Shown here: positions 1 to 52,100 of the stretch, piece by piece
Position numbering within the stretch: position 1 is the first letter of the stretch
How the letters are laid out: every line of letters starts with the position of its first letter
Assembly: GCA_029934005.1 (NCBI GenBank)
Contig: JAOZNA010000001.1
Span: 1 to 52,100 of the forward strand
Direction: 5' to 3'
From: Candidatus Bathyarchaeota archaeon
Lineage (GTDB): Archaea; Thermoproteota; Bathyarchaeia; Bathyarchaeales; WUQV01
Length of the DNA: 52,100 nt
Translations under genes and position numbers: made by a program
The notes under the pieces: model-generated
Database searches by the model: none
What the model was told of the DNA's origin: nothing
Seen by the model: only the letters and a program-made list of their open reading frames with translations

Positions 1-93
1 AGAACGTGTAAGTTCGCTCTTTATGGATGTAAACCAAGCTTCTGAGTACTTGAGAAAACACGAAGAGAAATTCTTAACCCACTAAGCTTTGCT

Positions 94-363
94 ATGGAAA
101 AGGAAAGTGAAATCAGACGGAAAAAACTCGCTCAAATTTTATACACGCAACTTTCAAAGGTTGTTAAACGAGATGAGAAAGTTAGGAGAATGCTTAGTTC
201 ACAAGAAATTGAAAATGGGTTACAAATACTGATTAACAGAATTGTTGATGACGTTTTAGAGAAAGAAGCTAAACTAAAACGTAAACTTACAATTGAAGAG
301 CTGAAAGAATGTATAATGAAGGTTTTAGATGAATTTTCGCCGGAAACTGGCTACATTATATAG
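94..363 (+). CDS. hypothetical small charged helical protein (89 aa)
   Basis: ATG-initiated ORF with no competing frame. K/E/R-rich; no recognisable motif. Confidence 0.4.
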   Translation: MEKESEIRRKKLAQILYTQLSKVVKRDEKVRRMLSSQEIENGLQILINRIVDDVLEKEAKLKRKLTIEELKECIMKVLDEFSPETGYII

Positions 364-428
364 TCAATAATTATTTGGACTTAACAAGTTTTTAATCAGA
401 CTTTTAAAGAATAGGGCTTATCGGTGCC

Positions 429-800
429 TTGAATATGGGAAGCAAGAAAAGGAAACATGCTATTCAATTCGGTGAATTGGGTTTAAACTTTGAAGAACCA
501 GCCGTTCTAATCGAGTCTGGACCGAAACCAATTGAGGTAGAGTCCGCATACTCCGTTTCAATAGACCAAGATGAAGAGGGAACTCCTTTAATTCGAGTTA
601 AAACCTACGGCGACGTGAACATGAACGAACTTAAACAGACCATCAAAGAAAAGTTTCCAAAAGCCAGAATAAGGGAAATGGAAGTCGCACCAGTAGTAGA
701 GATAATAAAAAAGCCTTCAAGGAAGAAAAGGAAGGTTAAAAGACCAGCACAGAAAAAACGGAAAAAGAAAAAATCTTCAAAGAAGACAAAGAAACTCTAA
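429..800 (+). CDS. hypothetical protein with poly-Lys/Arg C-terminal tail
   Basis: TTG at 429 or ATG at 435. About 95 aa of mixed sequence is followed by an almost pure basic tail (KKPSRKKRKVKRPAQKKRKKKKSSKKTKKL). No family recognised. Confidence 0.45.
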   Translation: MNMGSKKRKHAIQFGELGLNFEEPAVLIESGPKPIEVESAYSVSIDQDEEGTPLIRVKTYGDVNMNELKQTIKEKFPKARIREMEVAPVVEIIKKPSRKKRKVKRPAQKKRKKKKSSKKTKKL

Positions 801-871
801 AAGTCTTGACCCAGAATTCAACATCAACATCCGAGATAGACAAAGAAGTAATATTTCTTATAAATAAATTT

Positions 872-1945
872 TTACTTACGTAAAGGTAGCCGCCTTCCAT
901 AAATCCTTCCAGATATAGGAATCACCCATCCGCAGTTTGGACATTTCCCTTCGTTGGTTACTTTACATTCAACTAGATAACTTCCATATCTTTTGATAAC
1001 AGGAATTCCGCAACTTGGGCAGTAAGTATTTTCATACGGGTGACCAGGTACATTCCCGATGTAAGGATACATCACTCCCGCTTTTTTCGCCATTCTGTAA
1101 GCTTTTTCTAATGTTTCAATTCTTGTTGGCGGATTACTGAATTTGTAGGCTGGATAATACCGCGTAAAATGTAATGGTGTTTCTGGTCCTACATGTTTTA
1201 AGTGTTGTTCAATAATCCATCTTAAACACTCCTCATCATCATTAACGCCAGTTACTACAAGATTTACAATTTCAACATGAATGTCCATCTTCTTTGCGTA
1301 TTCAGCATTTCTCCAAACCTTTCCTACATCTGCTCCCCCACAATACTTTTCATAAACTTCTTGATCGCCTTTAACGTCAATTTTTAAGCCGTCCATTCCA
1401 GCTCCTTTAAGAAGTTTTAAGGCTTTTAACGTCATATAACCATTCGAAACGTAACAACAATAAAGACCCATTTTACTACCGAGTTTAAAGACTTCTATGT
1501 TCCATTCCGTTAATAAAGTGGGTTCTTGAAAACTTGCGCATAATCCTTGGTTTCCGTTGCGAATAGCCATATTAACAACTTTTTCTGGAGAAACGAAACG
1601 TGCTTTTTCGGGTTTAGGTTCAACCTTTGAAAGGTGGAAATTTTGGCACCAAATGCAATTGAAATTGCATGACCAAGTTGAAAAGGTCAAGGCGGTTGAA
1701 CCCGGCCAGTAATGGAAGAAAGGTTTAATTTCTATTGGGCGGCTTTCGAGGGCGCTTAAGTCTCCGTAAACAAGCGTGTAAAGTTTTCCGTTAATGTTCA
1801 TCCTTGTCTTACAGTAACCTCTTAAACCGTCCTCTATGGTGCATCTCCTTTCACAAAGCCCGCACCTAACCTTTCCATTAGCCAACTTATCATAAAGAAT
1901 GGCTTCACGAACAACTTCATAATCCAAAATTTTCTCCTTATCCAA
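872..1945 (-). CDS. radical SAM enzyme (AmmeMemoRadiSam-system / PflA-like activase type)
   Basis: CNFNCIWCQN is a CxxxCxxC 4Fe-4S/SAM motif. An N-terminal CGLCERRC...C cluster and a C-terminal CPSC...CPNC pair are present. Overlaps the upstream amidohydrolase gene by 8 nt. Confidence 0.8.
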   Translation of the reverse strand: MDKEKILDYEVVREAILYDKLANGKVRCGLCERRCTIEDGLRGYCKTRMNINGKLYTLVYGDLSALESRPIEIKPFFHYWPGSTALTFSTWSCNFNCIWCQNFHLSKVEPKPEKARFVSPEKVVNMAIRNGNQGLCASFQEPTLLTEWNIEVFKLGSKMGLYCCYVSNGYMTLKALKLLKGAGMDGLKIDVKGDQEVYEKYCGGADVGKVWRNAEYAKKMDIHVEIVNLVVTGVNDDEECLRWIIEQHLKHVGPETPLHFTRYYPAYKFSNPPTRIETLEKAYRMAKKAGVMYPYIGNVPGHPYENTYCPSCGIPVIKRYGSYLVECKVTNEGKCPNCGWVIPISGRIYGRRLPLRK

Positions 1946-3533
1946 TTTCCCTACAATCTAACTTTTCTTTTGAATATACTATTTTTCCTCCAACAATAGT
2001 CATAGCAACTTCAATGTCTTTTATTTTTTCCGGCTCAATTTTAAATGGATCTTCTGATAAAACTGTTAAATCTGCCAATTTTCCTTCTTTTATTGTTCCT
2101 TTTATTTTTTCCTCGTTACTTGCGTAGGCTGCGTTTACTGTGTAGAGTCTTATTGCTTCGTCCACGGTTAGGCGTTGCCTTGGATGCAGAAACTTTGCTG
2201 TGCAAGCCCATATTCCCAGTAAAGGCGAAATTGGTTCGACTGGACAGTCTGAGCCTCCGCAAACAACTGTTCCGGCTTCTAATAAGCTTTTAAGTGGATA
2301 AGTCCATTTTGCTCTTTCCTCACCTAAGCGGTCTTTAATCCAAAAATCCGAAACAATAAAATGTGGTTGCGCCGAAACTATGATATTTAACTTTTTTATT
2401 CGTTCAATAAGCTTCTCATTTAAGACAGAAGCGTGTTCTATACGATGCCTATTTTGAGTATGTGTATCTATTTTTAAGGCATTTTCAAAAGCATCCAATA
2501 CGGAGTTTACTGCACGGTCTCCAATTGCGTGAGCTGCAACTTGTAAACCAGCTTTATGCGCTTTCAAAACAAGCTCATTTAATTCAGTTTGCGAATAAAT
2601 GAGCATTCCATTATTTTCTTGGTTATCTTCATACGGTTTAAACAAGGCTGCGGTTCTTGCACCTAGCGAACCATCAGCAAAAAGCTTTAATCCACCAATT
2701 TTTAGCATGGAATTGCCGAAGCCAGAAGTTAATCCTAAATTTAAGATGTGATCAAGCATTTTTTCTGAGAAAAGAATGTAAACTCTAAGCGGAAGCTTTC
2801 CCTTTCTATACATAAATTGTATAGCTTTCAGTTCTTCACTTGATTCAATAATCCAGTGGACGCTGGTTAAGCCAGCTTCAACAGCTTTTCTGCATGCAAG
2901 AAGACAAGTGTTAACTCTTTCTTCAAAGCTTGGTTTATCCAAGGCTCCCTTTATGATTTTTAAAGCTTTTTCAAATAAGATTCCAGTTGGTTCTCCATTT
3001 TCTGGTTTTCTGTCAATTTGTTTGCCAAAGTTATGGAAAGTCTTGCTTGTTATTCCGCAAATTTCTAAAGCTTTAGAATTAACCACGCATACATGCCCGC
3101 AAACTCTAAAGATTACTACTGGATGTTTGGTTGTAGCCTGATCTAAATCATATCTTGTCGGTAAACGTTTTTCAGCAAATTTTTCATGATCCCATCCGTA
3201 CCCAACTATCCACTCCCCAAGACTTGTTTTTTCAGCTTTCTCCTTTATCTTCTCTTGAATTTCCTCTATAGATGTAGCATTTCTAAAGTCTAATTCCTTC
3301 AATTTTTTGCCAAATGTTGTAAGGTGGATATGACAGTCCGTGAAACCTGGTAAAACTGCTTTTCCATCTAAATCAATGATCTTGGTTTGTGGACCTATGA
3401 AATTTTTCACTTCGCTATTTTTTCCTACATGGATTATTTTTTCTCCAAATATTGCTATTGCTTCTGCTTTTGGTTTTTTAGAACAAAAGGTGTGGATGTT
3501 TCCATTCAGCAAGACAAGTGTGGCGTACAGCAT
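1938..3533 (-). CDS. metal-dependent amidohydrolase (Amidohydro_3 / YtcJ-like)
   Basis: Motifs GFTDCHIHL (HxH metal site), HAIGD, RIEHA and GSDCPVEP, in the order typical of the family. 531 aa. Confidence 0.8.
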   Translation of the reverse strand: MLYATLVLLNGNIHTFCSKKPKAEAIAIFGEKIIHVGKNSEVKNFIGPQTKIIDLDGKAVLPGFTDCHIHLTTFGKKLKELDFRNATSIEEIQEKIKEKAEKTSLGEWIVGYGWDHEKFAEKRLPTRYDLDQATTKHPVVIFRVCGHVCVVNSKALEICGITSKTFHNFGKQIDRKPENGEPTGILFEKALKIIKGALDKPSFEERVNTCLLACRKAVEAGLTSVHWIIESSEELKAIQFMYRKGKLPLRVYILFSEKMLDHILNLGLTSGFGNSMLKIGGLKLFADGSLGARTAALFKPYEDNQENNGMLIYSQTELNELVLKAHKAGLQVAAHAIGDRAVNSVLDAFENALKIDTHTQNRHRIEHASVLNEKLIERIKKLNIIVSAQPHFIVSDFWIKDRLGEERAKWTYPLKSLLEAGTVVCGGSDCPVEPISPLLGIWACTAKFLHPRQRLTVDEAIRLYTVNAAYASNEEKIKGTIKEGKLADLTVLSEDPFKIEPEKIKDIEVAMTIVGGKIVYSKEKLDCREIG

Positions 3534-3572
3534 AGATAGAACATAGCTTGTAGAGCTTAATAAAGATAGATT

Positions 3573-3734
3573 CTAAACCCAGTTTTGTCCGGGTTTTCTT
3601 TGTAGAATTATGCGTTTTTCATAATTTCTTCTAGTTCTTATCCTTGGAATTTTCTTTTTCTTTGGAATAGGCTCTATTTTAGGTGTTTGGGAACGAACTT
3701 TTCCAGCTTTTGCCAACGAACCGTGGGTCGGCAT
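3573..3734 (-). CDS. rps30e: 30S ribosomal protein eS30 (S30e)
   Basis: Hand translation of the minus strand gives 53 aa: [53 protein letters not shown], then TAG. The GSLxKAGKVRxQTPK core is the eS30 signature. Too short for the supplied ORF track. Confidence 0.85.
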
Positions 3735-3819
3735 ATTTAATCACTCTTCCAAGGTTATACTGATGAAACCACAATTTTAAAGTTTTCTGAAACCTTAATC
3801 AATGAAATAGAATGTGAGG

Positions 3820-4989
3820 TTAGCTTTCTCCTTTAATGAAGATAAGCATGCCTACTACTGCTATTAATGCCGTTACAACGCTATAAAGAAAGGCTATTTC
3901 TCCGAACAAGTCTAATAGAAAGCCTATCAAAGTGTTTGCGACGAAAAAGCATGTTCCAACTGTTATGTAGTAGAGTCCGTAGGCGGTTGCTTTTAGTTCC
4001 GCTGGAACATATCTAGGAATCATTGCCCTCTGCACTACTTCAGCCACACCCATATAGACTCCGTAAATTGCCGCTATTAGAAAAGCGTAGAAAGGGCTTT
4101 CCTGAAGTATTACGCATAAAAATGCGCTGAATGTGAATGTTAAATAGCCGATTATAAGGGTTTTTTCGCCTCCAATCTTATCCGAAAGCATTCCAGCTGG
4201 AATTCCGATAATTGTGTGAGTTACGTTTATTATTGCGTAAACAAGTGGAACAACTGTTTCGGGTACTCCTAACGTTCTTGCTTTGGCGAGGATGAAGGAA
4301 AAGTTGAATGCTCCTATGGAAAAAATCGCCATTAAAGTTAAAAGTAACATGAAGTTTTTGTTGATGACTTTTTTGAGGTTAACCATTATGCTTGGTTTTT
4401 CTGCTTTTTTCTTTACTATTTCTTGTACGAATATTAGGAGTATGAGAACTGCTATTAGGGATGGGAGTAAAGAGAAGAGGAATATTCCTCTTATGCCAAA
4501 TAACGGTATTAATATGGATGCTATGATTGGTCCGATTATTGCTCCGAGCTGGTCGAGGGTTCTGTGCAAACCAAATGCTTTTCCTAAATGTTTCTCAGTA
4601 ACAGACTCGCTTAGCAAAGTATCTCTTGGAGCTTGCCTCACACCTTTTCCTATTCTATCACCAAGTCTCACCGCTAAAACATCAATCCAAGACCTTGCAA
4701 AAGCGAAAAAAGGCTTAATTGCTGTTGAAAGTGAATAACCAATGGAAACAAGAAGTTTTCTCTTTCCAATTTTGTCGGAGATTACGCCTGAAAACATGCG
4801 GAAACTATAGCTAAACCATTCGGCAAATCCCTCAATTAAGCCTAGAATAAACCTTGAAGCTTTAAGTTCGTCTAAAACAAATGTTGGTAGGACTCCAAAA
4901 CACATTTCAGAAGAAACATCCGTGAAAAAACTAACAAAACTTAATGCAAAAATATTTCTTAGCCCACTTTTCTCAACTTGTTTGCCCAT
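3820..4989 (-). CDS. MFS transporter
   Basis: 389 aa and mostly hydrophobic (about 10-12 TM segments). Two MFS motif-A-like loops are present: GVISDKIGKRKLL and GMLSDKIGGEKTL. Confidence 0.75.
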   Translation of the reverse strand: MGKQVEKSGLRNIFALSFVSFFTDVSSEMCFGVLPTFVLDELKASRFILGLIEGFAEWFSYSFRMFSGVISDKIGKRKLLVSIGYSLSTAIKPFFAFARSWIDVLAVRLGDRIGKGVRQAPRDTLLSESVTEKHLGKAFGLHRTLDQLGAIIGPIIASILIPLFGIRGIFLFSLLPSLIAVLILLIFVQEIVKKKAEKPSIMVNLKKVINKNFMLLLTLMAIFSIGAFNFSFILAKARTLGVPETVVPLVYAIINVTHTIIGIPAGMLSDKIGGEKTLIIGYLTFTFSAFLCVILQESPFYAFLIAAIYGVYMGVAEVVQRAMIPRYVPAELKATAYGLYYITVGTCFFVANTLIGFLLDLFGEIAFLYSVVTALIAVVGMLIFIKGES

Positions 4990-5052
4990 GCTCCCTTTTA
5001 ATTACGCTTATAAATATTTTAATCTTAACCAAAAAATGGGGAAGTGAGAATT

Positions 5053-6345
5053 TTAAGCGAATACCGGTCTTAGTGAAATCCTCTTTTGGACGTAGGATTT
5101 TCTGAAAGGTTTTCCAGCACATTTTTTGAGAACAAAATTTGCCAGTTGTTTTGGAGACATTTCCTTGTTGATGTATTCTTTTTCGCCTCGTATGCTGACT
5201 GAAAGCTTGTTGCTTAAAATTTCTCGGTCTCCTATCACAGCATAGATTGGTATCCATTCTCTCCTCGCATGTCTTATTTTTCTCTGCAATGATATTTCCC
5301 TATCATCAATGTCCACTCGAATCCTTGAAGCTTCAAACTGGTCTGCTAGTTCTAAGGCTTTATTAATATGGCGACTAGCAATTGGTAAAAGTCTGATTTG
5401 GATTGGTGAGAGCCAAAGCGGAAGTGAGGGCAGTTTTCCAATTTTCTTCTGTTTTGCAGCGTTTTCCAAAATGTTGTTCAGCCATCTCTCAAGCGAACCC
5501 ATTAAGGCAGCATGAATTATTATTGGATGCTTTTTCTTTCCGTTTTCGTCTATGTATTCTATGCCAAATCGTTTAGCATTTCCCAAATCAATCTGCATTC
5601 CAACAGACTCTACTGGGCGCCCTAAATTATCAATGAAGTCTAAATCAATGTTTATGACCCAATAATACTTCCCTTCTGGAACACCGAGATTTAGCAAGAC
5701 TGGTTTGGCTGAGACCTTCGCCAGTTTAACTATAAAGTCTTTGTTATCTTCATAAAAACTTCTGCATAGGTTAAACATCGCAACGTAGTTCCAGCCGAAT
5801 TCTCCAGCTATTTTGTAAGCTTTTGCATACAACCTTAAAAATTCTTGTTTTGCTGATTCCAAATCTCTGCAGAGTACGTGTAAATCGCCCATGTAGAACC
5901 TTCTTTGTCTAAAAAGTCCGCTGATTTCTCCGCTTTGCTCTAGGCGATAGCTGTCCGCCAATTCAAAAATTTTCAGTGGAAGGCAACGATAACTTATTAT
6001 GGCGTCTTTAAGTATGGAAAACTGTCCGAAACAAGCAGCATACCTCAGAACATACCTCTTTTTATCAACCTTTAATTGGTACATGCGTTCTCCGAAAAGC
6101 TTCGCATGTTCCTTTACTGGTTTGGCTGACAAGGAGTACATAATCGAGCTTTTGACTGGACAAGCTCCTTCCTCCAAGACTTGGTCTAAAAGATAGTCTA
6201 TAAGAAGGTCTAGCATTAACGCTCCTTTTGGATAATACCTCAAATGTCCATGGTCGCTTAAGTCTTCTATGCCTACAAGCTCCAGTTCCCTCATAATCCC
6301 CAGGTGAGGCGGCGCCTCAGCACTCCTCGCTTTCTTCTTAAACAC
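5053..6345 (-). CDS. thrS: threonine--tRNA ligase, catalytic core plus anticodon-binding domain only (no editing/TGS domain)
   Basis: Class II motifs SYRLEQSGEISGLFRQRRFYMGDLHVLC and HPIIIHAALMGSLERW. Putative Zn ligands (AACFG Cys, DLH His, IIH His). C-terminal anticodon-binding domain (LPLWLSPIQIRLLP...). GTG start; the in-frame upstream region is closed by TAG after about 45 codons and contains no ATG. Confidence 0.8.
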   Translation of the reverse strand: MFKKKARSAEAPPHLGIMRELELVGIEDLSDHGHLRYYPKGALMLDLLIDYLLDQVLEEGACPVKSSIMYSLSAKPVKEHAKLFGERMYQLKVDKKRYVLRYAACFGQFSILKDAIISYRCLPLKIFELADSYRLEQSGEISGLFRQRRFYMGDLHVLCRDLESAKQEFLRLYAKAYKIAGEFGWNYVAMFNLCRSFYEDNKDFIVKLAKVSAKPVLLNLGVPEGKYYWVINIDLDFIDNLGRPVESVGMQIDLGNAKRFGIEYIDENGKKKHPIIIHAALMGSLERWLNNILENAAKQKKIGKLPSLPLWLSPIQIRLLPIASRHINKALELADQFEASRIRVDIDDREISLQRKIRHARREWIPIYAVIGDREILSNKLSVSIRGEKEYINKEMSPKQLANFVLKKCAGKPFRKSYVQKRISLRPVFA

Positions 6346-6602
6346 TTCTTTATCTAAAAGACATTTGAAATCGTTGTCATCTCCAAAATATTCCCGCGGG
6401 TTTTTGCAGCTTCCGTTTGGATATAAAATTTTAAAGTCTTTATCAGCGCTGGGTTTCTACATCACCTTTCGGTTTTTGAATTCCTCCGCATCTTTTTCCC
6501 TCAAACAAAAGATTGTTGAAAATCTTTTAAGCCTTATGGTTGCTTAGAAAATATTTTGATAGATTTATTTATTGCCTTGTAAAACCATTCTCTTGAAAAA
6601 CC

Positions 6603-8195
6603 GTGAACCAGAAAATCTCCAGAGAAATAATCGAGGAACTCATGCATATCCCTCAACCAACTAGCCATGACCTTAACCAAATCAAACTAAAAATTGCCAG
6701 AAAATATCAGTCTGCAAAAATCCCTTCCAACACAGAAATAATCCACCATCTTAAACCAGAAGAAAAACCTAAACTTTTACCATTACTCCGCAGAAAAGCT
6801 ACAAGAACCATTTCAGGAGTAACCGTAATAGCCGTTATGACAAAACCTTGGCCCTGCCCCCAAAAAACTCCATGCGCCTACTGTCCAGGCGGCCCTCCCT
6901 ACGGAGTTCCACAAAGCTATACTGGACATGAACCAGCGGCAATGCGTGGTCTACAAAACGAGTTTGACCCATATTTGCAGGTTAGGCATCGAATAAGCCA
7001 GCTTGAGGCTATAGGTCACCAAGTGGATAAGATAGAGCTTATCATTATGGGTGGAACGTTTCCCGCTACGCCCTTGGATTATCAAGAATGGTTTGTTAAG
7101 AAATGTTTGGATGCTATTACGGGTGTTGACTCCAAAAATCTCGATGAAGCTAAAAAGTTTGCTGAGACCAGTGATTTGAGAAATGTCGGTATCACCGTTG
7201 AGACTCGTCCTGACTGGGCTAAGGAAACGCATGTAAACCATATGTTGCAGATGGGTGTTACGAGGGTTGAGCTAGGTGTACAAAACATTTACGACGACAT
7301 TTACAAGCTTGTAAACCGCGGTCACACAGTTCAAGACGTCGTTGAAGCCACGCGCATTTTGAAGGATGCTGGACTAAAAATTGTTTATCACATGATGCCT
7401 GGGCTTCCAGGCTCCAATTTTGAACGTGATGTAGAAGCTTTCAAAACAATTTTTACGGATTCACGGTTCAAACCTGACATGTTAAAGATATATCCATGCC
7501 TAGTTTTGAAAGGAACAAAAGCCTATGAATGGTGGAGAAAAGGCGAATATAAGCCTTATACAACCGAGGAAGCTGCAAATCTGATAGTAGAAGTTAAGAA
7601 AATGGTTCCGCCTTGGATTAGAATAATGCGGGTTCAGCGGGATATTCCAGCTTATTTGATTGAGGCTGGAGTTGACAAGAGTAATCTTCGTCAGCTTGTT
7701 CAGCAAAAACTGCGTGAGCAAGGGATTCGTTGTCGTTGCATTCGTTGCCGTGAAGTTGGACATAGATGGCTTAAGGAAAAAGTTGAACCAGACCCAGATA
7801 AAGTAGAAATCTGTGTATTAAAGGAAAACGCTTCAGAGGGAGAAGAAGTTTTCATTTCAGCCGAAGACCGAGTAAACGATGTTTTAATAGGATACCTACG
7901 ACTAAGGATTCCTTCTGAAAAAGCGCATAGACCAGAAATAAACCGTGAACCTTCAGCCATAATTCGTGAACTCCATGTTTACGGTCCACTTGTCCCAGTT
8001 GGTAAACGTTTTGAGAAGGCTTGGCAACATAAAGGCTATGGCGCTATACTCTTGGCTGAAGCCGAAAGAATAGCCAAAGAAGAATATGATAGACGGAAGA
8101 TTCTTGTCACAAGTGGTTTAGGAACAAAGATGTATTATATGCGGTTCAAATACAAATATGACGGTCCATACATGTCAAAGGAGTTGAAGAATTGA
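6603..8195 (+). CDS. elp3: Elp3-type tRNA modification radical SAM/GNAT enzyme
   Basis: WPCPQKTPCAYCPGGP is the Elp3-type radical SAM cluster motif. C-terminal GNAT motif QHKGYGAILLAEAE. 530 aa; GTG start. Confidence 0.9.
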   Translation: MNQKISREIIEELMHIPQPTSHDLNQIKLKIARKYQSAKIPSNTEIIHHLKPEEKPKLLPLLRRKATRTISGVTVIAVMTKPWPCPQKTPCAYCPGGPPYGVPQSYTGHEPAAMRGLQNEFDPYLQVRHRISQLEAIGHQVDKIELIIMGGTFPATPLDYQEWFVKKCLDAITGVDSKNLDEAKKFAETSDLRNVGITVETRPDWAKETHVNHMLQMGVTRVELGVQNIYDDIYKLVNRGHTVQDVVEATRILKDAGLKIVYHMMPGLPGSNFERDVEAFKTIFTDSRFKPDMLKIYPCLVLKGTKAYEWWRKGEYKPYTTEEAANLIVEVKKMVPPWIRIMRVQRDIPAYLIEAGVDKSNLRQLVQQKLREQGIRCRCIRCREVGHRWLKEKVEPDPDKVEICVLKENASEGEEVFISAEDRVNDVLIGYLRLRIPSEKAHRPEINREPSAIIRELHVYGPLVPVGKRFEKAWQHKGYGAILLAEAERIAKEEYDRRKILVTSGLGTKMYYMRFKYKYDGPYMSKELKN

Positions 8196-9523
8196 GCCAA
8201 GGAGAATTACAAGGGTACAAAGGCTTGGTTCTAAATGCCCTAAAAAAGGCAGGAGTAAAAATTGGTGATTTAATACGCATAACACGAAACGGAGAAACCT
8301 ACGAAGGAATACTTATTCCACGCTCAGAACTCGGAGATGACGAGCATGTTGTTATAAAACTGAAAAGCGGATATAACATAGGTGTACGTGTAACTCCAAA
8401 AACAAAAATAGAACGAATCGGAGCCGGAGTAAAACCATCATTCGCAGCTCCTTCGCCACCATCTGAAAAACCAGGGCTTCCCAAAGTAACCATTGTGAGT
8501 ACTGGCGGAACCATTGCCAGCAGAGTGGACTATCGGACTGGAGCTGTTCGTCCAGCCTTAACCGCAAGCGACCTTTACAGCGTCGTTCCAGAACTTTCCG
8601 AAGTAGCTGTAGTTGAAGCGGACATACTTTTCAGCGTTTTCAGCGAGAACATAACTCCTCAACATTGGAGCGAAATGGCTAAACATGTGGCAAGCTATAT
8701 AAAGAAGGGAGTTGACGGCGTTGTTATTGCTCACGGAACCGACACTATGGGGTATTCAGCCGCAGCCCTAAGCTTCGCCCTACAAAACCTTCCAGCACCA
8801 GTAATTTTCGTTGGTTCCCAACGTTCAGCAGACCGACCAAGTTCTGATGCAGCCACAAATCTTATTGGAGCCGTCAGAGCTGCTGCTTATGCCCCATTTG
8901 CCGAAGTAGCCCTAGCTATGCATGAAACAATCTCCGACACAACAATTCTTTTGCATAGAGGAACAAAAGTGCGAAAATGCCACACAAGCCGAAGGGACAC
9001 CTTCAAATCCATCAACGCCTCTCCATTAGCAAGAGTAGAAGGCGAAAAAATCACCATGCTAACCGAAAATTACATAAAAAGGGATAAAAACAGAAAACTC
9101 ATTTTAAAACCAGAATTCGAAGAAAAAGTTGCTTTAATAAAATTTCATCCAGGCTTAAACCCAGCCATCATAGACTGGTATGTTGATAATGGTTATTACG
9201 GAATTGTTCTCGAAGGAACTGGATTAGGCCATGTGGGAAGATACTGCTTCAAATCTTTAGAACGAGCCATTAAAAAAGATGTTTTAGTTGCCATGACCTC
9301 CCAATGTATTTGGGGACGTATAAACATGAACGTTTACGACCAAGGCAGAGACCTTCTAGCGTTAGGCGTTATTCCACTCGAAGATATGCTTCCAGAAACG
9401 GCGTTGGTCAAAATGATGTGGGTCTTCGGTCAAACAAAGGATTTTCAAGAAGCTAAAAGACTGCTTAAAACAAACATTGCTCACGAGTTTTCAGACAGAA
9501 CTCTATACGAAGAATTGCCTTAG
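8192..9523 (+). CDS. gatD: Glu-tRNA(Gln) amidotransferase subunit D
   Basis: Asparaginase-type motifs VSTGGTIAS and AHGTDTM, with the archaeal GatD N-terminal domain. The TTG start overlaps the elp3 stop codon. Confidence 0.92.
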   Translation: MSQGELQGYKGLVLNALKKAGVKIGDLIRITRNGETYEGILIPRSELGDDEHVVIKLKSGYNIGVRVTPKTKIERIGAGVKPSFAAPSPPSEKPGLPKVTIVSTGGTIASRVDYRTGAVRPALTASDLYSVVPELSEVAVVEADILFSVFSENITPQHWSEMAKHVASYIKKGVDGVVIAHGTDTMGYSAAALSFALQNLPAPVIFVGSQRSADRPSSDAATNLIGAVRAAAYAPFAEVALAMHETISDTTILLHRGTKVRKCHTSRRDTFKSINASPLARVEGEKITMLTENYIKRDKNRKLILKPEFEEKVALIKFHPGLNPAIIDWYVDNGYYGIVLEGTGLGHVGRYCFKSLERAIKKDVLVAMTSQCIWGRINMNVYDQGRDLLALGVIPLEDMLPETALVKMMWVFGQTKDFQEAKRLLKTNIAHEFSDRTLYEELP

Positions 9524-9532
9524 CAAAGGAGG

Positions 9533-11443
9533 ATGCATATTATGGATGTGGACTATGCGCAAGTCGGCTTGAAAGCTGGACTTGAAATACACCAACAATT
9601 AGATACTGCTTACAAACTCTTTTGCAAGTGCAAACCAACCCTTTTTAAAGAAGAACCAGAAATCACATTTCTACGCAGATTAAGACCTACACAAAGCGAG
9701 CTGGGACAAATAGACCCAGCAGCATATTTTGAATTTCAAAAAGGAACAAAAATACTTTATGAAGCAAACAATCAAACATCTTGCCTTGTTGAAATGGATG
9801 AGGAACCACCGCATGAACTAAATATGGAAGCAGTTGAGATAGCATTAACAGTTGCTTTAATGCTGAATTCTAAGCCCATTGACGAAATCCATGTTATGCG
9901 AAAAACCGTTATTGATGGCTCAAACACAACTGGCTTTCAAAGAACATGCATAATCGCCTTAGGCGGAGAAATCGAAATAAAGGGGAAGAAAATTCCAATT
10001 CAGCATGTGGCAGTAGAAGAAGACGCAGCTAGAAAAATGGGGCAAGAAGGCTCCATTATTCGTTACAGAATAGATAGATTAGGCATTCCATTAATTGAAA
10101 TTGCGACAGCTCCTGTAATCTACTCGCCAGAAGAAGCAAAGGAAACTGCCTTAGCTATAGGACGAATATTGAGAGCCACTGGAAAGGTTAAACGTGGACT
10201 AGGAACAATAAGACAAGACATAAACATTTCAATCCGCGAAGGAGCCTTAGTCGAAGTAAAAGGAGTTCAAGAACTAGAACTCGTCTCATTAGTAGTCAAA
10301 AATGAGGTTCTACGACAATTAAACCTCCTAAAAATCAGAGATGAACTTAAAAACAGAGGACTAACCGAAGAACAAATTAAAGAAGAATTCGTTAATGTGA
10401 CAGAAATTTTCAAAGGAACAAAATGTAAAGTTCTAAGAAAAGCCATTGAGTCAGGAAAACTCGTTTTAGCTGTTAAATTGCCAAAATTTGCTGGATTGTT
10501 AAAAATGGAACTTGCACCAAACATGCGACTTGGAAAGGAAATGGCTGACCGAGCCAAGTTCTGGGGAAGAGTGCAAGGAATATTCCACACAGATGAACTT
10601 CCAGGCTATGGCATAACTCCTGAAGAGGTTGAGAGGTTAAGACGGCTGGTTAAGGCTCAAAAAGACGATGCTGTTGTTTTTGTTGCCGACACCGAAGAAA
10701 ATGCTATCGATGCCTTAAAGGCTGTTGTTAAAAGAGCAAAAGAAGCCCTCAAGGGGGTTCCGGAAGAAACTCGTGCAGCGAATCCGGATGGTTCAACTCA
10801 TTATATGCGACCAAGACCTGGAGCAGCTCGGATGTACCCCGAAACGGATGTTCCGCCAATACGTATAACAAATGAGTATATAGAAAAACTTAGGACTAGG
10901 CTTCCAGAGCTTCCAGAGCAGAAATTTAAACGTTTAATGGAACAATACAAGCTTAATCGAAAACTTGCAAACCAGCTGATGGATTCTGAATACTGCGAGT
11001 TGTTCGAGGAAATCGTTAGGGAAACAAATGTTTCTCCAACCCTTGTTGCCGCAACCCTAACTGAGACCTTGAAAGCTTTAAAACGAGATGGAGTCGAAGT
11101 TTGGCGCATTTCCGACAGCCAATTGGTAGATATTTTCCGTATGGTTGGAAACGGAACTATAGCAAAGGAGGCTATTCCAGACGTAATAGTTTGGCTTTCG
11201 AAAAATGAAAGTCGAACCGTTAAGGATGCCATCGAATCGTTGGGGCTTAGGATGCTTTCTGAAGAAGAAATTAAAGCTATAATCGAGAAAATTGTTCAAG
11301 AAAACAGCGAATTTATAAGAAAGCGTGGAGCTAAAGCTTCTTTTGGACCTTTAATGGGCATTATCATGCGTGACTACCGTGGCAAGGTGAATGCTGAAAG
11401 GGTTAGCGAAATGTTAAAGAAGGCTCTCGAAAGGTTCGCTTAG
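9533..11443 (+). CDS. gatE: Glu-tRNA(Gln) amidotransferase subunit E
   Basis: GatB/E core GLEIHQQL...CLVEMDEEPP, the archaeal insertion domain, and a C-terminal GatB/YqeY-like tail. Lies immediately downstream of gatD. Confidence 0.92.
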   Translation: MHIMDVDYAQVGLKAGLEIHQQLDTAYKLFCKCKPTLFKEEPEITFLRRLRPTQSELGQIDPAAYFEFQKGTKILYEANNQTSCLVEMDEEPPHELNMEAVEIALTVALMLNSKPIDEIHVMRKTVIDGSNTTGFQRTCIIALGGEIEIKGKKIPIQHVAVEEDAARKMGQEGSIIRYRIDRLGIPLIEIATAPVIYSPEEAKETALAIGRILRATGKVKRGLGTIRQDINISIREGALVEVKGVQELELVSLVVKNEVLRQLNLLKIRDELKNRGLTEEQIKEEFVNVTEIFKGTKCKVLRKAIESGKLVLAVKLPKFAGLLKMELAPNMRLGKEMADRAKFWGRVQGIFHTDELPGYGITPEEVERLRRLVKAQKDDAVVFVADTEENAIDALKAVVKRAKEALKGVPEETRAANPDGSTHYMRPRPGAARMYPETDVPPIRITNEYIEKLRTRLPELPEQKFKRLMEQYKLNRKLANQLMDSEYCELFEEIVRETNVSPTLVAATLTETLKALKRDGVEVWRISDSQLVDIFRMVGNGTIAKEAIPDVIVWLSKNESRTVKDAIESLGLRMLSEEEIKAIIEKIVQENSEFIRKRGAKASFGPLMGIIMRDYRGKVNAERVSEMLKKALERFA

Positions 11444-11489
11444 ACTTCGTTTCCTAAATTTTAAATGCTAAATCCTAAGAATTCTATTT

Positions 11490-12002
11490 GTGATTAAAGT
11501 GTCAAGCGCTGTTGCAAAACAGAAACGGAGCACTAAGGAAAAAAGCGATGTCTCCACCTTTTCGTTTAAGGTTCGAATCGGAGAACATGAAATCGAAATT
11601 TCTGGATCACATGAAGAGGTGATGAAGACTATTGACCAACTTCCAAAAATTATGCCAAACGTTTCGAGTGCTTTCCAAGCCATACGTTTTGAAAAAGGAA
11701 AAGTAGAAGTTTCATCTGCAGTACAGAAAGTTAGAGGAAAGGGTATTCCTCTTCCATATCCCAAAATTCCTAAAACAAAATCATGTAAGGAAGCTGTTTT
11801 ACACCTTTTGAGGTCCGATTGGGGGAGATGGCGTCCAAGAACATTAAATGAACTTTTAGAAGGTTTAAGGGCAAACGCCCTAAATTACCCAGTATCAACC
11901 CTTTCCAGCGTTCTAGTTAGGCTTGTTCGTAAAGGTGTTATTAGAAGATGGAAAACAGAAGAAGGTTACGTTTACATTCTGGCTGAAAAGGAGGAAGATT
12001 AA
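11490..12002 (+). CDS. hypothetical protein, N-terminal beta-hairpin module plus C-terminal winged-helix (paralog A)
   Basis: N-terminal VRIGEHEIEISGSHEEVMKTIDQL. The C-terminal CKEAVLHLL...RTLNELLEGL...VLVRLVRKGVIRR...YVYI resembles a wHTH. Similar architecture to 12003..12470 and 12938..13384. Confidence 0.5.
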   Translation: MIKVSSAVAKQKRSTKEKSDVSTFSFKVRIGEHEIEISGSHEEVMKTIDQLPKIMPNVSSAFQAIRFEKGKVEVSSAVQKVRGKGIPLPYPKIPKTKSCKEAVLHLLRSDWGRWRPRTLNELLEGLRANALNYPVSTLSSVLVRLVRKGVIRRWKTEEGYVYILAEKEED

Positions 12003-12470
12003 TTGGGCAAAATTAAAACAAAGATTAAGGCTTCATTTGGAGAAATAGTAGTAGAAGGAGAAACTCCAAAAGAAATTTTGGAACTACTACGTTCCATGCC
12101 GCAGAACTTCATAGAAGAAGTTAACAGCATAGTTTCCACTAAACTTGTGCCTCCCGCAGAAGCTCAGCTTAAGGGAATAGTCGAATTCACAACCGAGGGA
12201 CCAGTTATTACAACAAGACAGAAAATAACCCATTATGAAGCAATAGCATTAGTTTTATATGCCATGGAAAATAAAACTTCGACGGCAAGCCAAATTTCGC
12301 GACTGCTTGAATCAAGCGGAATAAAAGCCATGGTTCCTGCAAGATTAAATGAAATGACAAAAAGAGGCATGGTTTTCAAACCAGACCCTTCAAGACCAGA
12401 ATTTAAGCTAACAATTCAAGGAGAAAAATGGGTAGAAGAAGAAGTAATCCCAAAACTAACAAGCCAATAA
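12003..12470 (+). CDS. hypothetical protein, same architecture (paralog B)
   Basis: N-terminal ASFGEIVVEGETPKEILELLRSM and a C-terminal wHTH-like region (ASQISRLLESSGIK...RLNEMTKRGMVF). Starts directly after the stop of paralog A. Confidence 0.5.
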   Translation: MGKIKTKIKASFGEIVVEGETPKEILELLRSMPQNFIEEVNSIVSTKLVPPAEAQLKGIVEFTTEGPVITTRQKITHYEAIALVLYAMENKTSTASQISRLLESSGIKAMVPARLNEMTKRGMVFKPDPSRPEFKLTIQGEKWVEEEVIPKLTSQ

Positions 12471-12492
12471 AATAGTTGTTGCATGAAAACTT

Positions 12493-12876
12493 TCAATGAA
12501 CCTTCTCAACGTATAATTTTACTGTTTCTTTAACCTTCTGAATTATTTCCGGAGTTTCTTCCTCTTTTGCTATAAAAATGAGGTATTCTCCCTCTTTAAC
12601 CTTTAAACCTACAGTTACCATGTTCCCGTGCTTAACCATTGCATATTCGAAAGCTCCATGAACTAGGGATAATTCCCTAAATATTCCTCCGAGGCTTATT
12701 GCAAAGGCGTCTCCAATTCTTAATGCCAAATCCTCTGGAATTTCATAATATCCCAAAGTTTTTAGGCACAAAAGATTTCCAAGTCCATCTATTGCCATGA
12801 CAAACCTTATTTTCTCATCGGCTGCTAAAACCCATTCACAAACTTTTCTATTCACCGATTTGCCTTTAGATTTCAT
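12493..12876 (-). CDS. small alpha/beta protein, possibly Roadblock/LC7 (MglB-like) fold
   Basis: 127-aa clean ORF. The pattern VMAIDGLGNLL...GAFEYAMVKHGNMVTVGL...YLIFIAKEE is reminiscent of Roadblock/LC7 proteins. The fold assignment is weak. Confidence 0.35.
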   Translation of the reverse strand: MKSKGKSVNRKVCEWVLAADEKIRFVMAIDGLGNLLCLKTLGYYEIPEDLALRIGDAFAISLGGIFRELSLVHGAFEYAMVKHGNMVTVGLKVKEGEYLIFIAKEEETPEIIQKVKETVKLYVEKVH

Positions 12877-12937
12877 AAAAATTAGAGTTTTTATGTGGTT
12901 ATTTAAGGTGAATTACGTGTTCAAAATCCAAATATGA

Positions 12938-13384
12938 CTAAATGGTTGGTGGGGGTCTCTTCTGTGCATATTGATACCTTCGCGGTTTTCCCTCTCTTGT
13001 GAGCACGTTCTCTTTAACCAAATCCATTAGAGCATGCGCTACCGCGGTTCTATCATAATGGTATCCTCTTCTAGCCATTTCGCTGTGAACTTCTCCCAAT
13101 GTCCTTTTTTCCGCAAACCATCCTTCTTCCCAAAGCTTCATTATTACTCCCTTGCATGTTTCTGCTCTCGCTAATGGCGGAGCTGGTTGAGTTATTGACG
13201 GAACAACAGCCGCCTGTTTTGTTACTGTTGCTAGTATTTGTTCTACAGCATTCTTAAGCTGGTCTTCTTGGCATTTTATTTCGAATTCTATGTTCCCTAC
13301 CTTCATTTTGAGTTGTATTGGTGGTTTTTCTTCTTTTTCATTTTTTTCTCGCGTTTTTTCCTCTTGTTTTTCCATATTGCTCAC
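12938..13384 (-). CDS. hypothetical protein, same architecture (paralog C)
   Basis: N-terminal MKVGNIEFEIKCQEDQLKNAVEQIL. The C-terminal CKGVIMKLWEEGWFAEKRTLGEVHSEMARRGYHYDRTAVAHALMDLVKENVLTREGKPRRYQYA aligns by eye with paralog A. Confidence 0.5.
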   Translation of the reverse strand: MSNMEKQEEKTREKNEKEEKPPIQLKMKVGNIEFEIKCQEDQLKNAVEQILATVTKQAAVVPSITQPAPPLARAETCKGVIMKLWEEGWFAEKRTLGEVHSEMARRGYHYDRTAVAHALMDLVKENVLTREGKPRRYQYAQKRPPPTI

Positions 13385-13465
13385 TTATTGATTATTGAAT
13401 TGTTCAAAATGAACATGCACAACATTTAAATACAACATCCTCATCCACTTTCCTATTGGTGAATC

Positions 13466-14545
13466 TTGGTGACCAAACAATTACATATTCAAACAACACC
13501 AAAATATAATTTTCCACTCCCAATAAAAATCCCACAAGAACTCCTCGAACTCAGCACCCAAACCCTAGAAAACCACCAATCAAAAAGAAACCTCAACCTA
13601 AATTCAACTCTAACAAATGTTGTTGAAAAATCAATTGAAAAAATCAACAACGGATACGCTATCGCCGGACTAAACCCAATAAAAGTGGAACCATCCAGCA
13701 ATGAAACAATGGTAGTTGCCCTAGATGTTTCTAGCATAAAAATAGGAGAAACAATGATTGGTACAGTAATTGCCGTAAGAGGCACAATAGTTCTATGCAG
13801 AAAAAGGCGATACTACTCCGCAACTATTGGACCATTACCATTTCACATTACAGAAGAAAACAAGCACCAAATCTTGGGCATTTTAGACGCAAATATGAGA
13901 AAACAACAATTTTTTAAAGTAACAACCGCTCCAGACCCTTCAAACTTGCAAACGAAAATGGCAAGCATACTAGAAACATGGCTTAAATTGACAATTCTAA
14001 CTAATATACAAGAAAGTTTAATTTTGTGGGACGGCTCACTTACAGCTGGAAACAGTGAAATTTCCATTTCCTTTTTACGAAAAATGCTTGAAATTGCAAG
14101 GAGAAACCGAAATACAATTTTAGCCTTTTCAAAAATGACAAGACTTAGGTTTTCTAGTTTTCACTTTAACGATTTACTTATAAAATATCCTTCACCATGT
14201 ATAATTCCAATTGACGACTCTTTAATTGATAAAAATAGGCTAAAACTTTTGGGGAAAATTTACCTAGCAAAGTTAAATGGAACTTCAGTTTTTAGAATGG
14301 ATGTTGACAGGAACTTATCCGTAGATGAGACTTTAAATGCAGTTTGTAAGCTTATTGGAAACGATCTTATAGTTAATGGTTACCCCGAAACTTTGCGTTT
14401 AGCACATGTTTTTTCCACATTCACAGCAAACGAAGTTATCGGTATTCAACGTTTTCTGAACACATGTTACGGATTAAAAATTATCAACCGACCAAGTGTG
14501 AGGCGGTTGCTGTTTGGTCCTTTTGGAAAAGAACATGAGAACTAA
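13466..14545 (+). CDS. nurA: NurA-like 5'-3' nuclease
   Basis: NurA-type motifs VVALDVSS, ILWDGSL, AFSKMTRL and GYPETLRLAHVFS. Translationally coupled to the herA-like gene. Start uncertain (TTG 13466 or GTG 13469). Confidence 0.65.
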   Translation: MVTKQLHIQTTPKYNFPLPIKIPQELLELSTQTLENHQSKRNLNLNSTLTNVVEKSIEKINNGYAIAGLNPIKVEPSSNETMVVALDVSSIKIGETMIGTVIAVRGTIVLCRKRRYYSATIGPLPFHITEENKHQILGILDANMRKQQFFKVTTAPDPSNLQTKMASILETWLKLTILTNIQESLILWDGSLTAGNSEISISFLRKMLEIARRNRNTILAFSKMTRLRFSSFHFNDLLIKYPSPCIIPIDDSLIDKNRLKLLGKIYLAKLNGTSVFRMDVDRNLSVDETLNAVCKLIGNDLIVNGYPETLRLAHVFSTFTANEVIGIQRFLNTCYGLKIINRPSVRRLLFGPFGKEHEN

Positions 14546-16049
14546 AGACACAAACGGAGAGGATAAAGAAAAAGTGAGGCTTTACAAGAAAGAAGGCGGA
14601 ACAATTCAAATAATAAGCTTTCCAGACGAAAACATAGAGAAAGGCGACTACCTACTCATAGAAGACCGAAAACTAGGCAAGTCCCTAATAGTCCAAGTCG
14701 TTGAAATTCGTTTCGTCAATGTTCCAGGAATACTCGAAGAAATTTTACGTGAATGCACATACAACGACAACTTCTTAGACGGCGAAACTCTAGATCCCTT
14801 TGAAATAACATCCCATATAACTCTAATAAAGGATGCTAGAGTTCTCCATTGCAAAATAAGAGCTTCATTTGAAAACGGCAAACTAGTCAATGACATATCA
14901 TGGATTCCATCAAGAATCCACTCAAAAATAGTGAAACTTCCAATTTCCAAGCTCTTTTCTATAGCAAAAATAAGCGGAAATTATCCAATTTATATAGGCG
15001 ATACAAAAGAAAATTCACAGTTATTCATTGACGCAGAATCACTAGACGGTAGACTAAACATAATTACCGGGAAAAAAGAAACTGGGAAATCTCACCTCAG
15101 CAAACTTTTGGTCTTAAATCTAATACATTATGGAGCAACCGTTGTAGTTTTAGACTTAAATGGAGAATACGCTGGTTTAGGCTTAAACCTAGACGGAACA
15201 CCAAATGAATACGCAAATAAAATCCACGTTTTAACACCGGGTCAAAACTTCAAAATAATGTTGAAACAGATTAATTTGCGAGTTATGCTCAACATTCTTT
15301 TAAATGCGTTAAGGCTTCCGGGAACAAGTGCCCGTGAGTTTAGGCGTATTTGGCGATTTCTTAGAGAACGTAACGAGCTAAGCCTAAAAGCATTGGGTGA
15401 AGCGATGAGAAACTGGAAATGCAATCAACATATTCGTGATGCACTTTTCAGCAGATACTACGCTCTACTAAATTCTGGTTTTTTCACAGACAATCCGGAA
15501 GAGGCTTCTCCTTTTGAAGAATATTTTGAAAAAATAAAGAGAAACGGCGGAGTGCTAATCATTAATATGCAAAACATTTCAACAATGGACCGTCAAATTG
15601 TTGTTGAATACATACTTGGAAAACTTGTTGAGCTCCTCTCAAACTGGTATTTACGTTCAGTCTTCCTTTTTGCTGAAGAGGCTCATTTATACCTACGCGA
15701 AACTTATTGGGACGACGTAGTAACTCGAATGCGTCATTATGGAATCTTCACCACATTTATCACAAATCAGCCAGATTCAATCAAAGAAAGCATTTACCGA
15801 CAGGCAGACAACATATTTTTATTCAACTTCACAAATGAACGGGACCTCGAAACAGTTTCTAGAGCGTCAAGAGCAGACAGCGAAACAATAAAATCCATAG
15901 CACGTGAACTTCCTCCTCAACACTGCCTACTGCTTGGAAAAATAGTCAAAGACTTCCCAACAGTAGTTAAAGTCAGAACTCTAAACGTCCAAACAAAAGG
16001 CCAAACAAGATATTTCTTCAAGTTTTTATCTCAAAATTTAAAGACATAA
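14514..16049 (+). CDS. herA: HerA-like (DUF87) hexameric ATPase/helicase
   Basis: N-terminal HAS-barrel-like segment, Walker A GKKETGKSHL and Walker B FLFAEEAHLY. The likely true start is ATG 14535, overlapping the nurA stop (ATGAGAACTAA). Confidence 0.75.
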   Translation: MVLLEKNMRTKDTNGEDKEKVRLYKKEGGTIQIISFPDENIEKGDYLLIEDRKLGKSLIVQVVEIRFVNVPGILEEILRECTYNDNFLDGETLDPFEITSHITLIKDARVLHCKIRASFENGKLVNDISWIPSRIHSKIVKLPISKLFSIAKISGNYPIYIGDTKENSQLFIDAESLDGRLNIITGKKETGKSHLSKLLVLNLIHYGATVVVLDLNGEYAGLGLNLDGTPNEYANKIHVLTPGQNFKIMLKQINLRVMLNILLNALRLPGTSAREFRRIWRFLRERNELSLKALGEAMRNWKCNQHIRDALFSRYYALLNSGFFTDNPEEASPFEEYFEKIKRNGGVLIINMQNISTMDRQIVVEYILGKLVELLSNWYLRSVFLFAEEAHLYLRETYWDDVVTRMRHYGIFTTFITNQPDSIKESIYRQADNIFLFNFTNERDLETVSRASRADSETIKSIARELPPQHCLLLGKIVKDFPTVVKVRTLNVQTKGQTRYFFKFLSQNLKT

Positions 16050-16051
16050 AA

Positions 16052-16486
16052 TTATTGCGTTTTTAGTTTGCTGAGGTTTCTCTTCATGAATTCTTTAAAT
16101 GTATTCGTTAAATCATATTTTTCTACTTCGTCTATTGGAACCCATTTCGCCTCTATTATTTCACTGTTTGGCTTAAGTTTTCCGCCTCTAAGCTTTGCAA
16201 AAAAATCCAGTATTATAAAATGATATTTTATTCTGCCGTTTTTATCTCGAATTATGTCATCGACTATATCAATTAAATGGCTAGCTTCCACTTTTAGGTT
16301 ACATTCTTCAAGAACTTCCCTTTCCACAGCTTCTTTCACAGTTTCTCCAAGCTCAACAAGTCCTCCTGGAACACTCCATTTTCCCTTTCCTGGGTCAGAG
16401 CCTCGTTTAACAATTAGCATTTTTCCATCATGAATTATTATTGCGCCTACTCCTACGATTGGTTGTTTAGGATATTCTTTCTTCAA
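16052..16486 (-). CDS. Nudix hydrolase
   Basis: Complete Nudix box GGLVELGETVKEAVEREVLEECNL (Gx5Ex7REUxEExGU). Confidence 0.85.
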   Translation of the reverse strand: MKKEYPKQPIVGVGAIIIHDGKMLIVKRGSDPGKGKWSVPGGLVELGETVKEAVEREVLEECNLKVEASHLIDIVDDIIRDKNGRIKYHFIILDFFAKLRGGKLKPNSEIIEAKWVPIDEVEKYDLTNTFKEFMKRNLSKLKTQ

Positions 16487-16614
16487 AGTTGTTATACTCC
16501 TATGTTTTCAATGGATATAACAACATGCATTTAAGATATATTGTGTGGTTAAGAGCAGATGCATTTAGCTTAAATGTTTGCATATGATTAATTTGTTAAG
16601 AACGAGGGTAGTGT

Positions 16615-17817
16615 ATGAGGTCTTTAAGTTTTGTTCATGCTGCTGATTTGCATCTTGGCTATGCGCAATATGGCTTAGATGTTAGGCGTGAAGATTTTTT
16701 GAGGGCGTTTGAAGAACTTGTGGACAAAACTTTGGAGCTTAAACCCGACTTCATAATAATTGCAGGCGACCTGTTCCATCATGCCCGTCCTACCAACGTT
16801 ACACTTGAAAACGCAATAAAGAATTTTAGAAGATTGAAAGATGCTAAAATACCAGTTTTAACCGTTGATGGCTCCCATGATGCAGCTCCAAACATTATTA
16901 CTGGAACCATTCTTAATCCATTACACACTGCAGGGCTCATCTATTATTTGCCAAGGCTTACGGGTGCATGTTGGGAAAATGAAAAATGTTATGTTTATGG
17001 GATTCCAAACTTTAGAACTAAACGAAAGACCGAAGCTGAGCTTCCAAAATTTTATGAAGAAAATGAACCTCGCCCTAATCCGTCTAAATTTAATATTTTT
17101 GTTTTTCATATGGCAATAGACTTCCCAAAGGTCGTTCCGCCTTATATGGAAGCTGAGGCTTCTCCAGAACTTCTTCCAGACGGCTTCAACTATTATGCTG
17201 GTGGGCATGTGCACAAAGCTGGGGTTACACAGTTTAAATCTGGCATTTTGGTTTATAGTGGCTGCACCGAAACTGTAAGTTACGAAGATGCTGAAGTTGA
17301 GAAGGGATTTTACTATGTAGAAGTGAACTCAAAAGACAAGCCAAGATTGGAGCGGATAAAACTTGAGAGCCCACGGACTTTTGTTAAGCTTGAATGTGAT
17401 TTGGGAAATGTTACTCCAGCTATGGCTGTTGAAGAAACCATTAAAAGAATAGCTGAGGTGGATCATGAAGGAGCAGTTATTGTTCCGGTCTTAAAGGGAG
17501 TTTTAACAGCTGAATCGAGCAGAGCGGAAGTTGATGTTGCAAAAATTAGGGCAGCTGCAAAAAAGGCTTTAATTGTAAGACCAATAGTTCGTTTACGTGA
17601 GAGCCAAGTTCCAGAAGAAGTTGTTCGTTCAATATTTGAAGGCAAGCTAAAAGATTTAAAGACGAAATCTTTCGAATTTTTCCTTCAAATATTCGCTGAA
17701 CGATATCCTCTTGAAAAGGCTGAAAAAATTGCTCGTTTAGCAGTTGATCTGCTTGATCCCTTAGCAAGAAAGGACGAGAAAAAGGCTAAGGAAATCTTGG
17801 AGGCGTTTGTTAAATGA
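16615..17817 (+). CDS. mre11: Mre11 DNA double-strand-break repair nuclease
   Basis: Phosphoesterase motifs FVHAADLHLG (I), AGDLFH (II), DGSHD (III, Ser in place of the usual Asn), FHMA (IV) and GGHVHK (V). The stop overlaps the rad50 start (ATGA). Confidence 0.85.
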   Translation: MRSLSFVHAADLHLGYAQYGLDVRREDFLRAFEELVDKTLELKPDFIIIAGDLFHHARPTNVTLENAIKNFRRLKDAKIPVLTVDGSHDAAPNIITGTILNPLHTAGLIYYLPRLTGACWENEKCYVYGIPNFRTKRKTEAELPKFYEENEPRPNPSKFNIFVFHMAIDFPKVVPPYMEAEASPELLPDGFNYYAGGHVHKAGVTQFKSGILVYSGCTETVSYEDAEVEKGFYYVEVNSKDKPRLERIKLESPRTFVKLECDLGNVTPAMAVEETIKRIAEVDHEGAVIVPVLKGVLTAESSRAEVDVAKIRAAAKKALIVRPIVRLRESQVPEEVVRSIFEGKLKDLKTKSFEFFLQIFAERYPLEKAEKIARLAVDLLDPLARKDEKKAKEILEAFVK

Positions 17818-19913
17818 GAATTTTAACAGTCATACTCGAAAATATACGCTCTCATATGAAGTCTAAAATTGATTTTACCTCTGGTTTCAACTGTTTAGTT
17901 GGCGGGTTAGGAACAGGAAAGTCCAGCATTCTTTACGCTATTGATTTTGCGTTATTCGGTGATCCTATCGGAAGAAGCTATAACTATCTATTACGTGAAG
18001 AAAGCGACATCGGAAAAGTAGCCTTAAAATTCCTTCATAACAATAAGGAATACACCATTATTCGTGCATTAAGGCGTAAAGACAAAGGAATAAGCCAAGA
18101 CATGGAGCAGTTGAAATTTTTTGAAGGGGAAAAGCTTATTGCAAGTCATAGGAATGAAGCCGTAATCGAACAGTTGAAGGCAATAACTGGCTTAGATAAG
18201 GAGATTTTCCGCGAATTAATTTGGGTGCGTCAGGAACATTTGAAGGAACTTTTGGATGTTAGACCTAGAGAGCGTCAGCAGAGGCTAGACCAGCTTTTCG
18301 GGCTTTCAGACTACGAACAAGCATGGACGGTTTTAGGTGCTTTAAAACGTGATTATGAAACAAAAATGCGTACGTTAAAGCAGGATCCAGATGTTGTTTC
18401 TTTGAATCAGCTGGAGAAAGAATATAATGGTGCTGTTGAGGAATTAGCGAAAATTGATAGTGAGCTTCAAATTCTTAGGAAACGATTTGTAGAAGTTGAG
18501 GCTGCTTTGCAGCATGTGGAAAAACGTTTAAAAAGCTTAGAGGAGCTTCGTGCCAAAGCCGAGGATTCAATTAGACAACAAATGGAGCTTCAAGCGAAAA
18601 TTGAAAACTTAAAAACACTATATGCTAGGATAAATGAGCAGATTCAGTCTAAGCAGTCCCTCGTAAATAATTTAGCGAACGAGCTGAAGTCTTTAGAGTT
18701 GAAAGAGAAGGAGATTAAAGGAAAGCTTGAAAATGCTGGTTTGAATCCAGATCAGCCAATGGAAAGTTTAAAAAATTATCTTTTAACGTTAGACGAGCAA
18801 ATGACTCAAATTCGGGCTGAACATGAAAATGCGATGGCTCGTATAAGGGAAGTTCAACGGAAACAAAATACTTTGGCAGATCAAAATCTCTGTCCTTTGT
18901 GTTTACAACCGTTGACTGGTGAATATAAACAGAGTCTTATTCAGAGATTGAACAAAGAAAGGGAGGAAAATCAACAAACACTTGCAGCTTTGCAAAATGA
19001 AATGGAAGAGTTAAAGGCTTTGAGGAATTTGCTTGCTCAAGCTATTAGTGATTTGCAGATGGTTCAGATTCGGAAGGAAGGGATTCTGAATCAGCTTAAG
19101 AGAGAGAAAAAAGCTTTGGATGAGCTAAGTTTGGAGTTTAATGAAATGCAACGGCAAGAAGAGAGTCTTTATGCAAGACTCAACCAGTTGAAAAGCGAGG
19201 TTGTTGAATTTGATCTAAACATGCTTGAAAAAGTGAGGAAGGAAAGAGATGAAATCTTCAAACAGTATTCATCGGTTAAAGGTAAGCTGGAAACCTTTGA
19301 ATCAAGAAAGGCTGAAGTTGGAAAACGCATTGACCTTTTAAAATCGAGGCTTGATAATGCTCAACGGAAACTTAATGAGATCAAACAAACAGAACAATTA
19401 TTGGAACTTATTGACGTAATTCGTGGAGCATATAGAAATATTCAACCGAAATTAAGGACGGAATTCATCAATTTCCTCCAAAGTTTCGCTCAACAGATTC
19501 TAGACAGCCTAGCTGGAGATGAAGGAAGTCAGCTTACAATAAAAATAGACGAAACCTACACTCCTTTTGTTATTGGAGAGGAAGGTTATGAAAGAGAGGT
19601 TTCAATGATCTCTGGCGGGGAAAGAACATTGCTTGCTTTTGCTTATAGGCTTGGGCTCGGTCAGTTAATAATGCAGTCAAGAACTGGGCATGGTCTCCAC
19701 ATTCTAATATTAGACGAGCCTACGGAAAGCCTTGGAAGGGAAGATGGTTCCATAGACCGCCTAGCAGAGGCTATATCGAGACTTAAGGCAATAGAACAGA
19801 TTATTGCTGTTACCCATAGCGAGGCTTTTGCTGAAAAGGCCGAACATGTTATTAGACTTGAAAAAGAGGCTGGTGTAAGCCAAGTTAGAGTAGAGGAAAA
19901 AACTAAGTTGTAA
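17814..19913 (+). CDS. rad50: Rad50 SMC-like ATPase
   Basis: Walker A GGLGTGKSS, long heptad-rich coiled coil, central CPLC zinc hook (18891..18902), signature SGGERTLLAFA, Walker B ILILDEPTESLG, and AVTHSE. Confidence 0.88.
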   Translation: MRILTVILENIRSHMKSKIDFTSGFNCLVGGLGTGKSSILYAIDFALFGDPIGRSYNYLLREESDIGKVALKFLHNNKEYTIIRALRRKDKGISQDMEQLKFFEGEKLIASHRNEAVIEQLKAITGLDKEIFRELIWVRQEHLKELLDVRPRERQQRLDQLFGLSDYEQAWTVLGALKRDYETKMRTLKQDPDVVSLNQLEKEYNGAVEELAKIDSELQILRKRFVEVEAALQHVEKRLKSLEELRAKAEDSIRQQMELQAKIENLKTLYARINEQIQSKQSLVNNLANELKSLELKEKEIKGKLENAGLNPDQPMESLKNYLLTLDEQMTQIRAEHENAMARIREVQRKQNTLADQNLCPLCLQPLTGEYKQSLIQRLNKEREENQQTLAALQNEMEELKALRNLLAQAISDLQMVQIRKEGILNQLKREKKALDELSLEFNEMQRQEESLYARLNQLKSEVVEFDLNMLEKVRKERDEIFKQYSSVKGKLETFESRKAEVGKRIDLLKSRLDNAQRKLNEIKQTEQLLELIDVIRGAYRNIQPKLRTEFINFLQSFAQQILDSLAGDEGSQLTIKIDETYTPFVIGEEGYEREVSMISGGERTLLAFAYRLGLGQLIMQSRTGHGLHILILDEPTESLGREDGSIDRLAEAISRLKAIEQIIAVTHSEAFAEKAEHVIRLEKEAGVSQVRVEEKTKL

Positions 19914-20001
19914 CGTCGATTTCAAGAGAAACCATTAAGAATAAGCAAAACGAATTAAGTTTACATTACACAAATTAAACCGCTTCCTCCAAGGGAACAA
20001 A

Positions 20002-20394
20002 ATGATTAAAAGGAAAATCAGCCCAACATTAAAATCAACAATAAGTTTCTTGGAAAAAGCAATTAAAGCAGTTATAGACAAAAATGAGAAAGAAATTGAA
20101 TCTTCCATTTGGAAAGCTTCTTCAGAACTTGAATACGCCCTTTTTCTCTTCTCTCTCTTAAACCCACATACTGAAAGTTTCTCATTTCGAAAAACAGATT
20201 TGACATTAGCTAGGAAAGAGGATGAGCTTGGTCCAACGCTGGTTGTGATTCAAGACCTTGTTAGAGAAGCTGAAGGATTTTTTGAAAAAGGACAGTTTGA
20301 AAAAGCTTATGAAAAGGCTAGAATTGCTAGAAATCAATTGCTTAGGCTTCAAGGAAAACTTGGAAAGAAGAAATCGCCTAAGAAAGGAACTTAA
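20002..20394 (+). CDS. hypothetical helical protein
   Basis: 130-aa ATG ORF, predicted all-helical, with a basic C-terminus (KKKSPKKGT). No family recognised. Confidence 0.4.
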   Translation: MIKRKISPTLKSTISFLEKAIKAVIDKNEKEIESSIWKASSELEYALFLFSLLNPHTESFSFRKTDLTLARKEDELGPTLVVIQDLVREAEGFFEKGQFEKAYEKARIARNQLLRLQGKLGKKKSPKKGT

Positions 20395-20395
20395 C

Positions 20396-20680
20396 TTATT
20401 CTTCTGGAGGCAGTCTAACCTTCCTTTCTTTAATCATTAACGTATCCTTGTCTTTGGATATTACACGGAAATCTTCTTTAAGTTCGTATTGATGCAAAAA
20501 CTTACGAAGAATCACCCTTAAATAAGCCTTGGATAGTTTTTCTGAAACAACTTTTATTTCGTCTCCTACAGGCTTAACGTCCATTTTTAATTTTTCCTTG
20601 AGGAATTCTGTTAGCTCCTTGATGGTTTCTCCGTTGGCTTTACTTCTCAGTTCACTTGCATCTACGGTGATTTCAACCAT
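20396..20680 (-). CDS. small protein with eukaryotic ribosomal protein eL22 (L22e)-like sequence
   Basis: By-eye alignment to human RPL22: ITVDAS.../FTLDCTH..., [114 protein letters not shown]. Needs profile confirmation. Confidence 0.4.
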   Translation of the reverse strand: [94 protein letters not shown]

Positions 20681-20704
20681 TATTTACACCTTAACGTTAC
20701 GTTA

Positions 20705-21409
20705 TTATCGTCTTATCATTATTATTCTTACTTGGTCACAAGTATCCTCGCACCAGTCCGATATCATTTCTAAGGCTTCATATAATTCGTTGAGCATTAC
20801 AGCAACTGAAGCTCTAATTTCCCTCTCATTCAAAAGTGCCTTCCTTGAATCTCTATGCAAATCGTCCACATTTTCTTCTTCTCTTTCAACTTCATCTGCT
20901 GCGTTCAAAGCTTCCTTCGGGTTTTCCATCATGCTGTTTATACATTTTCTAAGTGCATAAACGCATTTTTTCACGCCTTCCATCATTTTATTACATGCTT
21001 GCTTTATGGGTTCTGATATTTCATCCATTGGTATAACTGCTAGCAGTCTGGCTGATTCATGGCTCCAATCGGCAACCATATCCACTCCTTTCACAATTTT
21101 CATTAAGTCTTCTCTATCAATTGGGGATAGTTCTCCATGGGATAATTCATCCATTATTTTTCTTCTCAGCTTATCTGCGGCTTCCTCGTTTTTCGCTATT
21201 CTTGTGACCGCTTCCCTCATCTTATCCCTTTTTCCATCCATTACCGCTTGTATGGCTGTCTCCAAATCCTCAACTATGCTCACCACAAGTGCCAGATGCT
21301 GCCTTATCATTTTTATTGCTCTTTCCTCACGCCTTTTTTCAAACCATCTTAAGAGCTCACTCAACTGAAAGTTCCTCCCGTAACCCTTTGCTAGGATAAG
21401 GAAAAACAT
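20705..21409 (-). CDS. DUF47 / PhoU-like (TIGR00153-type) putative transport regulator
   Basis: Helical repeat protein with DUF47-like segments (AIKMIRQHLALVVSIVEDL..., KNEEAADKLRRKIMDEL, EDLMKIV...D). The maximal ORF overlaps the ATPase gene by 53 nt. A more likely start is TTG at 21364, preceded by GGGAGG and overlapping the ATPase stop by 8 nt. Confidence 0.7.
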   Translation of the reverse strand: MFFLILAKGYGRNFQLSELLRWFEKRREERAIKMIRQHLALVVSIVEDLETAIQAVMDGKRDKMREAVTRIAKNEEAADKLRRKIMDELSHGELSPIDREDLMKIVKGVDMVADWSHESARLLAVIPMDEISEPIKQACNKMMEGVKKCVYALRKCINSMMENPKEALNAADEVEREEENVDDLHRDSRKALLNEREIRASVAVMLNELYEALEMISDWCEDTCDQVRIIMIRR

Positions 21410-22460
21410 AAATCTTGTTCATTGGTAAATGCACCACCACCTTTTCTCCAACATCTAACCATTCCTCAGTCATTGATGGACGAATAGCCACAATTTCATC
21501 CTCATTTTCCAATCTTATTTCATATCGAACATTGGTTCCTTCAAACCTTAACCTTTCAATCTTTCCATTAATGTAATTATTTTCCCTAGCTTTTCCTATT
21601 TCAATAATAGTTGTTTCAGGTCTTACCGCCAAGACCACTCTTTCTCCTCTTTTAAACGTTTTATCAGCTATCTTTATTCTTATTCCCCCTCTAATTTCAA
21701 CAATGGAATGATTTTTCTTAATTTCCTTTACGTAACCTTCTAGAAAGTTTGCTTCTCCAATAAAATTAGCGACAAAAATGTGTTTTGGCTTAATATAAAG
21801 TTCTTGAGGAGTTCCAACTTGTAGAATCTTTCCTTTTCTCATAACAGCTATTCTGTCGGAAATAGCCATAGCTTCAGCTTGGTCATGAGTTACATGTATA
21901 GCTGTTAATCCCAAATCCTTAGCCATTCTCCTAATCTCGTAGCGAAGCTGATTTCTAACCTTTGCATCAAGCTGACCTAGTGGTTCATCTAAGAGCAGAA
22001 GTTTTGCGCCAGCACATAGGGCTCTTGCCACAGCCACACGCTGCATCATTCCACCGCTCAACTCATTTGGATAAGCGTCTAATCGCTCATGGAGAAGAAC
22101 CATTTCTAGAGCCTCATGGGCTATTCTCGCTGCTTTTTCTTCTCCCCAACCTTTAACGCGAGGCCCATAAGTTACATTGTCCCAAACATTCATATGGGGA
22201 AACAAAGCGAAGGTTTGAAACACAAAGCCTACGCCTCTATCTTCTGGAGGCACATCGTTTACCAGTTTTCCATCAATATATATTTCTCCTTCATCCGGTT
22301 TTATCAACCCAGCAATAAGCCTCAACAAAGTTGTTTTTCCACATCCACTAGGTCCCAATAAAGCGAAGTATTCTCTATCGTGAACGTGAAGGCTCACATT
22401 ATCAACTGCAATTATATCGCCAAACCGTTTAGTAACATTCCGAATTTCGACTTCAGGCAT
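21357..22460 (-). CDS. ABC importer ATP-binding protein (PotA/CysA/FbpC-like, with C-terminal TOBE-like domain)
   Basis: Walker A GPSGCGKTT, signature LSGGMMQRVAVARAL, Walker B LLLLDEPL, H-loop VTHDQ. A roughly 120-aa beta-rich C-terminal regulatory domain follows. Confidence 0.9.
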   Translation of the reverse strand: MPEVEIRNVTKRFGDIIAVDNVSLHVHDREYFALLGPSGCGKTTLLRLIAGLIKPDEGEIYIDGKLVNDVPPEDRGVGFVFQTFALFPHMNVWDNVTYGPRVKGWGEEKAARIAHEALEMVLLHERLDAYPNELSGGMMQRVAVARALCAGAKLLLLDEPLGQLDAKVRNQLRYEIRRMAKDLGLTAIHVTHDQAEAMAISDRIAVMRKGKILQVGTPQELYIKPKHIFVANFIGEANFLEGYVKEIKKNHSIVEIRGGIRIKIADKTFKRGERVVLAVRPETTIIEIGKARENNYINGKIERLRFEGTNVRYEIRLENEDEIVAIRPSMTEEWLDVGEKVVVHLPMNKIYVFPYPSKGLREELSVE

Positions 22461-22478
22461 TGCTCATCTCCCCAAATT

Positions 22479-24137
22479 TCAACCTTTCCTTTCCCCTCCA
22501 ACTACAAGTCTCAAAATCAACAATATTACAAACGAGAGTACTATAAGGAATCCGCAGCCAAGAGCTACATCTAAAGAAGTTGCTGGCAGCTCTGGAGCAC
22601 CATTCTTAGGAATCCATTTCACAAGCAGAACGGGAGCTGTTCTAAGCTGTTCTACAACAGCAACAGTTGCTCCTGTCTCACTTACACTTCTTGTAAAAAT
22701 CATTATTGCACCTGCAAATAGCGAATACTTTGTTAAGGGGAAAATTATGGTTCTGAAAACTGTGAATGGTCTAGCGCCCAAAGTTCTTGCAGCTTCTTCA
22801 TATTCTATGCTTATCCTTTGTATGGCTGCAGCCATGGACTTAACATAGTATGGATACGTGATTGCGAGATGGGCGAATATTAAAGGCCAGATTTCAGGGA
22901 GGAAGGCGAAGCTTTCCTTCCAGAATATGCTTAGAGAGGCACCTAAAGCCGTTGAAGGAATAATTATTGGAATATCCGTGAGAATGTCAAAAATATTTGC
23001 TGTTGATCTTCCAAGAGTTTTTCTCGCTATCAAAACTGCCATAGGCAATCCAATAATCACGTTTATAACCGTAGCCAATGCTCCAACTCCATACGAGAGT
23101 CCTATACTCTGCCAAAAATCCGCCCAAACCCGCCGGCCAGCAAAAGCATCCATTAATGTATCCGTGAATACAGCGCTTACAGCTGGAAAAGCCACAAAAA
23201 TTGAAGGAATTATAACTAAGGAAAAGAAAATTATGATTGAGATAGTATTTCTAAAATTGGCTATTCCCTTACTGCTCAGTTTCCTCTCGGCATTCGGCCA
23301 AACTCTTCTTATGGGAAGTTTAAATTTTGTGCCTAGAATCCTTATAACTGCAAAAATTGTTGCTGAAATGGCTATTAAGACAAAGCTTACAAAAACCATA
23401 GGTCCATAATTATTTTGCAATTTCATGTTCTTGATGAAAATTGCTCCGTTTTCGAATGTTCCAGCAACCATCATGGTAGCTCCAGTCTCCGATATTGAAC
23501 GGGCAAAAGCCAAGGTGAAAGCTGCAATAATGGAAGATTTTATTATCGGCAAAGTAACCGTTCTATCCGCTGTAAATGGTGCTGCACCCAACGTCCTTGC
23601 AGCCTCTTCATATTCCATTCTATAATCCATTAAAGCACCAACCAACACTCTAACTACGACTGGATATGAGAAAACAAAATGCAGAAGTATTACAAGCAAC
23701 CAGCCAGGCGAAACTAAACTTTCAGTATTAAAAAGTTGGGATACGCCTTGTGGGGTACTCCAAAAAAGCATTAATGAATAACCAAGTGCGGTTGTTGGAA
23801 CAATAAAGGGCATATCTGCTAAAGTGTCAAGTACTCCCAAAATTCTGTATTTCCCCCTTGTTATAAGCCATGCAAAGGGAAGTCCGGTAAGAACGTCTAT
23901 TGTCGAAACCAGAAAGGCTACTCCAAAGGATGCGTAAACTGCGTTAAGCGCTCTATCTAACAGCTGAGGCTGCTCAAAAATTTGACCCATCAAGTTCCAT
24001 TTTAAAATTATTCCAATGATTGGCGGCAAAAGAATGATTGCTATGAAAACAACTATCGAGCTAAGGTAAACAGCGTATTTTATAGATTTTTTTGAAGAAA
24101 GCTTGTCTAAAGTTTTGTAGATTTCATTTTTATCCAA
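22479..24137 (-). CDS. ABC importer permease, tandem-fused double permease domain
   Basis: 552 aa with two internally repeated 6-TM halves. Each half has an EAA-type loop (EYEEAARTLGAAPF... and EYEEAARTLGARPF...), as in the FbpB/ThiP/CysTW-like fused permeases. Confidence 0.85.
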   Translation of the reverse strand: MDKNEIYKTLDKLSSKKSIKYAVYLSSIVVFIAIILLPPIIGIILKWNLMGQIFEQPQLLDRALNAVYASFGVAFLVSTIDVLTGLPFAWLITRGKYRILGVLDTLADMPFIVPTTALGYSLMLFWSTPQGVSQLFNTESLVSPGWLLVILLHFVFSYPVVVRVLVGALMDYRMEYEEAARTLGAAPFTADRTVTLPIIKSSIIAAFTLAFARSISETGATMMVAGTFENGAIFIKNMKLQNNYGPMVFVSFVLIAISATIFAVIRILGTKFKLPIRRVWPNAERKLSSKGIANFRNTISIIIFFSLVIIPSIFVAFPAVSAVFTDTLMDAFAGRRVWADFWQSIGLSYGVGALATVINVIIGLPMAVLIARKTLGRSTANIFDILTDIPIIIPSTALGASLSIFWKESFAFLPEIWPLIFAHLAITYPYYVKSMAAAIQRISIEYEEAARTLGARPFTVFRTIIFPLTKYSLFAGAIMIFTRSVSETGATVAVVEQLRTAPVLLVKWIPKNGAPELPATSLDVALGCGFLIVLSFVILLILRLVVGGERKG

Positions 24138-24342
24138 ATTTTCGCCCTAACCCTTAGGGTTTCACATAGTCGCTGAGGAGTTGGTCTTTTCAAAATTGGG
24201 TTTTCTACTCTTAAATTTTCCGTTCACAATACATTAGGACATAAAAGCGAAACCTTGTCAGTCCGCCCATCGGGTCTTATCACAGCAAATGCTCAAATGA
24301 CTCTCCAACTCATCATCCAAGTAATTGTACACCGAAGAAAAC

Positions 24343-25095
24343 TTAAGGATTTTGCACAACTGTAAACTCTATTCTCTCCACACCTTTTCCCTTTGAACTT
24401 CTCTTCAAAAGTTTTATTTCGCCAATTTCTCCGGTGGATTGAACGTGAGTTCCACCACAAGCACACGCATGCCAATCCTTTATTTCAACTACCCTAACCT
24501 CTTTAACTTTAGCTGGTAAAATCCTTAAGCTCTCATGATACCTCGCAACATACTCCTCGGCTTCATTTCTGGGCATTACTTTAACAATTACTGGTCTATT
24601 CTCATTTACAACTTCATTTGCAATCTCCTCAATCTTTGGGAAAAATTCACGAATGGATTTTTCATATCCAAAATCAATCCTAGCCTTATTCAAATCGATA
24701 GCTGAACCAACAATTTCCAAAGGTCTATTAACAGCTTTTCTAACCGCTTGTGAGAGCAAGTGTGCTGCAGTGTGGATACGCATTAAACAGTAACGTCTAT
24801 CCCAATCAATCGCACCTTTTACCACATCACCCTCAACCAATTCGCCTTCAATCTTCCTTGCGAAATGAAATACTTGTCCACCCCTTCTTTCAACATGAAA
24901 AATTTTCGCCTTTCCTTTTTTGCCGAAAATCTCGCCAACATCAGAAGGTTGACCACCACCAACCGGATAAAATGCAGTACAATCCAAAATTATGCCAAAG
25001 TAATTCTCCATCCGTTCAACCTTTAGAATCCTCGCTTCAAATTCCCTCTCATAAGCATTTTCTAGATAAAGAAGCTTAGTTTGAACAGATTTCAT
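24343..25095 (-). CDS. alaX: AlaX-type alanyl-tRNA editing protein
   Basis: Zn-binding editing motifs HTAAHLL and CACGGTH. At 250 aa its size matches the stand-alone AlaX-M class. Confidence 0.85.
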   Translation of the reverse strand: MKSVQTKLLYLENAYEREFEARILKVERMENYFGIILDCTAFYPVGGGQPSDVGEIFGKKGKAKIFHVERRGGQVFHFARKIEGELVEGDVVKGAIDWDRRYCLMRIHTAAHLLSQAVRKAVNRPLEIVGSAIDLNKARIDFGYEKSIREFFPKIEEIANEVVNENRPVIVKVMPRNEAEEYVARYHESLRILPAKVKEVRVVEIKDWHACACGGTHVQSTGEIGEIKLLKRSSKGKGVERIEFTVVQNP

Positions 25096-25106
25096 TTTGA
25101 CCCCCT

Positions 25107-25364
25107 CTATAATTCCTCAACGGATATTGCTGGCAACGCCTCTACCCTATAAACTCCCGGAATGGAAACCTTAACTATAAAGTCTTTGGCGGATGGCAAA
25201 TCTTGAGCCTCAAAGATGATTGCTGCATCATATTGTCCAAATAGGAAGTAAACTTCATGAACTTTAACATTTGATGGCGGCGTAACCCCTTTTATCCTTT
25301 TAAGGAAAGATGGCAATTCTCCAGCCTTCGAAGCAGACATTTTTAACAAAGCTAAAAACTTCAT
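25107..25364 (-). CDS. GYD domain protein
   Basis: 85 aa. LFGQYDAAIIFEAQDLPSA matches the G-Y-D signature context of the GYD family. Confidence 0.6.
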   Translation of the reverse strand: MKFLALLKMSASKAGELPSFLKRIKGVTPPSNVKVHEVYFLFGQYDAAIIFEAQDLPSAKDFIVKVSIPGVYRVEALPAISVEEL

Positions 25365-25460
25365 TCAAGCTCACCAATTGAAATTTAGAGATGAAAGTTT
25401 AAACTTTTAAATGTTAGCAATAAATAATTGAACGGAATAAGCCCTCTGGAGAAGTAAATT

Positions 25461-25982
25461 ATGGAAGTTTTTGAAGCTATAAAGAAGAGGAGAAGCATAA
25501 GAGCCTTCAAAAACATGGACGTTCCAGAAGAAACAGTTGAAAAATTAATCGAAGCTGCTAGATGGGCGCCTTCCGCAGGAAATATTCAACCATGGGAATT
25601 CATAATTATCAGAAACAAAGAGATAAAACATAGATTGGCTGCCGCGGCTCTAAACCAGACTTTTATTGAAGATGCTCCAGTTGTAATTGTGGTTTGTGCA
25701 AACGAACTTCGTTCAAGTTATGGATATGGAACAAGAGGCGCCACATTATATTGTATACAAGACACTGCCGCTGCAACCCAAAACATCCTATTAACTGCAA
25801 CTGCCCTAGGCTTAGGAGCATGCTGGGTGGGCGCCTTCAACGAAGAACAAGTTAGAAAAGTTCTAAACATTCCGAACGGAATACGGCCAGTGGCAATAAT
25901 TCCGATTGGGCATCCAGCTGAAAAACCGGCACCAAGACCGAGGCGTCCACTTAACGAGATAGTTCATTATGAAACCTTCTAA
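25461..25982 (+). CDS. nitroreductase family protein
   Basis: N-terminal RRSIRAF..., APSAGNIQPW, and a C-terminal GLGACWVG...P.AIIPIGHP pattern typical of FMN nitroreductases. Confidence 0.85.
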   Translation: MEVFEAIKKRRSIRAFKNMDVPEETVEKLIEAARWAPSAGNIQPWEFIIIRNKEIKHRLAAAALNQTFIEDAPVVIVVCANELRSSYGYGTRGATLYCIQDTAAATQNILLTATALGLGACWVGAFNEEQVRKVLNIPNGIRPVAIIPIGHPAEKPAPRPRRPLNEIVHYETF

Positions 25983-26040
25983 AATGGGGTTAACACCTAA
26001 AACATTGATTAACATTTTAATACTGATATGCTTACGTTAA

Positions 26041-27816
26041 ATGCTGGAGACAGACATGCGATATTCACTTATTGCCGATGCCTACGAAAAAATTGAGGCT
26101 ACAACAAAAAGATTGGAAATGACCGACTACCTAGTCGACTTACTCAAGAAAACTCCAAAAGAACTCATAGATAAAGTTGTTTATCTCACTCAAGGAAAAC
26201 TTTACCCAGATTTCATGGGAATAGAGATAGGTGTTGCTGAAAAACTTGCAATACGAGCCATAGCGAGGGCTTCTGGTCACAGCGAAACCGAAATTGAAGA
26301 AGACCTTAAAAGAACTGGAGACATAGGCGAAACAACCCAAAATTTTGTAGCGAAAAAGAAGCAAGTTACCCTTTTCCAGCAGCCCTTAACCGTTCAAAAA
26401 GTCTACGAAACCTTCGAAAAAATGGCGAAGGCAAGTGGAGAAGGAGCAATGGACCTAAAAACTTCATTGCTTGCCGGACTGTTGGCAAATGCGACACCAA
26501 AAGAGGCCAAGTATATAACGAGGACGGTGACTGGAAAACTTAGGCTTGGAATAGCCGATATGACCGTGCTGGACGCATTAGCAATAGCTTATGGAGGCGG
26601 AAAAGAAGCCAGAGAATTCCTTGAAAGAGCATACAATATCTCCTCAGACCTAGGAAGAGTAGCCAAAGTTCTGGTTGAAGAAGGTCTAGAAGGGATAAAA
26701 AAATTCAAAGTAATGATAGGAGAACCAATAAGACCCATGCTTGCCGAAAGACTGTCCTCTCCACAAGAAATACTTGAAAAACTCGGCGGAAAATGCGTCG
26801 CAGAATTCAAATACGACGGAGAAAGAATTCAAGCCCACATAGACAATGAAAAAATAACATTGTTTTCAAGACGCCTCGAAAACATCACCTCACAATACCC
26901 AGACGCTGCAGAACTACTCAAAAAACACGTCAAGGCAAAACAAGCCATATTAGAAGCTGAATGTGTAGCCATAGACCCAGAAACCGGAGAAATGAGACCT
27001 TTCCAAGAACTAATGCATAGGAGAAGAAAATACGGCATACAAAAAGCAATCGAAGAATATCCCGTTTCCCTATTCATGTTTGATGCTCTCTACATCGACG
27101 GAAAAGATTTAACAGTTGAACCCTATCCAATCCGCAGAGAATTCCTTGAAAAAACCATAATTGAAGGAGAAAGAGTAAGAATAGCCGAATACATAATCAC
27201 CGACAATCCAGAAGAACTCGAAAGATTCTTCTTGCTTGCAATAGAAAATGGATGCGAAGGATTAATATGCAAATCGATAGGAAAAGACTCAATTTATAGA
27301 GCTGGAGCAAGAGGCTGGCTATGGATAAAATATAAGCGAGACTATAAAGGTGAAATGACAGACACAGTAGACCTAGTAATAGTAGGAGCCTTCCACGGAA
27401 AAGGAAGAAGAGCTGGCACTTATGGCGCACTCCTACTCGCAGCATACGATCCAGAAACAGATACTTTCAAAACAGTATGCAAATGCGGCTCAGGATTCAC
27501 AGACGAAGACCTAGCTAATCTACCAAAAATGCTAGAACCACACCGTATACCACATAAACATCCAAGAGTAATATCCAATCTAGAAGCCGACGTATGGTTT
27601 GAACCCAAAAAAGTAATCGAAGTAATAGGAGCAGAGATAACAATAAGTCCAATTCACACATGCGCCAAAGACAAAATACGCAAAGGAGCAGGACTCGCAA
27701 TACGATTCCCAAGATTCACGGGAAACTACCGACCCGACAAAGCAGCAGAAGACGCAACAACAGAAAAAGAAATAATAGAAATGTATAGAAGTCAATTAAA
27801 GGTTTCGACAGAGTAG
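26041..27816 (+). CDS. lig: ATP-dependent DNA ligase
   Basis: Adenylation motif I AEFKYDGERIQ, motifs EGLICK and WLWIKYKRDY, and the OB domain. An N-terminal DNA-binding domain is present. Confidence 0.92.
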   Translation: MLETDMRYSLIADAYEKIEATTKRLEMTDYLVDLLKKTPKELIDKVVYLTQGKLYPDFMGIEIGVAEKLAIRAIARASGHSETEIEEDLKRTGDIGETTQNFVAKKKQVTLFQQPLTVQKVYETFEKMAKASGEGAMDLKTSLLAGLLANATPKEAKYITRTVTGKLRLGIADMTVLDALAIAYGGGKEAREFLERAYNISSDLGRVAKVLVEEGLEGIKKFKVMIGEPIRPMLAERLSSPQEILEKLGGKCVAEFKYDGERIQAHIDNEKITLFSRRLENITSQYPDAAELLKKHVKAKQAILEAECVAIDPETGEMRPFQELMHRRRKYGIQKAIEEYPVSLFMFDALYIDGKDLTVEPYPIRREFLEKTIIEGERVRIAEYIITDNPEELERFFLLAIENGCEGLICKSIGKDSIYRAGARGWLWIKYKRDYKGEMTDTVDLVIVGAFHGKGRRAGTYGALLLAAYDPETDTFKTVCKCGSGFTDEDLANLPKMLEPHRIPHKHPRVISNLEADVWFEPKKVIEVIGAEITISPIHTCAKDKIRKGAGLAIRFPRFTGNYRPDKAAEDATTEKEIIEMYRSQLKVSTE

Positions 27817-27878
27817 TTTGGGCCGAGCTTTTCATTAAGGCTTAAATATTCCTCTACTCAAGTAAATAATGGATTGCA

Positions 27879-28094
27879 ATGGCTAAGGAAGTTCTAAAGG
27901 AAAAATGGTTTTGGACAATAGTGTTCTCTTTAATTCTAATAATATGCGTACCGTTAGTAGTTGTTTGGGTAATTCTTATTTTACCTTACCCACTCAACTT
28001 TATTCTTACAGTGATGATCTTTATCGCATGGGGAGTTGCCGCAGGCTACAAAGATTGGATAATGTCCAAGAAAGAGGAAAAGAAAAAAGGATAA
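27879..28094 (+). CDS. small membrane protein (2 TM)
   Basis: 71 aa with two hydrophobic helices and a basic tail. The competing ORF 27905..28123 in another frame looks less protein-like. Confidence 0.4.
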   Translation: MAKEVLKEKWFWTIVFSLILIICVPLVVVWVILILPYPLNFILTVMIFIAWGVAAGYKDWIMSKKEEKKKG

Positions 28095-28109
28095 ATCAGT
28101 TTGAATTTG

Positions 28110-29267
28110 TTATCCACGCCTAGTGAAGGTTCCAAGTACGTAAGCAATCAAAATTGCTAACGATGACAAACCAAAAATCAGTTCCTTAGGATTCACTACA
28201 AAATAAATTCCTACAATTTCTCCACTCGAACTAAAAAGAAACGGCAATAAAATCTCATATACTAATAACCAGTAAATAGCGCATGAAACCAAGACTAGTC
28301 CTAGAGCACGAGATAACGAAATGTCAAAAACTTTTCCGGTAGCAACAATAAGCACTAAAACCGCCCATATATTTGTAATGAACCATACGATAAGTGGCCA
28401 CTGTACTGTTAAATATGGCTGATTTGGGAAAACTATTGGCATGAAAAACTGTAACATTAAAGGAACCATTGCAAAGGCAGTGGCTCTTGCTGTTGCATCG
28501 TAATCTGCGGCTAATTTTAAGAGTTTGCCACCGATGATATATATTATAGCCGAGAGCACAAGCCATTTGATAAATGTTAGGCTAATCCATATGCTTGGCA
28601 GTCTTAATGAGTGAATGTCAAAATATAAATTACCCAGCAGAAGAATGTCTATTGGAGAGTTTCCTATTGATTCAGTAATCCTATTCATGTTCTGGATGTA
28701 TAAGCCACATCCAATAGCACTCAGCACTCCTACAAGAATTACAACTGAAACTGCGTCCCTAATTAATCTCGGCTCAGCTTTTAAAATCTCAAAAAGTTTA
28801 GAATCAAATCTCGCTGCCCTTAAAATTTTTCCAACAAAAGTTTCTGAAGGAGCAACTCTTTTTTGAATCCCCATGAGCCCTCCTATCGCCGCTAATACAA
28901 AGCCAATAATGAACCCTCCTCCAGAGAATAAACTTAAAACCGAGAAAATTATTACAAATAAGCTCGCAGTAGTCACTTTTTCAGGCGAAAAAAGCATATA
29001 TGCCGCACAGAACAGATTCAGGATGGATATGGTAAGCCATATTGCTATCCAAATTCCTTGACAAAAACTTGGAATTCCGAGGGATATTCGGTACCACAAT
29101 GAAGTATCTCCCTGAAGTAATTCATCTATTGAAGAAATGGAATGTGAATAAATTACAATACTTGAACCGTTAAAACTTACTATTAGACAGTTTATAAGTA
29201 TGAGTAATGTACCAAATAGAGCCAATATCGCTGCGATATTCATTTTCTTCATTTTGTTCACTTCCAT
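28110..29267 (-). CDS. polytopic membrane protein, C-terminal half Yip1-like
   Basis: 385 aa with about 9 TM segments. The second half (FVGKILRAARFDSKLFEILKAEPRLIRDAVSVVILVGVL...) resembles Yip1-domain proteins. Function unknown. Confidence 0.5.
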   Translation of the reverse strand: MEVNKMKKMNIAAILALFGTLLILINCLIVSFNGSSIVIYSHSISSIDELLQGDTSLWYRISLGIPSFCQGIWIAIWLTISILNLFCAAYMLFSPEKVTTASLFVIIFSVLSLFSGGGFIIGFVLAAIGGLMGIQKRVAPSETFVGKILRAARFDSKLFEILKAEPRLIRDAVSVVILVGVLSAIGCGLYIQNMNRITESIGNSPIDILLLGNLYFDIHSLRLPSIWISLTFIKWLVLSAIIYIIGGKLLKLAADYDATARATAFAMVPLMLQFFMPIVFPNQPYLTVQWPLIVWFITNIWAVLVLIVATGKVFDISLSRALGLVLVSCAIYWLLVYEILLPFLFSSSGEIVGIYFVVNPKELIFGLSSLAILIAYVLGTFTRRG

Positions 29268-29294
29268 ATTGCTTTTATCTAAATTTTCTAAACA

Positions 29295-30005
29295 CTATTT
29301 AAGGCTTTGCGCAAGTGAGTATTTTTTAGTTTTTAGTAGGAAATATAATGATATATCAAGAAAGAATATTCCAAATGCAAGATACCAACCTGCCGCAGGT
29401 CCATATACTACTTCAAGATTCAGATTTGAAACATTAACTACTGTCGTTCCGAAAAATCCTCCAATGTTTTTTCCAGGGACTTTGGCTATTTGGTTTGGCA
29501 CAACATTTTCAAGATTAGAGATAAAAGCGTTAAATTCGAGACCGAAGTATAATGCTGAAATTAAACATACTAATCCACCTATTAGCAACGGATATCTGAG
29601 ATATTTTTGTGTTAAGCTATGTATTTTCTTTTCCTTGAAAAATATAGATATCAGAAACAATATAACTGCTAAAATGTTAAGCGCTGACCCTATCATGGCT
29701 AGGATCCATACATAATTGAAGAAGGATATTACAGCATCTTTGTTCTCTGGAGGGCCGTCTAATTCGTTTAATGAAAAATTTGTATAGATTGATTGATTTT
29801 CGTTTTCTTTGTTAATTTGACTTGCAGATGCAAAGTTAGGTAATTTATATTCAGCTTCTATTCTAATAGTACTATTAATGTCACTTATTTTAGATGTCCA
29901 TATCCTCCACCATGGAAGCAGCACTAAACTAACTGAAAAGAATAAAATTAAGCAGACAAACAATATCTGAACTATTTTCTTGTTATCAATCATAATTTTT
30001 TCCAC
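29295..30005 (-). CDS. hypothetical membrane protein
   Basis: 236 aa: an N-terminal TM, a roughly 70-aa extracytoplasmic loop, then 4 TM segments. Its ATG (30005..30003) abuts the stop of the OppF-like gene, which suggests co-transcription. Confidence 0.5.
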   Translation of the reverse strand: MEKIMIDNKKIVQILFVCLILFFSVSLVLLPWWRIWTSKISDINSTIRIEAEYKLPNFASASQINKENENQSIYTNFSLNELDGPPENKDAVISFFNYVWILAMIGSALNILAVILFLISIFFKEKKIHSLTQKYLRYPLLIGGLVCLISALYFGLEFNAFISNLENVVPNQIAKVPGKNIGGFFGTTVVNVSNLNLEVVYGPAAGWYLAFGIFFLDISLYFLLKTKKYSLAQSLK

Positions 30006-31013
30006 TCATTTTTCCCTCCTACTTGAATAAAGATGACATGCTACGAAGTGTTTGTTCCCCACATCAACAAGTTTCGGTTCCCTTGTTTTACATACGTTTC
30101 CTATAAATTCTGGACATCGTGTATGGAATCTACATCCAGACGGTGGGTTAATTGGGCTTGGAACTTCGCCTTTCAGTACGACCTCTATTCGCTTAGCAGC
30201 TGGGTCGGGACTTGGGACAGCTGCTATCAACGCTTTCGTATAAGGATGAAGTGGTTCATATACGATTTGATCTACAGTTCCCATCTCCATTATCTTTCCA
30301 AGATACATTACTGCGATTCTGTCGCAAATATGCCTGGCTAATGCTAAATCATGTGTAATGTACATGAATGAAACATTATATTTTCTCATTAACTCAAACA
30401 TAACATTGAGCACTTCTGCTCTAATGGAGGCATCTAACATTGAAACTGGTTCGTCAGCAACTATGAACTCTGGATTCAAAACTAATGCCCTTGCTGTTGC
30501 CACTCTCTGTCTTTGACCACCACTTAATTCATGTGGATACCTATAGATAAATTCTTCCGGAGGAACTAGCTGGACATCTTCTAAAGCTTTAAAAACCTTT
30601 TCTTCTACTTCATGTTCTTCCTCTGCTACACCTTGAACTCTGATAGGCTCAGCAATAATATCAAAAATGGTCATTCTCGGATTTAATGATTCATATGGGT
30701 CTTGAAATATTATTTGCATCTTTCGTCTGTAAACCTTGAAATCTTTTTCGGGTAAGCCTGTTATATCCTTTCCTTCAAACAATATCTTACCTGAGGTTGG
30801 TTCTATTAACTTTAATATCAGCCTTCCAGTAGTTGTTTTACCACTGCCACTTTCACCAACAAGTCCAAAGATTTCTCCCTTTTTGATGTCAAAGTCTATT
30901 CCATCAACCGCTCGAACAAAAAGTTCTTTTCTACTAATTATACTTTCAAAAAATCCTAAACGTACAGGAAACCATTTTTTAAGGTTAATCACTTTAATTA
31001 TTTCTTCCGCCAT
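30006..31013 (-). CDS. oligopeptide/dipeptide ABC transporter ATP-binding protein (OppF/DppF-like)
   Basis: Walker A GESGSGKTT, LSGGQRQRVATARAL, FIVADEPVSMLD. The C-terminal Opp-type Cys motif PPSGCRFHTRCP...C...C is present. Confidence 0.9.
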   Translation of the reverse strand: MAEEIIKVINLKKWFPVRLGFFESIISRKELFVRAVDGIDFDIKKGEIFGLVGESGSGKTTTGRLILKLIEPTSGKILFEGKDITGLPEKDFKVYRRKMQIIFQDPYESLNPRMTIFDIIAEPIRVQGVAEEEHEVEEKVFKALEDVQLVPPEEFIYRYPHELSGGQRQRVATARALVLNPEFIVADEPVSMLDASIRAEVLNVMFELMRKYNVSFMYITHDLALARHICDRIAVMYLGKIMEMGTVDQIVYEPLHPYTKALIAAVPSPDPAAKRIEVVLKGEVPSPINPPSGCRFHTRCPEFIGNVCKTREPKLVDVGNKHFVACHLYSSRREK

Positions 31014-31028
31014 TTTTAATCACCCATG

Positions 31029-32027
31029 CTATGCTGGATGAATCAGATGACAAGCTACAAAATGCCCTTTTTCTACTTCTACAAGTTCAGGGTCTTTCTT
31101 TCGGCATATAGGCATTGCATACTTGCATCTAGGATGGAATCTACATCCTGGAGGTGGATCTAAGAGATCTGGTGGTAGTCCTGGAATGGAAACCATTCTT
31201 TGTTTGGGTGCTTTTATGTCTGGGAATGCTCCAATCAAGCCTTGGGTGTATGGATGTAATGGTTCTTTAAATATTTTGTAGACATCTGCATTTTCGACAA
31301 GGCGTCCAGCATACATTATAGCTGCTTTTTCGCATGTTTCTGAGATTAATGAAAGGTCATGGGTAATCATAATCATTGCTAATCCTAATTGTTCGCTAAG
31401 TGTCTTAAGGAGTTTTAGTATTTGGGCTTGAACGATAACATCTAATGCAGTTCCAGGCTCATCAGCGATAAGCAACTTAGGATTACAGGCTAGTGCCATA
31501 GCAATCATGGCACGTTGCCTCATCCCACCGCTAAATTCATGGGGATAGTTAACTACTCTTGAAGGTTCAATTCCGACAAGCTCAAAAAGCTTTCTTGCTC
31601 TCTCTTTGGCTTCATTTTTAGTTACTTCTGGTTCATGGGTCTGAATAGCCTCAACTATTTGATCTTCGATTGTGTAGACGGGATTCAGTGCATTCATTGC
31701 CCCCTGAAATATTATTGAAATTTCCTTCCATCGAATCCGTTCTCTCATTGTTGAGTCATCTAGTTTTGTGAGGTCTATTCCTTCATAGAGGATTTGACCA
31801 CCAACTATTTGTCCGCCCGGCGGTAAAATTCTTAGAATTGAAAGTGCAATAGTTGTTTTTCCACATCCAGATTCGCCTGCAAGTCCAAGTTTTTCTCCCT
31901 TTTCTAGTGAAAATGACACATTTTCAACAGCTTTGACGTACCCTCTTAGGATCCTGTAATAGGTTGTTAAGTTTTTTAATTCTAGGAGCGTCATCTTTCC
32001 ACCGACAACTTTGATTATGAGTAACAA
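31029..32027 (-). CDS. oligopeptide/dipeptide ABC transporter ATP-binding protein (OppD/DppD-like)
   Basis: Walker A GESGCGKTT, FSGGMRQRAMIAMAL, LLIADEPGTALD, and the C-terminal motif PPPGCRFHPRCKY...C. The probable true start is the internal Met (MTLLELKNL) at 31994. Confidence 0.9.
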   Translation of the reverse strand: MLLIIKVVGGKMTLLELKNLTTYYRILRGYVKAVENVSFSLEKGEKLGLAGESGCGKTTIALSILRILPPGGQIVGGQILYEGIDLTKLDDSTMRERIRWKEISIIFQGAMNALNPVYTIEDQIVEAIQTHEPEVTKNEAKERARKLFELVGIEPSRVVNYPHEFSGGMRQRAMIAMALACNPKLLIADEPGTALDVIVQAQILKLLKTLSEQLGLAMIMITHDLSLISETCEKAAIMYAGRLVENADVYKIFKEPLHPYTQGLIGAFPDIKAPKQRMVSIPGLPPDLLDPPPGCRFHPRCKYAMPICRKKDPELVEVEKGHFVACHLIHPA

Positions 32028-32110
32028 ATTTCTCTATAAAAGTTTTTAGTAATACGCATTTTCGGTAAATTTATAATTGAGAATTTGTCTTTCTTTCGTT
32101 ATGTGGTGTC

Positions 32111-32497
32111 ATGCAAACTCGTTGGATAGGAAAAAACGTAAACTTAGATCGTTTAACCGACTTTATTATAGAATTTTTTCATTTAAGGAACTTTAAGACC
32201 TCCGTTAGTACTGTAGAAGGTAAAATAATGATTTCTGCAGTTAAAATTGAGAAAGGTTCTCCTTTTGTTGTCAAAGTTGTGGTGAACGGTACTCCAGAAG
32301 ACTTTGTGGTTGATTTTAACGCTAAAACAAAATTGGATACCATGAAATTTTTTGTTCCCTTTCTTTCTCTGATCGGATTTGGGTGGTTGTTTCAAAAAGA
32401 GGTCAAAAAGTTAGATGTTTATGGTCCTCTGGAGCGAGATTTTTGGACTTTTTTGGAGATGAGAATAAACGAATTGTCTGGGAAAAAGGATTTTTAG
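32111..32497 (+). CDS. hypothetical protein
   Basis: 128-aa ATG ORF with one internal hydrophobic segment. No family recognised. Confidence 0.4.
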   Translation: MQTRWIGKNVNLDRLTDFIIEFFHLRNFKTSVSTVEGKIMISAVKIEKGSPFVVKVVVNGTPEDFVVDFNAKTKLDTMKFFVPFLSLIGFGWLFQKEVKKLDVYGPLERDFWTFLEMRINELSGKKDF

Positions 32498-32566
32498 TGA
32501 GGTTTGATTGGGAATTATATTCTCTTACTTGTCATAACATTAATATGGGTCTAAGGTTTATTTATT

Positions 32567-33277
32567 TTGGAGAAGGGAATGAGAAAGCAGTGGTTGTTAG
32601 TAGGTGTAATTGTTCTTATATTTGGAGTTATTATTGCGCTACAATCATTTACTTATTCGGTTTCTTCCGGGGAAAAAGTGGTTAATTATGCCGAGAATTC
32701 GTGGGAAGTCTCAGCGAATTTAACAAGGGGAGAAGATATTAGAATAAGGCTTAGATTTCCACAGGAGTGGTGGACTGTAGCCGAACAAGCGGAAGAAGGT
32801 AATATTAAGCTTAAGATATTTAAATTGGAAGTAATTGATGCAAAAAACAGAACAACAACTTTCTTGGTTTTTCTGGGAAGAGTAGATTCCAAGTCCTACG
32901 GAACCGCAGTCGGTTATTATAATTTGTCGGTGCAAGAAAATGAAGGAGCTTTAATAGTGAATTCTACGCCAAAGGAAATCGGAGGAATTACAACAATTAC
33001 TGGAACTTACACGGTAAGGTTCAAAAAGCAAAATGGTTACCCTATTGTTTATCCTCCTGTTATTGAACCTCCGCTTTATTTTGGTATAGTAAGAAGATAT
33101 AGGGAAGAATCTGTTTCTTTTAGCTACTTCTTTCCTGTAGGACTCGCAATATGTTTTTCTGGAGTTTTTATGGTGACATATTCTTGTACTCCTTTTAAGG
33201 GTAAGAATAAAGAGCGGAATATACCTAAGAAATTGGCAAAAATGAAAAGGAAAAGGTTAATAAAAAATTCCAGCTAG
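32567..33277 (+). CDS. hypothetical bitopic membrane protein with extracytoplasmic beta-rich domain
   Basis: N-terminal TM (WLLVGVIVLIFGVIIAL), about 170 aa of beta-like sequence, a C-terminal TM and a basic tail. Confidence 0.45.
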   Translation: MEKGMRKQWLLVGVIVLIFGVIIALQSFTYSVSSGEKVVNYAENSWEVSANLTRGEDIRIRLRFPQEWWTVAEQAEEGNIKLKIFKLEVIDAKNRTTTFLVFLGRVDSKSYGTAVGYYNLSVQENEGALIVNSTPKEIGGITTITGTYTVRFKKQNGYPIVYPPVIEPPLYFGIVRRYREESVSFSYFFPVGLAICFSGVFMVTYSCTPFKGKNKERNIPKKLAKMKRKRLIKNSS

Positions 33278-34030
33278 GGCTCTCCTAATCAATATTAAAC
33301 TTGTGAAAATAATAGAATATCCCAAAAATCTTTTTTGTTTTCTCCACTTTATCCATTCATTTTTCTTATGCATTGTTACTATTGGCGTAAGTAATAGTAA
33401 AAAGTAGAGATATACCACGAAGAACAAGAGCAAGGCAGACGCTATGTAATAGGCGGGAGTTGTTCCTAAACTATTGAATTTCCAATTTATCATTCCTAAA
33501 ATATTCCCTTCTGGATCATTGATAGCAAGCAGAAAAAGGAAAGTTAAAGGTGTTAAACTGAGTGCTGAGAATATTCCGTCTGATAATCGAGTCCATTTAA
33601 TAGAGATTCCTCCCCATTGAGTAATTTGTGGATATGGAATTCCACAAAAAATTAATAGGAGAATCGGAAATATTCCGAATAAAAGTAGCTTTATTGAGAT
33701 TTCTACAAAGTTTATTAGATTTTCCTTCTTTGTTGGAAGTGAAGTTCCACAATTGGGGCAATATTCACTTATCTTAAATAATGGATAAGTTGATTCTGGC
33801 TCTATAAATTTTCCACATTTTGGGCAAAAATATTGAGCAGTCCATTTTAGTCCCTCTTTTATTTCTGAAACTAGCTTCTCAGCATTTTTAAATGACGGAC
33901 TAATCTTTGTAGTAATTGTCAACATTAAAAGTGCTCCTTCGTAGTCTCCTTTCCTTAATGCATCCAATCCTTTTTTATAGAATTCCTCTGCTTTTTCAGA
34001 TTTATTCTTAACGGGTTCCAATTTAAACAC
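33257..34030 (-). CDS. membrane protein with N-terminal TPR-like helix pair and zinc ribbon
   Basis: GTG start. KKGLDALRKGDYEGALLML (TPR-like), CPKC...CPNC zinc ribbon, then about 4 TM helices. Confidence 0.5.
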   Translation of the reverse strand: MFKLEPVKNKSEKAEEFYKKGLDALRKGDYEGALLMLTITTKISPSFKNAEKLVSEIKEGLKWTAQYFCPKCGKFIEPESTYPLFKISEYCPNCGTSLPTKKENLINFVEISIKLLLFGIFPILLLIFCGIPYPQITQWGGISIKWTRLSDGIFSALSLTPLTFLFLLAINDPEGNILGMINWKFNSLGTTPAYYIASALLLFFVVYLYFLLLLTPIVTMHKKNEWIKWRKQKRFLGYSIIFTSLILIRRALAGIFY

Positions 34031-34050
34031 CCAAAAATAGGAGGGGAAGT

Positions 34051-36120
34051 TTAACGTCTTATTCTAAGTTTTGGGTTCAGAACTTCGTCGAGTGCAAATC
34101 CTAGGAGGATGAATGAAAATGCTAGTGCTGCAATACATAATCCTGGAGGTATCACCCACCACCATGCGTATGTCGAAAGTCCATATTGCTGGGCATCATG
34201 CAACATTCTTCCCCACGACATTCTCCATGGATCAAAGAATCCTAACCAACTTAGAGCGGCTTCTGCAACAATGGCTCCCGGAACCGATGTGGCTAATGTT
34301 ACATAAACAAGTCCCATTACATTGGGTAGTATGTGCCTCATGAGAATATGACTTCTACCAGCTCCAGCTGCCTTCGCTGCTTCAACGAAAGGTCTTTCTC
34401 TTAAGCTAAGAACTTGCGACCTTACTTGTCGGGCGAATCCCATCCATCCTAACAGCCCCATAAGAATTATGAGATTTTCGATTTTTGCGCCTAATACTGC
34501 CATTAATACTATTAGTAGAGGGAGGAAGGGTATTACAAGTAACATATCTGCAAATCTCATTAGTATCTCGTCTACTGCTCTTCCCGAGTAGCCAGCTACT
34601 AATCCAACTACCAATCCTATTACTACGCTACAGACGGATGATAGAGTGCCGACATATAGCGATACCCATGTTCCGTAAATGAGCTGGGAGAAAAGATCTC
34701 TTCCGTATTGGTCTGTCCCTAGCAGGCCCCAGCATGTGCCAAAGAATCGTAAGGATAGGTTATCAATGTAAACAATTGTTTCGATTGTTTCAGGTTCAAT
34801 TACTTCCGTTTTTGCTTTTACATCTTTGAAAGATACTGACCCAGTTACTAATTCTTGAATTCCGTACTGATTTGGAATGGAAAAGGAGATTGGGAACACT
34901 ATTGGGTCAGCGTGGTTTGGGACGTGTACTTTGAGTTTTCCTGAAATTTCGATTTCTTTTTTATAGACACGGAAACTTGATTCTTTAATTGATACGTCGT
35001 ATTCTCCATCTTTTATGAGTGGTGGCAAACGGAGAATTTGGTGCGTGTTCAAGTTTACTGGCAATTCGTATATAGTTTCATTATTTTCTAACTTTATTAT
35101 CCCCATTAAAGTTATTTTACCTGTTAAGGTTAGATTTGACGGATATATCTCTTCGTCCATGAAGACCATTTCCACACCGTAGGTATAATTCCCCTCTCCG
35201 GATACTATGGTTCTAAGGTCTAATCTCTTGTTTGGGAATCCGTAGAGTCCTTCTCTCTCTATGAAATTCCTTCCGCTTGAACTTATAGTTGATTGTTTTG
35301 TTGTTATCCAACCAGACGTATCTCCGTTGCGTGGTTTACTTATATAGACTTCACCTGAATATTCATCCGGAGGATTGCTATGTGGGTTGATAACCGTTTT
35401 GTTAACTTCATATCCTTTGGGCACTATGACGCCTTGTGTTCCTGATGGAACCCATTCGATGTTATGTCCGAATTCTCCTTTTAATTTGCTTGGTGGAGGC
35501 CAAAGATACCACTTTTTTCCATCAGATAATCTTTCGATGTAAACCCATGCTTCGACTGGCACGAATAAGTGAGTTGCTGAAGTTCCATTTACCAATAACG
35601 TTACTGATCCTGAGAGTTCTCCTGGGGGGCCCGAGTAGGGCCAGTAGAATTCAGATTCTACTTGGACTTTTACTCTGCCTTCCGGTTGGGTATTTGGGTT
35701 TCGTTTGTAAGTAACCGCTATGCACCCCTCTGGGCTGTTTGGATAATTTACGTAATAGTTTGGTTCAACTTTAAGCTGTCCATTGGTGAGGTCTGATAAA
35801 ATTTTGTATCTCCATCCTTGCTCTAGAGGATTTTTTACTGCTATCATGTTTTCAGAAAGTTCGGGACCGCCACCTAGCCATGTCGGTAAATATCTTGCCC
35901 ATGAAGGTTTTGCCCAAGGGCTTGAAACACCTTGGTGTATAGGTGCATTATGTGGGACACCTAATTGGTTATAGGGAGTAAGGAGTGGAGCGCATATGGC
36001 TATTAATAAGAATGCTAATATTATCACTACTCCTACTACGCCTTGTTTTTTACGGAAGAATACTTTAGTGAAGTTAAGTAATCTTTTTATGTTGAATTTT
36101 AGCTTTTTTTTGGATATCAT
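34051..36120 (-). CDS. oligopeptide/dipeptide ABC transporter permease (OppC/DppC-like) with large extracytoplasmic insertion
   Basis: The OppC N-terminal TM (VVGVVIILAFLLIAICAPLLTPY) and the canonical core (LLGTDQYGRDLFSQLIYG... EAA loop FVEAAKAAGAGRSHILMRHILPN) are separated by about 400 aa of beta-rich sequence. Total length is 689 aa. Confidence 0.85.
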   Translation of the reverse strand: MISKKKLKFNIKRLLNFTKVFFRKKQGVVGVVIILAFLLIAICAPLLTPYNQLGVPHNAPIHQGVSSPWAKPSWARYLPTWLGGGPELSENMIAVKNPLEQGWRYKILSDLTNGQLKVEPNYYVNYPNSPEGCIAVTYKRNPNTQPEGRVKVQVESEFYWPYSGPPGELSGSVTLLVNGTSATHLFVPVEAWVYIERLSDGKKWYLWPPPSKLKGEFGHNIEWVPSGTQGVIVPKGYEVNKTVINPHSNPPDEYSGEVYISKPRNGDTSGWITTKQSTISSSGRNFIEREGLYGFPNKRLDLRTIVSGEGNYTYGVEMVFMDEEIYPSNLTLTGKITLMGIIKLENNETIYELPVNLNTHQILRLPPLIKDGEYDVSIKESSFRVYKKEIEISGKLKVHVPNHADPIVFPISFSIPNQYGIQELVTGSVSFKDVKAKTEVIEPETIETIVYIDNLSLRFFGTCWGLLGTDQYGRDLFSQLIYGTWVSLYVGTLSSVCSVVIGLVVGLVAGYSGRAVDEILMRFADMLLVIPFLPLLIVLMAVLGAKIENLIILMGLLGWMGFARQVRSQVLSLRERPFVEAAKAAGAGRSHILMRHILPNVMGLVYVTLATSVPGAIVAEAALSWLGFFDPWRMSWGRMLHDAQQYGLSTYAWWWVIPPGLCIAALAFSFILLGFALDEVLNPKLRIRR

Positions 36121-36126
36121 TTTTGT

Positions 36127-37203
36127 TCACCCATACTTTATTCGTGGGTCAATGATTCCGTAAAGTAGATCCGCTACAAAGTTTGCCACTATTACGCATA
36201 TGGCTATGACATAGAAGATTGGCATTAGAATTGCGTAATTTCTTTGTGCAATTGCTCCCCAAACCCATCGTCCCAGACCTGGGTATGTGAATACTGCTTC
36301 AGTTATTATTGCACCTGTTAGTATGAAACCGAAACTTAGGGCTGCGCTTGTTATAAGTGGGAGCGAAGCGTTTTTAAGTGCATGTTTAAAGAGTACTGTT
36401 CTTTCGGGTACTCCTTTTGCTCGTGCTGTTATTATGTAGTCTTCAGTTAGGCTTTCAAGCATAACTGCTCGTGTGAGGAGTATCCATCCTCCGTAAGAGA
36501 AGAGTATTAATGTTAGCATTGGCAGGAAAGAGTGTCGTAGGAATCCTTGTATTACAACTATTGTGTCGGAAGTTAGTAGTAAATTAATGCTGAGGCCACT
36601 TGAGGCTTGTGATACTTCTATTGAGTATGGGTGGGGTGGGTTAATTGCCCAGCCAGTTGGAAGCCCGTGGGCTGATGGGAACCACCCTAGGTGTATGGAG
36701 AATATAAGTATGAAGACCATTCCTATCCAAAATGTTGGTAGTGAATAGGTTACTATGGATGTTAATACCATTATGTTATCAAATTTTCCCCCTCTTTTAA
36801 AGGCTACTAGTACTCCGAGAGCTACTCCTATTATTATCGAAATTATTGTTGATGTTCCTATTAGGTAAAGTGTCCATGGAAGTTTTTCAAGCATTTCGGC
36901 GGCGACTGGTCTCCATGTTACTAGTGATTTTCCGAAGTTCCATGTGAGAAGTCTTATCAATGTTTTGTAAAATCTTATATGTATTGGTTCATGCAGCCCA
37001 TAAAGTTCTTCTATTTCATGACGCCATTTTTCGTATTCTTCTTTTGGCATATTTCCTGGGGGTGGCATGAAGAGTGATGATGGATCGCCTGGCATTAACA
37101 TGAAAATTATGAAGTTTAATGTTATTACGAAGAACAATAGTATGATTGAGTAGATTACTCGCTTGACTATATACATCCTTAGCCCCATTGCTATTTCCTC
37201 CAT
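36127..37203 (-). CDS. oligopeptide/dipeptide ABC transporter permease (OppB/DppB-like)
   Basis: MYIVKRVIYSIILLFFVITLNFIIF N-terminus and EAA loop EDYIITARAKGVPERTVLFKHALKNA, with 6 TM segments. The probable start is an internal Met (MGLRMYIVKR or MYIVKR). Confidence 0.88.
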   Translation of the reverse strand: MEEIAMGLRMYIVKRVIYSIILLFFVITLNFIIFMLMPGDPSSLFMPPPGNMPKEEYEKWRHEIEELYGLHEPIHIRFYKTLIRLLTWNFGKSLVTWRPVAAEMLEKLPWTLYLIGTSTIISIIIGVALGVLVAFKRGGKFDNIMVLTSIVTYSLPTFWIGMVFILIFSIHLGWFPSAHGLPTGWAINPPHPYSIEVSQASSGLSINLLLTSDTIVVIQGFLRHSFLPMLTLILFSYGGWILLTRAVMLESLTEDYIITARAKGVPERTVLFKHALKNASLPLITSAALSFGFILTGAIITEAVFTYPGLGRWVWGAIAQRNYAILMPIFYVIAICVIVANFVADLLYGIIDPRIKYG

Positions 37204-37272
37204 CTTTCACTTTTGGTTTGCTCTATAAAAGCTTTTGTGAATTGGTGTGAGAAATTTGAAACTATAACTATC

Positions 37273-37290
37273 TTCCATAAAACTTTTAAA
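37273..37290 (+). promoter_or_regulatory. TTCCA-N-TATA-like upstream element of the binding-protein gene
   Basis: ttccataaaacttttaaa ends 48 nt upstream of ATG 37338, in the divergent intergenic region shared with the permease operon. It is related to the motifs at 40246, 42812 and 44556. Confidence 0.35.
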
Positions 37291-37337
37291 TGTTGATTAG
37301 ATTTCTTATATTGCTATAAGAAAGAGGAGAAGGGAGA

Positions 37338-40097
37338 ATGAAAAAGGAAGCTTTTAATGCGATAGTGATAGCATTAATTATTGTGGTTCTTTGCATATCT
37401 ATTGCTCCAGTGATGGCTTGGACTTATGACGATTGCACTTCAGACGAAAAATATGAGAAGTTTGGGCCTAGGACTGACAACTTGCTGTTTGTTATGTATT
37501 CTGATGCTCCCGGTGAGTATACTGGTTTGGAGGCCGGCGAAATTGACATGCTTGAGTGGGCGATTACAAAGGATCTGGTGGACAAGTGGACTGCGCCTCC
37601 ATGGAACGAAAAGATAAAGGTTGTCTCTTACGGTGCAGAGTTAGGATTTTTCCTCATAGACATTAACTGTTTGCCGACCTATCCAGGAGACTACGAGAGA
37701 GGAGCTCAAGGCGAGGATAACCCAACTAGGGTTCCGTGCATGAGGCATGCGCTTTGGCACGTGATGAACCGAACCCACGTGACTGAAGTAATTTATAAGG
37801 GTCTGGCTGTTCCAATTTATACGCCTGTTCCACCCTCACTCCCAGCATACCAGCATCCAGATATAATTCCAGGCGGCGCAAAGGAGGTTCTAACACACCC
37901 ATACGACTGTGAATATGCTAAACAAATCTTGGACACTTGTGATGAAGACCCAGCTGATGGTATGCCAGACTTTCCAGTCAACCCTGACACGGGCTGGAGG
38001 TTCTGGGACAAGAACGGAAACGGCGTTGAAGATCCAGATGAGTATTTGGAGCTTTGGTTCTACATAAGAATCGACGACCCATTAAGAAATGCTATGGGAG
38101 ACTACTTCGCAGATGAAATTGAAGACTGCCTACAAATCCGCGTAAACAGAAGATACAAGGACGTTTATGGCGCTTGGTTCAGCGTAATGCTAGAACACGA
38201 ATTCAACCTCTACACGGGCGGATGGTCATTAGGCGCAGACCCAGACCATCTAGTGTTATGGCACAGCGACTACTACTGGTATCCAGGCTTCTGCTACAAC
38301 TACGGCGGAATGAACTGCTCAACCTACGACTACTGGGTGGACAAGCTCCTGGAAGCCCCAACCTGGGACGAACTAAAAGAAGCATGCTACCAAGCCCAAT
38401 TAATCTTTAACTCACCATACACGCCAGAAGAAGGCTACACATGCGACTGCCCCGGCGGAGCCATGGGATCTATACCAGTCCTATCATTCCAAGGATTTAA
38501 GGCGTATAGAAGACGCTACACAGGCGGAACAGACGAGCAGCTAGTTTCACCAGACGACGGAGAAAACCAGTATAGAGGACTAACATGGAAGGGAATAGTA
38601 AACGTTCCGGCTATGGGTCCAGACCCAACCGGAATGGGCTACAGCATGCTAAACATGCATCCAGAATGCCACCCAATGGGCGACTGCTCTCACATGACAA
38701 TAAGAGTAGGCTTCAAAGTAGACGAGTTAGAGAAGCCAGGCAACCCAGTTTATGCTGAGTGGCTTTGGGACAACGTAGTTTGGGGATTGTGTCATGAAAG
38801 CCTACTGGCAAGAGACCCATACACGTGGGAGTGGATGCCCTGGCTGGCAAAAGACTATGAACTGTTCACTTGGATAGATCCGGTAACAGGCGAAGAAAAA
38901 GTTGGTGTGAGGCTTCACTTAAGGCCAAACGTTTACTGGAGCGACGGAGAACCAGTAACAGCTGCAGACGTGATGTATTCGCTTGTTGAGATGGACGACG
39001 AACTAATGGCTATTGGATTGCCTCCGCCATGGTGGTATAGCAACGTAGTCTACATCAAAAGCATGTATATAATTGACCCACTAAACATTGAAATTCTGCT
39101 TGATACGAAAAGCGTTTTGGCAGTAGGATGGGTAGGCGGATCTGCAATCTTCCCCAAGCATATATGGAAACACCTAATTGAACTGGCTGCTCAAGGAAAA
39201 ATCGACTTGACTATTCCTGCTCCAGACCCCAACATGATAGGAGCAGGCCCATTCAGGTTTGCAGAATACAACCCAGAAGGCTACTACTGCAAGCTAGTGG
39301 CGAACAAGCCAGGCTTAGAAATAGAGCCAGTATGGCCAACAGGTTTCTGGGATGAAGACTATCCGCCAAAACTAACAAAAAACCCATATGGATACTTCCG
39401 CTACAACCCAGTCTACGTAAACGTTCATGCAGTATCGCCAGAGTACTACTTGACAAGATTTAATCTGCCGCATGACCCAGGAAAACCGCCAACAGTCACA
39501 AGCCTACCAATCGAAATAGAAATAACCCTCAAAAACTTGTGGCTTAACCAGTGCAGCGGAGGCTACCTAATAGTAAACAAGTACGTGTACTACTCTGACC
39601 CATCAGTAAGCACATGGTGCGGACCAGGCGAACTAGAATTGCTACCAGGCTACCCAGAAGACGTAATACTAGAAACCCTACCAGACGGAACAATAATTCC
39701 GCATAAAGAGAACATAATTAAAGAAATTCCGGCTGGCAGCGCGGCATGCGGAAATCCAGCCTGGATCAAAGTCGCAATCCACATCAAAGGACCAGAAATG
39801 CTTGATTCGGAGCATCCTAACCCATGGATTTGCAGATGGATAAACTTCACCTTACCAATAGCAATAACAATCAGAGAAGACACAGCTGGACAATTCTACT
39901 GCGGAAACGATCAGATCCCCGCACCAGATTTCAAAGTAGACCTATACGACGTTTACAGAGCAGCAATGGCGTTCGCAAGCTATCCAGGACACCCAGCTTG
40001 GGATTCGGTACACGATATAACAGGCGACTACCAAGTGGACCTAGCAGACTACTACGCCATCTGCCAAATGTTCGGCTGGGAAGCACCAGCTCCTTAA
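37338..40097 (+). CDS. ABC transporter substrate-binding protein, family 5 (peptide/nickel type), extended, with C-terminal dockerin-like tail
   Basis: N-terminal signal/anchor (AIVIALIIVVLCISIAPVMA). Family-5 SBP-like segments are present (YGAELGFFLIDIN, NVYWSDGEPVTAADV, MIGAGPFRFAEYNPEGYY). At 919 aa it is much longer than the usual 500-600 aa. The last about 56 aa resemble the dockerins of neighbouring genes. Confidence 0.85.
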   Translation: MKKEAFNAIVIALIIVVLCISIAPVMAWTYDDCTSDEKYEKFGPRTDNLLFVMYSDAPGEYTGLEAGEIDMLEWAITKDLVDKWTAPPWNEKIKVVSYGAELGFFLIDINCLPTYPGDYERGAQGEDNPTRVPCMRHALWHVMNRTHVTEVIYKGLAVPIYTPVPPSLPAYQHPDIIPGGAKEVLTHPYDCEYAKQILDTCDEDPADGMPDFPVNPDTGWRFWDKNGNGVEDPDEYLELWFYIRIDDPLRNAMGDYFADEIEDCLQIRVNRRYKDVYGAWFSVMLEHEFNLYTGGWSLGADPDHLVLWHSDYYWYPGFCYNYGGMNCSTYDYWVDKLLEAPTWDELKEACYQAQLIFNSPYTPEEGYTCDCPGGAMGSIPVLSFQGFKAYRRRYTGGTDEQLVSPDDGENQYRGLTWKGIVNVPAMGPDPTGMGYSMLNMHPECHPMGDCSHMTIRVGFKVDELEKPGNPVYAEWLWDNVVWGLCHESLLARDPYTWEWMPWLAKDYELFTWIDPVTGEEKVGVRLHLRPNVYWSDGEPVTAADVMYSLVEMDDELMAIGLPPPWWYSNVVYIKSMYIIDPLNIEILLDTKSVLAVGWVGGSAIFPKHIWKHLIELAAQGKIDLTIPAPDPNMIGAGPFRFAEYNPEGYYCKLVANKPGLEIEPVWPTGFWDEDYPPKLTKNPYGYFRYNPVYVNVHAVSPEYYLTRFNLPHDPGKPPTVTSLPIEIEITLKNLWLNQCSGGYLIVNKYVYYSDPSVSTWCGPGELELLPGYPEDVILETLPDGTIIPHKENIIKEIPAGSAACGNPAWIKVAIHIKGPEMLDSEHPNPWICRWINFTLPIAITIREDTAGQFYCGNDQIPAPDFKVDLYDVYRAAMAFASYPGHPAWDSVHDITGDYQVDLADYYAICQMFGWEAPAP
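39927..40094 (+). other. degenerate dockerin-like module at the C-terminus of the binding protein
   Basis: DFKVDLYDVYRAAMAFASYPGHPAWDSVHDITGDYQVDLADYYAICQMFGWE aligns column by column with GVIDLVDVYVVSMTFGTYEGHPNWNPDADLNQDGQIDLFDIYMVSKNFAKE (44618 gene). The first Ca loop is lost and the second is partly kept. Confidence 0.65.
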
Positions 40098-40121
40098 GTT
40101 TCCAAAGGAAGCCCCTAACAA

Positions 40122-40143
40122 TTCCCCTTTATTTTTGGTTTTT
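40122..40143 (+). terminator. C-tract followed by oligo-T (archaeal intrinsic terminator-like)
   Basis: ttcccctttatttttggttttt lies about 25 nt after the stop of the binding-protein gene. Confidence 0.45.
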
Positions 40144-40245
40144 GAAGGAATAGCTGTTAAATATTGAGTATTTTTCTACTATAATGTTTCATGAGTTTAC
40201 TTGTTTTTAAAGTTTAAAATATTGAGGGGTTTGGATAGAAGATAA

Positions 40246-40262
40246 TTCCAGAATACTTAAAT
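40246..40262 (+). promoter_or_regulatory. shared upstream motif TTCCAGAATACTTA plus A/T box
   Basis: ttccagaatacttaaat ends 51 nt upstream of ATG 40313. Its first 14 nt are identical to 42812..42825, and both are preceded by ggata. Confidence 0.45.
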
Positions 40263-40312
40263 TTAGATTAGGTCATTGTTTATTTTGCTGAAAGGGAGAA
40301 GGAGAAAAGGCT

Positions 40313-42712
40313 ATGAAAAAGTGGTTTATGAAATCGTTAGTGATAGCAGTAGCTGCGATATTCCTTTTGAGTGTTTTTGGCGCAATAAACATTAAGCCAG
40401 CAAAAGCTGCGAGCATTCATATATGGACGGTTCCGTCAACAATAAGCTACACAACTGAAACGATGCCTGCTTCGGGTAGATTTAATGTTTCATTCTGGAT
40501 AGAGACTGACATAGGGATTGGCGGAGTTCAGGTTGTTCCAATATATGAGCATGGTGTTATTAATGTTACAAGATGGTTCGAGCCGACCTGGGACACCAAC
40601 TATATATTCTGGGGACAAGGAACTTCTGCCAGTCCAGTTCCACCAAAAACTGGTTACATTTACATAAATACAACTCATTCAAAGGCTAAACAAGCGGTCA
40701 ACTTGTTCCCGACGCCACCTGCCCAGCCAGCTTTCAAGGGGACGGGCTTGGTATACATTTTGGAGTTCGAGATTGTCGGGGTTCCTGATAAGTATGAAAC
40801 TTTGGATTCGTTGATTTACATTGATACCGCTGAGACCTACGTCATGGACGAGACTGGTGCAAAGATTGATGTTTTCCAGAAGGATGGTGCTTATTACTCG
40901 CTTGAATGGGCTATGCCTCCAGCGCCCTATATGGGTGTTGAACCCACACTCGTAGAATACGACCAGTTCACGGATGCTGTCGGCCAAGTTTTCCAAGTTG
41001 ACCTCTACATTAAGAACTTGGCTGAAGCTTGGCACCTATCTAATGCAAGCTTTAAGCTTGTTTATAACGCGACAATAATCGACGTTATTGGCGACATGGG
41101 TAATGTTAGCATAGCACCAATTTGGGGTACTTACACAGTTACTTTCCACCGAGACCCAGATCCAGCGGTCCTTGATTACATTGAGTTTGTGGTTAAGGAT
41201 CCAACTGAAACTCCTGGTGGTACAACTCCGGCTGACGAGCTGGTTGCGTCAATTAACTTCACTGTACAATTACAGATGCCTGGTCCGCCAGTAGGATATA
41301 TTGAGTCGCCGTTGGACTTCACGGATGTTTCATTCTATGATACGGTTGGGCCGATTACGCCTGATGCTCCAATAAATGGTATAGTGAGAATCTGGAACAG
41401 ACTACCACTACCACTACCATGGTTTGAGGTACAACCAGACCTAGTAGAATTCGGGCCAGCCTATGAAGTTGGAACTACATTTAGCATTGATGTAGTTCTA
41501 ACTGGTCCAGACCCAACTGGCCTACACTACGCATGGTACGCAATCGGATGGCAATTAAGACTACTCTACGACGCAGACCTCCTCGATGTAGTTAATGTAG
41601 AAGAAGGACCATTCCTAAAGGATGGACCATGGAACCTACACGGAACATTCTTCACAAGCAGAGTAGAATCAGACGGTGTGTACGGACCACATGTAGTAAT
41701 GGCTGAAATGCTCTTACCTAACGCCAGCACTGGAGAATGGGACATGACAGTATGGCCCAACGGAACAGGCGTAATAGCAACAATAACATTTGAAATAATA
41801 AAGCAGGACATCAGTTGCGACCTAAGTCATTACTACGAATCCGAGTTTGGTCTCGCACCAGTATTCAATAACTGGATAATCAGCAAGGATGGAACATGGA
41901 TACCAGTAAATGAAACCCAAAATGTAAATGGTACATATAGAATTTATGATTCTCCAATATTGGGAAGACAAATTGACCTTTACGGTGGAGCAAACAACGC
42001 TGGCTATGGTGCATCTGTATTCCCAGAACCATACGGCGGACAAGGACCAAACAACCCAATGGACCTAGTAATTCCACAGTCAGAAGTATACCTCTACGCC
42101 CTAGTAACCTATAACTGCTGGCCAGTACAATCAAAGATTGTAAGCTTCGAAATACAATATCCAAACGGCACAGCATTCGCCAAATTCACAGCAATAACAA
42201 ACGCTTCAGGTGTTGCGTCCATAACGTTCAGAATGCCATGGCCATGTGATAATCCAGAAGACTTGTTCGGAGTATGGAAAGTAATCGCAACTGTTGATAT
42301 AGCAGATGTAGTCGTTAACGACACCATGGAATTCCACTACGACTACATGATACACATATGGAAAGTAACAACAGACAAATACTACTATGCACACGGAGAA
42401 TATGTGCAGATAACAGTTGAATACGGCACGCATGCACAACAATCCTATCCAGGACTATTCACTGTAGTGATTACAGATGACCTTGGTGTTCCAATAGGCT
42501 TAGATGCAAGCTTCATACTAAACATTACTGGAGCAGTATTCTGTCAATACTACAATGATAGCTTCACAGTGTCAATCTTCATACCGAAGTGGGCTTATGC
42601 GGGCTATGCATACGTGCACGTTAACTGCTATGACAAGGAGCCTGCCGAAGGCGGCTTCGCATGGTGTCCAGAATACACGCCTGCACCAGAGATATTCATC
42701 AAACCAGAGTAG
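40313..42712 (+). CDS. secreted multi-cohesin-like protein (family N-module plus two cohesin-like modules plus two Ig-like C-terminal domains)
   Basis: Signal peptide ending AKA/AS. The family N-module spans 40409..40909 (IHIWTVPSTI...FNVSFWIETD..GGVQV...WFEPTW...NLFPTPP...GTGLVYILEFEI). Two further modules carry cohesin-type patterns (VFQVDLYIKNL...FKLVYNATIIDV; FSIDVVL...WQLRLLYDADLLDVVNVEEGPFL...GTGVIATITFEI). No dockerin and no C-terminal anchor. Confidence 0.75.
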   Translation: MKKWFMKSLVIAVAAIFLLSVFGAINIKPAKAASIHIWTVPSTISYTTETMPASGRFNVSFWIETDIGIGGVQVVPIYEHGVINVTRWFEPTWDTNYIFWGQGTSASPVPPKTGYIYINTTHSKAKQAVNLFPTPPAQPAFKGTGLVYILEFEIVGVPDKYETLDSLIYIDTAETYVMDETGAKIDVFQKDGAYYSLEWAMPPAPYMGVEPTLVEYDQFTDAVGQVFQVDLYIKNLAEAWHLSNASFKLVYNATIIDVIGDMGNVSIAPIWGTYTVTFHRDPDPAVLDYIEFVVKDPTETPGGTTPADELVASINFTVQLQMPGPPVGYIESPLDFTDVSFYDTVGPITPDAPINGIVRIWNRLPLPLPWFEVQPDLVEFGPAYEVGTTFSIDVVLTGPDPTGLHYAWYAIGWQLRLLYDADLLDVVNVEEGPFLKDGPWNLHGTFFTSRVESDGVYGPHVVMAEMLLPNASTGEWDMTVWPNGTGVIATITFEIIKQDISCDLSHYYESEFGLAPVFNNWIISKDGTWIPVNETQNVNGTYRIYDSPILGRQIDLYGGANNAGYGASVFPEPYGGQGPNNPMDLVIPQSEVYLYALVTYNCWPVQSKIVSFEIQYPNGTAFAKFTAITNASGVASITFRMPWPCDNPEDLFGVWKVIATVDIADVVVNDTMEFHYDYMIHIWKVTTDKYYYAHGEYVQITVEYGTHAQQSYPGLFTVVITDDLGVPIGLDASFILNITGAVFCQYYNDSFTVSIFIPKWAYAGYAYVHVNCYDKEPAEGGFAWCPEYTPAPEIFIKPE

Positions 42713-42733
42713 GAAAAATAATCACCCCCTTGT

Positions 42734-42749
42734 ATCCCCCTTTTTCTTT
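42734..42749 (+). terminator. C-tract followed by oligo-T
   Basis: atccccctttttcttt lies about 20 nt after the stop at 42712. Confidence 0.45.
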
Positions 42750-42811
42750 GAAAAATTTTCAAAAAAGAGCTTTTTGAGAGTTCGGTGAAGTAAAATACAA
42801 ATGGATATATT

Positions 42812-42828
42812 TTCCAGAATACTTATTA
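42812..42828 (+). promoter_or_regulatory. shared upstream motif TTCCAGAATACTTA plus A/T box
   Basis: ttccagaatacttatta lies about 40 nt upstream of ATG 42868. Confidence 0.45.
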
Positions 42829-42849
42829 GAACATTTTTGAAAATATCTC

Positions 42850-44508
42850 GTGATTGGTGAAGCATTTATGCAAAATCAAAAAAGAATAGAAAAACATCTA
42901 CTAGGCATATTTTCAATAACGTTCATAATTATCGCATTCTTAGCTAACCTTTCCCTTCTAACAATGGAAGAAAACACAGAACCCCTAACACCCCCCCTCA
43001 CCATAACAGCCCAAACAAACAAACAATCCTACCTCCTAAGACAAAAAATCTACATCCAAGGAAACATAACCCTAGACGGCACACCAGTATCAGACGCCTA
43101 CATAATACTCCAAATAAACAACCCACAAGACCAACCAACAACCTTCAGAACAATCCAAATAGGAAACCCAACCCAACACATGCCAATCAAAATACTAGAC
43201 ATCTCCATAACAGACCACGAAAACAACCCACTAGATACAATTCAAATCGGAACAAGCATACGAGTAATAGTAAAAGTCAACAACCCAGAACTAACCTCAC
43301 AAAACATATTCATAACAGCAACAGTCTTCGACGCCAACATGGTTCCAATCCAAACAGGCTTCTTAGAAACAACAATTCTACCAGAACAAACAATATCACC
43401 AAAATTCACAATATATATACCAAAATGGGCAATCTCAGGTAAAGCCCTAATATGCGCAAACGTATACAACAAAGAACCAAAACAAGGCGGAATAGCCTAC
43501 GCAAAAGAAAGAGCAGAATACTTCTACATAAGCAAAATCCAAAAAGGATACCTAGAACTCCCAGAAATCCAATTCCAAGACATACAAAACACGCCCGGAA
43601 AATACCAAACCTACATAACCCTACCACCAGACCCAAAAGCAGGAGAATACACCGCATACATCACAGGACAAGTAGACCCAATAACAATAAACCAAGAAAC
43701 AATCACATTCCAAGTGCAACAATCATCAGGCTACCCACCACAAGCATCATTCGCATACTGGCCAACCCCCTCCTACGAAAACATGACCCTAACCTTCGAC
43801 GCCTCATCATCAACAGCAGAAGGATTCAACGACACAATAATAAAGTATGAATGGGATTTCGGAGACGGAACACCAAAAATAATCAAAGAAGGAAACTACA
43901 CAAACCCACCAGACCCAACCATAACCCACGCATACACAACACCAGGCAACTACACAATAACCCTAAACGTAACAGACAACGAAGGACTATGGAGCACAAC
44001 CACAAAACCAATAGAAATACTGCCAGAATTCGGCCCAACAGCAGACTTCGAATGGTCACCATACCAACCATGGGTAAACCAAACAATAACCTTCAACGCC
44101 TCAAAAACCACAGTTGGCTGGTGCGCAAAAACAGCAAGATTCAGCCCAATAGCTAACTACGAATGGGATTTCGGAGACGGAACATCACCAATAACAACAA
44201 CAAACCCAATAATAACCTACAACTACACCCAACCAGGCAACTACTCAGTAACCCTAACAGTAACCGACGAAGATGGAAGAATAGACTCAGTAACTTACAC
44301 GATTGAAGTCTTAAATGTAACAACCAAATACTGCGACATAGACGGCGACGGAATGATTGACCTAGTAGACGTATATACAGTAGCAATGCATTTTGCCGCA
44401 GAAGAAGGAGACCCCAACTACGATCCAAGATGCGACATAGACGGCGACGGAGTAATTGACCTATTCGACTACTACACAGTATGCATGCACTACGGAGAAG
44501 ACCCCTAA
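42850..44508 (+). CDS. secreted PKD-repeat protein with C-terminal dockerin
   Basis: The likely start is ATG 42868, with GGTGA 8 nt upstream. It has a signal/anchor helix. An N-terminal two-domain unit is shared with the C-terminus of the 40313 gene (IPKWAISGKALICANVYNKEPKQGG). Two PKD repeats (YEWDFGDGT...H.Y..PGNY.[IV]TL.VTD) are followed by a duplicated dockerin. Confidence 0.85.
   Translation: MIGEAFMQNQKRIEKHLLGIFSITFIIIAFLANLSLLTMEENTEPLTPPLTITAQTNKQSYLLRQKIYIQGNITLDGTPVSDAYIILQINNPQDQPTTFRTIQIGNPTQHMPIKILDISITDHENNPLDTIQIGTSIRVIVKVNNPELTSQNIFITATVFDANMVPIQTGFLETTILPEQTISPKFTIYIPKWAISGKALICANVYNKEPKQGGIAYAKERAEYFYISKIQKGYLELPEIQFQDIQNTPGKYQTYITLPPDPKAGEYTAYITGQVDPITINQETITFQVQQSSGYPPQASFAYWPTPSYENMTLTFDASSSTAEGFNDTIIKYEWDFGDGTPKIIKEGNYTNPPDPTITHAYTTPGNYTITLNVTDNEGLWSTTTKPIEILPEFGPTADFEWSPYQPWVNQTITFNASKTTVGWCAKTARFSPIANYEWDFGDGTSPITTTNPIITYNYTQPGNYSVTLTVTDEDGRIDSVTYTIEVLNVTTKYCDIDGDGMIDLVDVYTVAMHFAAEEGDPNYDPRCDIDGDGVIDLFDYYTVCMHYGEDP
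43741..44310 (+). other. two tandem PKD domains (approximate limits)
   Basis: The motifs WDFGDGT, THAYTTPGNYTITLNVTDNEG and YNYTQPGNYSVTLTVTDEDG occur twice, about 95 aa apart. Confidence 0.85.
44326..44505 (+). other. dockerin module (two EF-hand-like Ca loops)
   Basis: DIDGDGMIDLVDVYTVAMHF...DPRCDIDGDGVIDLFDYYTVCMHYG. Both 12-residue loops fit D-x-[DN]-x-D-G-x-[IV]-D-x-x-D. Confidence 0.9.
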
Positions 44509-44555
44509 ACTCTCATCTACATTTTTACAAATAGTAAACTAAACATAGAAAAAGA

Positions 44556-44571
44556 TTCCAAAACATTTAAG
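44556..44571 (+). promoter_or_regulatory. related upstream motif TTCCAAAACATTTAAG
   Basis: Ends 47 nt upstream of ATG 44618. It has the same TTCCA...TTTA spacing class as the other three copies. Confidence 0.35.
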
Positions 44572-44617
44572 ACTTCTCTCACACACACAAATGATGAGAA
44601 ACCAGAGGGAAACATAA

Positions 44618-46465
44618 ATGAGAAAAACCATAACTTTTATATTAATAATTTTCCTCTCAATAGCAACACTCAGCATTCTAACAATTAACCCATCCCAAGC
44701 CCAAGAAGGAACAAGAATCTACACAATCCCCTCAACAATCATCAGATACTACAACGACACCTACGTAGGTTATCGCTTTAATGTTAGTTTCTGGATTGAA
44801 ACAGACCAGGAAGTCGGCGGAGTCCAAATCACTACCATCTTCAAACACAACATCATAAACGTAACCCAATGGTGGGAACCAAAATGGGACCCCAACTACA
44901 TATTCTACGGAGAAACAACCTCAGCCCTACCATACCCACCAAACCCAGGCTACACCCAGATAAACTCAACCCACTCCAGATCAAAAATAGCAGTAAACCT
45001 ATTCCCACCACCACCCACCCAAACACCATTCACAGGAACAGGCCTAATAGCCATACTAGAATTCGAAGTTAAAGTAATACCTCCAGAAAATGAAACCTAC
45101 AAATCCCCAATCTCAATAGACAACCCAGGCACATATATAATGCTTGCCGACGGGACTCAACTCAAAGAATTCACAAAAGAAAACGGATATTATGAAATAC
45201 ATGGTCCACCACCTCCACCAACTGGAACAAGAATTTTCATTGATCCACCAGAAATAATCGATCCAACAATGACTCCATCATCAATCTTTGACATAAACAT
45301 AACAATAGACGACTTCTTAGACATGAAAGTATGCATATTCAATCTGAGTTACGACCCCAACGTAATTGGCTATGTAACATTTGAAATCTTTCGAATCAAC
45401 GGAGAATTTCCAACATCGAAAATAATAGCTGACGACGAGGCAGGCTACGTTTGGGTAAAACTAAACTATTCAACACCAGTCACAACCTACGATCCACTAG
45501 CAATAATCCAAATAACATTCCACGTCGAAACATACGGATCAACCCCCCTCGACCTCCACGACACAAACATAACAGATCCAACTGGAACCCCAATAGAACA
45601 TGACGTCTACGACGGCTTCTTCGCCACACTAATACGCGACGTAGCAGTAACCGACATAATTCCATCAAGAACATGGACCTATGAAGGAACACCAATAAAC
45701 ATCACAGTAACCGTCAAAAACAAAGGAAATGTAAGCGAAACCTTCGACTTAACTCTATACTACGACTCCAACATAATAGAAACCAAAACAGTAACAGACT
45801 TACCTTCAGGTGAGGAAAGAAATGTAACGTTCACATGGGATACCACAGGAATTCCGGAAGGAAACTACACAATATCCGCTGAAGCCTCATATGTCCCCTA
45901 CGAATTCGACCCAACCGACAACTCCTTGACAGATGGCACAATATGGATAATGGAAAGAATTCACGATGTAGCAATAATAGACGTAGTAGTACCACGTTCA
46001 TGGGTTTACCAAGGCTGGCAAATCAACATCACAGTAACAGCCAAAAACCAAGGAAACTTCACAGAAACCTTTGATGTCACCCTATACTTCAACCAAACCC
46101 AAATAAAAACATGGAACATAATCGACTTGCCAGCTGGAGAAAAAATAGAACTGCAAATAACCTTAAACACTTCCCAATTCCAACCCTGCAGCAACTTCTC
46201 AATATGGGCGGAAGCCTCCCAAGTCCCCTACGAATACAACCTAACAAACAACATATTTTACGATGGTTACCTAAAAATCCGCCTCTACGGTGACATAAAC
46301 GGCGACGGAGTGATCGACTTAGTAGACGTATACGTAGTCTCCATGACATTCGGAACTTACGAAGGACATCCAAACTGGAATCCAGATGCAGACCTAAACC
46401 AAGATGGTCAAATAGACCTATTCGACATTTACATGGTATCTAAAAACTTCGCAAAAGAATGTTAA
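44618..46465 (+). CDS. secreted cohesin-like / CARDB-repeat protein with C-terminal dockerin (adaptor-like)
   Basis: Signal peptide (...INPSQA/QE), family N-module 44711..45199, and a PPPPP linker. A cohesin-like module follows (IFDINITIDDFLDMKVCIFNLSYDPNVIGYV...LAIIQITFHV). Then come two CARDB-type repeats and a duplicated dockerin. Confidence 0.85.
   Translation: MRKTITFILIIFLSIATLSILTINPSQAQEGTRIYTIPSTIIRYYNDTYVGYRFNVSFWIETDQEVGGVQITTIFKHNIINVTQWWEPKWDPNYIFYGETTSALPYPPNPGYTQINSTHSRSKIAVNLFPPPPTQTPFTGTGLIAILEFEVKVIPPENETYKSPISIDNPGTYIMLADGTQLKEFTKENGYYEIHGPPPPPTGTRIFIDPPEIIDPTMTPSSIFDINITIDDFLDMKVCIFNLSYDPNVIGYVTFEIFRINGEFPTSKIIADDEAGYVWVKLNYSTPVTTYDPLAIIQITFHVETYGSTPLDLHDTNITDPTGTPIEHDVYDGFFATLIRDVAVTDIIPSRTWTYEGTPINITVTVKNKGNVSETFDLTLYYDSNIIETKTVTDLPSGEERNVTFTWDTTGIPEGNYTISAEASYVPYEFDPTDNSLTDGTIWIMERIHDVAIIDVVVPRSWVYQGWQINITVTAKNQGNFTETFDVTLYFNQTQIKTWNIIDLPAGEKIELQITLNTSQFQPCSNFSIWAEASQVPYEYNLTNNIFYDGYLKIRLYGDINGDGVIDLVDVYVVSMTFGTYEGHPNWNPDADLNQDGQIDLFDIYMVSKNFAKEC
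44765..45072 (+). repeat. near-identical nucleotide block shared by three paralogs (copy 1)
   Basis: The string gtaggttatcgctttaatgtt...gaaacagaccaggaagtcggcggagtccaaatcactaccatcttcaaacacaacatcataaacgtaacccaatggtgggaacc recurs almost base for base at 46728 and 50374. The tail cccactccagatcaaaaatagcagtaaacctattcccaccaccaccc...ccatactagaattcgaagttaa is identical to copy 3. Confidence 0.85.
45635..46280 (+). other. two tandem CARDB-like domains (approximate limits)
   Basis: RDVAVTDIIPSRTWTYEGTPINITVTVKNKGNVSETFDLTLYYD...LPSGEERNVTFTWDT and HDVAIIDVVVPRSWVYQGWQINITVTAKNQGNFTETFDVTLYFN...LPAGEKIELQITLNT. Confidence 0.8.
46283..46462 (+). other. dockerin module (two EF-hand-like Ca loops)
   Basis: LYGDINGDGVIDLVDVYVVSMTFGTYEGHPNWNPDADLNQDGQIDLFDIYMVSKNF. 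Confidence 0.9.
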
Positions 46466-46474
46466 AATTCCTAA

Positions 46475-46489
46475 CTCCCTCCATTTTTT
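46475..46489 (+). terminator. C-tract followed by oligo-T
   Basis: ctccctccatttttt lies 10 nt after the stop at 46465. Confidence 0.45.
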
Positions 46490-46555
46490 ATAGCACCAAA
46501 AGCTTATAACTAAGATAAAACTCAAATATGCAGATACTACAACGGAGGAAAAAAC

Positions 46556-48259
46556 TTGAATAGAAAAAAGGCAATATGCATCTCATTAATGCTCGCTTTA
46601 TTCCTCACATCAACAATAGCAATTTTAGCAACAGCCAAACAACCAAACCAGGTGGAACCACAACAAGCCACAACAAGAATATGGATACAACCATCCCAAA
46701 TAAAATGTTATTCAGGAGATGTCTACGTAGGTTATCGCTTTAACGTTACTTTTTGGATTGAAACAGACCAGGAAGTCGGCGGAGTCCAAATCACTACCAT
46801 CTTCAAACACAACATCATAAACGTAACCCAATGGTGGGAACCCACATGGAACTCCAGCTACATATTCTACGGAAAAACAACATCAGCCCCACCATTCCCA
46901 CCAAACCCAGGCTACTATCAAATAAACGCAACCCACTCCAGATCAAAAATAGCAGTAAACCTATTCCCACCACCACCCGCTCAAACACCATTCACAGGGA
47001 CGGGCTTAATAGCCATATTACAATTTGAAATTGTGAGTATGCCTAACGAAACGGTTACAAAACTGTCTTCACCACTTAGTATTAACAATGATGGTACATA
47101 TCTGTTTCTGGCTGATGGCAATCCGCTGAGAGAATTTACGAAGGAAGATGGCTCTTACGAAATCGAATTTACAACAATACCACCAATGTCCTTGGATGTG
47201 AATCCTCAAAAAATAGAGTTCACTCCCTACTCTTCAGCAATAGGGCAAAAATTCGACATCAGCCTAAGTGCAGTAGGAGTCGGAACATTCCATGATTTAC
47301 ACAAGATAACATTCCTATTCACATACAACAGCACTTTACTATCAACAAACGAAACCAACATACACATCAATGCCTTCTGGGGAACATCCAGTAAAAGTGT
47401 CACCGACGGAACAATAAACATAACCATTTCGAATCCAACCTCAACTCCAGAAGGAACAATTCTAATAGCAAACATAACATTTGAAATAACATATCAAAAT
47501 GAAGTCCCACCAGGCTCTCTAAAAGACTATAGCTCATCCTCCCTTACATTCCAAAACTACCACGCTTACAACAGTACGGGTGGAGAAATAAACATAGCAG
47601 ATCCTGGAGCATGCACGGTAATAGTATATCCAAGGTTCACTGGAACAGTCCAAATAGGAATTTCCGATCCCATGCCAATAAATGTAACAACAGGACAAAT
47701 TATCGAAGGAATCAACTACGTTGACATCGCATATATCAAGAAACAAGGAGCATACGACGCTGACCACTACGTGATAAATATAACAACATCAGAAATATAC
47801 AATGTAACAGAAATTAACATCAAATTGAAATACGACCCAGAAAGGACCAATTATCGTTATCATGCAAAATTCCACGGCAATCTCTTCACAAAGTATGGCA
47901 TTGACTACAACATTACCGATGATGAAAAAGGAAATGTTTCAATCACCATCCTAGCAAAGCGTGTGCCAATCTTCAGCGGAACAATAATTCAATTAGCATT
48001 CTACGTACCAGAAGGTTCAGATTGTTATGACATCGTCAAAAGTGTTGGACAATGCACCACACTAATAAACATAACAGAGGTTTCAATGAAAGACGGAAAA
48101 GGAAACGTCATACCAACATCAATACAAACCCCAAGCACCACAATCCTAATGACTCCCGAATTCCCATCATCAATATCAATTCTAATAATGCTAACAATAT
48201 TAACTGGTACCATAATAATAGCCAAAACCAGAAATCAAAGAAATAGGAAAAAGCAATAA
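46556..48259 (+). CDS. surface protein with cohesin-like modules and a PEF-CTERM anchor signal
   Basis: TTG start with GGAGGA upstream, and a signal peptide. The family N-module spans 46673..47170. Two further cohesin-like modules are present (IGQKFDISLSAVGVGTFHDLHKITFLFTYNSTLLS...GTILIANITFEI; EINIKLKYDPERT...GTIIQLAFYV). The C-terminus is PEF + TM + basic tail. Many N-x-S/T sequons. Confidence 0.85.
   Translation: MNRKKAICISLMLALFLTSTIAILATAKQPNQVEPQQATTRIWIQPSQIKCYSGDVYVGYRFNVTFWIETDQEVGGVQITTIFKHNIINVTQWWEPTWNSSYIFYGKTTSAPPFPPNPGYYQINATHSRSKIAVNLFPPPPAQTPFTGTGLIAILQFEIVSMPNETVTKLSSPLSINNDGTYLFLADGNPLREFTKEDGSYEIEFTTIPPMSLDVNPQKIEFTPYSSAIGQKFDISLSAVGVGTFHDLHKITFLFTYNSTLLSTNETNIHINAFWGTSSKSVTDGTINITISNPTSTPEGTILIANITFEITYQNEVPPGSLKDYSSSSLTFQNYHAYNSTGGEINIADPGACTVIVYPRFTGTVQIGISDPMPINVTTGQIIEGINYVDIAYIKKQGAYDADHYVINITTSEIYNVTEINIKLKYDPERTNYRYHAKFHGNLFTKYGIDYNITDDEKGNVSITILAKRVPIFSGTIIQLAFYVPEGSDCYDIVKSVGQCTTLINITEVSMKDGKGNVIPTSIQTPSTTILMTPEFPSSISILIMLTILTGTIIIAKTRNQRNRKKQ
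46728..47032 (+). repeat. near-identical nucleotide block (copy 2)
   Basis: Same block as 44765..45072. The central roughly 115 nt are identical by eye and the flanks of the gene are diverged. Confidence 0.85.
48155..48256 (+). other. PEF-CTERM-type sorting signal
   Basis: PEFPSSISILIMLTILTGTIIIAKTRNQRNRKKQ at the extreme C-terminus: tripeptide, about 20 hydrophobic residues, then an Arg/Lys cluster. Confidence 0.8.
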
Positions 48260-48260
48260 C

Positions 48261-48274
48261 TTCCCCTCTTTTTT
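48261..48274 (+). terminator. C-tract followed by oligo-T
   Basis: ttcccctctttttt lies directly after the stop at 48259. The same ttcccctctttt string follows the next paralog. Confidence 0.5.
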
Positions 48275-48426
48275 AAAACAACAGAACCTTATTCAAATTA
48301 TGGAACCTCACTCTCCATTTAACGGATAAACCTGACTCCAATCCATCAAAATTTCCACAGTCAACAAACAAAGCCTTAAAATAGAAAAACTTTTATAATT
48401 TCATTAAAAACTCAGGTGACCAAATC

Positions 48427-50058
48427 ATGAAAAAATCGTTAATTCTAATCCTCACAACCTCAATTCTAATCATCAGCACATTCACCACAATAACTCCATC
48501 AACAACATTAAAATCTCCAATAAAACCAGCTGCAGCCAACGGCACAAAAATCTGGACAACACCCTCAAACATCACATTATATACAAACGAAACCATTGCA
48601 GGTCAAAAATTCAATGTTAGCTTCTGGCTAACAACCGATAAGGAAGTTGGCGGGGTTCAAATAACAACCTTTTTCAAACATGATGTTATCAATATAACAA
48701 GATGGTTTGAACCCTCATGGAACTCCAGCTACCTATTCTACAATAAAACAACGTCTGCTCTTCCACTTCCACCAAACCCAGGATACCGCCAAGTAAACTC
48801 AACCCATTCTAAATCAAAAATAGCAGTAAGCTTATTCCCACCACCAGATCAAGAGCCATTCACAGGAACAGGTCTAATAGCCATACTAGAATTCGAAGTT
48901 AATGCAATTCCAGAAGAAGGAAACAATCTAACCTCACTCATTTACATAAATAATTCGGAGACTTACTTAATGTTGGCAGACGGCAGCCAATTTCGGAATT
49001 TCACTAAAATGAATGGATACTATAAACTTTGCTGGAATTCACCACCTCAATCCATTGCAATAGAAGTCTATCCCAACCTAATCAAGTTTACACCTTACGA
49101 ATCAGCTGTCGGACAGAAATTCAATGTCACTGTAAGACTCAAAGGGGTTATTTCGGCATATGATCTACAAAGTGTTAATTTCTCACTAATTTATGATAAT
49201 GCTTTATTATCAACGAAACAATCAGATGTTAAAATCTGTGAACCATGGCAAAACTCTAAAGTAGAGACTGCTGAAAACTCAGTAAACGTAACGGTTTCAA
49301 ATCCTACTTCAACACCAAATGGGACAGTTCTACTTGCAAATGTTACATTCACCGTAAAATACCAAGATTCTGCTCCTCCACGTCATCTAAGCGATTATGA
49401 TTCATCAAAATTAAATTTTGAAGAATCTTACGCATACAGTAACGTCGTAGGAAGCTTAAACTTAACCTCCGTTGCCGGAGAAGTTAGAATTTATGCACGT
49501 TACAACGGTACAGTTAAATTGAGTCTCTCTGAGCCAATACCACTAGACACAATAATTCACTATTTAGACTCACCAAGTTTTCTAATCAACGTTAGCATAA
49601 GCGAAGTATTCGACATTAAAGAACTAAATTTCACCGTGAAATTTGACCCAAACATAGTTACTACACCTAACCAAACTTATTACCAGATCATCCTTCCAGA
49701 AGACTCGCTCTTTAACATCTACTCCGGACTTGCATTTGACTCATCCAGTGCTATCGAAAAGGGATTAATACACCTCAGAGTAACCCCACTTCCAGGTGCA
49801 GAATTTCCACACGCGTCAGGACTTTTATTCCAAATAAACTTCACATCTCTCAACAAGGGTACAACATATGTAAATGTAACTGATTTAACGCTTAGGGACA
49901 CTAAAGGAAACTCCGTTCCAATAGAGGGTTCAAGTTCTCAAGTTGAAATAATTCCAGAGTTCCCAAACATTTCAATTATAGCAGTGTTAATTACATTGTC
50001 AAGTATGGTCGCAATAATGACGAAAACAAAGAATAAAATGAAAGACAAAATTAAGTAA
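48427..50058 (+). CDS. surface protein with cohesin-like modules and a PEF-CTERM anchor signal (paralog of 46556)
   Basis: AGGTGA lies 8 nt upstream of the ATG, and there is a signal peptide. A more diverged copy of the family N-module spans 48544..49035. Cohesin-like modules follow (VGQKFNVTVRLKGVISAYDLQSVNFSLIYDNALLS...GTVLLANVTFTV; ELNFTVKFDPNIV...SGLLFQINFT). The C-terminus is a PEF-CTERM signal. Confidence 0.85.
   Translation: MKKSLILILTTSILIISTFTTITPSTTLKSPIKPAAANGTKIWTTPSNITLYTNETIAGQKFNVSFWLTTDKEVGGVQITTFFKHDVINITRWFEPSWNSSYLFYNKTTSALPLPPNPGYRQVNSTHSKSKIAVSLFPPPDQEPFTGTGLIAILEFEVNAIPEEGNNLTSLIYINNSETYLMLADGSQFRNFTKMNGYYKLCWNSPPQSIAIEVYPNLIKFTPYESAVGQKFNVTVRLKGVISAYDLQSVNFSLIYDNALLSTKQSDVKICEPWQNSKVETAENSVNVTVSNPTSTPNGTVLLANVTFTVKYQDSAPPRHLSDYDSSKLNFEESYAYSNVVGSLNLTSVAGEVRIYARYNGTVKLSLSEPIPLDTIIHYLDSPSFLINVSISEVFDIKELNFTVKFDPNIVTTPNQTYYQIILPEDSLFNIYSGLAFDSSSAIEKGLIHLRVTPLPGAEFPHASGLLFQINFTSLNKGTTYVNVTDLTLRDTKGNSVPIEGSSSQVEIIPEFPNISIIAVLITLSSMVAIMTKTKNKMKDKIK
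49954..50055 (+). other. PEF-CTERM-type sorting signal
   Basis: PEFPNISIIAVLITLSSMVAIMTKTKNKMKDKIK at the extreme C-terminus. Confidence 0.8.
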
Positions 50059-50072
50059 TTTTCCCCTCTTTT
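50059..50072 (+). terminator. C-tract followed by oligo-T
   Basis: ttttcccctctttt lies directly after the stop at 50058. Confidence 0.5.
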
Positions 50073-50192
50073 ATTGAGTTAAACTACATTTTCAGAATAT
50101 AAATCCAGAAAAATATTCTAGAGTAAAACTATACGAACAGTAAATTTCATATATAATATCAATTGTAACTATTGGTTTAGGTGAAAATTGGA

Positions 50193-52100
50193 ATGAGAAA
50201 AACAGCGATTTCAATATTTATCTTAATCCTATTGCTAATAATGAATACAGAATACGCGTTTCAAATTCAAGATGCCAAGATAAATAAATCTATAAGACCA
50301 ATGTCTCCAACAACAATTTGGGTGCAACCTTCAAATATCACGTTATTCAGTAATGAAGCATATGTGGGCTACCGCTTTAATGTTACTTTTTGGATTGAAA
50401 CAGACCAAGAAGTCGGCGGAGTCCAAATCAACACCATCTTCAAACACACCATCATAAACGTAACCCAATGGTGGGAACCCTCATGGAACTCCAGCTACAT
50501 ATTCCACGGAGAAATGACTTCCGCCTTGCCAACTCCACCAAACCCTGGCTACGCCCAGATAAACTCAACCCACTCCAGATCAAAAATAGCAGTAAACCTA
50601 TTCCCACCACCACCCACCCAAACACCATTCACAGGAACAGGCCTAATAGCCATACTAGAATTCGAAGTTAAGTCGCTTCCAAACGAAACTACTCCATTAT
50701 TGACTTCTTCTATTCACATAAACAACACACAAACATACATAATGCTGGCTGATGGTTCTCAGATGATAGAATTCCCAAAGACAGATGGATGGTACGAAAT
50801 TCACCATTATGTTCCTCCCCCATCCGAAGCTTGGCTTGAAGCCTCTCCAAGTCAACTTGAAATGTCCGAACCAAGACCATTCAATGTATCTATTCTAATA
50901 AAGAACGTAAGCGAGACGAACGAACTCATTGGCGTTCAATTCATGCTAAAATTTAACATGAGCAACCTAGAAGTTTTAAACATAATCGAAGGAGACTTTC
51001 TGAAACAATTTGCAAACCATGGTACACTTGTAAGCTACCGCGTAGACGAGGTATGGGAAGCCGTGGTATACAGTGAAATGATACTACCAAACGATACTGG
51101 ACAATGGGATCTACCAGTCTTTCCTAACGGCGAAGGAGAAATGGCTAAAATAACATTCCTACCAAAATACCACGAACAAGTATCCTTTAATCTCACAATT
51201 GAACCTGTCTTTGGCAATTTCTTCATGGACGTAAACGGCACATGGCTACCCTACTCCGAACCCAGAAATTGCTCATACACCTACACTCCACTGCCTTTAC
51301 CATTGCTAAAAACTGAACCAAGCCCGTGTGTAGCATCCAATGTTGGAGAAATCTTCGAACTAAACATCACAATAAGCAACCTTTCAGCCGAATGGAATCT
51401 GGTCTATTTCGAGCTTACACTTGACTTTAACGGATCCTATCTAAAAGCCTTGGATGTTATTGAAGGACCTTTCATGAGCCAGTTTGGAACCACAGAATTC
51501 AACTATGAAATCTTTAATAATTCAGTAACTCTAAACCTAACATTGCTTCCACCATACACCTTCCCCTACGGTGACGGAACATTAGTTCAAATAATTTTCA
51601 ATGCAACATCAAGACCTCCGGCAACATGCGACCTCGAAATAAACAACATTATTCTAAAAGATCCTCTGGACTACGATGTACTATATGATGTGATTCATGG
51701 ACGCTATACCATGGAAGAGCACATTATACATGAAATTGTTTGGAGTGGAATGACATTCCATGTTGAAACTTTAAGCAATGCTTCAGTGAGTAGCGTAATC
51801 TTCGATCAGCTGCATAGGCTTATACACTTCAATGTTACTGGATGGAGTGGAGTCTTAGGCTTCGTTAACGTGACTATTCCAAAGTCTCTTCTGTATGCTG
51901 ATCTTGAAGACTGGCTTGTAATAGTTGGAGGCGTCGAGGTAGTTCCAGTCGTAACTGAGCTTGATGACAGTGTTTTAATTTCATTTATGTGGAATTTCAG
52001 CAGCACTGTACCAGTTTATATTGTTGGTACTTCAGCGGCAACTCTAACTTACACTTTGATTATTGACTCCACTGTTGGCGGAACAACCCACCCATCACCC
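50193..52100 (+). CDS. secreted multi-cohesin-like protein, 3'-truncated by the window end
   Basis: Not in the ORF track because it has no stop. Hand translation from ATG 50193 (AGGTGA 8 nt upstream) stays open for all 636 codons to 52100. It has a signal peptide and the family N-module at 50310..50801. At least two classic cohesin-like modules follow (ELIGVQFMLKFNMSNLEVLNIIEGDFL...GEGEMAKITF; EIFELNITISNLSAEWNLVYFELTLDFNGSYLKALDVIEGPFM...GDGTLVQIIFNA). Confidence 0.8.
   Translation, partial: MRKTAISIFILILLLIMNTEYAFQIQDAKINKSIRPMSPTTIWVQPSNITLFSNEAYVGYRFNVTFWIETDQEVGGVQINTIFKHTIINVTQWWEPSWNSSYIFHGEMTSALPTPPNPGYAQINSTHSRSKIAVNLFPPPPTQTPFTGTGLIAILEFEVKSLPNETTPLLTSSIHINNTQTYIMLADGSQMIEFPKTDGWYEIHHYVPPPSEAWLEASPSQLEMSEPRPFNVSILIKNVSETNELIGVQFMLKFNMSNLEVLNIIEGDFLKQFANHGTLVSYRVDEVWEAVVYSEMILPNDTGQWDLPVFPNGEGEMAKITFLPKYHEQVSFNLTIEPVFGNFFMDVNGTWLPYSEPRNCSYTYTPLPLPLLKTEPSPCVASNVGEIFELNITISNLSAEWNLVYFELTLDFNGSYLKALDVIEGPFMSQFGTTEFNYEIFNNSVTLNLTLLPPYTFPYGDGTLVQIIFNATSRPPATCDLEINNIILKDPLDYDVLYDVIHGRYTMEEHIIHEIVWSGMTFHVETLSNASVSSVIFDQLHRLIHFNVTGWSGVLGFVNVTIPKSLLYADLEDWLVIVGGVEVVPVVTELDDSVLISFMWNFSSTVPVYIVGTSAATLTYTLIIDSTVGGTTHPSP
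50374..50671 (+). repeat. near-identical nucleotide block (copy 3)
   Basis: Same block. Its 3' part of roughly 100 nt is identical to copy 1. Confidence 0.85.

Follow-up and report, generated by a model that had tools for sequence, protein, structure and literature searches.

Organization of the Locus

The window, meaning the whole 52,100-nucleotide stretch analyzed here, encodes a peptide-type ABC importer next to a series of cohesin- and dockerin-bearing proteins. The solute-binding protein (SBP) of this importer is a family-5 (OppA/NikA-type) protein of 919 amino acids encoded on the + strand (37338..40097; Pfam SBP_bac_5, E 7e-31). Its full-length AF2 model has a pLDDT of 87.3 and a pTM of 0.85, and its fold matches YntA, NikZ, OppA and T. 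kodakarensis OppA (Foldseek, E 7e-14 to 5e-13), the alignment to solved members spanning only about 340 columns. The SBP is a circular permutant of the usual family-5 order, because its matches to SBPs in the PDB come in permuted rather than colinear order (profile 137-332 corresponds to AppA 279-456, and 503-629 to AppA 84-206). An all-beta region of about 210 residues, for which AF2 gives strands only (639 to 844), lies between the SBP core and the C-terminal tail (39255..39896, + strand, boundaries approximate).

The SBP gene is co-encoded with OppBCDF-type permeases and ATPases, identified by NCBIfam and Pfam matches on 30006..37203, all of them on the - strand. These are an OppB-type permease divergent from the SBP gene (36127..37203; NCBIfam Opp2B/Opp4B, E 2e-72), an OppC-type permease of 689 residues (34051..36120; Pfam OppC_N 19-52 and BPD_transp_1 502-686; NCBIfam Opp4C), an OppD ATPase (31029..32027; NCBIfam, E 1.7e-94) and an OppF ATPase (30006..31013; NCBIfam, E 2.8e-106).

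Directly downstream of the SBP gene, on the + strand, lies a gene for a secreted protein of 799 residues with three tandem cohesin-like modules and a C-terminal beta region of about 250 residues (40313..42712; Pfam Cohesin, E 3e-7). In the PDB, a profile of four orthologues of this tri-cohesin protein matched nothing but cohesins, in three separate regions. The protein, whose position after the SBP gene is conserved, is the candidate docking scaffold. It is followed by a PKD protein of 552 residues, in which two PKD domains are combined with a canonical dockerin at the C-terminus (42850..44508; PKD_4, E 5e-31), whose orthologues come after the tri-cohesin gene in many loci. The next protein, of 615 residues, combines cohesin-like modules, two CARDB domains and a canonical dockerin (44618..46465; CARDB, E 1e-18; Dockerin_1, E 2e-7; weak Cohesin, E 2e-3; coh800 profile match at positions 5-312) and looks like an adaptor. 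Two cohesin paralogues come next, one of 567 residues with two cohesin-like modules (46556..48259; coh800 14-355, E 1e-67) and one of 543 residues (48427..50058; Pfam Cohesin, E 2.8e-5; coh800 10-356). A sixth cohesin-bearing open reading frame is cut by the end of the window (50181..52100; Pfam Cohesin, E 5.8e-7; coh800 5-540). Cohesin modules, including a multi-cohesin protein, are thus co-encoded with dockerin proteins (Pfam matches in the 40313, 48427 and 50181 proteins, and a weak one in the 44618 protein), the dockerin carriers of the window being the SBP, the PKD protein and the CARDB protein. Among the open reading frames scanned, there was no glycoside hydrolase or carbohydrate-binding module (CBM).

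The gene order OppB, OppC, OppD, OppF, SBP and tri-cohesin is kept in three loci (L001, L002 and L007). Of 17 operon-linked SBP loci, 15 have a tri-cohesin gene within 1.5 kb downstream and two lack a cohesin gene; such a gene is near none of the 12 orphan SBPs that carry the same tail (Fisher p 1.8e-6). In a sample of about 24 loci drawn by their cohesin gene, an SBP_bac_5 gene with a dockerin tail was directly upstream in 12-13 and nearby in 5 more. Some of the orphan SBP copies with the same tail are fused to a carboxypeptidase.

Dockerin Homology of the Receptor Tail

The C-terminal segment of the SBP, approximately 60 residues long, is derived from a dockerin, as had been observed in the initial annotation of this DNA. 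The dockerin-like module occupies residues 854-915 (39897..40082, + strand) and was defined from the family profile, from hhalign (99.8% to canonical dockerins) and from the translation; its boundaries come from a profile match, positions 1-62, on the 92%-identical orthologue P0001. The tail sequence first quoted is the exact translation of 39900..40100, and the neighbor sequences aligned to it come from the C-terminal ends of the 42850 and 44618 proteins, whose genes lie second and third downstream of the SBP gene; only the start of the tail needs adjustment, as the family-profile module begins slightly earlier.

The alignment of the tail to true dockerins withstands formal testing by BLASTP, by profile search against the PDB and by hhalign, all of which give a similarity far beyond chance. 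The tail matches the 42850 protein with an E value of 3e-13 (24 of 50 residues identical, gapless) and the 44618 protein with 7e-13 (22 of 52). A profile of 74 family tails searched against solved structures retrieved dockerins only, the best being 2y3n_B (E 7e-7), followed by 4wi0, 5g5d, 2b59, 4u3s, 3kcp and 5k39 (E 5e-6 to 3e-5). The same family compared with 28 canonical Bathyarchaeial dockerins gave an hhalign probability of 99.8% and an E value of 6e-29. Both neighboring dockerins pass the Pfam Dockerin_1 cut-off of 22.9 bits (24.0 bits for the 42850 protein and 31.4 bits for the 44618 protein). Dockerin_1 gave no match to the SBP tail, either alone or within the full protein, even at E<=1; across the family it matches 47 of the 74 isolated tails at this threshold (best E 3.4e-6) and misses the other 27, and precomputed PF00404 annotation is present on none of the 74 full-length proteins.

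The two helices that the initial annotation had proposed are present in the full-length AF2 model, at residues 869-877 and 902-910 (pLDDT 84-92), and each starts at loop position 10 of its repeat. A model of the isolated tail is weak (pLDDT 65.7), and Foldseek with this model returned nothing significant (best E 0.78; dockerin 5k39_B, TMq 0.43).

A Conserved Loop Variant in the Receptor Family

Repeat 1 (residues 860-880, IPAPDFKVDLYDVYRAAMAFA; 39915..39977, + strand) consists of a proline-rich segment in place of calcium loop 1, and of helix 1 after it (pLDDT 84-91). Its loop, IPAPDFKVDLYD, has I and A at positions 1 and 3, where D and N are expected, giving I, A, D, D and D at ligand positions 1, 3, 5, 9 and 12. 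The inter-repeat linker SYPGHPAWDSVH (39978..40013, + strand) contains the PGHxxW motif common to canonical Bathyarchaeial dockerins, and its tryptophan does not vary in A1 and hardly varies in A4. Repeat 2 (residues 893-913, DITGDYQVDLADYYAICQMFG; 40014..40076, + strand) consists of a near-canonical calcium loop, in which position 6 is Y, and of helix 2 after it (pLDDT 87-92). In this loop, DITGDYQVDLAD, the ligand positions are largely retained as D, T, D, D and D. The canonical D/N ligands are therefore not found in both repeats, as loop 1 is without those at positions 1 and 3, and the earlier reading of a replaced first loop and a partly retained second loop is correct.

At least 74 homologous SBPs end in this variant, which is kept down to 30% overall identity. 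Its consensus is lPxPDxKVD in loop 1 and DxNxDYKxD in loop 2, with L, V or I at position 1 and T, S or A at position 3 of loop 1. D at position 5 of loop 1 is present in all 74 tails, P at position 4 in 65 and Y at position 6 of loop 2 in 71; the residues D864, D871, W888, D893, D904 and G913 are invariant. The carriers of the variant were surveyed in a scan of 1.84 billion proteins, of which the best 150 hits were considered. Among the 140 hits newly returned, 92 carry the variant; 81 of these match an HMM of the SBP core and the remaining 11 are fragments of 57-245 residues, such that every variant carrier among the best 150 hits that is long enough to judge is a family-5 SBP. Variant carriers of odd length were also assigned to SBP_bac_5 by Pfam (9 of 9). 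The 48 canonical-loop hits of the same scan fall mostly (38) on non-SBP proteins.

Repeat Symmetry and Recognition Residues

The two repeats co-evolve within each protein, a symmetry that is typical of working dockerins. At positions 9, 10, 11, 14 and 18, repeat 1 and repeat 2 of the same protein agree at frequencies of 0.88, 0.92, 0.66, 0.86 and 0.50, versus 0.55, 0.29, 0.28, 0.34 and 0.20 when the same positions are compared between proteins. Over loop positions 9-11 and 13-19, repeat-repeat identity is 0.52 versus a permuted value of 0.284 +/- 0.013.

The tails also track the canonical dockerins encoded beside them. Within a locus, the residues of SBP dockerins at loop positions 10, 11, 13 and 14 agree with those of non-SBP dockerins at a frequency of 0.654 (21 loci), versus 0.212 +/- 0.043 when loci are shuffled (z≈10; none of 5000 shuffles reached 0.654). 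The three dockerin-coding stretches of the window have a DNA identity of only 53-56% with identical runs of at most 9 nt, which excludes recent gene conversion among them. Part of this within-locus concordance could reflect older concerted evolution instead of a common partner. No cohesin module of the tri-cohesin protein stood out when the columns of this protein were tested for covariation with the recognition residues of the dockerins. The description of the tail as “degenerate” is wrong: its loops represent a conserved, SBP-specific subtype whose repeats co-evolve and whose residues follow those of local dockerins, and this conservation indicates that the variant is kept by selection and not left to decay.

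Probable Role of the Tail in Receptor Attachment

These features suggest that the tail is a functional dockerin, of a lineage-specific subtype restricted to binding proteins, and it is likely that this dockerin tethers the SBP to the cohesin scaffold of the Opp operon. Given a receptor-specific dockerin variant and an operon-encoded three-cohesin protein, docking to another protein, and not a membrane anchor, would then probably keep the SBP at the cell surface. As initially proposed, the SBP begins with a putative Sec signal peptide (residues 1-27, MKKEAFNAIVIALIIVVLCISIAPVMA, followed by WTY; 37338..37418, + strand), in which an h-region precedes PVMA|W; P24 and W28 of the PVxAW motif are at least 90% conserved in 73 homologues, and no conserved lipobox is found at this N-terminus among homologues. 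If the N-terminal segment were instead left uncleaved, it would itself anchor the SBP, and the dockerin would recruit an anchor-less tri-cohesin protein and other dockerin-tagged proteins to the transporter instead of retaining the receptor. Such an arrangement fits the strong hydrophobicity of the segment (Kyte-Doolittle maximum of 3.09 in the first 60 residues; AF2 helix 2-21) and the linkage of the cohesin gene to the operon and not to each SBP gene. It also fits the tri-cohesin protein, which has only an N-terminal signal-like segment and no recognizable membrane or cell-wall anchor (C-terminal Kyte-Doolittle maximum of 0.81), so that a link in the attachment to the cell is missing at this protein. 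The conserved PVxA|W directly after the h-region, however, obeys the -3/-1 rule and suggests cleavage. Distant homologues (P0097 and P0099-P0120) pair a similar N-terminus with a C-terminal transmembrane helix and basic residues, which would be redundant if the N-terminus were an anchor; the exceptions P0109, P0116 and P0119 have dockerin-like repeats at the C-terminus. This transmembrane helix sits exactly where the SBP family has its tail, in line with the tethering role first suggested for it. In addition, the initial annotation had invoked cohesin-bearing, membrane-anchored neighbors; genes for cohesin-bearing proteins do adjoin the SBP gene, and the 46556 and 48427 proteins among them end in PEFP, a hydrophobic helix and a basic tail (Kyte-Doolittle maxima of 2.19 and 2.03). 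The 46556 protein is a candidate membrane anchor; curated sorting-signal models (NCBIfam) matched neither protein. On this evidence, recruitment by an N-terminally anchored SBP is decidedly unlikely.

A re-purposed tail that has left cohesins for another partner, be it the OppC insert, the S-layer or another SBP (oligomerization), or that serves only as a calcium-stabilized structural cap, is also improbable, if a little less so. The replacement of loop 1 is SBP-specific and the variant is absent from other protein types among the best 150 hits, hinting at an SBP-specific partner; orphan SBPs are without cohesin neighbors, and OppC does carry an unexplained extracytoplasmic insert of about 410 residues, with no match in the PDB. 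This insert, however, is conserved neither in sequence nor in length and also occurs with a transmembrane-anchored SBP, whereas the conserved operon partner is the tri-cohesin gene. Moreover, the helix residues by which known dockerins recognize cohesins agree with those of the canonical dockerins encoded in the same locus, in the absence of recent conversion in the window, which is hard to explain unless a partner is common to both dockerin types. A functionless resemblance, left by decay or due to chance or composition, might be read from the failure of Dockerin_1 to score the tail and from the two missing calcium ligands. This reading is extremely improbable and is refuted by the significance tests (pairwise, against canonical dockerins and against solved structures) together with the conservation of the variant, with its six invariant residues and co-evolving repeats.

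Proposed Mechanism

For the favored reading, a functional dockerin that tethers the SBP, we infer the following course. The SBP would be exported via Sec, its signal peptide probably being cut after PVMA, and in the absence of a lipid or transmembrane anchor it would be retained by its dockerin plugged into a cohesin module. The likeliest socket would be the tri-cohesin protein (40313..42712) and/or the paralogues 46556 and 48427 that end in a membrane helix. One scaffold per transporter may hold the operon SBP as well as orphan SBPs with the same tail, which would therefore be concentrated beside OppBCDF. Because the SBP tail has recognition residues in common with the other dockerins of the locus, which are found on PKD, CARDB and beta-helix proteins, it is probable that all of these dockerins share the same cohesins, either in competition or in a joint assembly. 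Canonical dockerins normally require calcium for folding, which counts against a functional dockerin in a tail that has lost two ligands of loop 1. Repeat 1 has a rigid Pro-x-Pro-Asp turn in place of its calcium loop, so that binding of a single calcium (in loop 2) is more probable than of two.

A broader arrangement can be proposed tentatively, although we consider it rather doubtful in its full form. This would be a Bathyarchaeial “binding-protein rack”, in which the three-cohesin scaffold of the Opp operon non-covalently loads several different dockerin-tagged peptide receptors, the operon SBP and orphan copies among them, and other dockerin-tagged surface proteins by means of a single-calcium dockerin subtype that would have evolved specifically for receptors. 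Extracellular substrate capture and ABC uptake would then be organized in one exchangeable surface complex.

Comparison with Known Systems

Bacterial cellulosome dockerins (PF00404; 2y3n_B, 2b59_B, 4wi0_B and 5k39_B) have the same two C-terminal loop-helix (F-hand) repeats of about 21 residues as the SBP tail, share its internal two-fold symmetry at positions 10, 11 and 14, and show significant profile similarity to it. In both systems cohesin genes, including one for a multi-cohesin protein, are encoded alongside. Unlike cellulosome dockerins, the SBP tail has lPxPD rather than DxNxD in loop 1 with loss of ligand positions 1 and 3, Tyr in place of Gly at position 6 of loop 2, and a family with a conserved YPYKxQ lead-in ahead of the module; the Pfam model misses it. 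It is carried by an ABC receptor instead of an enzyme, in an archaeal host, and no glycoside hydrolase or CBM was found in the scanned reading frames of the locus.

Archaeal and Gram-positive binding proteins are reportedly retained by a C-terminal transmembrane anchor, an N-terminal lipid anchor or fusion to the permease (e.g. van der Heide & Poolman 2002). The SBP is subject to the same need, which is to stay near the translocator in a cell that has no outer membrane, and the SBP tail occupies the position of the transmembrane helix in distant homologues; retention here, however, would be non-covalent, modular and exchangeable, via a separate scaffold protein. In the “bindosome” of Sulfolobus, sugar-binding proteins with class III signal peptides are assembled by the Bas system in a pilin-like manner. 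The idea of archaeal SBPs organized in a surface assembly, and not free-floating, is common to both, but the mechanism is quite different from dockerin docking. By eye, no [KR][GA] prepilin-type motif was found ahead of the h-region of the SBP, and no Bas-like genes were seen.

Cohesin-dockerin pairs of Archaeoglobus fulgidus are non-cellulosomal and their binding was shown experimentally (Bayer 1999; Haimovitz 2008, cited in PMC9012536). These pairs are archaeal and unrelated to cellulose degradation, like the SBP locus, for which binding is predicted; as far as they are described there, they differ in having other carriers and canonical loops, and in lacking a multi-cohesin scaffold tied to a transporter operon. 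The closest precedent is found in ANME archaea, where dockerin-bearing SBPs of NikA/OppA and TroA type were noted, in genomes rich in cohesin proteins, some of them multi-cohesin, for which a role in surface attachment was proposed (Chadwick et al. 2022, PMC9012536). The account is limited to a remark on domain annotation, with no analysis of partner, synteny or sequence (PMC9012536). The statement in the initial annotation that such a retention mechanism for an ABC receptor had not been seen described therefore does not hold, and the concept of a dockerin-tagged SBP is not new (ANME, 2022); the Bathyarchaeial dockerin variant is. The ANME and Bathyarchaeial proteins are archaeal, dockerin-bearing and of the same transporter class. 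They belong to different phyla, and in Bathyarchaeia the dockerin variant is specific to SBPs, is for the most part missed by standard models, and sits on a circularly permuted SBP, with a tri-cohesin gene placed within the Opp operon.

Significance

Archaeal cohesin-dockerin censuses under-count this variant because many copies escape the Pfam dockerin model, and the predicted variant pairs would be new orthogonal parts for protein-assembly engineering. ABC receptors are classically retained by a lipid anchor, a membrane helix, permease fusion or a periplasm. A dockerin-cohesin tether, if true, would be a further and modular way of keeping an ABC receptor at the cell, by which one transporter could swap receptors and place them beside other surface proteins. 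In anoxic sediments, Bathyarchaeia rank with the most abundant of the uncultured archaea. They are thought to feed partly on detrital protein, and a dedicated surface organization of peptide receptors would bear directly on how they feed.

Organization of the Locus

The solute-binding protein (SBP) is encoded by a 919-amino-acid open reading frame at 37338..40097 on the plus strand and matches Pfam SBP_bac_5 (E 7e-31). Divergent to it, the minus strand encodes a complete Opp-type importer comprising OppB (36127..37203), OppC (34051..36120; 689 aa), OppD (31029..32027) and OppF (30006..31013). On the 3' side of the SBP gene, the plus strand carries six genes for proteins with cohesin-like modules and/or dockerins: a tri-cohesin protein (40313..42712; 799 aa; Cohesin E 3e-7), a protein with two PKD domains and Dockerin_1 (42850..44508), a protein with a cohesin, two CARDB domains and Dockerin_1 (44618..46465), two cohesin paralogues (46556..48259 and 48427..50058), and a further cohesin reading frame that begins at 50181 and runs past the window end. 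These proteins are named below by their start coordinates. Cohesin-like modules number three in the 40313 protein, two in each of the 44618, 46556 and 48427 proteins, and three in the 50181 protein.

Housekeeping genes of an ordinary archaeal kind fill the remaining window (GatD/GatE, ELP3, HerA-Mre11-Rad50, DNA ligase). The archaeal DNA-end-resection cluster at 13466..19913 (plus strand) consists of an unannotated 359-aa reading frame in the NurA position, HerA (DUF87), a phosphoesterase resembling Mre11 and an SMC ATPase resembling Rad50. Part of another ABC importer lies at 21357..24137 (minus strand), with a TOBE-domain ATPase (21357..22460, minus) and a protein of 552 aa that BPD_transp_1 matches twice (22479..24137, minus). 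The Opp operon shows synteny in 4/4 loci with the gene for a DUF6114/Yip1-like multi-pass membrane protein (28110..29267, minus), the related copies being L001:3202-4335, L002:2991-4112 and L007:2380-3522; in these three related loci a gene for a NosD/beta-helix surface protein is found on its far side.

All SBP homologues bearing a name are assigned to Bathyarchaeota/Bathyarchaeia. The 35 genome loci with a tri-cohesin homologue come from Bathyarchaeia MAGs, except for one "Shapirobacteria" contig and two records labelled only as archaeon. This contig (L008; QMND01000098.1) is a 3.7-kb Guaymas sequence in a 'Candidatus Shapirobacteria' bin and encodes a protein 87% identical to the tri-cohesin protein of the window. 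It is probably a mis-binned Bathyarchaeial sequence, and the match hints at Guaymas-type hydrothermal sediment as the habitat of the window.

Homology of the Receptor Tail to Dockerins

The C-terminal tail quoted in the initial annotation is an exact translation of the SBP C-terminus, and its proposed similarity to dockerins is significant by formal alignment. With BLASTP, the 65-aa tail aligns to the 42850 dockerin at E 3e-13 (24/50 identical, ungapped) and to the 44618 dockerin at E 7e-13 (22/52 identical). Among solved structures, a profile of 74 homologous tails matched dockerins only, led by 2y3n_B (E 7e-7) and followed by 4wi0_B, 5g5d_B, 2b59_B, 4u3s_B, 3kcp_A and 5k39_B (E 5e-6 to 3e-5). 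Compared profile to profile, the tails and 28 canonical dockerins of Bathyarchaeial loci align over 53 columns with a probability of 99.8% (E 6e-29). Pfam Dockerin_1 did not match the window tail even at E<=1; among the 74 family tails it matches 47 (best E 3.4e-6).

An AF2 model of the isolated tail built from the 74-tail alignment reached a pLDDT of only 65.7, and a Foldseek search of the PDB with this weak model returned nothing significant. The full-length SBP was modelled with a pLDDT of 87.3 and a pTM of 0.85, the tail having a pLDDT of 84-92. Within this model, the predicted tail helices (869-877 and 902-910) each start at loop position 10 of their own repeat (repeat 1, aa 860-880; repeat 2, aa 893-913), as in F-hand motifs. 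Homology and repeat architecture place the tail module in the dockerin superfamily, although it differs from the canonical dockerin family in failing the Pfam model and in lacking the full set of loop-1 ligands.

A Conserved Receptor-Specific Subtype

The same variant loops close 74 of the 120 listed SBP homologues, even at 30-50% overall identity, with the consensus YPYKxQ-lPxPDxKVDxKDvaxAAxAFG-SYPGHxRW-xxxADiNxDYKiDxxDIaxIAxxFGW. In repeat 1, loop position 1 is L/V/I in 67/74 tails, positions 2 and 4 are P in 57/74 and 65/74, and D is found at positions 5 and 12 in all 74. Repeat 2 has D at position 1 (72/74), N, T or D at position 3 (48, 13 and 4 of 74), D at position 5 (68/74), Y at position 6 (71/74) and D at position 12 (74/74). 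Loop 1 carries Pro at positions 2 and 4 and lacks acidic residues at 1 and 3. From these residues, loop 1 probably no longer binds calcium and loop 2 probably still does. The initial annotation had described the tail as a degenerate dockerin that may serve for tethering. This reading is partly supported: descent from dockerins and a tethering role stand as ideas, while "degenerate" gives way to a conserved subtype.

An exhaustive scan of 1.84 billion representative proteins with the tail profile returned 10,198 proteins at E<=1e-3, of which 1,989 were at E<=1e-10. Of the best 150 of these 10,198 matches, the 140 proteins that were new to the set were classified. The variant is carried by 92/140, comprising 81 that match the SBP-core HMM and 11 fragments of 57-245 aa; canonical loops are found in 48/140, and 38 of these 48 are non-SBP proteins. 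Variant carriers of odd length are SBP_bac_5 proteins by Pfam in 9/9 cases, Peptidase_M14-SBP and beta-propeller-SBP fusions included. Because the carriers among the best 150 matches are SBPs or fragments and those of odd length are all SBP_bac_5 proteins, the variant is specific to this SBP family.

In homologues P0280 (1223 aa), P0374 (1261 aa) and P0242 (1089 aa), a variant-tail SBP is fused to a Peptidase_M14 carboxypeptidase or a PQQ-type beta-propeller, and one of the three has two additional canonical Dockerin_1 modules at internal positions. In some Bathyarchaeial dockerins (L001:15435-16574, L001:16578-17621, L007:16240-17379, P0287 and P0371) the loop is longer and reads D[IV]TG.(E/D)G.PD.K[VC]D, and the latter half of this sequence is similar to loop 1 of the SBP-specific type (lPxPDxKVD). 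Such dockerins may show the route by which the variant arose.

Relative to OppA/AppA-type binding proteins, the SBP family is also circularly permuted. Positions 137-332 of its alignment profile match AppA (1xoc) residues 279-456 and positions 503-629 match residues 84-206, while Pfam SBP_bac_5 aa 38-308 align to profile positions 139-358. With Foldseek, at most ~340 columns align with any solved SBP. The canonical-dockerin SBPs of related loci L018, L033, L010 and L028 have the normal domain order.

Repeat Symmetry and Recognition Residues

The two repeats agree within a protein at loop positions 9/10/11/14/18 with frequencies of 0.88/0.92/0.66/0.86/0.50, versus 0.55/0.29/0.28/0.34/0.20 across different proteins. 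Over positions 9-11 and 13-19, identity between repeats is 0.52 versus 0.284 +/- 0.013 when permuted. On this sequence evidence the two repeats of the tail co-evolve, which suggests a working dockerin. The symmetric positions include the classical cohesin-recognition positions of cellulosomal dockerins, in which repeat symmetry underlies dual binding.

As a further sign of dockerin function, the recognition residues of the tail are lineage-specific and common to the other dockerins of the same locus. In the window, the SBP tail has DLYDVY / DLADYY and its neighbours have DLVDVY / DLFDYY and DLVDVY / DLFDIY. The corresponding tail and neighbour motifs are DLKDVF and DLKDVY in L002, DMKDVY and DMRDIY in L007, RVDDVL in both in L022, DMADIS in both in L018, and DILDAI and NILDAI in L033. 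Across 21 loci, identity at positions 10, 11, 13 and 14 is 0.654 within loci versus 0.212 +/- 0.043 when loci are shuffled (z about 10), and 0/5000 shuffles reached the observed value. The SBP tail keeps its own loop 1 and has its helix residues in common with the other dockerins of its locus. Recent gene conversion was rejected as the source of the shared residues in the window, where the three dockerin-coding stretches have 53-56% DNA identity and a longest identical run of 9 nt.

Linkage of the Tri-Cohesin Gene to the Transporter

L001, L002 and L007 each encode a tri-cohesin orthologue (798-844 aa) immediately 3' of their SBP gene, the gene order being OppB-OppC-OppD-OppF-SBP-cohesin protein. 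When a profile of four orthologues was searched against the PDB, all matches were to cohesins; they fall in three separate regions (positions 49-184, 204-341 and 366-502; E 0.004-0.28), which are followed by a conserved C-terminal beta region of ~250 aa. Among the 35 genome loci sampled from the cohesin side, about 24 have upstream sequence. A dockerin-tailed SBP_bac_5 gene lies immediately 5' of the cohesin gene in 12-13 of these about 24; two further loci have one cohesin gene in between, and in another three the SBP gene is no more than 6.5 kb distant. Some SBPs in this sample have canonical Dockerin_1 and the normal domain order.

From the SBP side, 80 metagenome loci were found with the full-length SBP alignment, 29 with adequate flanks. 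A cohesin gene lies within 1.5 kb downstream of 15/17 SBPs with OppC upstream versus 0/12 orphan SBPs (Fisher p 1.8e-6), and therefore the tri-cohesin gene belongs to the transporter operon. The orphan SBPs elsewhere in the genome bear the same dockerin plug. Mutual information between dockerin positions 10/11/13/14 and the columns of 22 tri-cohesin orthologues, an underpowered test, singled out no module: the three cohesin regions had a mean z of 0.9-1.0 and the C-terminal region one of 0.6.

The gene after the tri-cohesin gene, considered in the window (40313..44508) and in L002, L008, L009, L012, L014, L019, L024, L025, L028, L030, L031 and L040, usually encodes a dockerin protein of ~540-570 aa and in other loci dockerin proteins of ~340-380 aa. 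The larger proteins have two PKD domains and a dockerin in the window and L002, and are assigned elsewhere by size and dockerin match only. Together, the SBP, tri-cohesin and dockerin-protein genes form a conserved cassette.

Anchoring and the Proposed Mechanism

Distant SBP homologues (about 590-735 aa; P0097, P0099-P0120) end in a hydrophobic helix and basic residues, the classical archaeal SBP anchor. The exceptions are P0109, P0116 and P0119, whose C-termini are dockerin-like repeats. Intermediate homologues have canonical dockerins at the C-terminus. The C-terminus of the window SBP lacks a hydrophobic segment (KD maximum 0.39). The 46556 and 48427 paralogues, with C-terminal KD maxima of 2.19 and 2.03, both close with PEFP, ~17 hydrophobic residues and a K/R-rich tail, which by eye resembles the archaeosortase PEF-CTERM sorting signal; no NCBIfam PEF-CTERM model matched them, and no archaeosortase gene was seen among the window reading frames scanned.

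In the mechanism considered most likely, the tail would be a working dockerin by which the exported receptor plugs into a cohesin of the tri-cohesin protein and/or of its putatively membrane-anchored paralogues, and docking would keep receptors concentrated at OppBCDF. Since orphan SBPs carry the tail too, several receptors may be served by a single scaffold, and the locus's other dockerin proteins probably use the same sockets because the recognition residues are held in common.

A tail re-purposed for a non-cohesin partner, such as the OppC insert or the S-layer, is unlikely given the within-locus concordance with canonical dockerins. The OppC insert, ~410 aa of extracytoplasmic sequence between TM1 and the permease core, is a conceivable socket; however, great length (480-884 aa) is common among archaeal OppC proteins, their inserts are not conserved, and an OppC of 504 aa, also long, occurs with a transmembrane-anchored SBP. 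Searches of Pfam and the PDB with an insert profile gave no match. Somewhat less probable still is the reverse polarity, in which an uncleaved N-terminus anchors the SBP and the SBP recruits the scaffold; the N-terminus has a Sec-type signal of typical appearance and, after it, the conserved motif PVxA|W, the bar marking putative cleavage. That the tail is a relic or a chance resemblance is refuted by its conservation and by the significance tests, and we give it hardly any credence.

Relation to Earlier Work and Significance

The initial annotation had regarded a receptor of this type as undescribed, but dockerins on archaeal ABC receptors have already been noted (Chadwick et al., 2022; PMC9012536). 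An earlier study (Timmers et al., 2017; PMC5244752) goes no further than counting the domains. The literature searched contained nothing on dockerin-OppA proteins beyond Chadwick et al., and nothing on Bathyarchaeial cohesin-dockerin systems or calcium-independent dockerins. New here are the receptor-specific dockerin subtype, the co-evolution of the tail with the other dockerins of its locus, the tri-cohesin gene as a member of the Opp operon, and the split between operon-linked and orphan SBPs. While the concept itself has been noted before elsewhere, the tail system is coherent, testable and widespread in an ecologically important uncultured lineage.

Follow-up and report, generated by a model that had tools for sequence, protein, structure and literature searches.

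Here we describe a gene cluster in a Candidatus Bathyarchaeota archaeon that probably encodes a conserved cohesin-dockerin assembly that sits on the archaeal cell surface and is dedicated to an Opp-type ABC importer; we put the probability of this reading at roughly 0.6. The cluster lies in the 52,100 nt stretch of DNA that we analysed (the window; GCA_029934005.1 JAOZNA010000001.1:1-52100), and the same arrangement is found in dozens of uncultured archaea. The seven consecutive plus-strand ORFs that an earlier sequence-only reading had reported were all recovered, and each starts with a hydrophobic segment, either signal or anchor. The parts deduced from them were found as well: carriers with an anchor, a tri-cohesin protein without one, an adaptor, and two dockerin-tagged proteins, the PKD cargo and the receptor (Table 1).

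Table 1. Genes, modules and motifs of the importer and the cohesin-dockerin cluster, in window coordinates.
Feature	Position	Strand	Details
OppF-like ABC ATPase	30006-31013	-	ABC_tran + oligo_HPY
OppD-like ABC ATPase	31029-32027	-	ABC_tran + oligo_HPY
OppC-like permease	34051-36120	-	689 aa; BPD_transp_1, OppC_N domains
OppB-like permease	36127-37203	-	BPD_transp_1, BPD_transp_1_N domains
g37338	37338-40097	+	Family-5 (cluster C) solute-binding protein (SBP), 919 aa
g37338 dockerin	39921-40085	+	Residues 862-916; BLASTP + custom HMM
14-mer TTCCAGAATACTTA	40246-40259	+	Exact; upstream of g40313
g40313	40313-42712	+	Secreted tri-cohesin protein, no anchor, no dockerin
g40313 N-type cohesin	40415-40909	+	Local HMM map
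g40313 cohesins 2 and 3	40922-41395, 41414-41947	+	Local HMM map
g40313 C-terminal beta-rich region	41948-42709	+	Conserved
14-mer TTCCAGAATACTTA, second exact copy	42812-42825		Upstream of g42850
g42850	42850-44508	+	Dockerin-tagged PKD protein
g42850 PKD x2	43735-44310	+	After N-terminal beta region; PKD_4 5e-31
g42850 dockerin	44314-44505	+	Dockerin_1 24.0 bits
g44618	44618-46465	+	Adaptor: two cohesins, CARDB x2, dockerin
g44618 N-type cohesin	44711-45205	+	
g44618 second cohesin	45227-45631	+	Pfam Cohesin, sub-threshold
g44618 CARDB x2	about 45671-46255	+	CARDB 1e-18
g44618 dockerin	46271-46462	+	Dockerin_1 31.4 bits
g46556	46556-48259	+	Anchored tri-cohesin protein
g46556 N-type cohesin	46673-47170	+	Local HMM map
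g46556 cohesins 2 and 3	47183-47629, 47633-48148	+	Local HMM map
g46556 PEF + TM + basic tail	48155-48256	+	
g48427	48427-50058	+	Anchored tri-cohesin protein
g48427 N-type cohesin	48544-49035	+	Local HMM map
g48427 cohesins 2 and 3	49051-49494, 49498-49953	+	Local HMM map
g48427 PEF + TM + basic tail	49954-50055	+	
g50193	50193-52100	+	Tri-cohesin protein; 3' part beyond window end
g50193 N-type cohesin	50310-50807	+	Local HMM map
g50193 cohesins 2 and 3	50826-51287, 51297-51713	+	Local HMM map; followed by more beta-rich region

Five of the proteins (g40313, g44618, g46556, g48427 and g50193) have an N-terminal module of about 165 aa in common, with pairwise identities of 47-75%. The repeats in which a cohesin pattern had been seen do score or fold as cohesins, with the correction that the shared N-terminal module counts among them; the local HMM map places 14 cohesins in these five proteins, where about 13 had been estimated, with two in g44618 and three in each of the others. 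At the curated gathering cutoff of Pfam Cohesin (PF00963; 24.1 bits), one module each of g40313 (31.1 bits), g48427 (24.8 bits) and g50193 (30.3 bits) is recovered. Module 2 of g44618 (18.5 bits), module 3 of g40313 (17.7 bits) and module 2 of g50193 (13.2 bits) score below that cutoff, and neither the five N-type modules nor the third modules of g46556 and g48427 match Pfam Cohesin. Searched against a PDB sequence set, profiles of the N-type module and of the second-position modules match only cohesins (3l8q at E 1.5e-5 and a best E of 1.2e-8, respectively). Using hhalign, the N-type module was aligned with the second-position modules at 97.9% probability, and the third modules, represented by that of g46556, with cohesin profile A2 at 96.6%. 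The expected jelly-roll fold was obtained for the module type modelled, the N-type, whose AF2 model (pLDDT 96.9) is all-beta; the top 50 Foldseek matches in the PDB are all cohesins (E down to 3.8e-9, TM 0.5-0.73), in agreement with a nine-stranded beta jelly roll, and the second-best of them is the Archaeoglobus fulgidus cohesin 2xdh (E 9e-9).

The dockerin ends of g42850 and g44618 both exceed the curated cutoff of Pfam Dockerin_1 (PF00404; 22.9 bits). Each comprises two tandem Ca-binding loop and helix segments with canonical loops (DIDGDGMIDLVD / DIDGDGVIDLFD in g42850, DINGDGVIDLVD / DLNQDGQIDLFD in g44618), and the g44618 dockerin matches 2y3n_B in the PDB (E 5e-12). Dockerins fall into conserved orthologous classes and are homogenised within one genome (L004), as expected for co-evolving binding partners. 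The paired PKD domains of g42850, orthologues of which are 43-51% identical, and the paired CARDB domains of g44618 were also recovered by Pfam search.

The receptor assignment of g37338 holds in sequence (SBP_bac_5, 108 bits; cutoff 32.4) and in fold, since its AF2 model (pLDDT 87.8) matches YntA, NikZ and OppA in Foldseek (E down to 3.6e-13). Together with the adjacent, divergent OppB/C and OppD/F genes, these matches place it in family 5 (cluster C). Its best structural matches are receptors for Ni-histidine, peptides, chitin/manno-oligosaccharides and opines; "peptide" is used here as a family label only, for a presumed ligand. From the N-terminus, a signal peptide is followed by the SBP core, a beta-rich spacer (about residues 650-860) and the dockerin; the fold segments of the core do not follow the canonical N-to-C order. 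Residues 38-308 correspond to Pfam positions 139-358, residues 488-554 to positions 33-128 of NCBIfam SBP models, residues 523-645 to residues 65-177 of 6i3g, and positions 457-556 of the family HMM to residues 47-160 of a canonical-order SBP from L004, and the Foldseek alignment covers no more than about 340 of the roughly 500 target residues. Taken together, these segment matches are consistent with a circularly permuted core.

That the g37338 tail is a degenerate dockerin was supported by BLASTP matches to g42850 (1.5e-9) and g44618 (2.9e-9) and by a dockerin HMM from which all SBP tails had been left out (52.4 bits, E 2e-16); searched alone, the tail gave no match to Pfam Dockerin_1. Loop 1 (PAPDFKVDLYD) is degenerate and lacks D1 and N/D3, as in 77/92 dockerins of this SBP family, and loop 2 (DITGDYQVDLAD) is near-canonical, with the D1/x3/D5/D9/D12 pattern kept. 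Given the two missing Ca ligands and the lack of a Pfam match, this dockerin could be non-functional or could bind something else. A dockerin forms the C-terminal end in 92 of 120 SBP homologues, and a TM helix with a basic tail ends 20 of the remaining 28, mostly the most distant ones (about 600-720 aa). As these most distant homologues are TM-anchored, the dockerin has probably replaced a C-terminal membrane anchor in the family.

The permease genes (34051-37203, minus strand) are divergent from g37338. Both ATPases match ABC_tran and oligo_HPY at E 1e-29 to 5e-33, and in related loci their orthologues are found upstream of the cohesin genes. The translated OppC-like protein has an insertion of ~420 aa outside the membrane, and such a long OppC accompanies the g37338-type SBP family in 11/11 loci. 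Two variants of the 14-mer in Table 1, each with 3 mismatches, occur at 37273 (upstream of g37338) and 44556 (upstream of g44618). The 14-mer is possibly a shared promoter element; with 3 mismatches allowed, it is no more frequent overall than expected by chance.

The proposed coupling to the importer is borne out by gene order: more than 70 metagenomic and MAG contigs keep it, which provides independent support for a link between scaffold and ABC importer. The recurrent order is OppBCDF, dockerin-tagged SBP, tri-cohesin protein, dockerin protein, cohesin and dockerin adaptor, and PEF-tailed cohesins. In 70 further metagenome loci, counted over those that were informative, Opp genes are upstream in 22/22, the SBP-dockerin gene sits immediately before the tri-cohesin gene in 25/30, a cohesin-free dockerin protein comes next after the tri-cohesin gene in 44/54, the adaptor lies downstream in 37/39 and a PEF-tailed cohesin is present in 24/32. 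The homologues carry the labels Bathyarchaeia, Bathyarchaeota, Nitrososphaerota and, for one MAG, Archaeoglobales; orthologous clusters in L004, L006, L010 and L011 are 35-55% identical.

The first two of these counts are tighter than would be expected if the importer were a functionally unlinked neighbour, and a dockerin in place of a TM anchor points to tethering of the receptor. Both observations make it rather unlikely that the cluster encodes a general adhesion or matrix system for cell-cell, cell-particle or biofilm attachment, in which the importer would be a co-regulated neighbour only and the SBP dockerin incidental. Such a system would account for the PKD and CARDB domains, which are typical adhesin modules, and for the absence of catalytic domains from the seven proteins, and roles in cell-cell contact have been proposed for ANME archaea (PMC5244752, PMC9012536). 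It would also accommodate the orphan dockerin-tagged SBPs of the same family that lie far from cohesin or Opp genes in L008 and L009, from which it follows that clustering is not obligatory.

The sequence-only reading had seen no glycoside hydrolase or protease motif, and domain searches of the seven window proteins returned neither an enzyme domain nor a GH or CBM family. No hydrolase, GH or CBM was found among the Pfam-annotated genes of L004, L006, L010 and L011 either. Neither the window nor these four loci thus show the cellulosomal hallmark of dockerin-bearing glycoside hydrolases with a CBM on the scaffoldin. We therefore regard as improbable a cellulosome-like degradative complex, in which the scaffold would display dockerin-bearing glycosidases or proteases encoded elsewhere and the importer would take up their products. 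Its appeal lies in the architecture of scaffoldin, adaptor and anchor, and in cellulosomal bacteria the genes for dockerin-bearing enzymes are scattered around the genome. Some relatives in the SBP family also combine NosD or beta-helix domains with dockerins, and family-5 SBPs of thermophiles can bind oligosaccharides (PDB matches TM1223 and a chitin SBP).

Very little probability attaches to the view that these are structural surface proteins without pairing, their cohesin folds being Ig-like spacers of an S-layer- or sheath-associated family and their dockerin-like tails Ca-binding stabilisers: most cohesin modules are too divergent for Pfam, pairing here is a prediction and the heavy predicted glycosylation is S-layer-like, but cohesins are consistently found alongside dockerins, in the same clusters, in more than 70 loci, the dockerins form the conserved and homogenised classes noted above, and binding of archaeal cohesin-dockerin pairs has been verified experimentally in work cited in PMC9012536. 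The glycosylation estimate reflects N-glycosylation sequons, which number 2.0-4.4 per 100 aa in the six cohesin/dockerin proteins versus 0.41 in cytosolic proteins. The SBP g37338 is sequon-poor (0.33 per 100 aa), which counts against the surface-assembly reading.

At the extreme C-terminus of g46556 and g48427, a PEF motif (residues 534 and 510) is followed by about 20 hydrophobic residues and a K/R-rich tail (TPEFPSSISILIMLTILTGTIIIAKTRNQRNRKKQ and IPEFPNISIIAVLITLSSMVAIMTKTKNKMKDKIK). The PEF/TM/basic layout on which these ends had been called PEF-CTERM signals therefore stands, and the model match does not: against the NCBIfam TIGR03024 cutoff of 23 bits, the g48427 tail scores 11.1 bits and the g46556 tail gives no match. 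Tails of homologues reach 10.5-22.2 bits with this model, and their matches to Loki-CTERM and PEFG-CTERM are also sub-threshold. No archaeosortase gene was found within the 52 kb window. A P[ED][FYIL] motif with TM and basic end occurs in about 40/180 N-type cohesin homologues, many of them minimal proteins of signal, cohesin and tail. PEF-type tails are also present in the g50193 orthologues P0008 and P0009 and in those from L006, L010 and L011.

In the dedicated surface assembly that we favour, all seven proteins would be exported, and g46556, g48427 and probably g50193 would be held at the cell by the C-terminal sorting signal, acting either as a membrane anchor or as the substrate of an archaeosortase-like enzyme. 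Each anchored carrier would present three cohesins, and the adaptor g44618, with its two cohesins, two CARDB domains and dockerin, could plug into one of them and so extend the scaffold. The PKD protein g42850 and the SBP g37338 would dock onto cohesins via their own dockerins, although the pairing of individual cohesins and dockerins, like the processing of the PEF tail, is a prediction. The soluble receptor of OppBCDF would thereby be kept at the cell surface at high local density, its dockerin standing in for the C-terminal membrane anchor of related SBPs, and the Ig-like PKD and CARDB modules beside it may bind source material. g40313 would be a free protein with three cohesins; its beta-rich C-terminal region is highly conserved, with a mean column identity of 69%, and matched no known family. 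The orthologues of g40313 in L004, L006, L010 and L011 are 38-48% identical. With neither anchor nor dockerin, g40313 is hard to place in the scheme, which counts against this reading.

A more specific and tentative version is a "receptor antenna", in which anchored multivalent scaffolds would concentrate the permuted Opp-type SBP above its permease while the PKD, CARDB and conserved beta domains capture source material. The co-varying extracellular insertion of OppC (about 200-400 aa) could be part of the docking platform.

The earlier suggestion that this combination was undescribed proved overstated, as ANME archaea are reported to have scaffoldin-like proteins with up to five cohesins and a dockerin, together with dockerin-tagged NikA/OppA and TroA binding proteins (Chadwick et al., 2022; PMC9012536). 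Our literature search found no description of a conserved dedicated locus, of PEF-type anchoring or of the N-type cohesin family. The ANME repertoire (PMC9012536; Timmers et al., 2017, PMC5244752) resembles the present one in its proteins with several cohesins and a dockerin, its tagged SBPs and its proposed cell-surface role. However, those papers are domain inventories that do not feature a conserved locus, a link between cohesins and PEF-type tails or pairing with a dedicated Opp operon, and the present lineage is not ANME. The non-cellulosomal cohesin of A. fulgidus (2xdh) is likewise archaeal and has the same fold as the N-type module. According to a review as cited in PMC9012536, the archaea then known had no multi-cohesin scaffoldins, unlike the window locus with its five multi-cohesin proteins.

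TM-anchored archaeal family-5 SBPs belong to the same family as g37338, are colinear with it over about 650 residues and share the need to retain a receptor on a cell without an outer membrane. They end in a coiled-coil-like linker, TM helix and basic tail, whereas g37338 ends in a beta spacer and dockerin. The "bindosome" of Sulfolobus is a surface assembly of sugar-binding proteins formed by the Bas system, with type IV pilin-like signal peptides and BasEF; it is not known to use cohesins or dockerins. The likeness is one of concept, since in both cases ABC receptors would be organised into an assembly outside an archaeal cell, and no homology is implied.

Cohesins and dockerins are best known from bacterial cellulosomes, with which the window locus shares multi-cohesin scaffoldins, a cohesin and dockerin adaptor, a cell-anchored scaffoldin and dockerin-tagged cargo. 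Among cellulosomes, those of Acetivibrio cellulolyticus and Pseudobacteroides cellulosolvens, with their type II cohesin-dockerin pairs, come closest; of the solved structures, the nearest in sequence are the cohesins 3l8q, 1qzn, 1tyj and 2y3n_A and the dockerin 2y3n_B. Unlike cellulosomes, the window locus has no glycoside hydrolase, CBM or X-module, its cargo consists of an ABC receptor and PKD/CARDB proteins, its anchor is a PEF, TM and basic tail instead of SLH domains or a sortase LPXTG signal, and its host is an archaeon. The N-type cohesin and SBP-type dockerin families are mostly missed by Pfam. If the antenna reading is true, the locus would represent a transport-dedicated use of the cellulosome principle, common across Bathyarchaeia-like archaea, that present domain models mostly fail to detect.

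Seven ORFs follow one another on the + strand of the region under study, the last of which (g50193) is truncated at the window end, and every predicted protein opens with a short run of charged residues ahead of a hydrophobic segment. Pfam assigns the first, g37338, to SBP_bac_5 (an Opp-type solute-binding protein, SBP), and finds two PKD domains in g42850 and two CARDB domains in g44618. ORF and Pfam checks bear out the sequence-only reading of seven consecutive + strand genes with signal or anchor starts, and its statement that no glycoside hydrolase or protease catalytic motif is seen agrees with Pfam and further family scans, which found no enzyme family in the seven proteins. The OppB and OppC permease genes lie on the opposite strand, divergent from the SBP gene, and two Opp-type ATPase genes can be found further along. 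We consider it most likely that the locus encodes a cohesin-dockerin assembly at the cell surface, which holds the receptor of this Opp-type ABC importer on the cell and concentrates it there.

The link between the cohesin-dockerin set and the importer is our main new result. Orthologous clusters occur in four loci outside the window (L004 from Bathyarchaeia DRTY-6, L006, L010 and L011), at 35-55% protein identity. Scanning metagenomes with the conserved C-terminal part of g40313-type proteins yielded 70 further loci, whose contigs were annotated with HMMs made locally in this analysis. The recurrent order is OppB-OppC-(OppD-OppF); SBP with dockerin; N-cohesin-cohesin-cohesin followed by a conserved C-terminal beta-rich region; a cohesin-free dockerin protein; a cohesin and dockerin adaptor; an N-cohesin protein with a PEF-type tail; and a further multi-cohesin protein. 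Among informative loci, the Opp genes were upstream in 22/22, an SBP-dockerin gene was directly upstream in 25/30, the next gene encoded a dockerin protein without cohesin in 44/54, the adaptor was downstream in 37/39, and a PEF-tailed cohesin was present in 24/32. Two of the five exceptions at the SBP position (L016 and L017) have the SBP-dockerin gene before OppBCDF; L014 is arranged likewise but breaks off at OppB, and L048 carries an unclassified 2.6-kb dockerin ORF at this position. The recurrent order and these counts indicate that the importer and the cohesin-dockerin set form a conserved unit. SBP-dockerin genes are not always clustered with cohesins, as orphan genes were found in two loci, L008, which belongs to a closed Bathyarchaeota genome, and L009. 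A cellulosome, which would gather enzymes on a scaffold of this kind, was rejected as the primary explanation because no annotated locus copy encodes an enzyme or a carbohydrate-binding module (CBM). Chance or annotation artefact was rejected because the architecture is kept in more than 70 loci.

Cohesin domains scored above the Pfam gathering cutoff in g40313, g48427 and g50193. The ~165-aa N-terminal module (N-module) common to these proteins, g44618 and g46556 (47-75% pairwise identity) has no Pfam match and is, by sequence profile and predicted fold, a cohesin. Its profile retrieved only cohesins from PDB sequences (best match 3l8q, the A. cellulolyticus ScaB type II cohesin dyad, E 1.5e-5), and hhalign aligned it with the Pfam-supported second-position modules at 97.9% probability. 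The AlphaFold2 model of the N-module (pLDDT 96.9, pTM 0.90, from an alignment of 26 sequences) is all-beta, and its top 50 Foldseek matches in the PDB are all cohesins, with E values down to 3.8e-9 and the Archaeoglobus fulgidus cohesin 2xdh ranking second. Second-position modules matched PDB cohesins at E 1.2e-8, and the third modules of g46556 and g48427 matched a cohesin profile at 96.6% probability. A local HMM map places 14 cohesin modules in the window, of which g44618 has two and the other four N-module proteins have three apiece; as these HMMs were made from the same sequences, the map delimits modules and does not prove their identity. Independent evidence comes from the Pfam-supported modules, the PDB profile searches, hhalign, and AlphaFold2 with Foldseek.

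Dockerin_1 scored above the Pfam cutoff in g42850 and g44618, which end in canonical duplicated loop-helix segments; for that of g44618, the dockerin 2y3n_B of P. cellulosolvens was matched at E 5e-12. At the SBP C-terminus, residues 862-916 share 42-48% identity with the g42850 and g44618 dockerins, reach 52.4 bits with an HMM trained on non-SBP dockerins only, and contain two helices (869-877 and 902-912) in the AlphaFold2 model. Two Ca ligands are missing from loop 1 of this tail and loop 2 is near-canonical, an asymmetry common to 77/92 dockerin-ending members of the SBP family, which argues for a conserved subtype and not decay. The earlier reading of the repeated modules as cohesin-like is upheld by Pfam, PDB profiles, hhalign and the N-module fold, as is that of duplicated dockerin loops at two C-termini; the "degenerate dockerin" proposed for the SBP is a real dockerin homologue that is degenerate in loop 1 only. 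Three orthologous classes, which may hint at binding specificity, can be told apart among the dockerins of the window, L006, L010 and L011: those of SBP type end in ...FGW, those of PKD-protein type in ...HYGEDP and those of adaptor type in ...NYGKGC. All four dockerins of L004 (6232-16674; SBP, two cargo proteins and adaptor) carry the signature VDMADISI.., which suggests concerted evolution within one genome and would fit dockerins co-evolving with the cohesins of that genome.

Dockerins terminate 92 of the 120 SBP homologues, and precomputed Pfam annotation flags them in only ~7. Of the 28 others, 20 have a linker, a TM helix and a basic tail at the C-terminus; these are mostly the most distant homologues (~600-720 aa). 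The remaining eight are truncated or differ in other ways. Homologues with the TM anchor align colinearly with the window SBP over ~650 residues, and the simplest reading is that the dockerin would replace the membrane anchor as the device retaining the receptor. The SBP family also appears to be circularly permuted relative to canonical family-5 SBPs: residues 38-308 match SBP_bac_5 positions 139-358, residues 488-645 correspond to the N-terminal part (33-177) of canonical SBPs, as seen with NCBIfam models, PDB 6i3g and the L004 SBP, and four independent sequence comparisons agree on this order. Foldseek with the SBP model (pLDDT 87.8) covers ~340 of ~500 target residues, which fits the permutation. 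Receptors for Ni-histidine, peptides, oligosaccharides and opines are matched about equally well by the model, so that peptides are one candidate ligand class among several. OppC (689 aa) carries a predicted extracellular insertion of ~420 aa between TM1 and the permease core. In 11/11 related loci with a g37338-type SBP, OppC is 510-605 aa long; its length is ~375 aa in loci with a canonical-order, L004-type SBP. Pfam and local HMMs matched the insertion to no known family, and the idea that it contains a cohesin or dockerin, which would give the permease a docking site of its own, was rejected as neither was matched.

Both g46556 and g48427 end in (T/I)PEF, ~20 hydrophobic residues and a K/R-rich tail. 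The sequence-only reading had called these PEF-CTERM anchors, and the tripartite architecture is indeed present; the curated-family assignment is not supported, with 11.1 bits or no match to TIGR03024 (cutoff 23). Ten homologue tails scored up to 22.2 bits against NCBIfam, and Loki-CTERM and PEFG-CTERM matches were also below cutoff, so that every window and homologue tail scanned stays under the cutoffs. No archaeosortase gene was found among the large ORFs of the window, all of which were scanned. N-x-S/T sequons occur at 2.0-4.4 per 100 aa in the six cohesin/dockerin proteins, which is 5-10 times the density in cytosolic window proteins (0.41 per 100 aa, eight proteins pooled) and would fit a surface location; the SBP has 0.33.

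An exhaustive HMMER search with the N-module profile returned 965 cluster representatives at E <= 1e-3, of which 114 reach E <= 1e-30. Among 180 fetched homologues, ~40 end in P[ED][FYIL], a TM segment and basic residues, many of them minimal (signal, one cohesin, tail); ~28 have another TM and basic tail, and at least 18 end in dockerins. We also observed a subfamily of ~276 aa (P0025-P0036) with an N-terminal TM anchor, a CarboxypepD_reg-like domain and one N-type cohesin, which is without a C-terminal tail and so anchored from the opposite end. Named records are Bathyarchaeia or Bathyarchaeota MAGs and one "Archaeoglobales archaeon B35_G2" scaffold, 90.5% identical in nucleotides to window 37681-41046. 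Another contig (L003, DASPTR010000118.1), labelled as the bacterium Candidatus Acidoferrum, encodes an N-type cohesin and dockerin protein and an OppF with ~70% nucleotide identity to the window. The contig is probably archaeal and mis-binned.

The C-terminal 254 aa of g40313 are its most conserved part across loci (69% mean column identity), with the Cys and Trp motifs RMPWPC and GGFAWCPE; PDB profile searches gave nothing significant, and Pfam gave no family and only faint MG2, Big_1 and MG4 hints. A related motif can be seen at residues ~187-220 in the N-terminal region of g42850. The window is archaeal, as GatD/GatE, ELP3 and a HerA-Mre11-Rad50 cluster are present; an ORF 5' of the latter has no Pfam match. 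A second ABC system (PhoU_div, ATPase with TOBE, fused permease) was also observed, and three small genes of unknown function split the transporter genes between OppC and OppD. The 42-50 kb stretch has a strongly negative GC skew and a positive AT skew. Exact copies of the 14-mer TTCCAGAATACTTA lie 25-55 nt 5' of g40313 and g42850, and versions with 3 mismatches lie at similar distances 5' of g37338 and g44618. These genes may share it as a promoter or operator. As a shared promoter motif it was rejected, since the 12 copies with 3 mismatches do not exceed chance (9.3 expected).

Coordinates of features in the window
Feature	Coordinates	Strand
GatD/GatE; HerA-Mre11-Rad50 cluster	8192-11443 and 13466-19913	
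ORF 5' of HerA-Mre11-Rad50 genes	13466-14545	
Second ABC system	20705-24137	
Three small genes between OppC and OppD	32111-34030	
Two ORFs between OppC and OppD	32111-32497 and 32567-33277	+
Zinc-ribbon and multi-TM protein	33257-34030	-
OppC	34051-36120	-
Seven consecutive ORFs	37338-52100	+
SBP (g37338)	37338-40097	+
Six cohesin/dockerin proteins	40313-52100	
g40313 C-terminal region	41948-42709	+
TTCCAGAATACTTA, exact	40246-40259 and 42812-42825	+
TTCCAGAATACTTA, 3 mismatches	37273 and 44556	

In the proposed receptor-retaining assembly, the PEF-tailed multi-cohesin proteins would hold the complex on the cell, the adaptor would extend it, and PKD/CARDB modules and unknown beta modules would also be gathered. 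What we observe is which domains are present and how they fold, a synteny kept across loci, and dockerins alternating with TM anchors; we infer which cohesin pairs with which dockerin, how the tails are processed, what the ligand is and what the unanchored g40313 does.

Cohesin-dockerin pairs are understood almost solely as the glue of bacterial polysaccharide-degrading machines, and their archaeal role has been an open question since their discovery in Archaeoglobus. The locus gives a concrete and testable answer, the tethering of an ABC-importer receptor and accessory binding modules, which would apply to a large set of uncultured archaea from sediments and hot springs. Its conserved, compact gene set (importer, tagged receptor, free tri-cohesin, adaptor and anchors) makes it suited to recombinant binding tests, and thermostable orthogonal cohesin-dockerin pairs would serve as protein-assembly tools. 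Current Pfam models miss most of the parts, including the N-type cohesin family and the SBP-type dockerin, so archaeal cohesin-dockerin networks are probably under-counted.

Archaeal cohesins and dockerins were already known in A. fulgidus. The sequence-only reading took the combination seen here as undescribed, but ANME archaea have multi-cohesin and dockerin proteins as well as dockerin-tagged NikA/OppA and TroA receptors (Chadwick et al., 2022, PMC9012536; see also PMC5244752), and it is therefore not unprecedented. In the literature searched, we found no description of a conserved Opp-cohesin-dockerin locus, PEF-type anchoring of cohesins, the N-type cohesin family, the asymmetric SBP-type dockerin, or the prevalence of these parts in Bathyarchaeia-like lineages. 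The system would work as a cellulosome scaffold does, but differs from cellulosomes in that no enzymes or CBMs occur in the annotated copies of the locus, and the orphan SBP-dockerin genes resemble the scattered dockerin genes of cellulosomal bacteria.

Follow-up and report, generated by a model that had tools for sequence, protein, structure and literature searches.

In a member of Bathyarchaeia, three cohesin-bearing surface proteins have a PEF-type sorting tail at the C-terminus. These tails are probably the cognate sorting signals of an archaeosortase-family enzyme whose gene begins 98 bp downstream of the third carrier gene. Bathyarchaeia are abundant and uncultured, and to our knowledge almost nothing is known about the construction of their cell surface. 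We analyzed a stretch of 52,100 nucleotides (the window) and the part of contig C18 that follows it; contig coordinates continue the window numbering past the window end. The evidence comprises the sequence features of the tails, their multiplicity, the adjacency of the genes, the co-occurrence of enzyme and tail, the conserved catalytic residues of the enzyme, and the homology of the carriers to cohesins. The enzyme and the tail represent a known kind of protein-anchoring system, of which they form an uncatalogued branch.

Cohesin carriers and their gene cluster

The tails of the two adjacent paralogs described in the original prediction were recovered from the ORF translations with the same letters (tails 1 and 2 in Table 1). 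Carriers 1 and 2, which are 41% identical, both have N-terminal signal peptides. In carrier 1, the signal peptide is followed by a shared N-module, further beta modules, and the PEF tail, and the protein ends with PEFPSSISILIMLTILTGTIIIAKTRNQRNRKKQ. Carrier 2 consists of the signal peptide, the N-module, a cohesin module, a third module, and the PEF tail, and ends with PEFPNISIIAVLITLSSMVAIMTKTKNKMKDKIK. A 100-N scaffold gap (C18:52101-52200) follows the last base of the window, and the gene of carrier 3 runs across it to its stop at 52923. The C-terminus of carrier 3, ...IQVIGTWAIPEMSSLTLLALLVILAAAVIMLRRKITFKA, contains AIPEMSS, a helix, and RRK (tail at 52831-52920). Another metagenome contains an 87%-identical relative in which an unbroken ORF of 761 aa covers both halves of carrier 3 and keeps the tail.

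Table 1 Features of the carrier cluster and the genes that follow it.
Feature	Coordinates	Strand	Evidence or remarks
Cohesin protein, same family, no C-terminal anchor	40313..42712	+	Pfam Cohesin 31.1 bits
PKD-repeat protein, C-terminal dockerin	42850..44508	+	Pfam PKD_4 106.9 bits; Dockerin_1 24.0 bits vs 22.9
Dockerin-bearing adaptor	44618..46465	+	Pfam CARDB 67.8, Dockerin_1 31.4, Cohesin 18.5 bits (below cutoff)
Cohesin-like carrier 1	46556..48259	+	567 aa; ORF and translation
Sorting tail 1	48155..48256	+	(T)PEF-PSS, 22-residue uncharged helix, KTRNQRNRKKQ
Cohesin carrier 2	48427..50058	+	543 aa; Pfam Cohesin match
Sorting tail 2	49954..50055	+	(I)PEF-PNIS, helix, KTKNKMKDKIK
Cohesin carrier 3, part inside window	50181..52100	+	ORF; Pfam Cohesin 30.2 bits
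Exosortase/archaeosortase-family enzyme	C18:53021-54088	+	355 aa; TIGR04178, PF09721
Large Flg_new_2 surface protein	54164-58446	+	Beyond window, after archaeosortase-family gene

The Pfam Cohesin model (PF00963, gathering score 24.1 bits) was passed by carrier 2 (24.8 bits, residues 225-312) and by carrier 3, and carrier 1 alone gave no match. As single sequences, the carriers had no matches in PDB; a profile of the carrier family (A3), however, matched 19 different solved cohesin chains (E < 0.005), the best being 3l8q_A (E = 3.9e-12). On this homology, the cohesin identity of the carriers holds, and dockerin binding is predicted.

Potential binding partners are encoded alongside the carriers. 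The adaptor consists of an N-module, a cohesin-like module, two CARDB modules, and a dockerin; both the adaptor and the PKD-repeat dockerin protein are likely ligands of the anchored carriers. The cohesin protein without an anchor ends with ...EIFIKPE. The cluster provides PKD/CARDB proteins and one peptide-binding protein as partners of the carriers, and no glycoside hydrolases were found in it.

The family of carrier 2 has 353 representatives worldwide. The same PEF-type tail was found on ca. 24 of 150 carrier-family representatives (about a fifth), and the other homologues end in a dockerin, plain helix anchors, other tails, or nothing. An archaeosortase-anchored cohesin carrier had been put forward as a new anchoring solution. 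The literature searched did not mention an archaeosortase signal on any cohesin protein, which agrees with this proposal, but its frequency in the family indicates that the arrangement is not rare.

PEF-type tails across the genome

A C-terminal helix plus basic tail was found in 47 ORFs of 150 aa or longer across the whole genome. In 10 of these, 'PE' occupied the final charged position ahead of the helix, compared with 0.73 expected (14-fold enrichment; binomial P = 2.5e-9). The layout thus exceeds chance, which supports the assignment of the tails to the tripartite exosortase/archaeosortase type of signal. The genome encodes ten signal-peptide proteins with an (I/V)-P-E-(F/L/M) motif, a helix, and a basic tail, and leaders were found on all ten. 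Their tails scored 37-47 bits with a tail profile (A2), and the next-best ORF scored 13 bits; tail 1, at 40.5 bits, is itself a member of this profile. With a profile made solely from the tails of relatives, the tails of this genome were the top 5 of 5,776 ORFs, and tail 2 ranked third.

Except for the tail, 41 of 55 protein pairs showed no similarity, and the distance from the motif to the basic cluster was fixed among unrelated proteins. A pre-tail module was also found. Conservation of P and E was 90% or higher; in this genome, the positions on either side showed no more than conservative variation (I/V before and F/L/M/S/T after), and relatives have mostly F. The basic cluster is rich in Lys, not Arg. 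The tripartite order stood at the extreme C-terminus in all ten tails and in 20/20 tails of relatives, and the eight attributes of tripartite signals given by Haft were seen in the tails, the third in part (10.1101/2023.06.07.544157). This provides a set of ten predicted cargo proteins for one genome.

No curated sorting-signal model was passed. The whole-protein NCBIfam scan missed the short tail models, and the isolated tails, when rescanned, were still below the cutoffs. Scoring with the PEF-CTERM model TIGR03024, by which the name in the original prediction could be checked, did not sustain that name: the best tail of the genome reached 15.2 bits against a cutoff of 23, tail 2 reached 11.1-11.3 bits, tail 1 had no match to this or any other curated sorting-signal model, and the best tail of ten relatives reached 17.6 bits. 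With the PEFG-CTERM model TIGR04296 (cutoff 25 bits), the best tail of the genome (C91) scored 23.9 bits, the tails of relatives scored 6.5-20.5 bits, and the window tails had no match.

Two other candidate substrates were dropped: a polytopic permease ending in SPEF… (C32) and a protein without a leader (C98). The large Flg_new_2 protein encoded after the enzyme gene ends with QPSPDSS, a helix, and RKKVRKKS. This tail had no score with profile A2 and is conserved in a 79% relative; the protein is possibly an eleventh substrate.

The adjacent enzyme and its co-occurrence with the tails

According to the original prediction, no archaeosortase is encoded in the window. This is true of the window itself, because it ends at the scaffold gap: the genome scan with TIGR04178 and PF09721 gave no match there, and matches were found only at C18:53.4-54.0 kb and on contig C101. 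The gene on C18, however, starts 921 bp past the last base of the window. The prediction had also regarded the tails as simple transmembrane anchors if the genome held neither an archaeosortase nor further tails of this kind; this is not the case, because an archaeosortase-family gene lies beside the cluster and eight further tail proteins, ten in total, were found.

The C18 enzyme passes TIGR04178 (55.2-59.1 bits, cutoff 23) and PF09721 (41.2 bits, cutoff 25.7). Its Cys250, Asn292, Arg295, and His315 are invariant residues. Cys250, Arg295, and His315 were unchanged across 14 homologues; in a larger comparison, Arg and His were invariant in 45/45 sequences and Cys in 29/30 of the class. From hydropathy only, the enzyme has ca. 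8-9 hydrophobic segments, and the positive-inside rule would place Cys250, Arg295, and His315 at the outer face.

The original prediction had assigned the tails to the target range of ArtC. A divergent true member of the ArtC/PEF-CTERM system would account for the PEF motif, for the alignment of TIGR03024 from model position 1 with several tails (11-17.6 bits), and for the match of the ArtC model TIGR03762 to the enzyme (E = 9e-15). However, the latter score was 55.2-56.3 bits against a cutoff of 100, and the alignment covered model positions 172-269 of 274, that is, the catalytic core only. The best specific model was that of thaumarchaeosortase (TIGR04297), which the enzyme also fails (55.7-59 bits against 250; genuine thaumarchaeosortases score 435-658 bits) and which aligns over nearly its full length (positions 15-296 of 307). 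The ArtA model was absent from the ten NCBIfam matches of the enzyme at E ≤ 0.1. Genuine thaumarchaeosortases nested in the clade containing the C18 enzyme (98/100) in a tree in which this enzyme is on a long branch, the root is one long-branched outgroup, and no ArtC sequence was included, the verdict on ArtC resting on model scores. Relatives of the enzyme are labelled thaumarchaeosortase by JGI, and in a sample of the phylum such enzymes occurred only in the thaumarchaeosortase-bearing family and Bathyarchaeia. Since the enzyme groups with thaumarchaeosortases but has Cys in place of Ser, the name ArtC is not supported, and membership in the true ArtC/PEF-CTERM system is very unlikely. The locus yields a defined pair of enzyme and signal that escapes present-day annotation pipelines: a homologue is called hypothetical by NCBI, and the specific curated models are not passed.

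We examined 200 genomes of the class for both components. Of the 68 genomes with the sortase, 38 gave tail matches, compared with 5 of the 132 without it (odds ratio 32; Fisher P = 5e-17, or 1e-13 without the seed genomes), P values that overstate the association because related genomes are not independent; at the family level, the counts were 12/14 and 0/16. All 20 inspected non-seed matches had (I/V)PE(F/L), a helix, a basic cluster, and the stop. At E ≤ 1e-3, no tail match was found in 30/68 sortase-positive genomes. The arrangement of carrier 3 and the sortase also occurs in the 87%-identical relative. Furthermore, at 8 of 29 loci of relatives, for which the flanks comprised only 1.5 kb, the gene beside the orthologous sortase ended in IPEF, IPEI, IPET, IPDL, or ISEF, a helix, and a basic cluster; the eight positive loci came from three other families. 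No substrates were found in the flanks of genuine thaumarchaeosortase genes. New profile models of the enzyme branch and the tail would allow better surface-proteome annotation across the class.

These data bear on whether the tails are processed at all. They might be ordinary C-terminal transmembrane anchors kept on the mature proteins, in which PE reflects a helix-capping or linker preference; the failure of all curated signal models and the many carrier homologues with plain helix plus basic tails lacking PE fit this explanation, as do three genomes (91-100% complete, one to three tails each) in which no exosortase-family gene was found. It is nevertheless unlikely, given the enrichment of the motif, its fixed spacing from the basic cluster in unrelated proteins, and a single sortase family that co-occurs with the tails over 200 genomes and whose gene repeatedly adjoins them.

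A second intact family member, a 687-aa exosortase-EpsI fusion on contig C101 (PF09721 115.8 bits), might process the tails instead of the neighboring enzyme, and the C101 type is present in one tail-positive genome, G124, that has no C18-type enzyme. This type was, however, found in only 12/43 tail-positive genomes; the genomes richest in tails, G148 (19 tails), G090 (16), G098 (10), and G008 (8), lack it, and each of them has the C18 type. In addition, the neighbors of the C101 sortase bear a different tail (…VVPQYPFGP…, …TIPYTPLG…). We rejected the C101 sortase on its distribution across tail-positive genomes, and its serving the PEF tails is extremely improbable. The tail tracks the C18-type sortase, not the second sortase of the genome.

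Proposed anchoring and comparison with known systems

With the C18 enzyme as the processing enzyme, the carriers would be exported via their N-terminal signal peptides and first held by the C-terminal helix, while the Lys/Arg cluster would stay on the cytoplasmic side. In this topology, (I/V)-P-E-(F/L/M) would lie on the outer side of the membrane. The Cys250/Arg295/His315 center, predicted on the same side, would cut at or near the motif, and the helix would be removed. The new C-terminus would then be joined to a membrane lipid, and mature lipid-anchored carriers would display their cohesins on the cell surface and hold the dockerin proteins of the cluster there. Taking ArtA/PGF-CTERM of Haloferax volcanii as the analogue, we regard cleavage at PEF, followed by lipid anchoring of the cohesin platforms for these dockerin proteins, as the most likely mechanism; we infer the cleavage, its site, the lipid attachment, and the cohesin-dockerin pairing.

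Anchoring scaffoldins of bacterial cellulosomes combine cohesins with SLH domains or an LPXTG/sortase signal. The carriers resemble them in their homologous cohesins, the dockerin partners encoded alongside, and surface fixing at the C-terminus. In the carriers, by contrast, an archaeosortase-type tail and, presumably, a membrane lipid serve as the anchor instead of SLH or peptidoglycan, and the partners in their cluster are of other kinds than glycoside hydrolases. The tethering of archaeal cohesin-dockerin assemblies to the cell is a question left open in the ANME literature (PMC9012536), and the present finding offers a testable answer to it.

ArtA, the only archaeosortase studied experimentally, serves as the mechanistic template here: Haloferax volcanii needs it to remove the PGF-CTERM helix and to attach a prenyl-derived lipid, and a one-step transpeptidation is unproven (10.1101/2023.06.07.544157). 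The pre-tail module parallels the PGF-pre-PGF domain of that system, whereas the signature motif, PGF, and the subfamily differ. ArtC with PEF-CTERM is ascribed to methanogens and ANME (Haft et al. 2012, cited through PMC5244752). It shares with the present system the enzyme superfamily, the signal tripeptide, and one enzyme for many substrates per genome; it differs in its euryarchaeal lineage, as well as in the model alignments and tail scores described above.

Thaumarchaeosortase and PEFG-CTERM of ammonia-oxidizing Nitrososphaeria are among the closest known pairs. The enzymes have Arg295, His315, and the local motif WP-x-AG in common, and the signals open with the same P-E-F; the tails here, however, lack the PEFG glycine, and cohesin carriers are part of the cargo. 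We tentatively propose, as a view that is somewhat less than an even prospect, that a class-wide Bathyarchaeia archaeosortase/PEF-tail system fixes cohesin platforms covalently to membrane lipid, that proteins with dockerin tags, among them a nutrient-binding receptor, plug into these platforms, and that the Cys-type enzyme is ancestral to the Ser-type thaumarchaeosortase of ammonia oxidizers. If so, this lipid-anchored archaeal docking scaffold would be a third way of anchoring a cohesin scaffold besides SLH domains and LPXTG sortase. The nucleophile position is Ser (WPSAG) in 14/14 genuine thaumarchaeosortases and Cys in the C18 enzyme and nearly all of its class, and this contrast provides a natural pair for mechanistic work.

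Tailed carriers and a sortase beyond the window edge

ORF translation showed that the two adjacent tailed ORFs of the original prediction are exactly as described, both starting with a signal peptide and ending with PEFPSSISILIMLTILTGTIIIAKTRNQRNRKKQ (carrier 1) and PEFPNISIIAVLITLSSMVAIMTKTKNKMKDKIK (carrier 2), respectively. A third cohesin paralog, carrier 3, crosses the scaffold gap at which the window stops and ends ...IQVIGTWAIPEMSSLTLLALLVILAAAVIMLRRKITFKA; the contig (C18) extends to 62461. We searched the genome (1.44 Mb, 86% complete) using the generic exosortase/archaeosortase models TIGR04178 and PF09721. The absence of an archaeosortase held for positions 1–52100 but not for the genome, which carries two family members elsewhere. 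Since one of these (hereafter, the sortase) is encoded 98 bp past carrier 3, beyond the gap, the absence reflects the window edge only. In a relative with 87% identity, recovered in a different metagenome, a single unbroken ORF covers both halves of carrier 3, and the IPEM tail is kept ca. 100 bp upstream of that relative's own sortase.

Each of the two scaffold gaps falls in the gene of a large surface protein, within a stretch of tandem B-repeats, and the gene models that span them (carrier 3 and a large protein further downstream) seem to have been split or frameshifted in the assembly. N-x-S/T sequons abound in the carriers, consistent with surface proteins that are heavily N-glycosylated; in carrier 2, an N-x-S sequon directly follows PEF (PEF-PNIS).

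Positions of the features on contig C18 (window numbering continued past 52100) and on other contigs of the same genome.
Feature	Position	Strand	Remark
Unanchored cohesin paralog	40313		
Dockerin-bearing proteins	42850 and 44618		
Carrier 1	46556-48259	+	tail, nt 48155-48256
Carrier 2	48427-50058	+	tail, nt 49954-50055
N-x-S sequon of carrier 2	49963-49971		
Carrier 3	50181-52923	+	tail ends at 52920; two copies of pre-tail module
Scaffold gap	52101-52200		100 N
Sortase	53021-54088	+	355 aa
Cys250 codon of sortase	53768-53770		
Flg_new_2 surface protein	54164-58446		
Scaffold gap	56556-56655		100 N
Pre-tail module protein	C110:3063-4337		
Pre-tail module protein	C34:9072-10958		
Pre-tail module protein	C91:1441-3099		
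Pre-tail module protein	C64:7214-8875		

A bounded set of tails in the genome

In the source genome, 47 ORFs with a length of 150 aa or more end in a helix and a basic tail; in 10 of them, the charged position nearest to the helix on its N-terminal side is 'PE' (expected, 0.73; P = 2.5e-9). A polytopic permease among the PE-tailed ORFs was dropped from the substrate set, and a protein of contig C34 (IPELK…) was added. The original prediction looked to the genome for further PEF-type tailed proteins, and the final set numbered ten: the three carriers, three NosD/beta-helix proteins (contigs C34, C91, and C110), and four to which Pfam assigns no family (C61, C64, C65, and C69), all with N-terminal leaders. 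In the alignment, (I/V)-P-E-(F/L/M/S) is followed by ca. 20 uncharged residues and then the first Lys/Arg. With a profile made from these tails, the ten members, which match by construction, scored 37–47 bits and the next ORF 13 bits; this gap indicates that the tail set is sharply bounded. After tail removal, 41 of 55 pairs of tailed proteins had no mutual similarity. The assignment to PEF-CTERM was not borne out by its curated model (best score in the genome, 15.2 bits; cutoff, 23), and no tail of the genome passed any curated sorting-signal model, the best being PEFG-CTERM at 23.9 against 25.

Five of the ten proteins have in common a module of ca. 90 aa that immediately precedes the tail, with the consensus …SNSTISxFxF…FNVTGxxGTxGFCNxTIPxxLL…WxVxVNG…TYIxxxYxHS…IxIxGxxAIPEF. 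It had no match in Pfam or NCBIfam and seems to be the equivalent of the PGF-pre-PGF domain in PGF-CTERM proteins of euryarchaea. Its 'IQIIGTWAIPEF' junction also occurs in three relatives (G072, G090, and G062). Downstream of the sortase is the gene of a Flg_new_2 (InlB B-repeat) surface protein of very large size, which ends with QPSPDSS, a helix, and RKKVRKKS. A 79%-identical relative retains both the location of the gene and the tail. The tail may represent a P-D version of the signal, although the tail profile did not score it.

Co-occurrence of sortase and tails in relatives

We viewed 29 relatives' loci with 1.5-kb flanks. In eight of them, from three other families, the gene adjoining the orthologous sortase ends with IPEF, IPEI, IPET, IPDL, or ISEF followed by a helix and basic residues. 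With a profile built from these eight tails alone, the five highest-ranking of 5,776 ORFs were tailed proteins of the source genome. Across 200 genomes of the class, tails were matched in 38 of the 68 that carry the sortase and in 5 of the 132 that do not (odds ratio 32, P = 5e-17; P = 1e-13 with the eight seed genomes excluded); these P values are overstated because related genomes are not independent. The safer contrast is at the family level, with tails in 12 of 14 sortase-bearing and none of 16 sortase-free families (the latter, 89 genomes). All 20 non-seed matches read out were (I/V)(I/V)PE(F/L), helix, basic residues, and stop; ten non-seed tails scored 11–17.6 bits with PEF-CTERM and 6.5–20.5 bits with PEFG-CTERM of NCBIfam, passing neither. 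Sortase and tail signal thus travel together across genomes of the class.

Two of the five sortase-negative, tail-positive genomes carry an exosortase-family gene, ca. 4 kb from the tail in G044. The other three (G062, G020, and G034; 91–100% complete) each contain between one and three PEF tails that look genuine, and no exosortase-family gene was detected in them; either their assemblies miss the gene, or the tails can serve as plain anchors there. The source genome's second sortase, an EpsI fusion on contig C101, has a counterpart in no more than 12 of the 43 genomes with tails. The tail-richest genomes lack the C101 type, and the genes beside it bear another tail.

Relation to known systems and cohesin cargo

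The sortase passed both generic models (TIGR04178, 55–59 bits, cutoff 23; PF09721, 41 bits, cutoff 25.7). The textbook pair is ArtC with PEF-CTERM, as stated in a passage of PMC5244752 citing Haft 2012. ArtC as the cognate enzyme, as originally proposed, failed the curated test (TIGR03762, 55.2 bits over only positions 172–269 of 274, cutoff 100). The closest system is thaumarchaeosortase/PEFG-CTERM, but the enzyme (TIGR04297, 58.9 bits over positions 15–296 of 307, cutoff 250) and the tails fail its curated tests, and the nucleophile differs. The sortase has Cys there (WPCAG), as do 29 of 30 enzymes from its class, whereas Ser (WPSAG) occupies the position in all 14 genuine thaumarchaeosortases examined. 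Among 14 aligned homologues, Cys250, Asn292, Arg295, and His315 do not vary, and a rough sketch from hydropathy and the positive-inside rule places them at the outer membrane face.

Of 201 genomes sampled from the class, 69 encode a member of the sortase family. JGI gives the name "thaumarchaeosortase" to many relatives 34–41% identical to the sortase. A member in NCBI is annotated as a hypothetical protein from "Candidatus Bathyarchaeota archaeon". Across the phylum sample, TIGR04297 passed in exactly one family (43/43 genomes, 435–658 bits); in the window's class, its full-length alignments form a gradient from 166 down to 41 bits, and the remaining families had no match. In a maximum-likelihood tree, the 14 genuine thaumarchaeosortases formed one long-branched clade (100/100) nested among 12 class enzymes including the sortase (98/100); the outgroup, the C101-type core, has a very long branch, so that the root is uncertain. 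Because the Ser-type clade nests inside the Cys-type radiation, the tree suggests that Cys was exchanged for Ser on the branch toward ammonia oxidisers.

ArtA is needed for PGF-CTERM helix removal and attachment of a prenyl-derived lipid (10.1101/2023.06.07.544157). By analogy, the carriers would be exported via the signal peptide and transiently retained by the C-terminal helix; the Cys250 enzyme would then cleave at the PEF motif, leaving the carriers lipid-anchored. On the surface, they would hold dockerin proteins of the cluster, and the two encoded there are likely partners. We infer processing, lipidation, and binding alike.

Carriers 2 and 3 and the unanchored paralog passed Pfam Cohesin. 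A carrier-family profile from 29 near-full-length homologues matched 19 distinct scaffoldin cohesin chains of solved structure at E < 0.005 (top, 3l8q_A, E = 3.9e-12). The literature searched contained no paper tying Bathyarchaeota to archaeosortases in substance, or cohesins to archaeosortase signals; the ANME literature on anchoring gives only SLH or sortase for bacteria and S-layer-dockerin fusions in ANME-2c. The sorting system is uncatalogued and its general kind already known; the contribution of this locus is the cohesin cargo and the direct adjacency.

The carrier family is patchy in the order (6/61 genomes), with 353 representatives in global data. By regex counts, C-termini of the best 150 of these comprised PE/PD plus helix plus basic residues (28; on inspection, ca. 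24 genuine (I/V)PE(F/L) tails), dockerin-like endings (35), other helix anchors (18), and neither or fragments (69). PEF-tailed members are thus common in nature, and the mixture indicates that the tail is a modular addition, as is typical of sorting signals. In the 79%-identical relative (loci L066/L068, compared with 28110–52100), the sortase is directly beside the peptide ABC importer, with no cohesin or dockerin genes between them; the ca. 12-kb cohesin-dockerin cluster that separates importer and sortase here thus appears to be an insertion or expansion specific to the lineage. A second recurring ending of carrier homologues, (P)PP(E/D)-L-T-L-Y or xDLxLY right before the helix and Lys/Arg tail (P0054, P0064, P0072, P0091, P0102, and P0162), might represent another kind of tail for sorting or anchoring, as yet unnamed.
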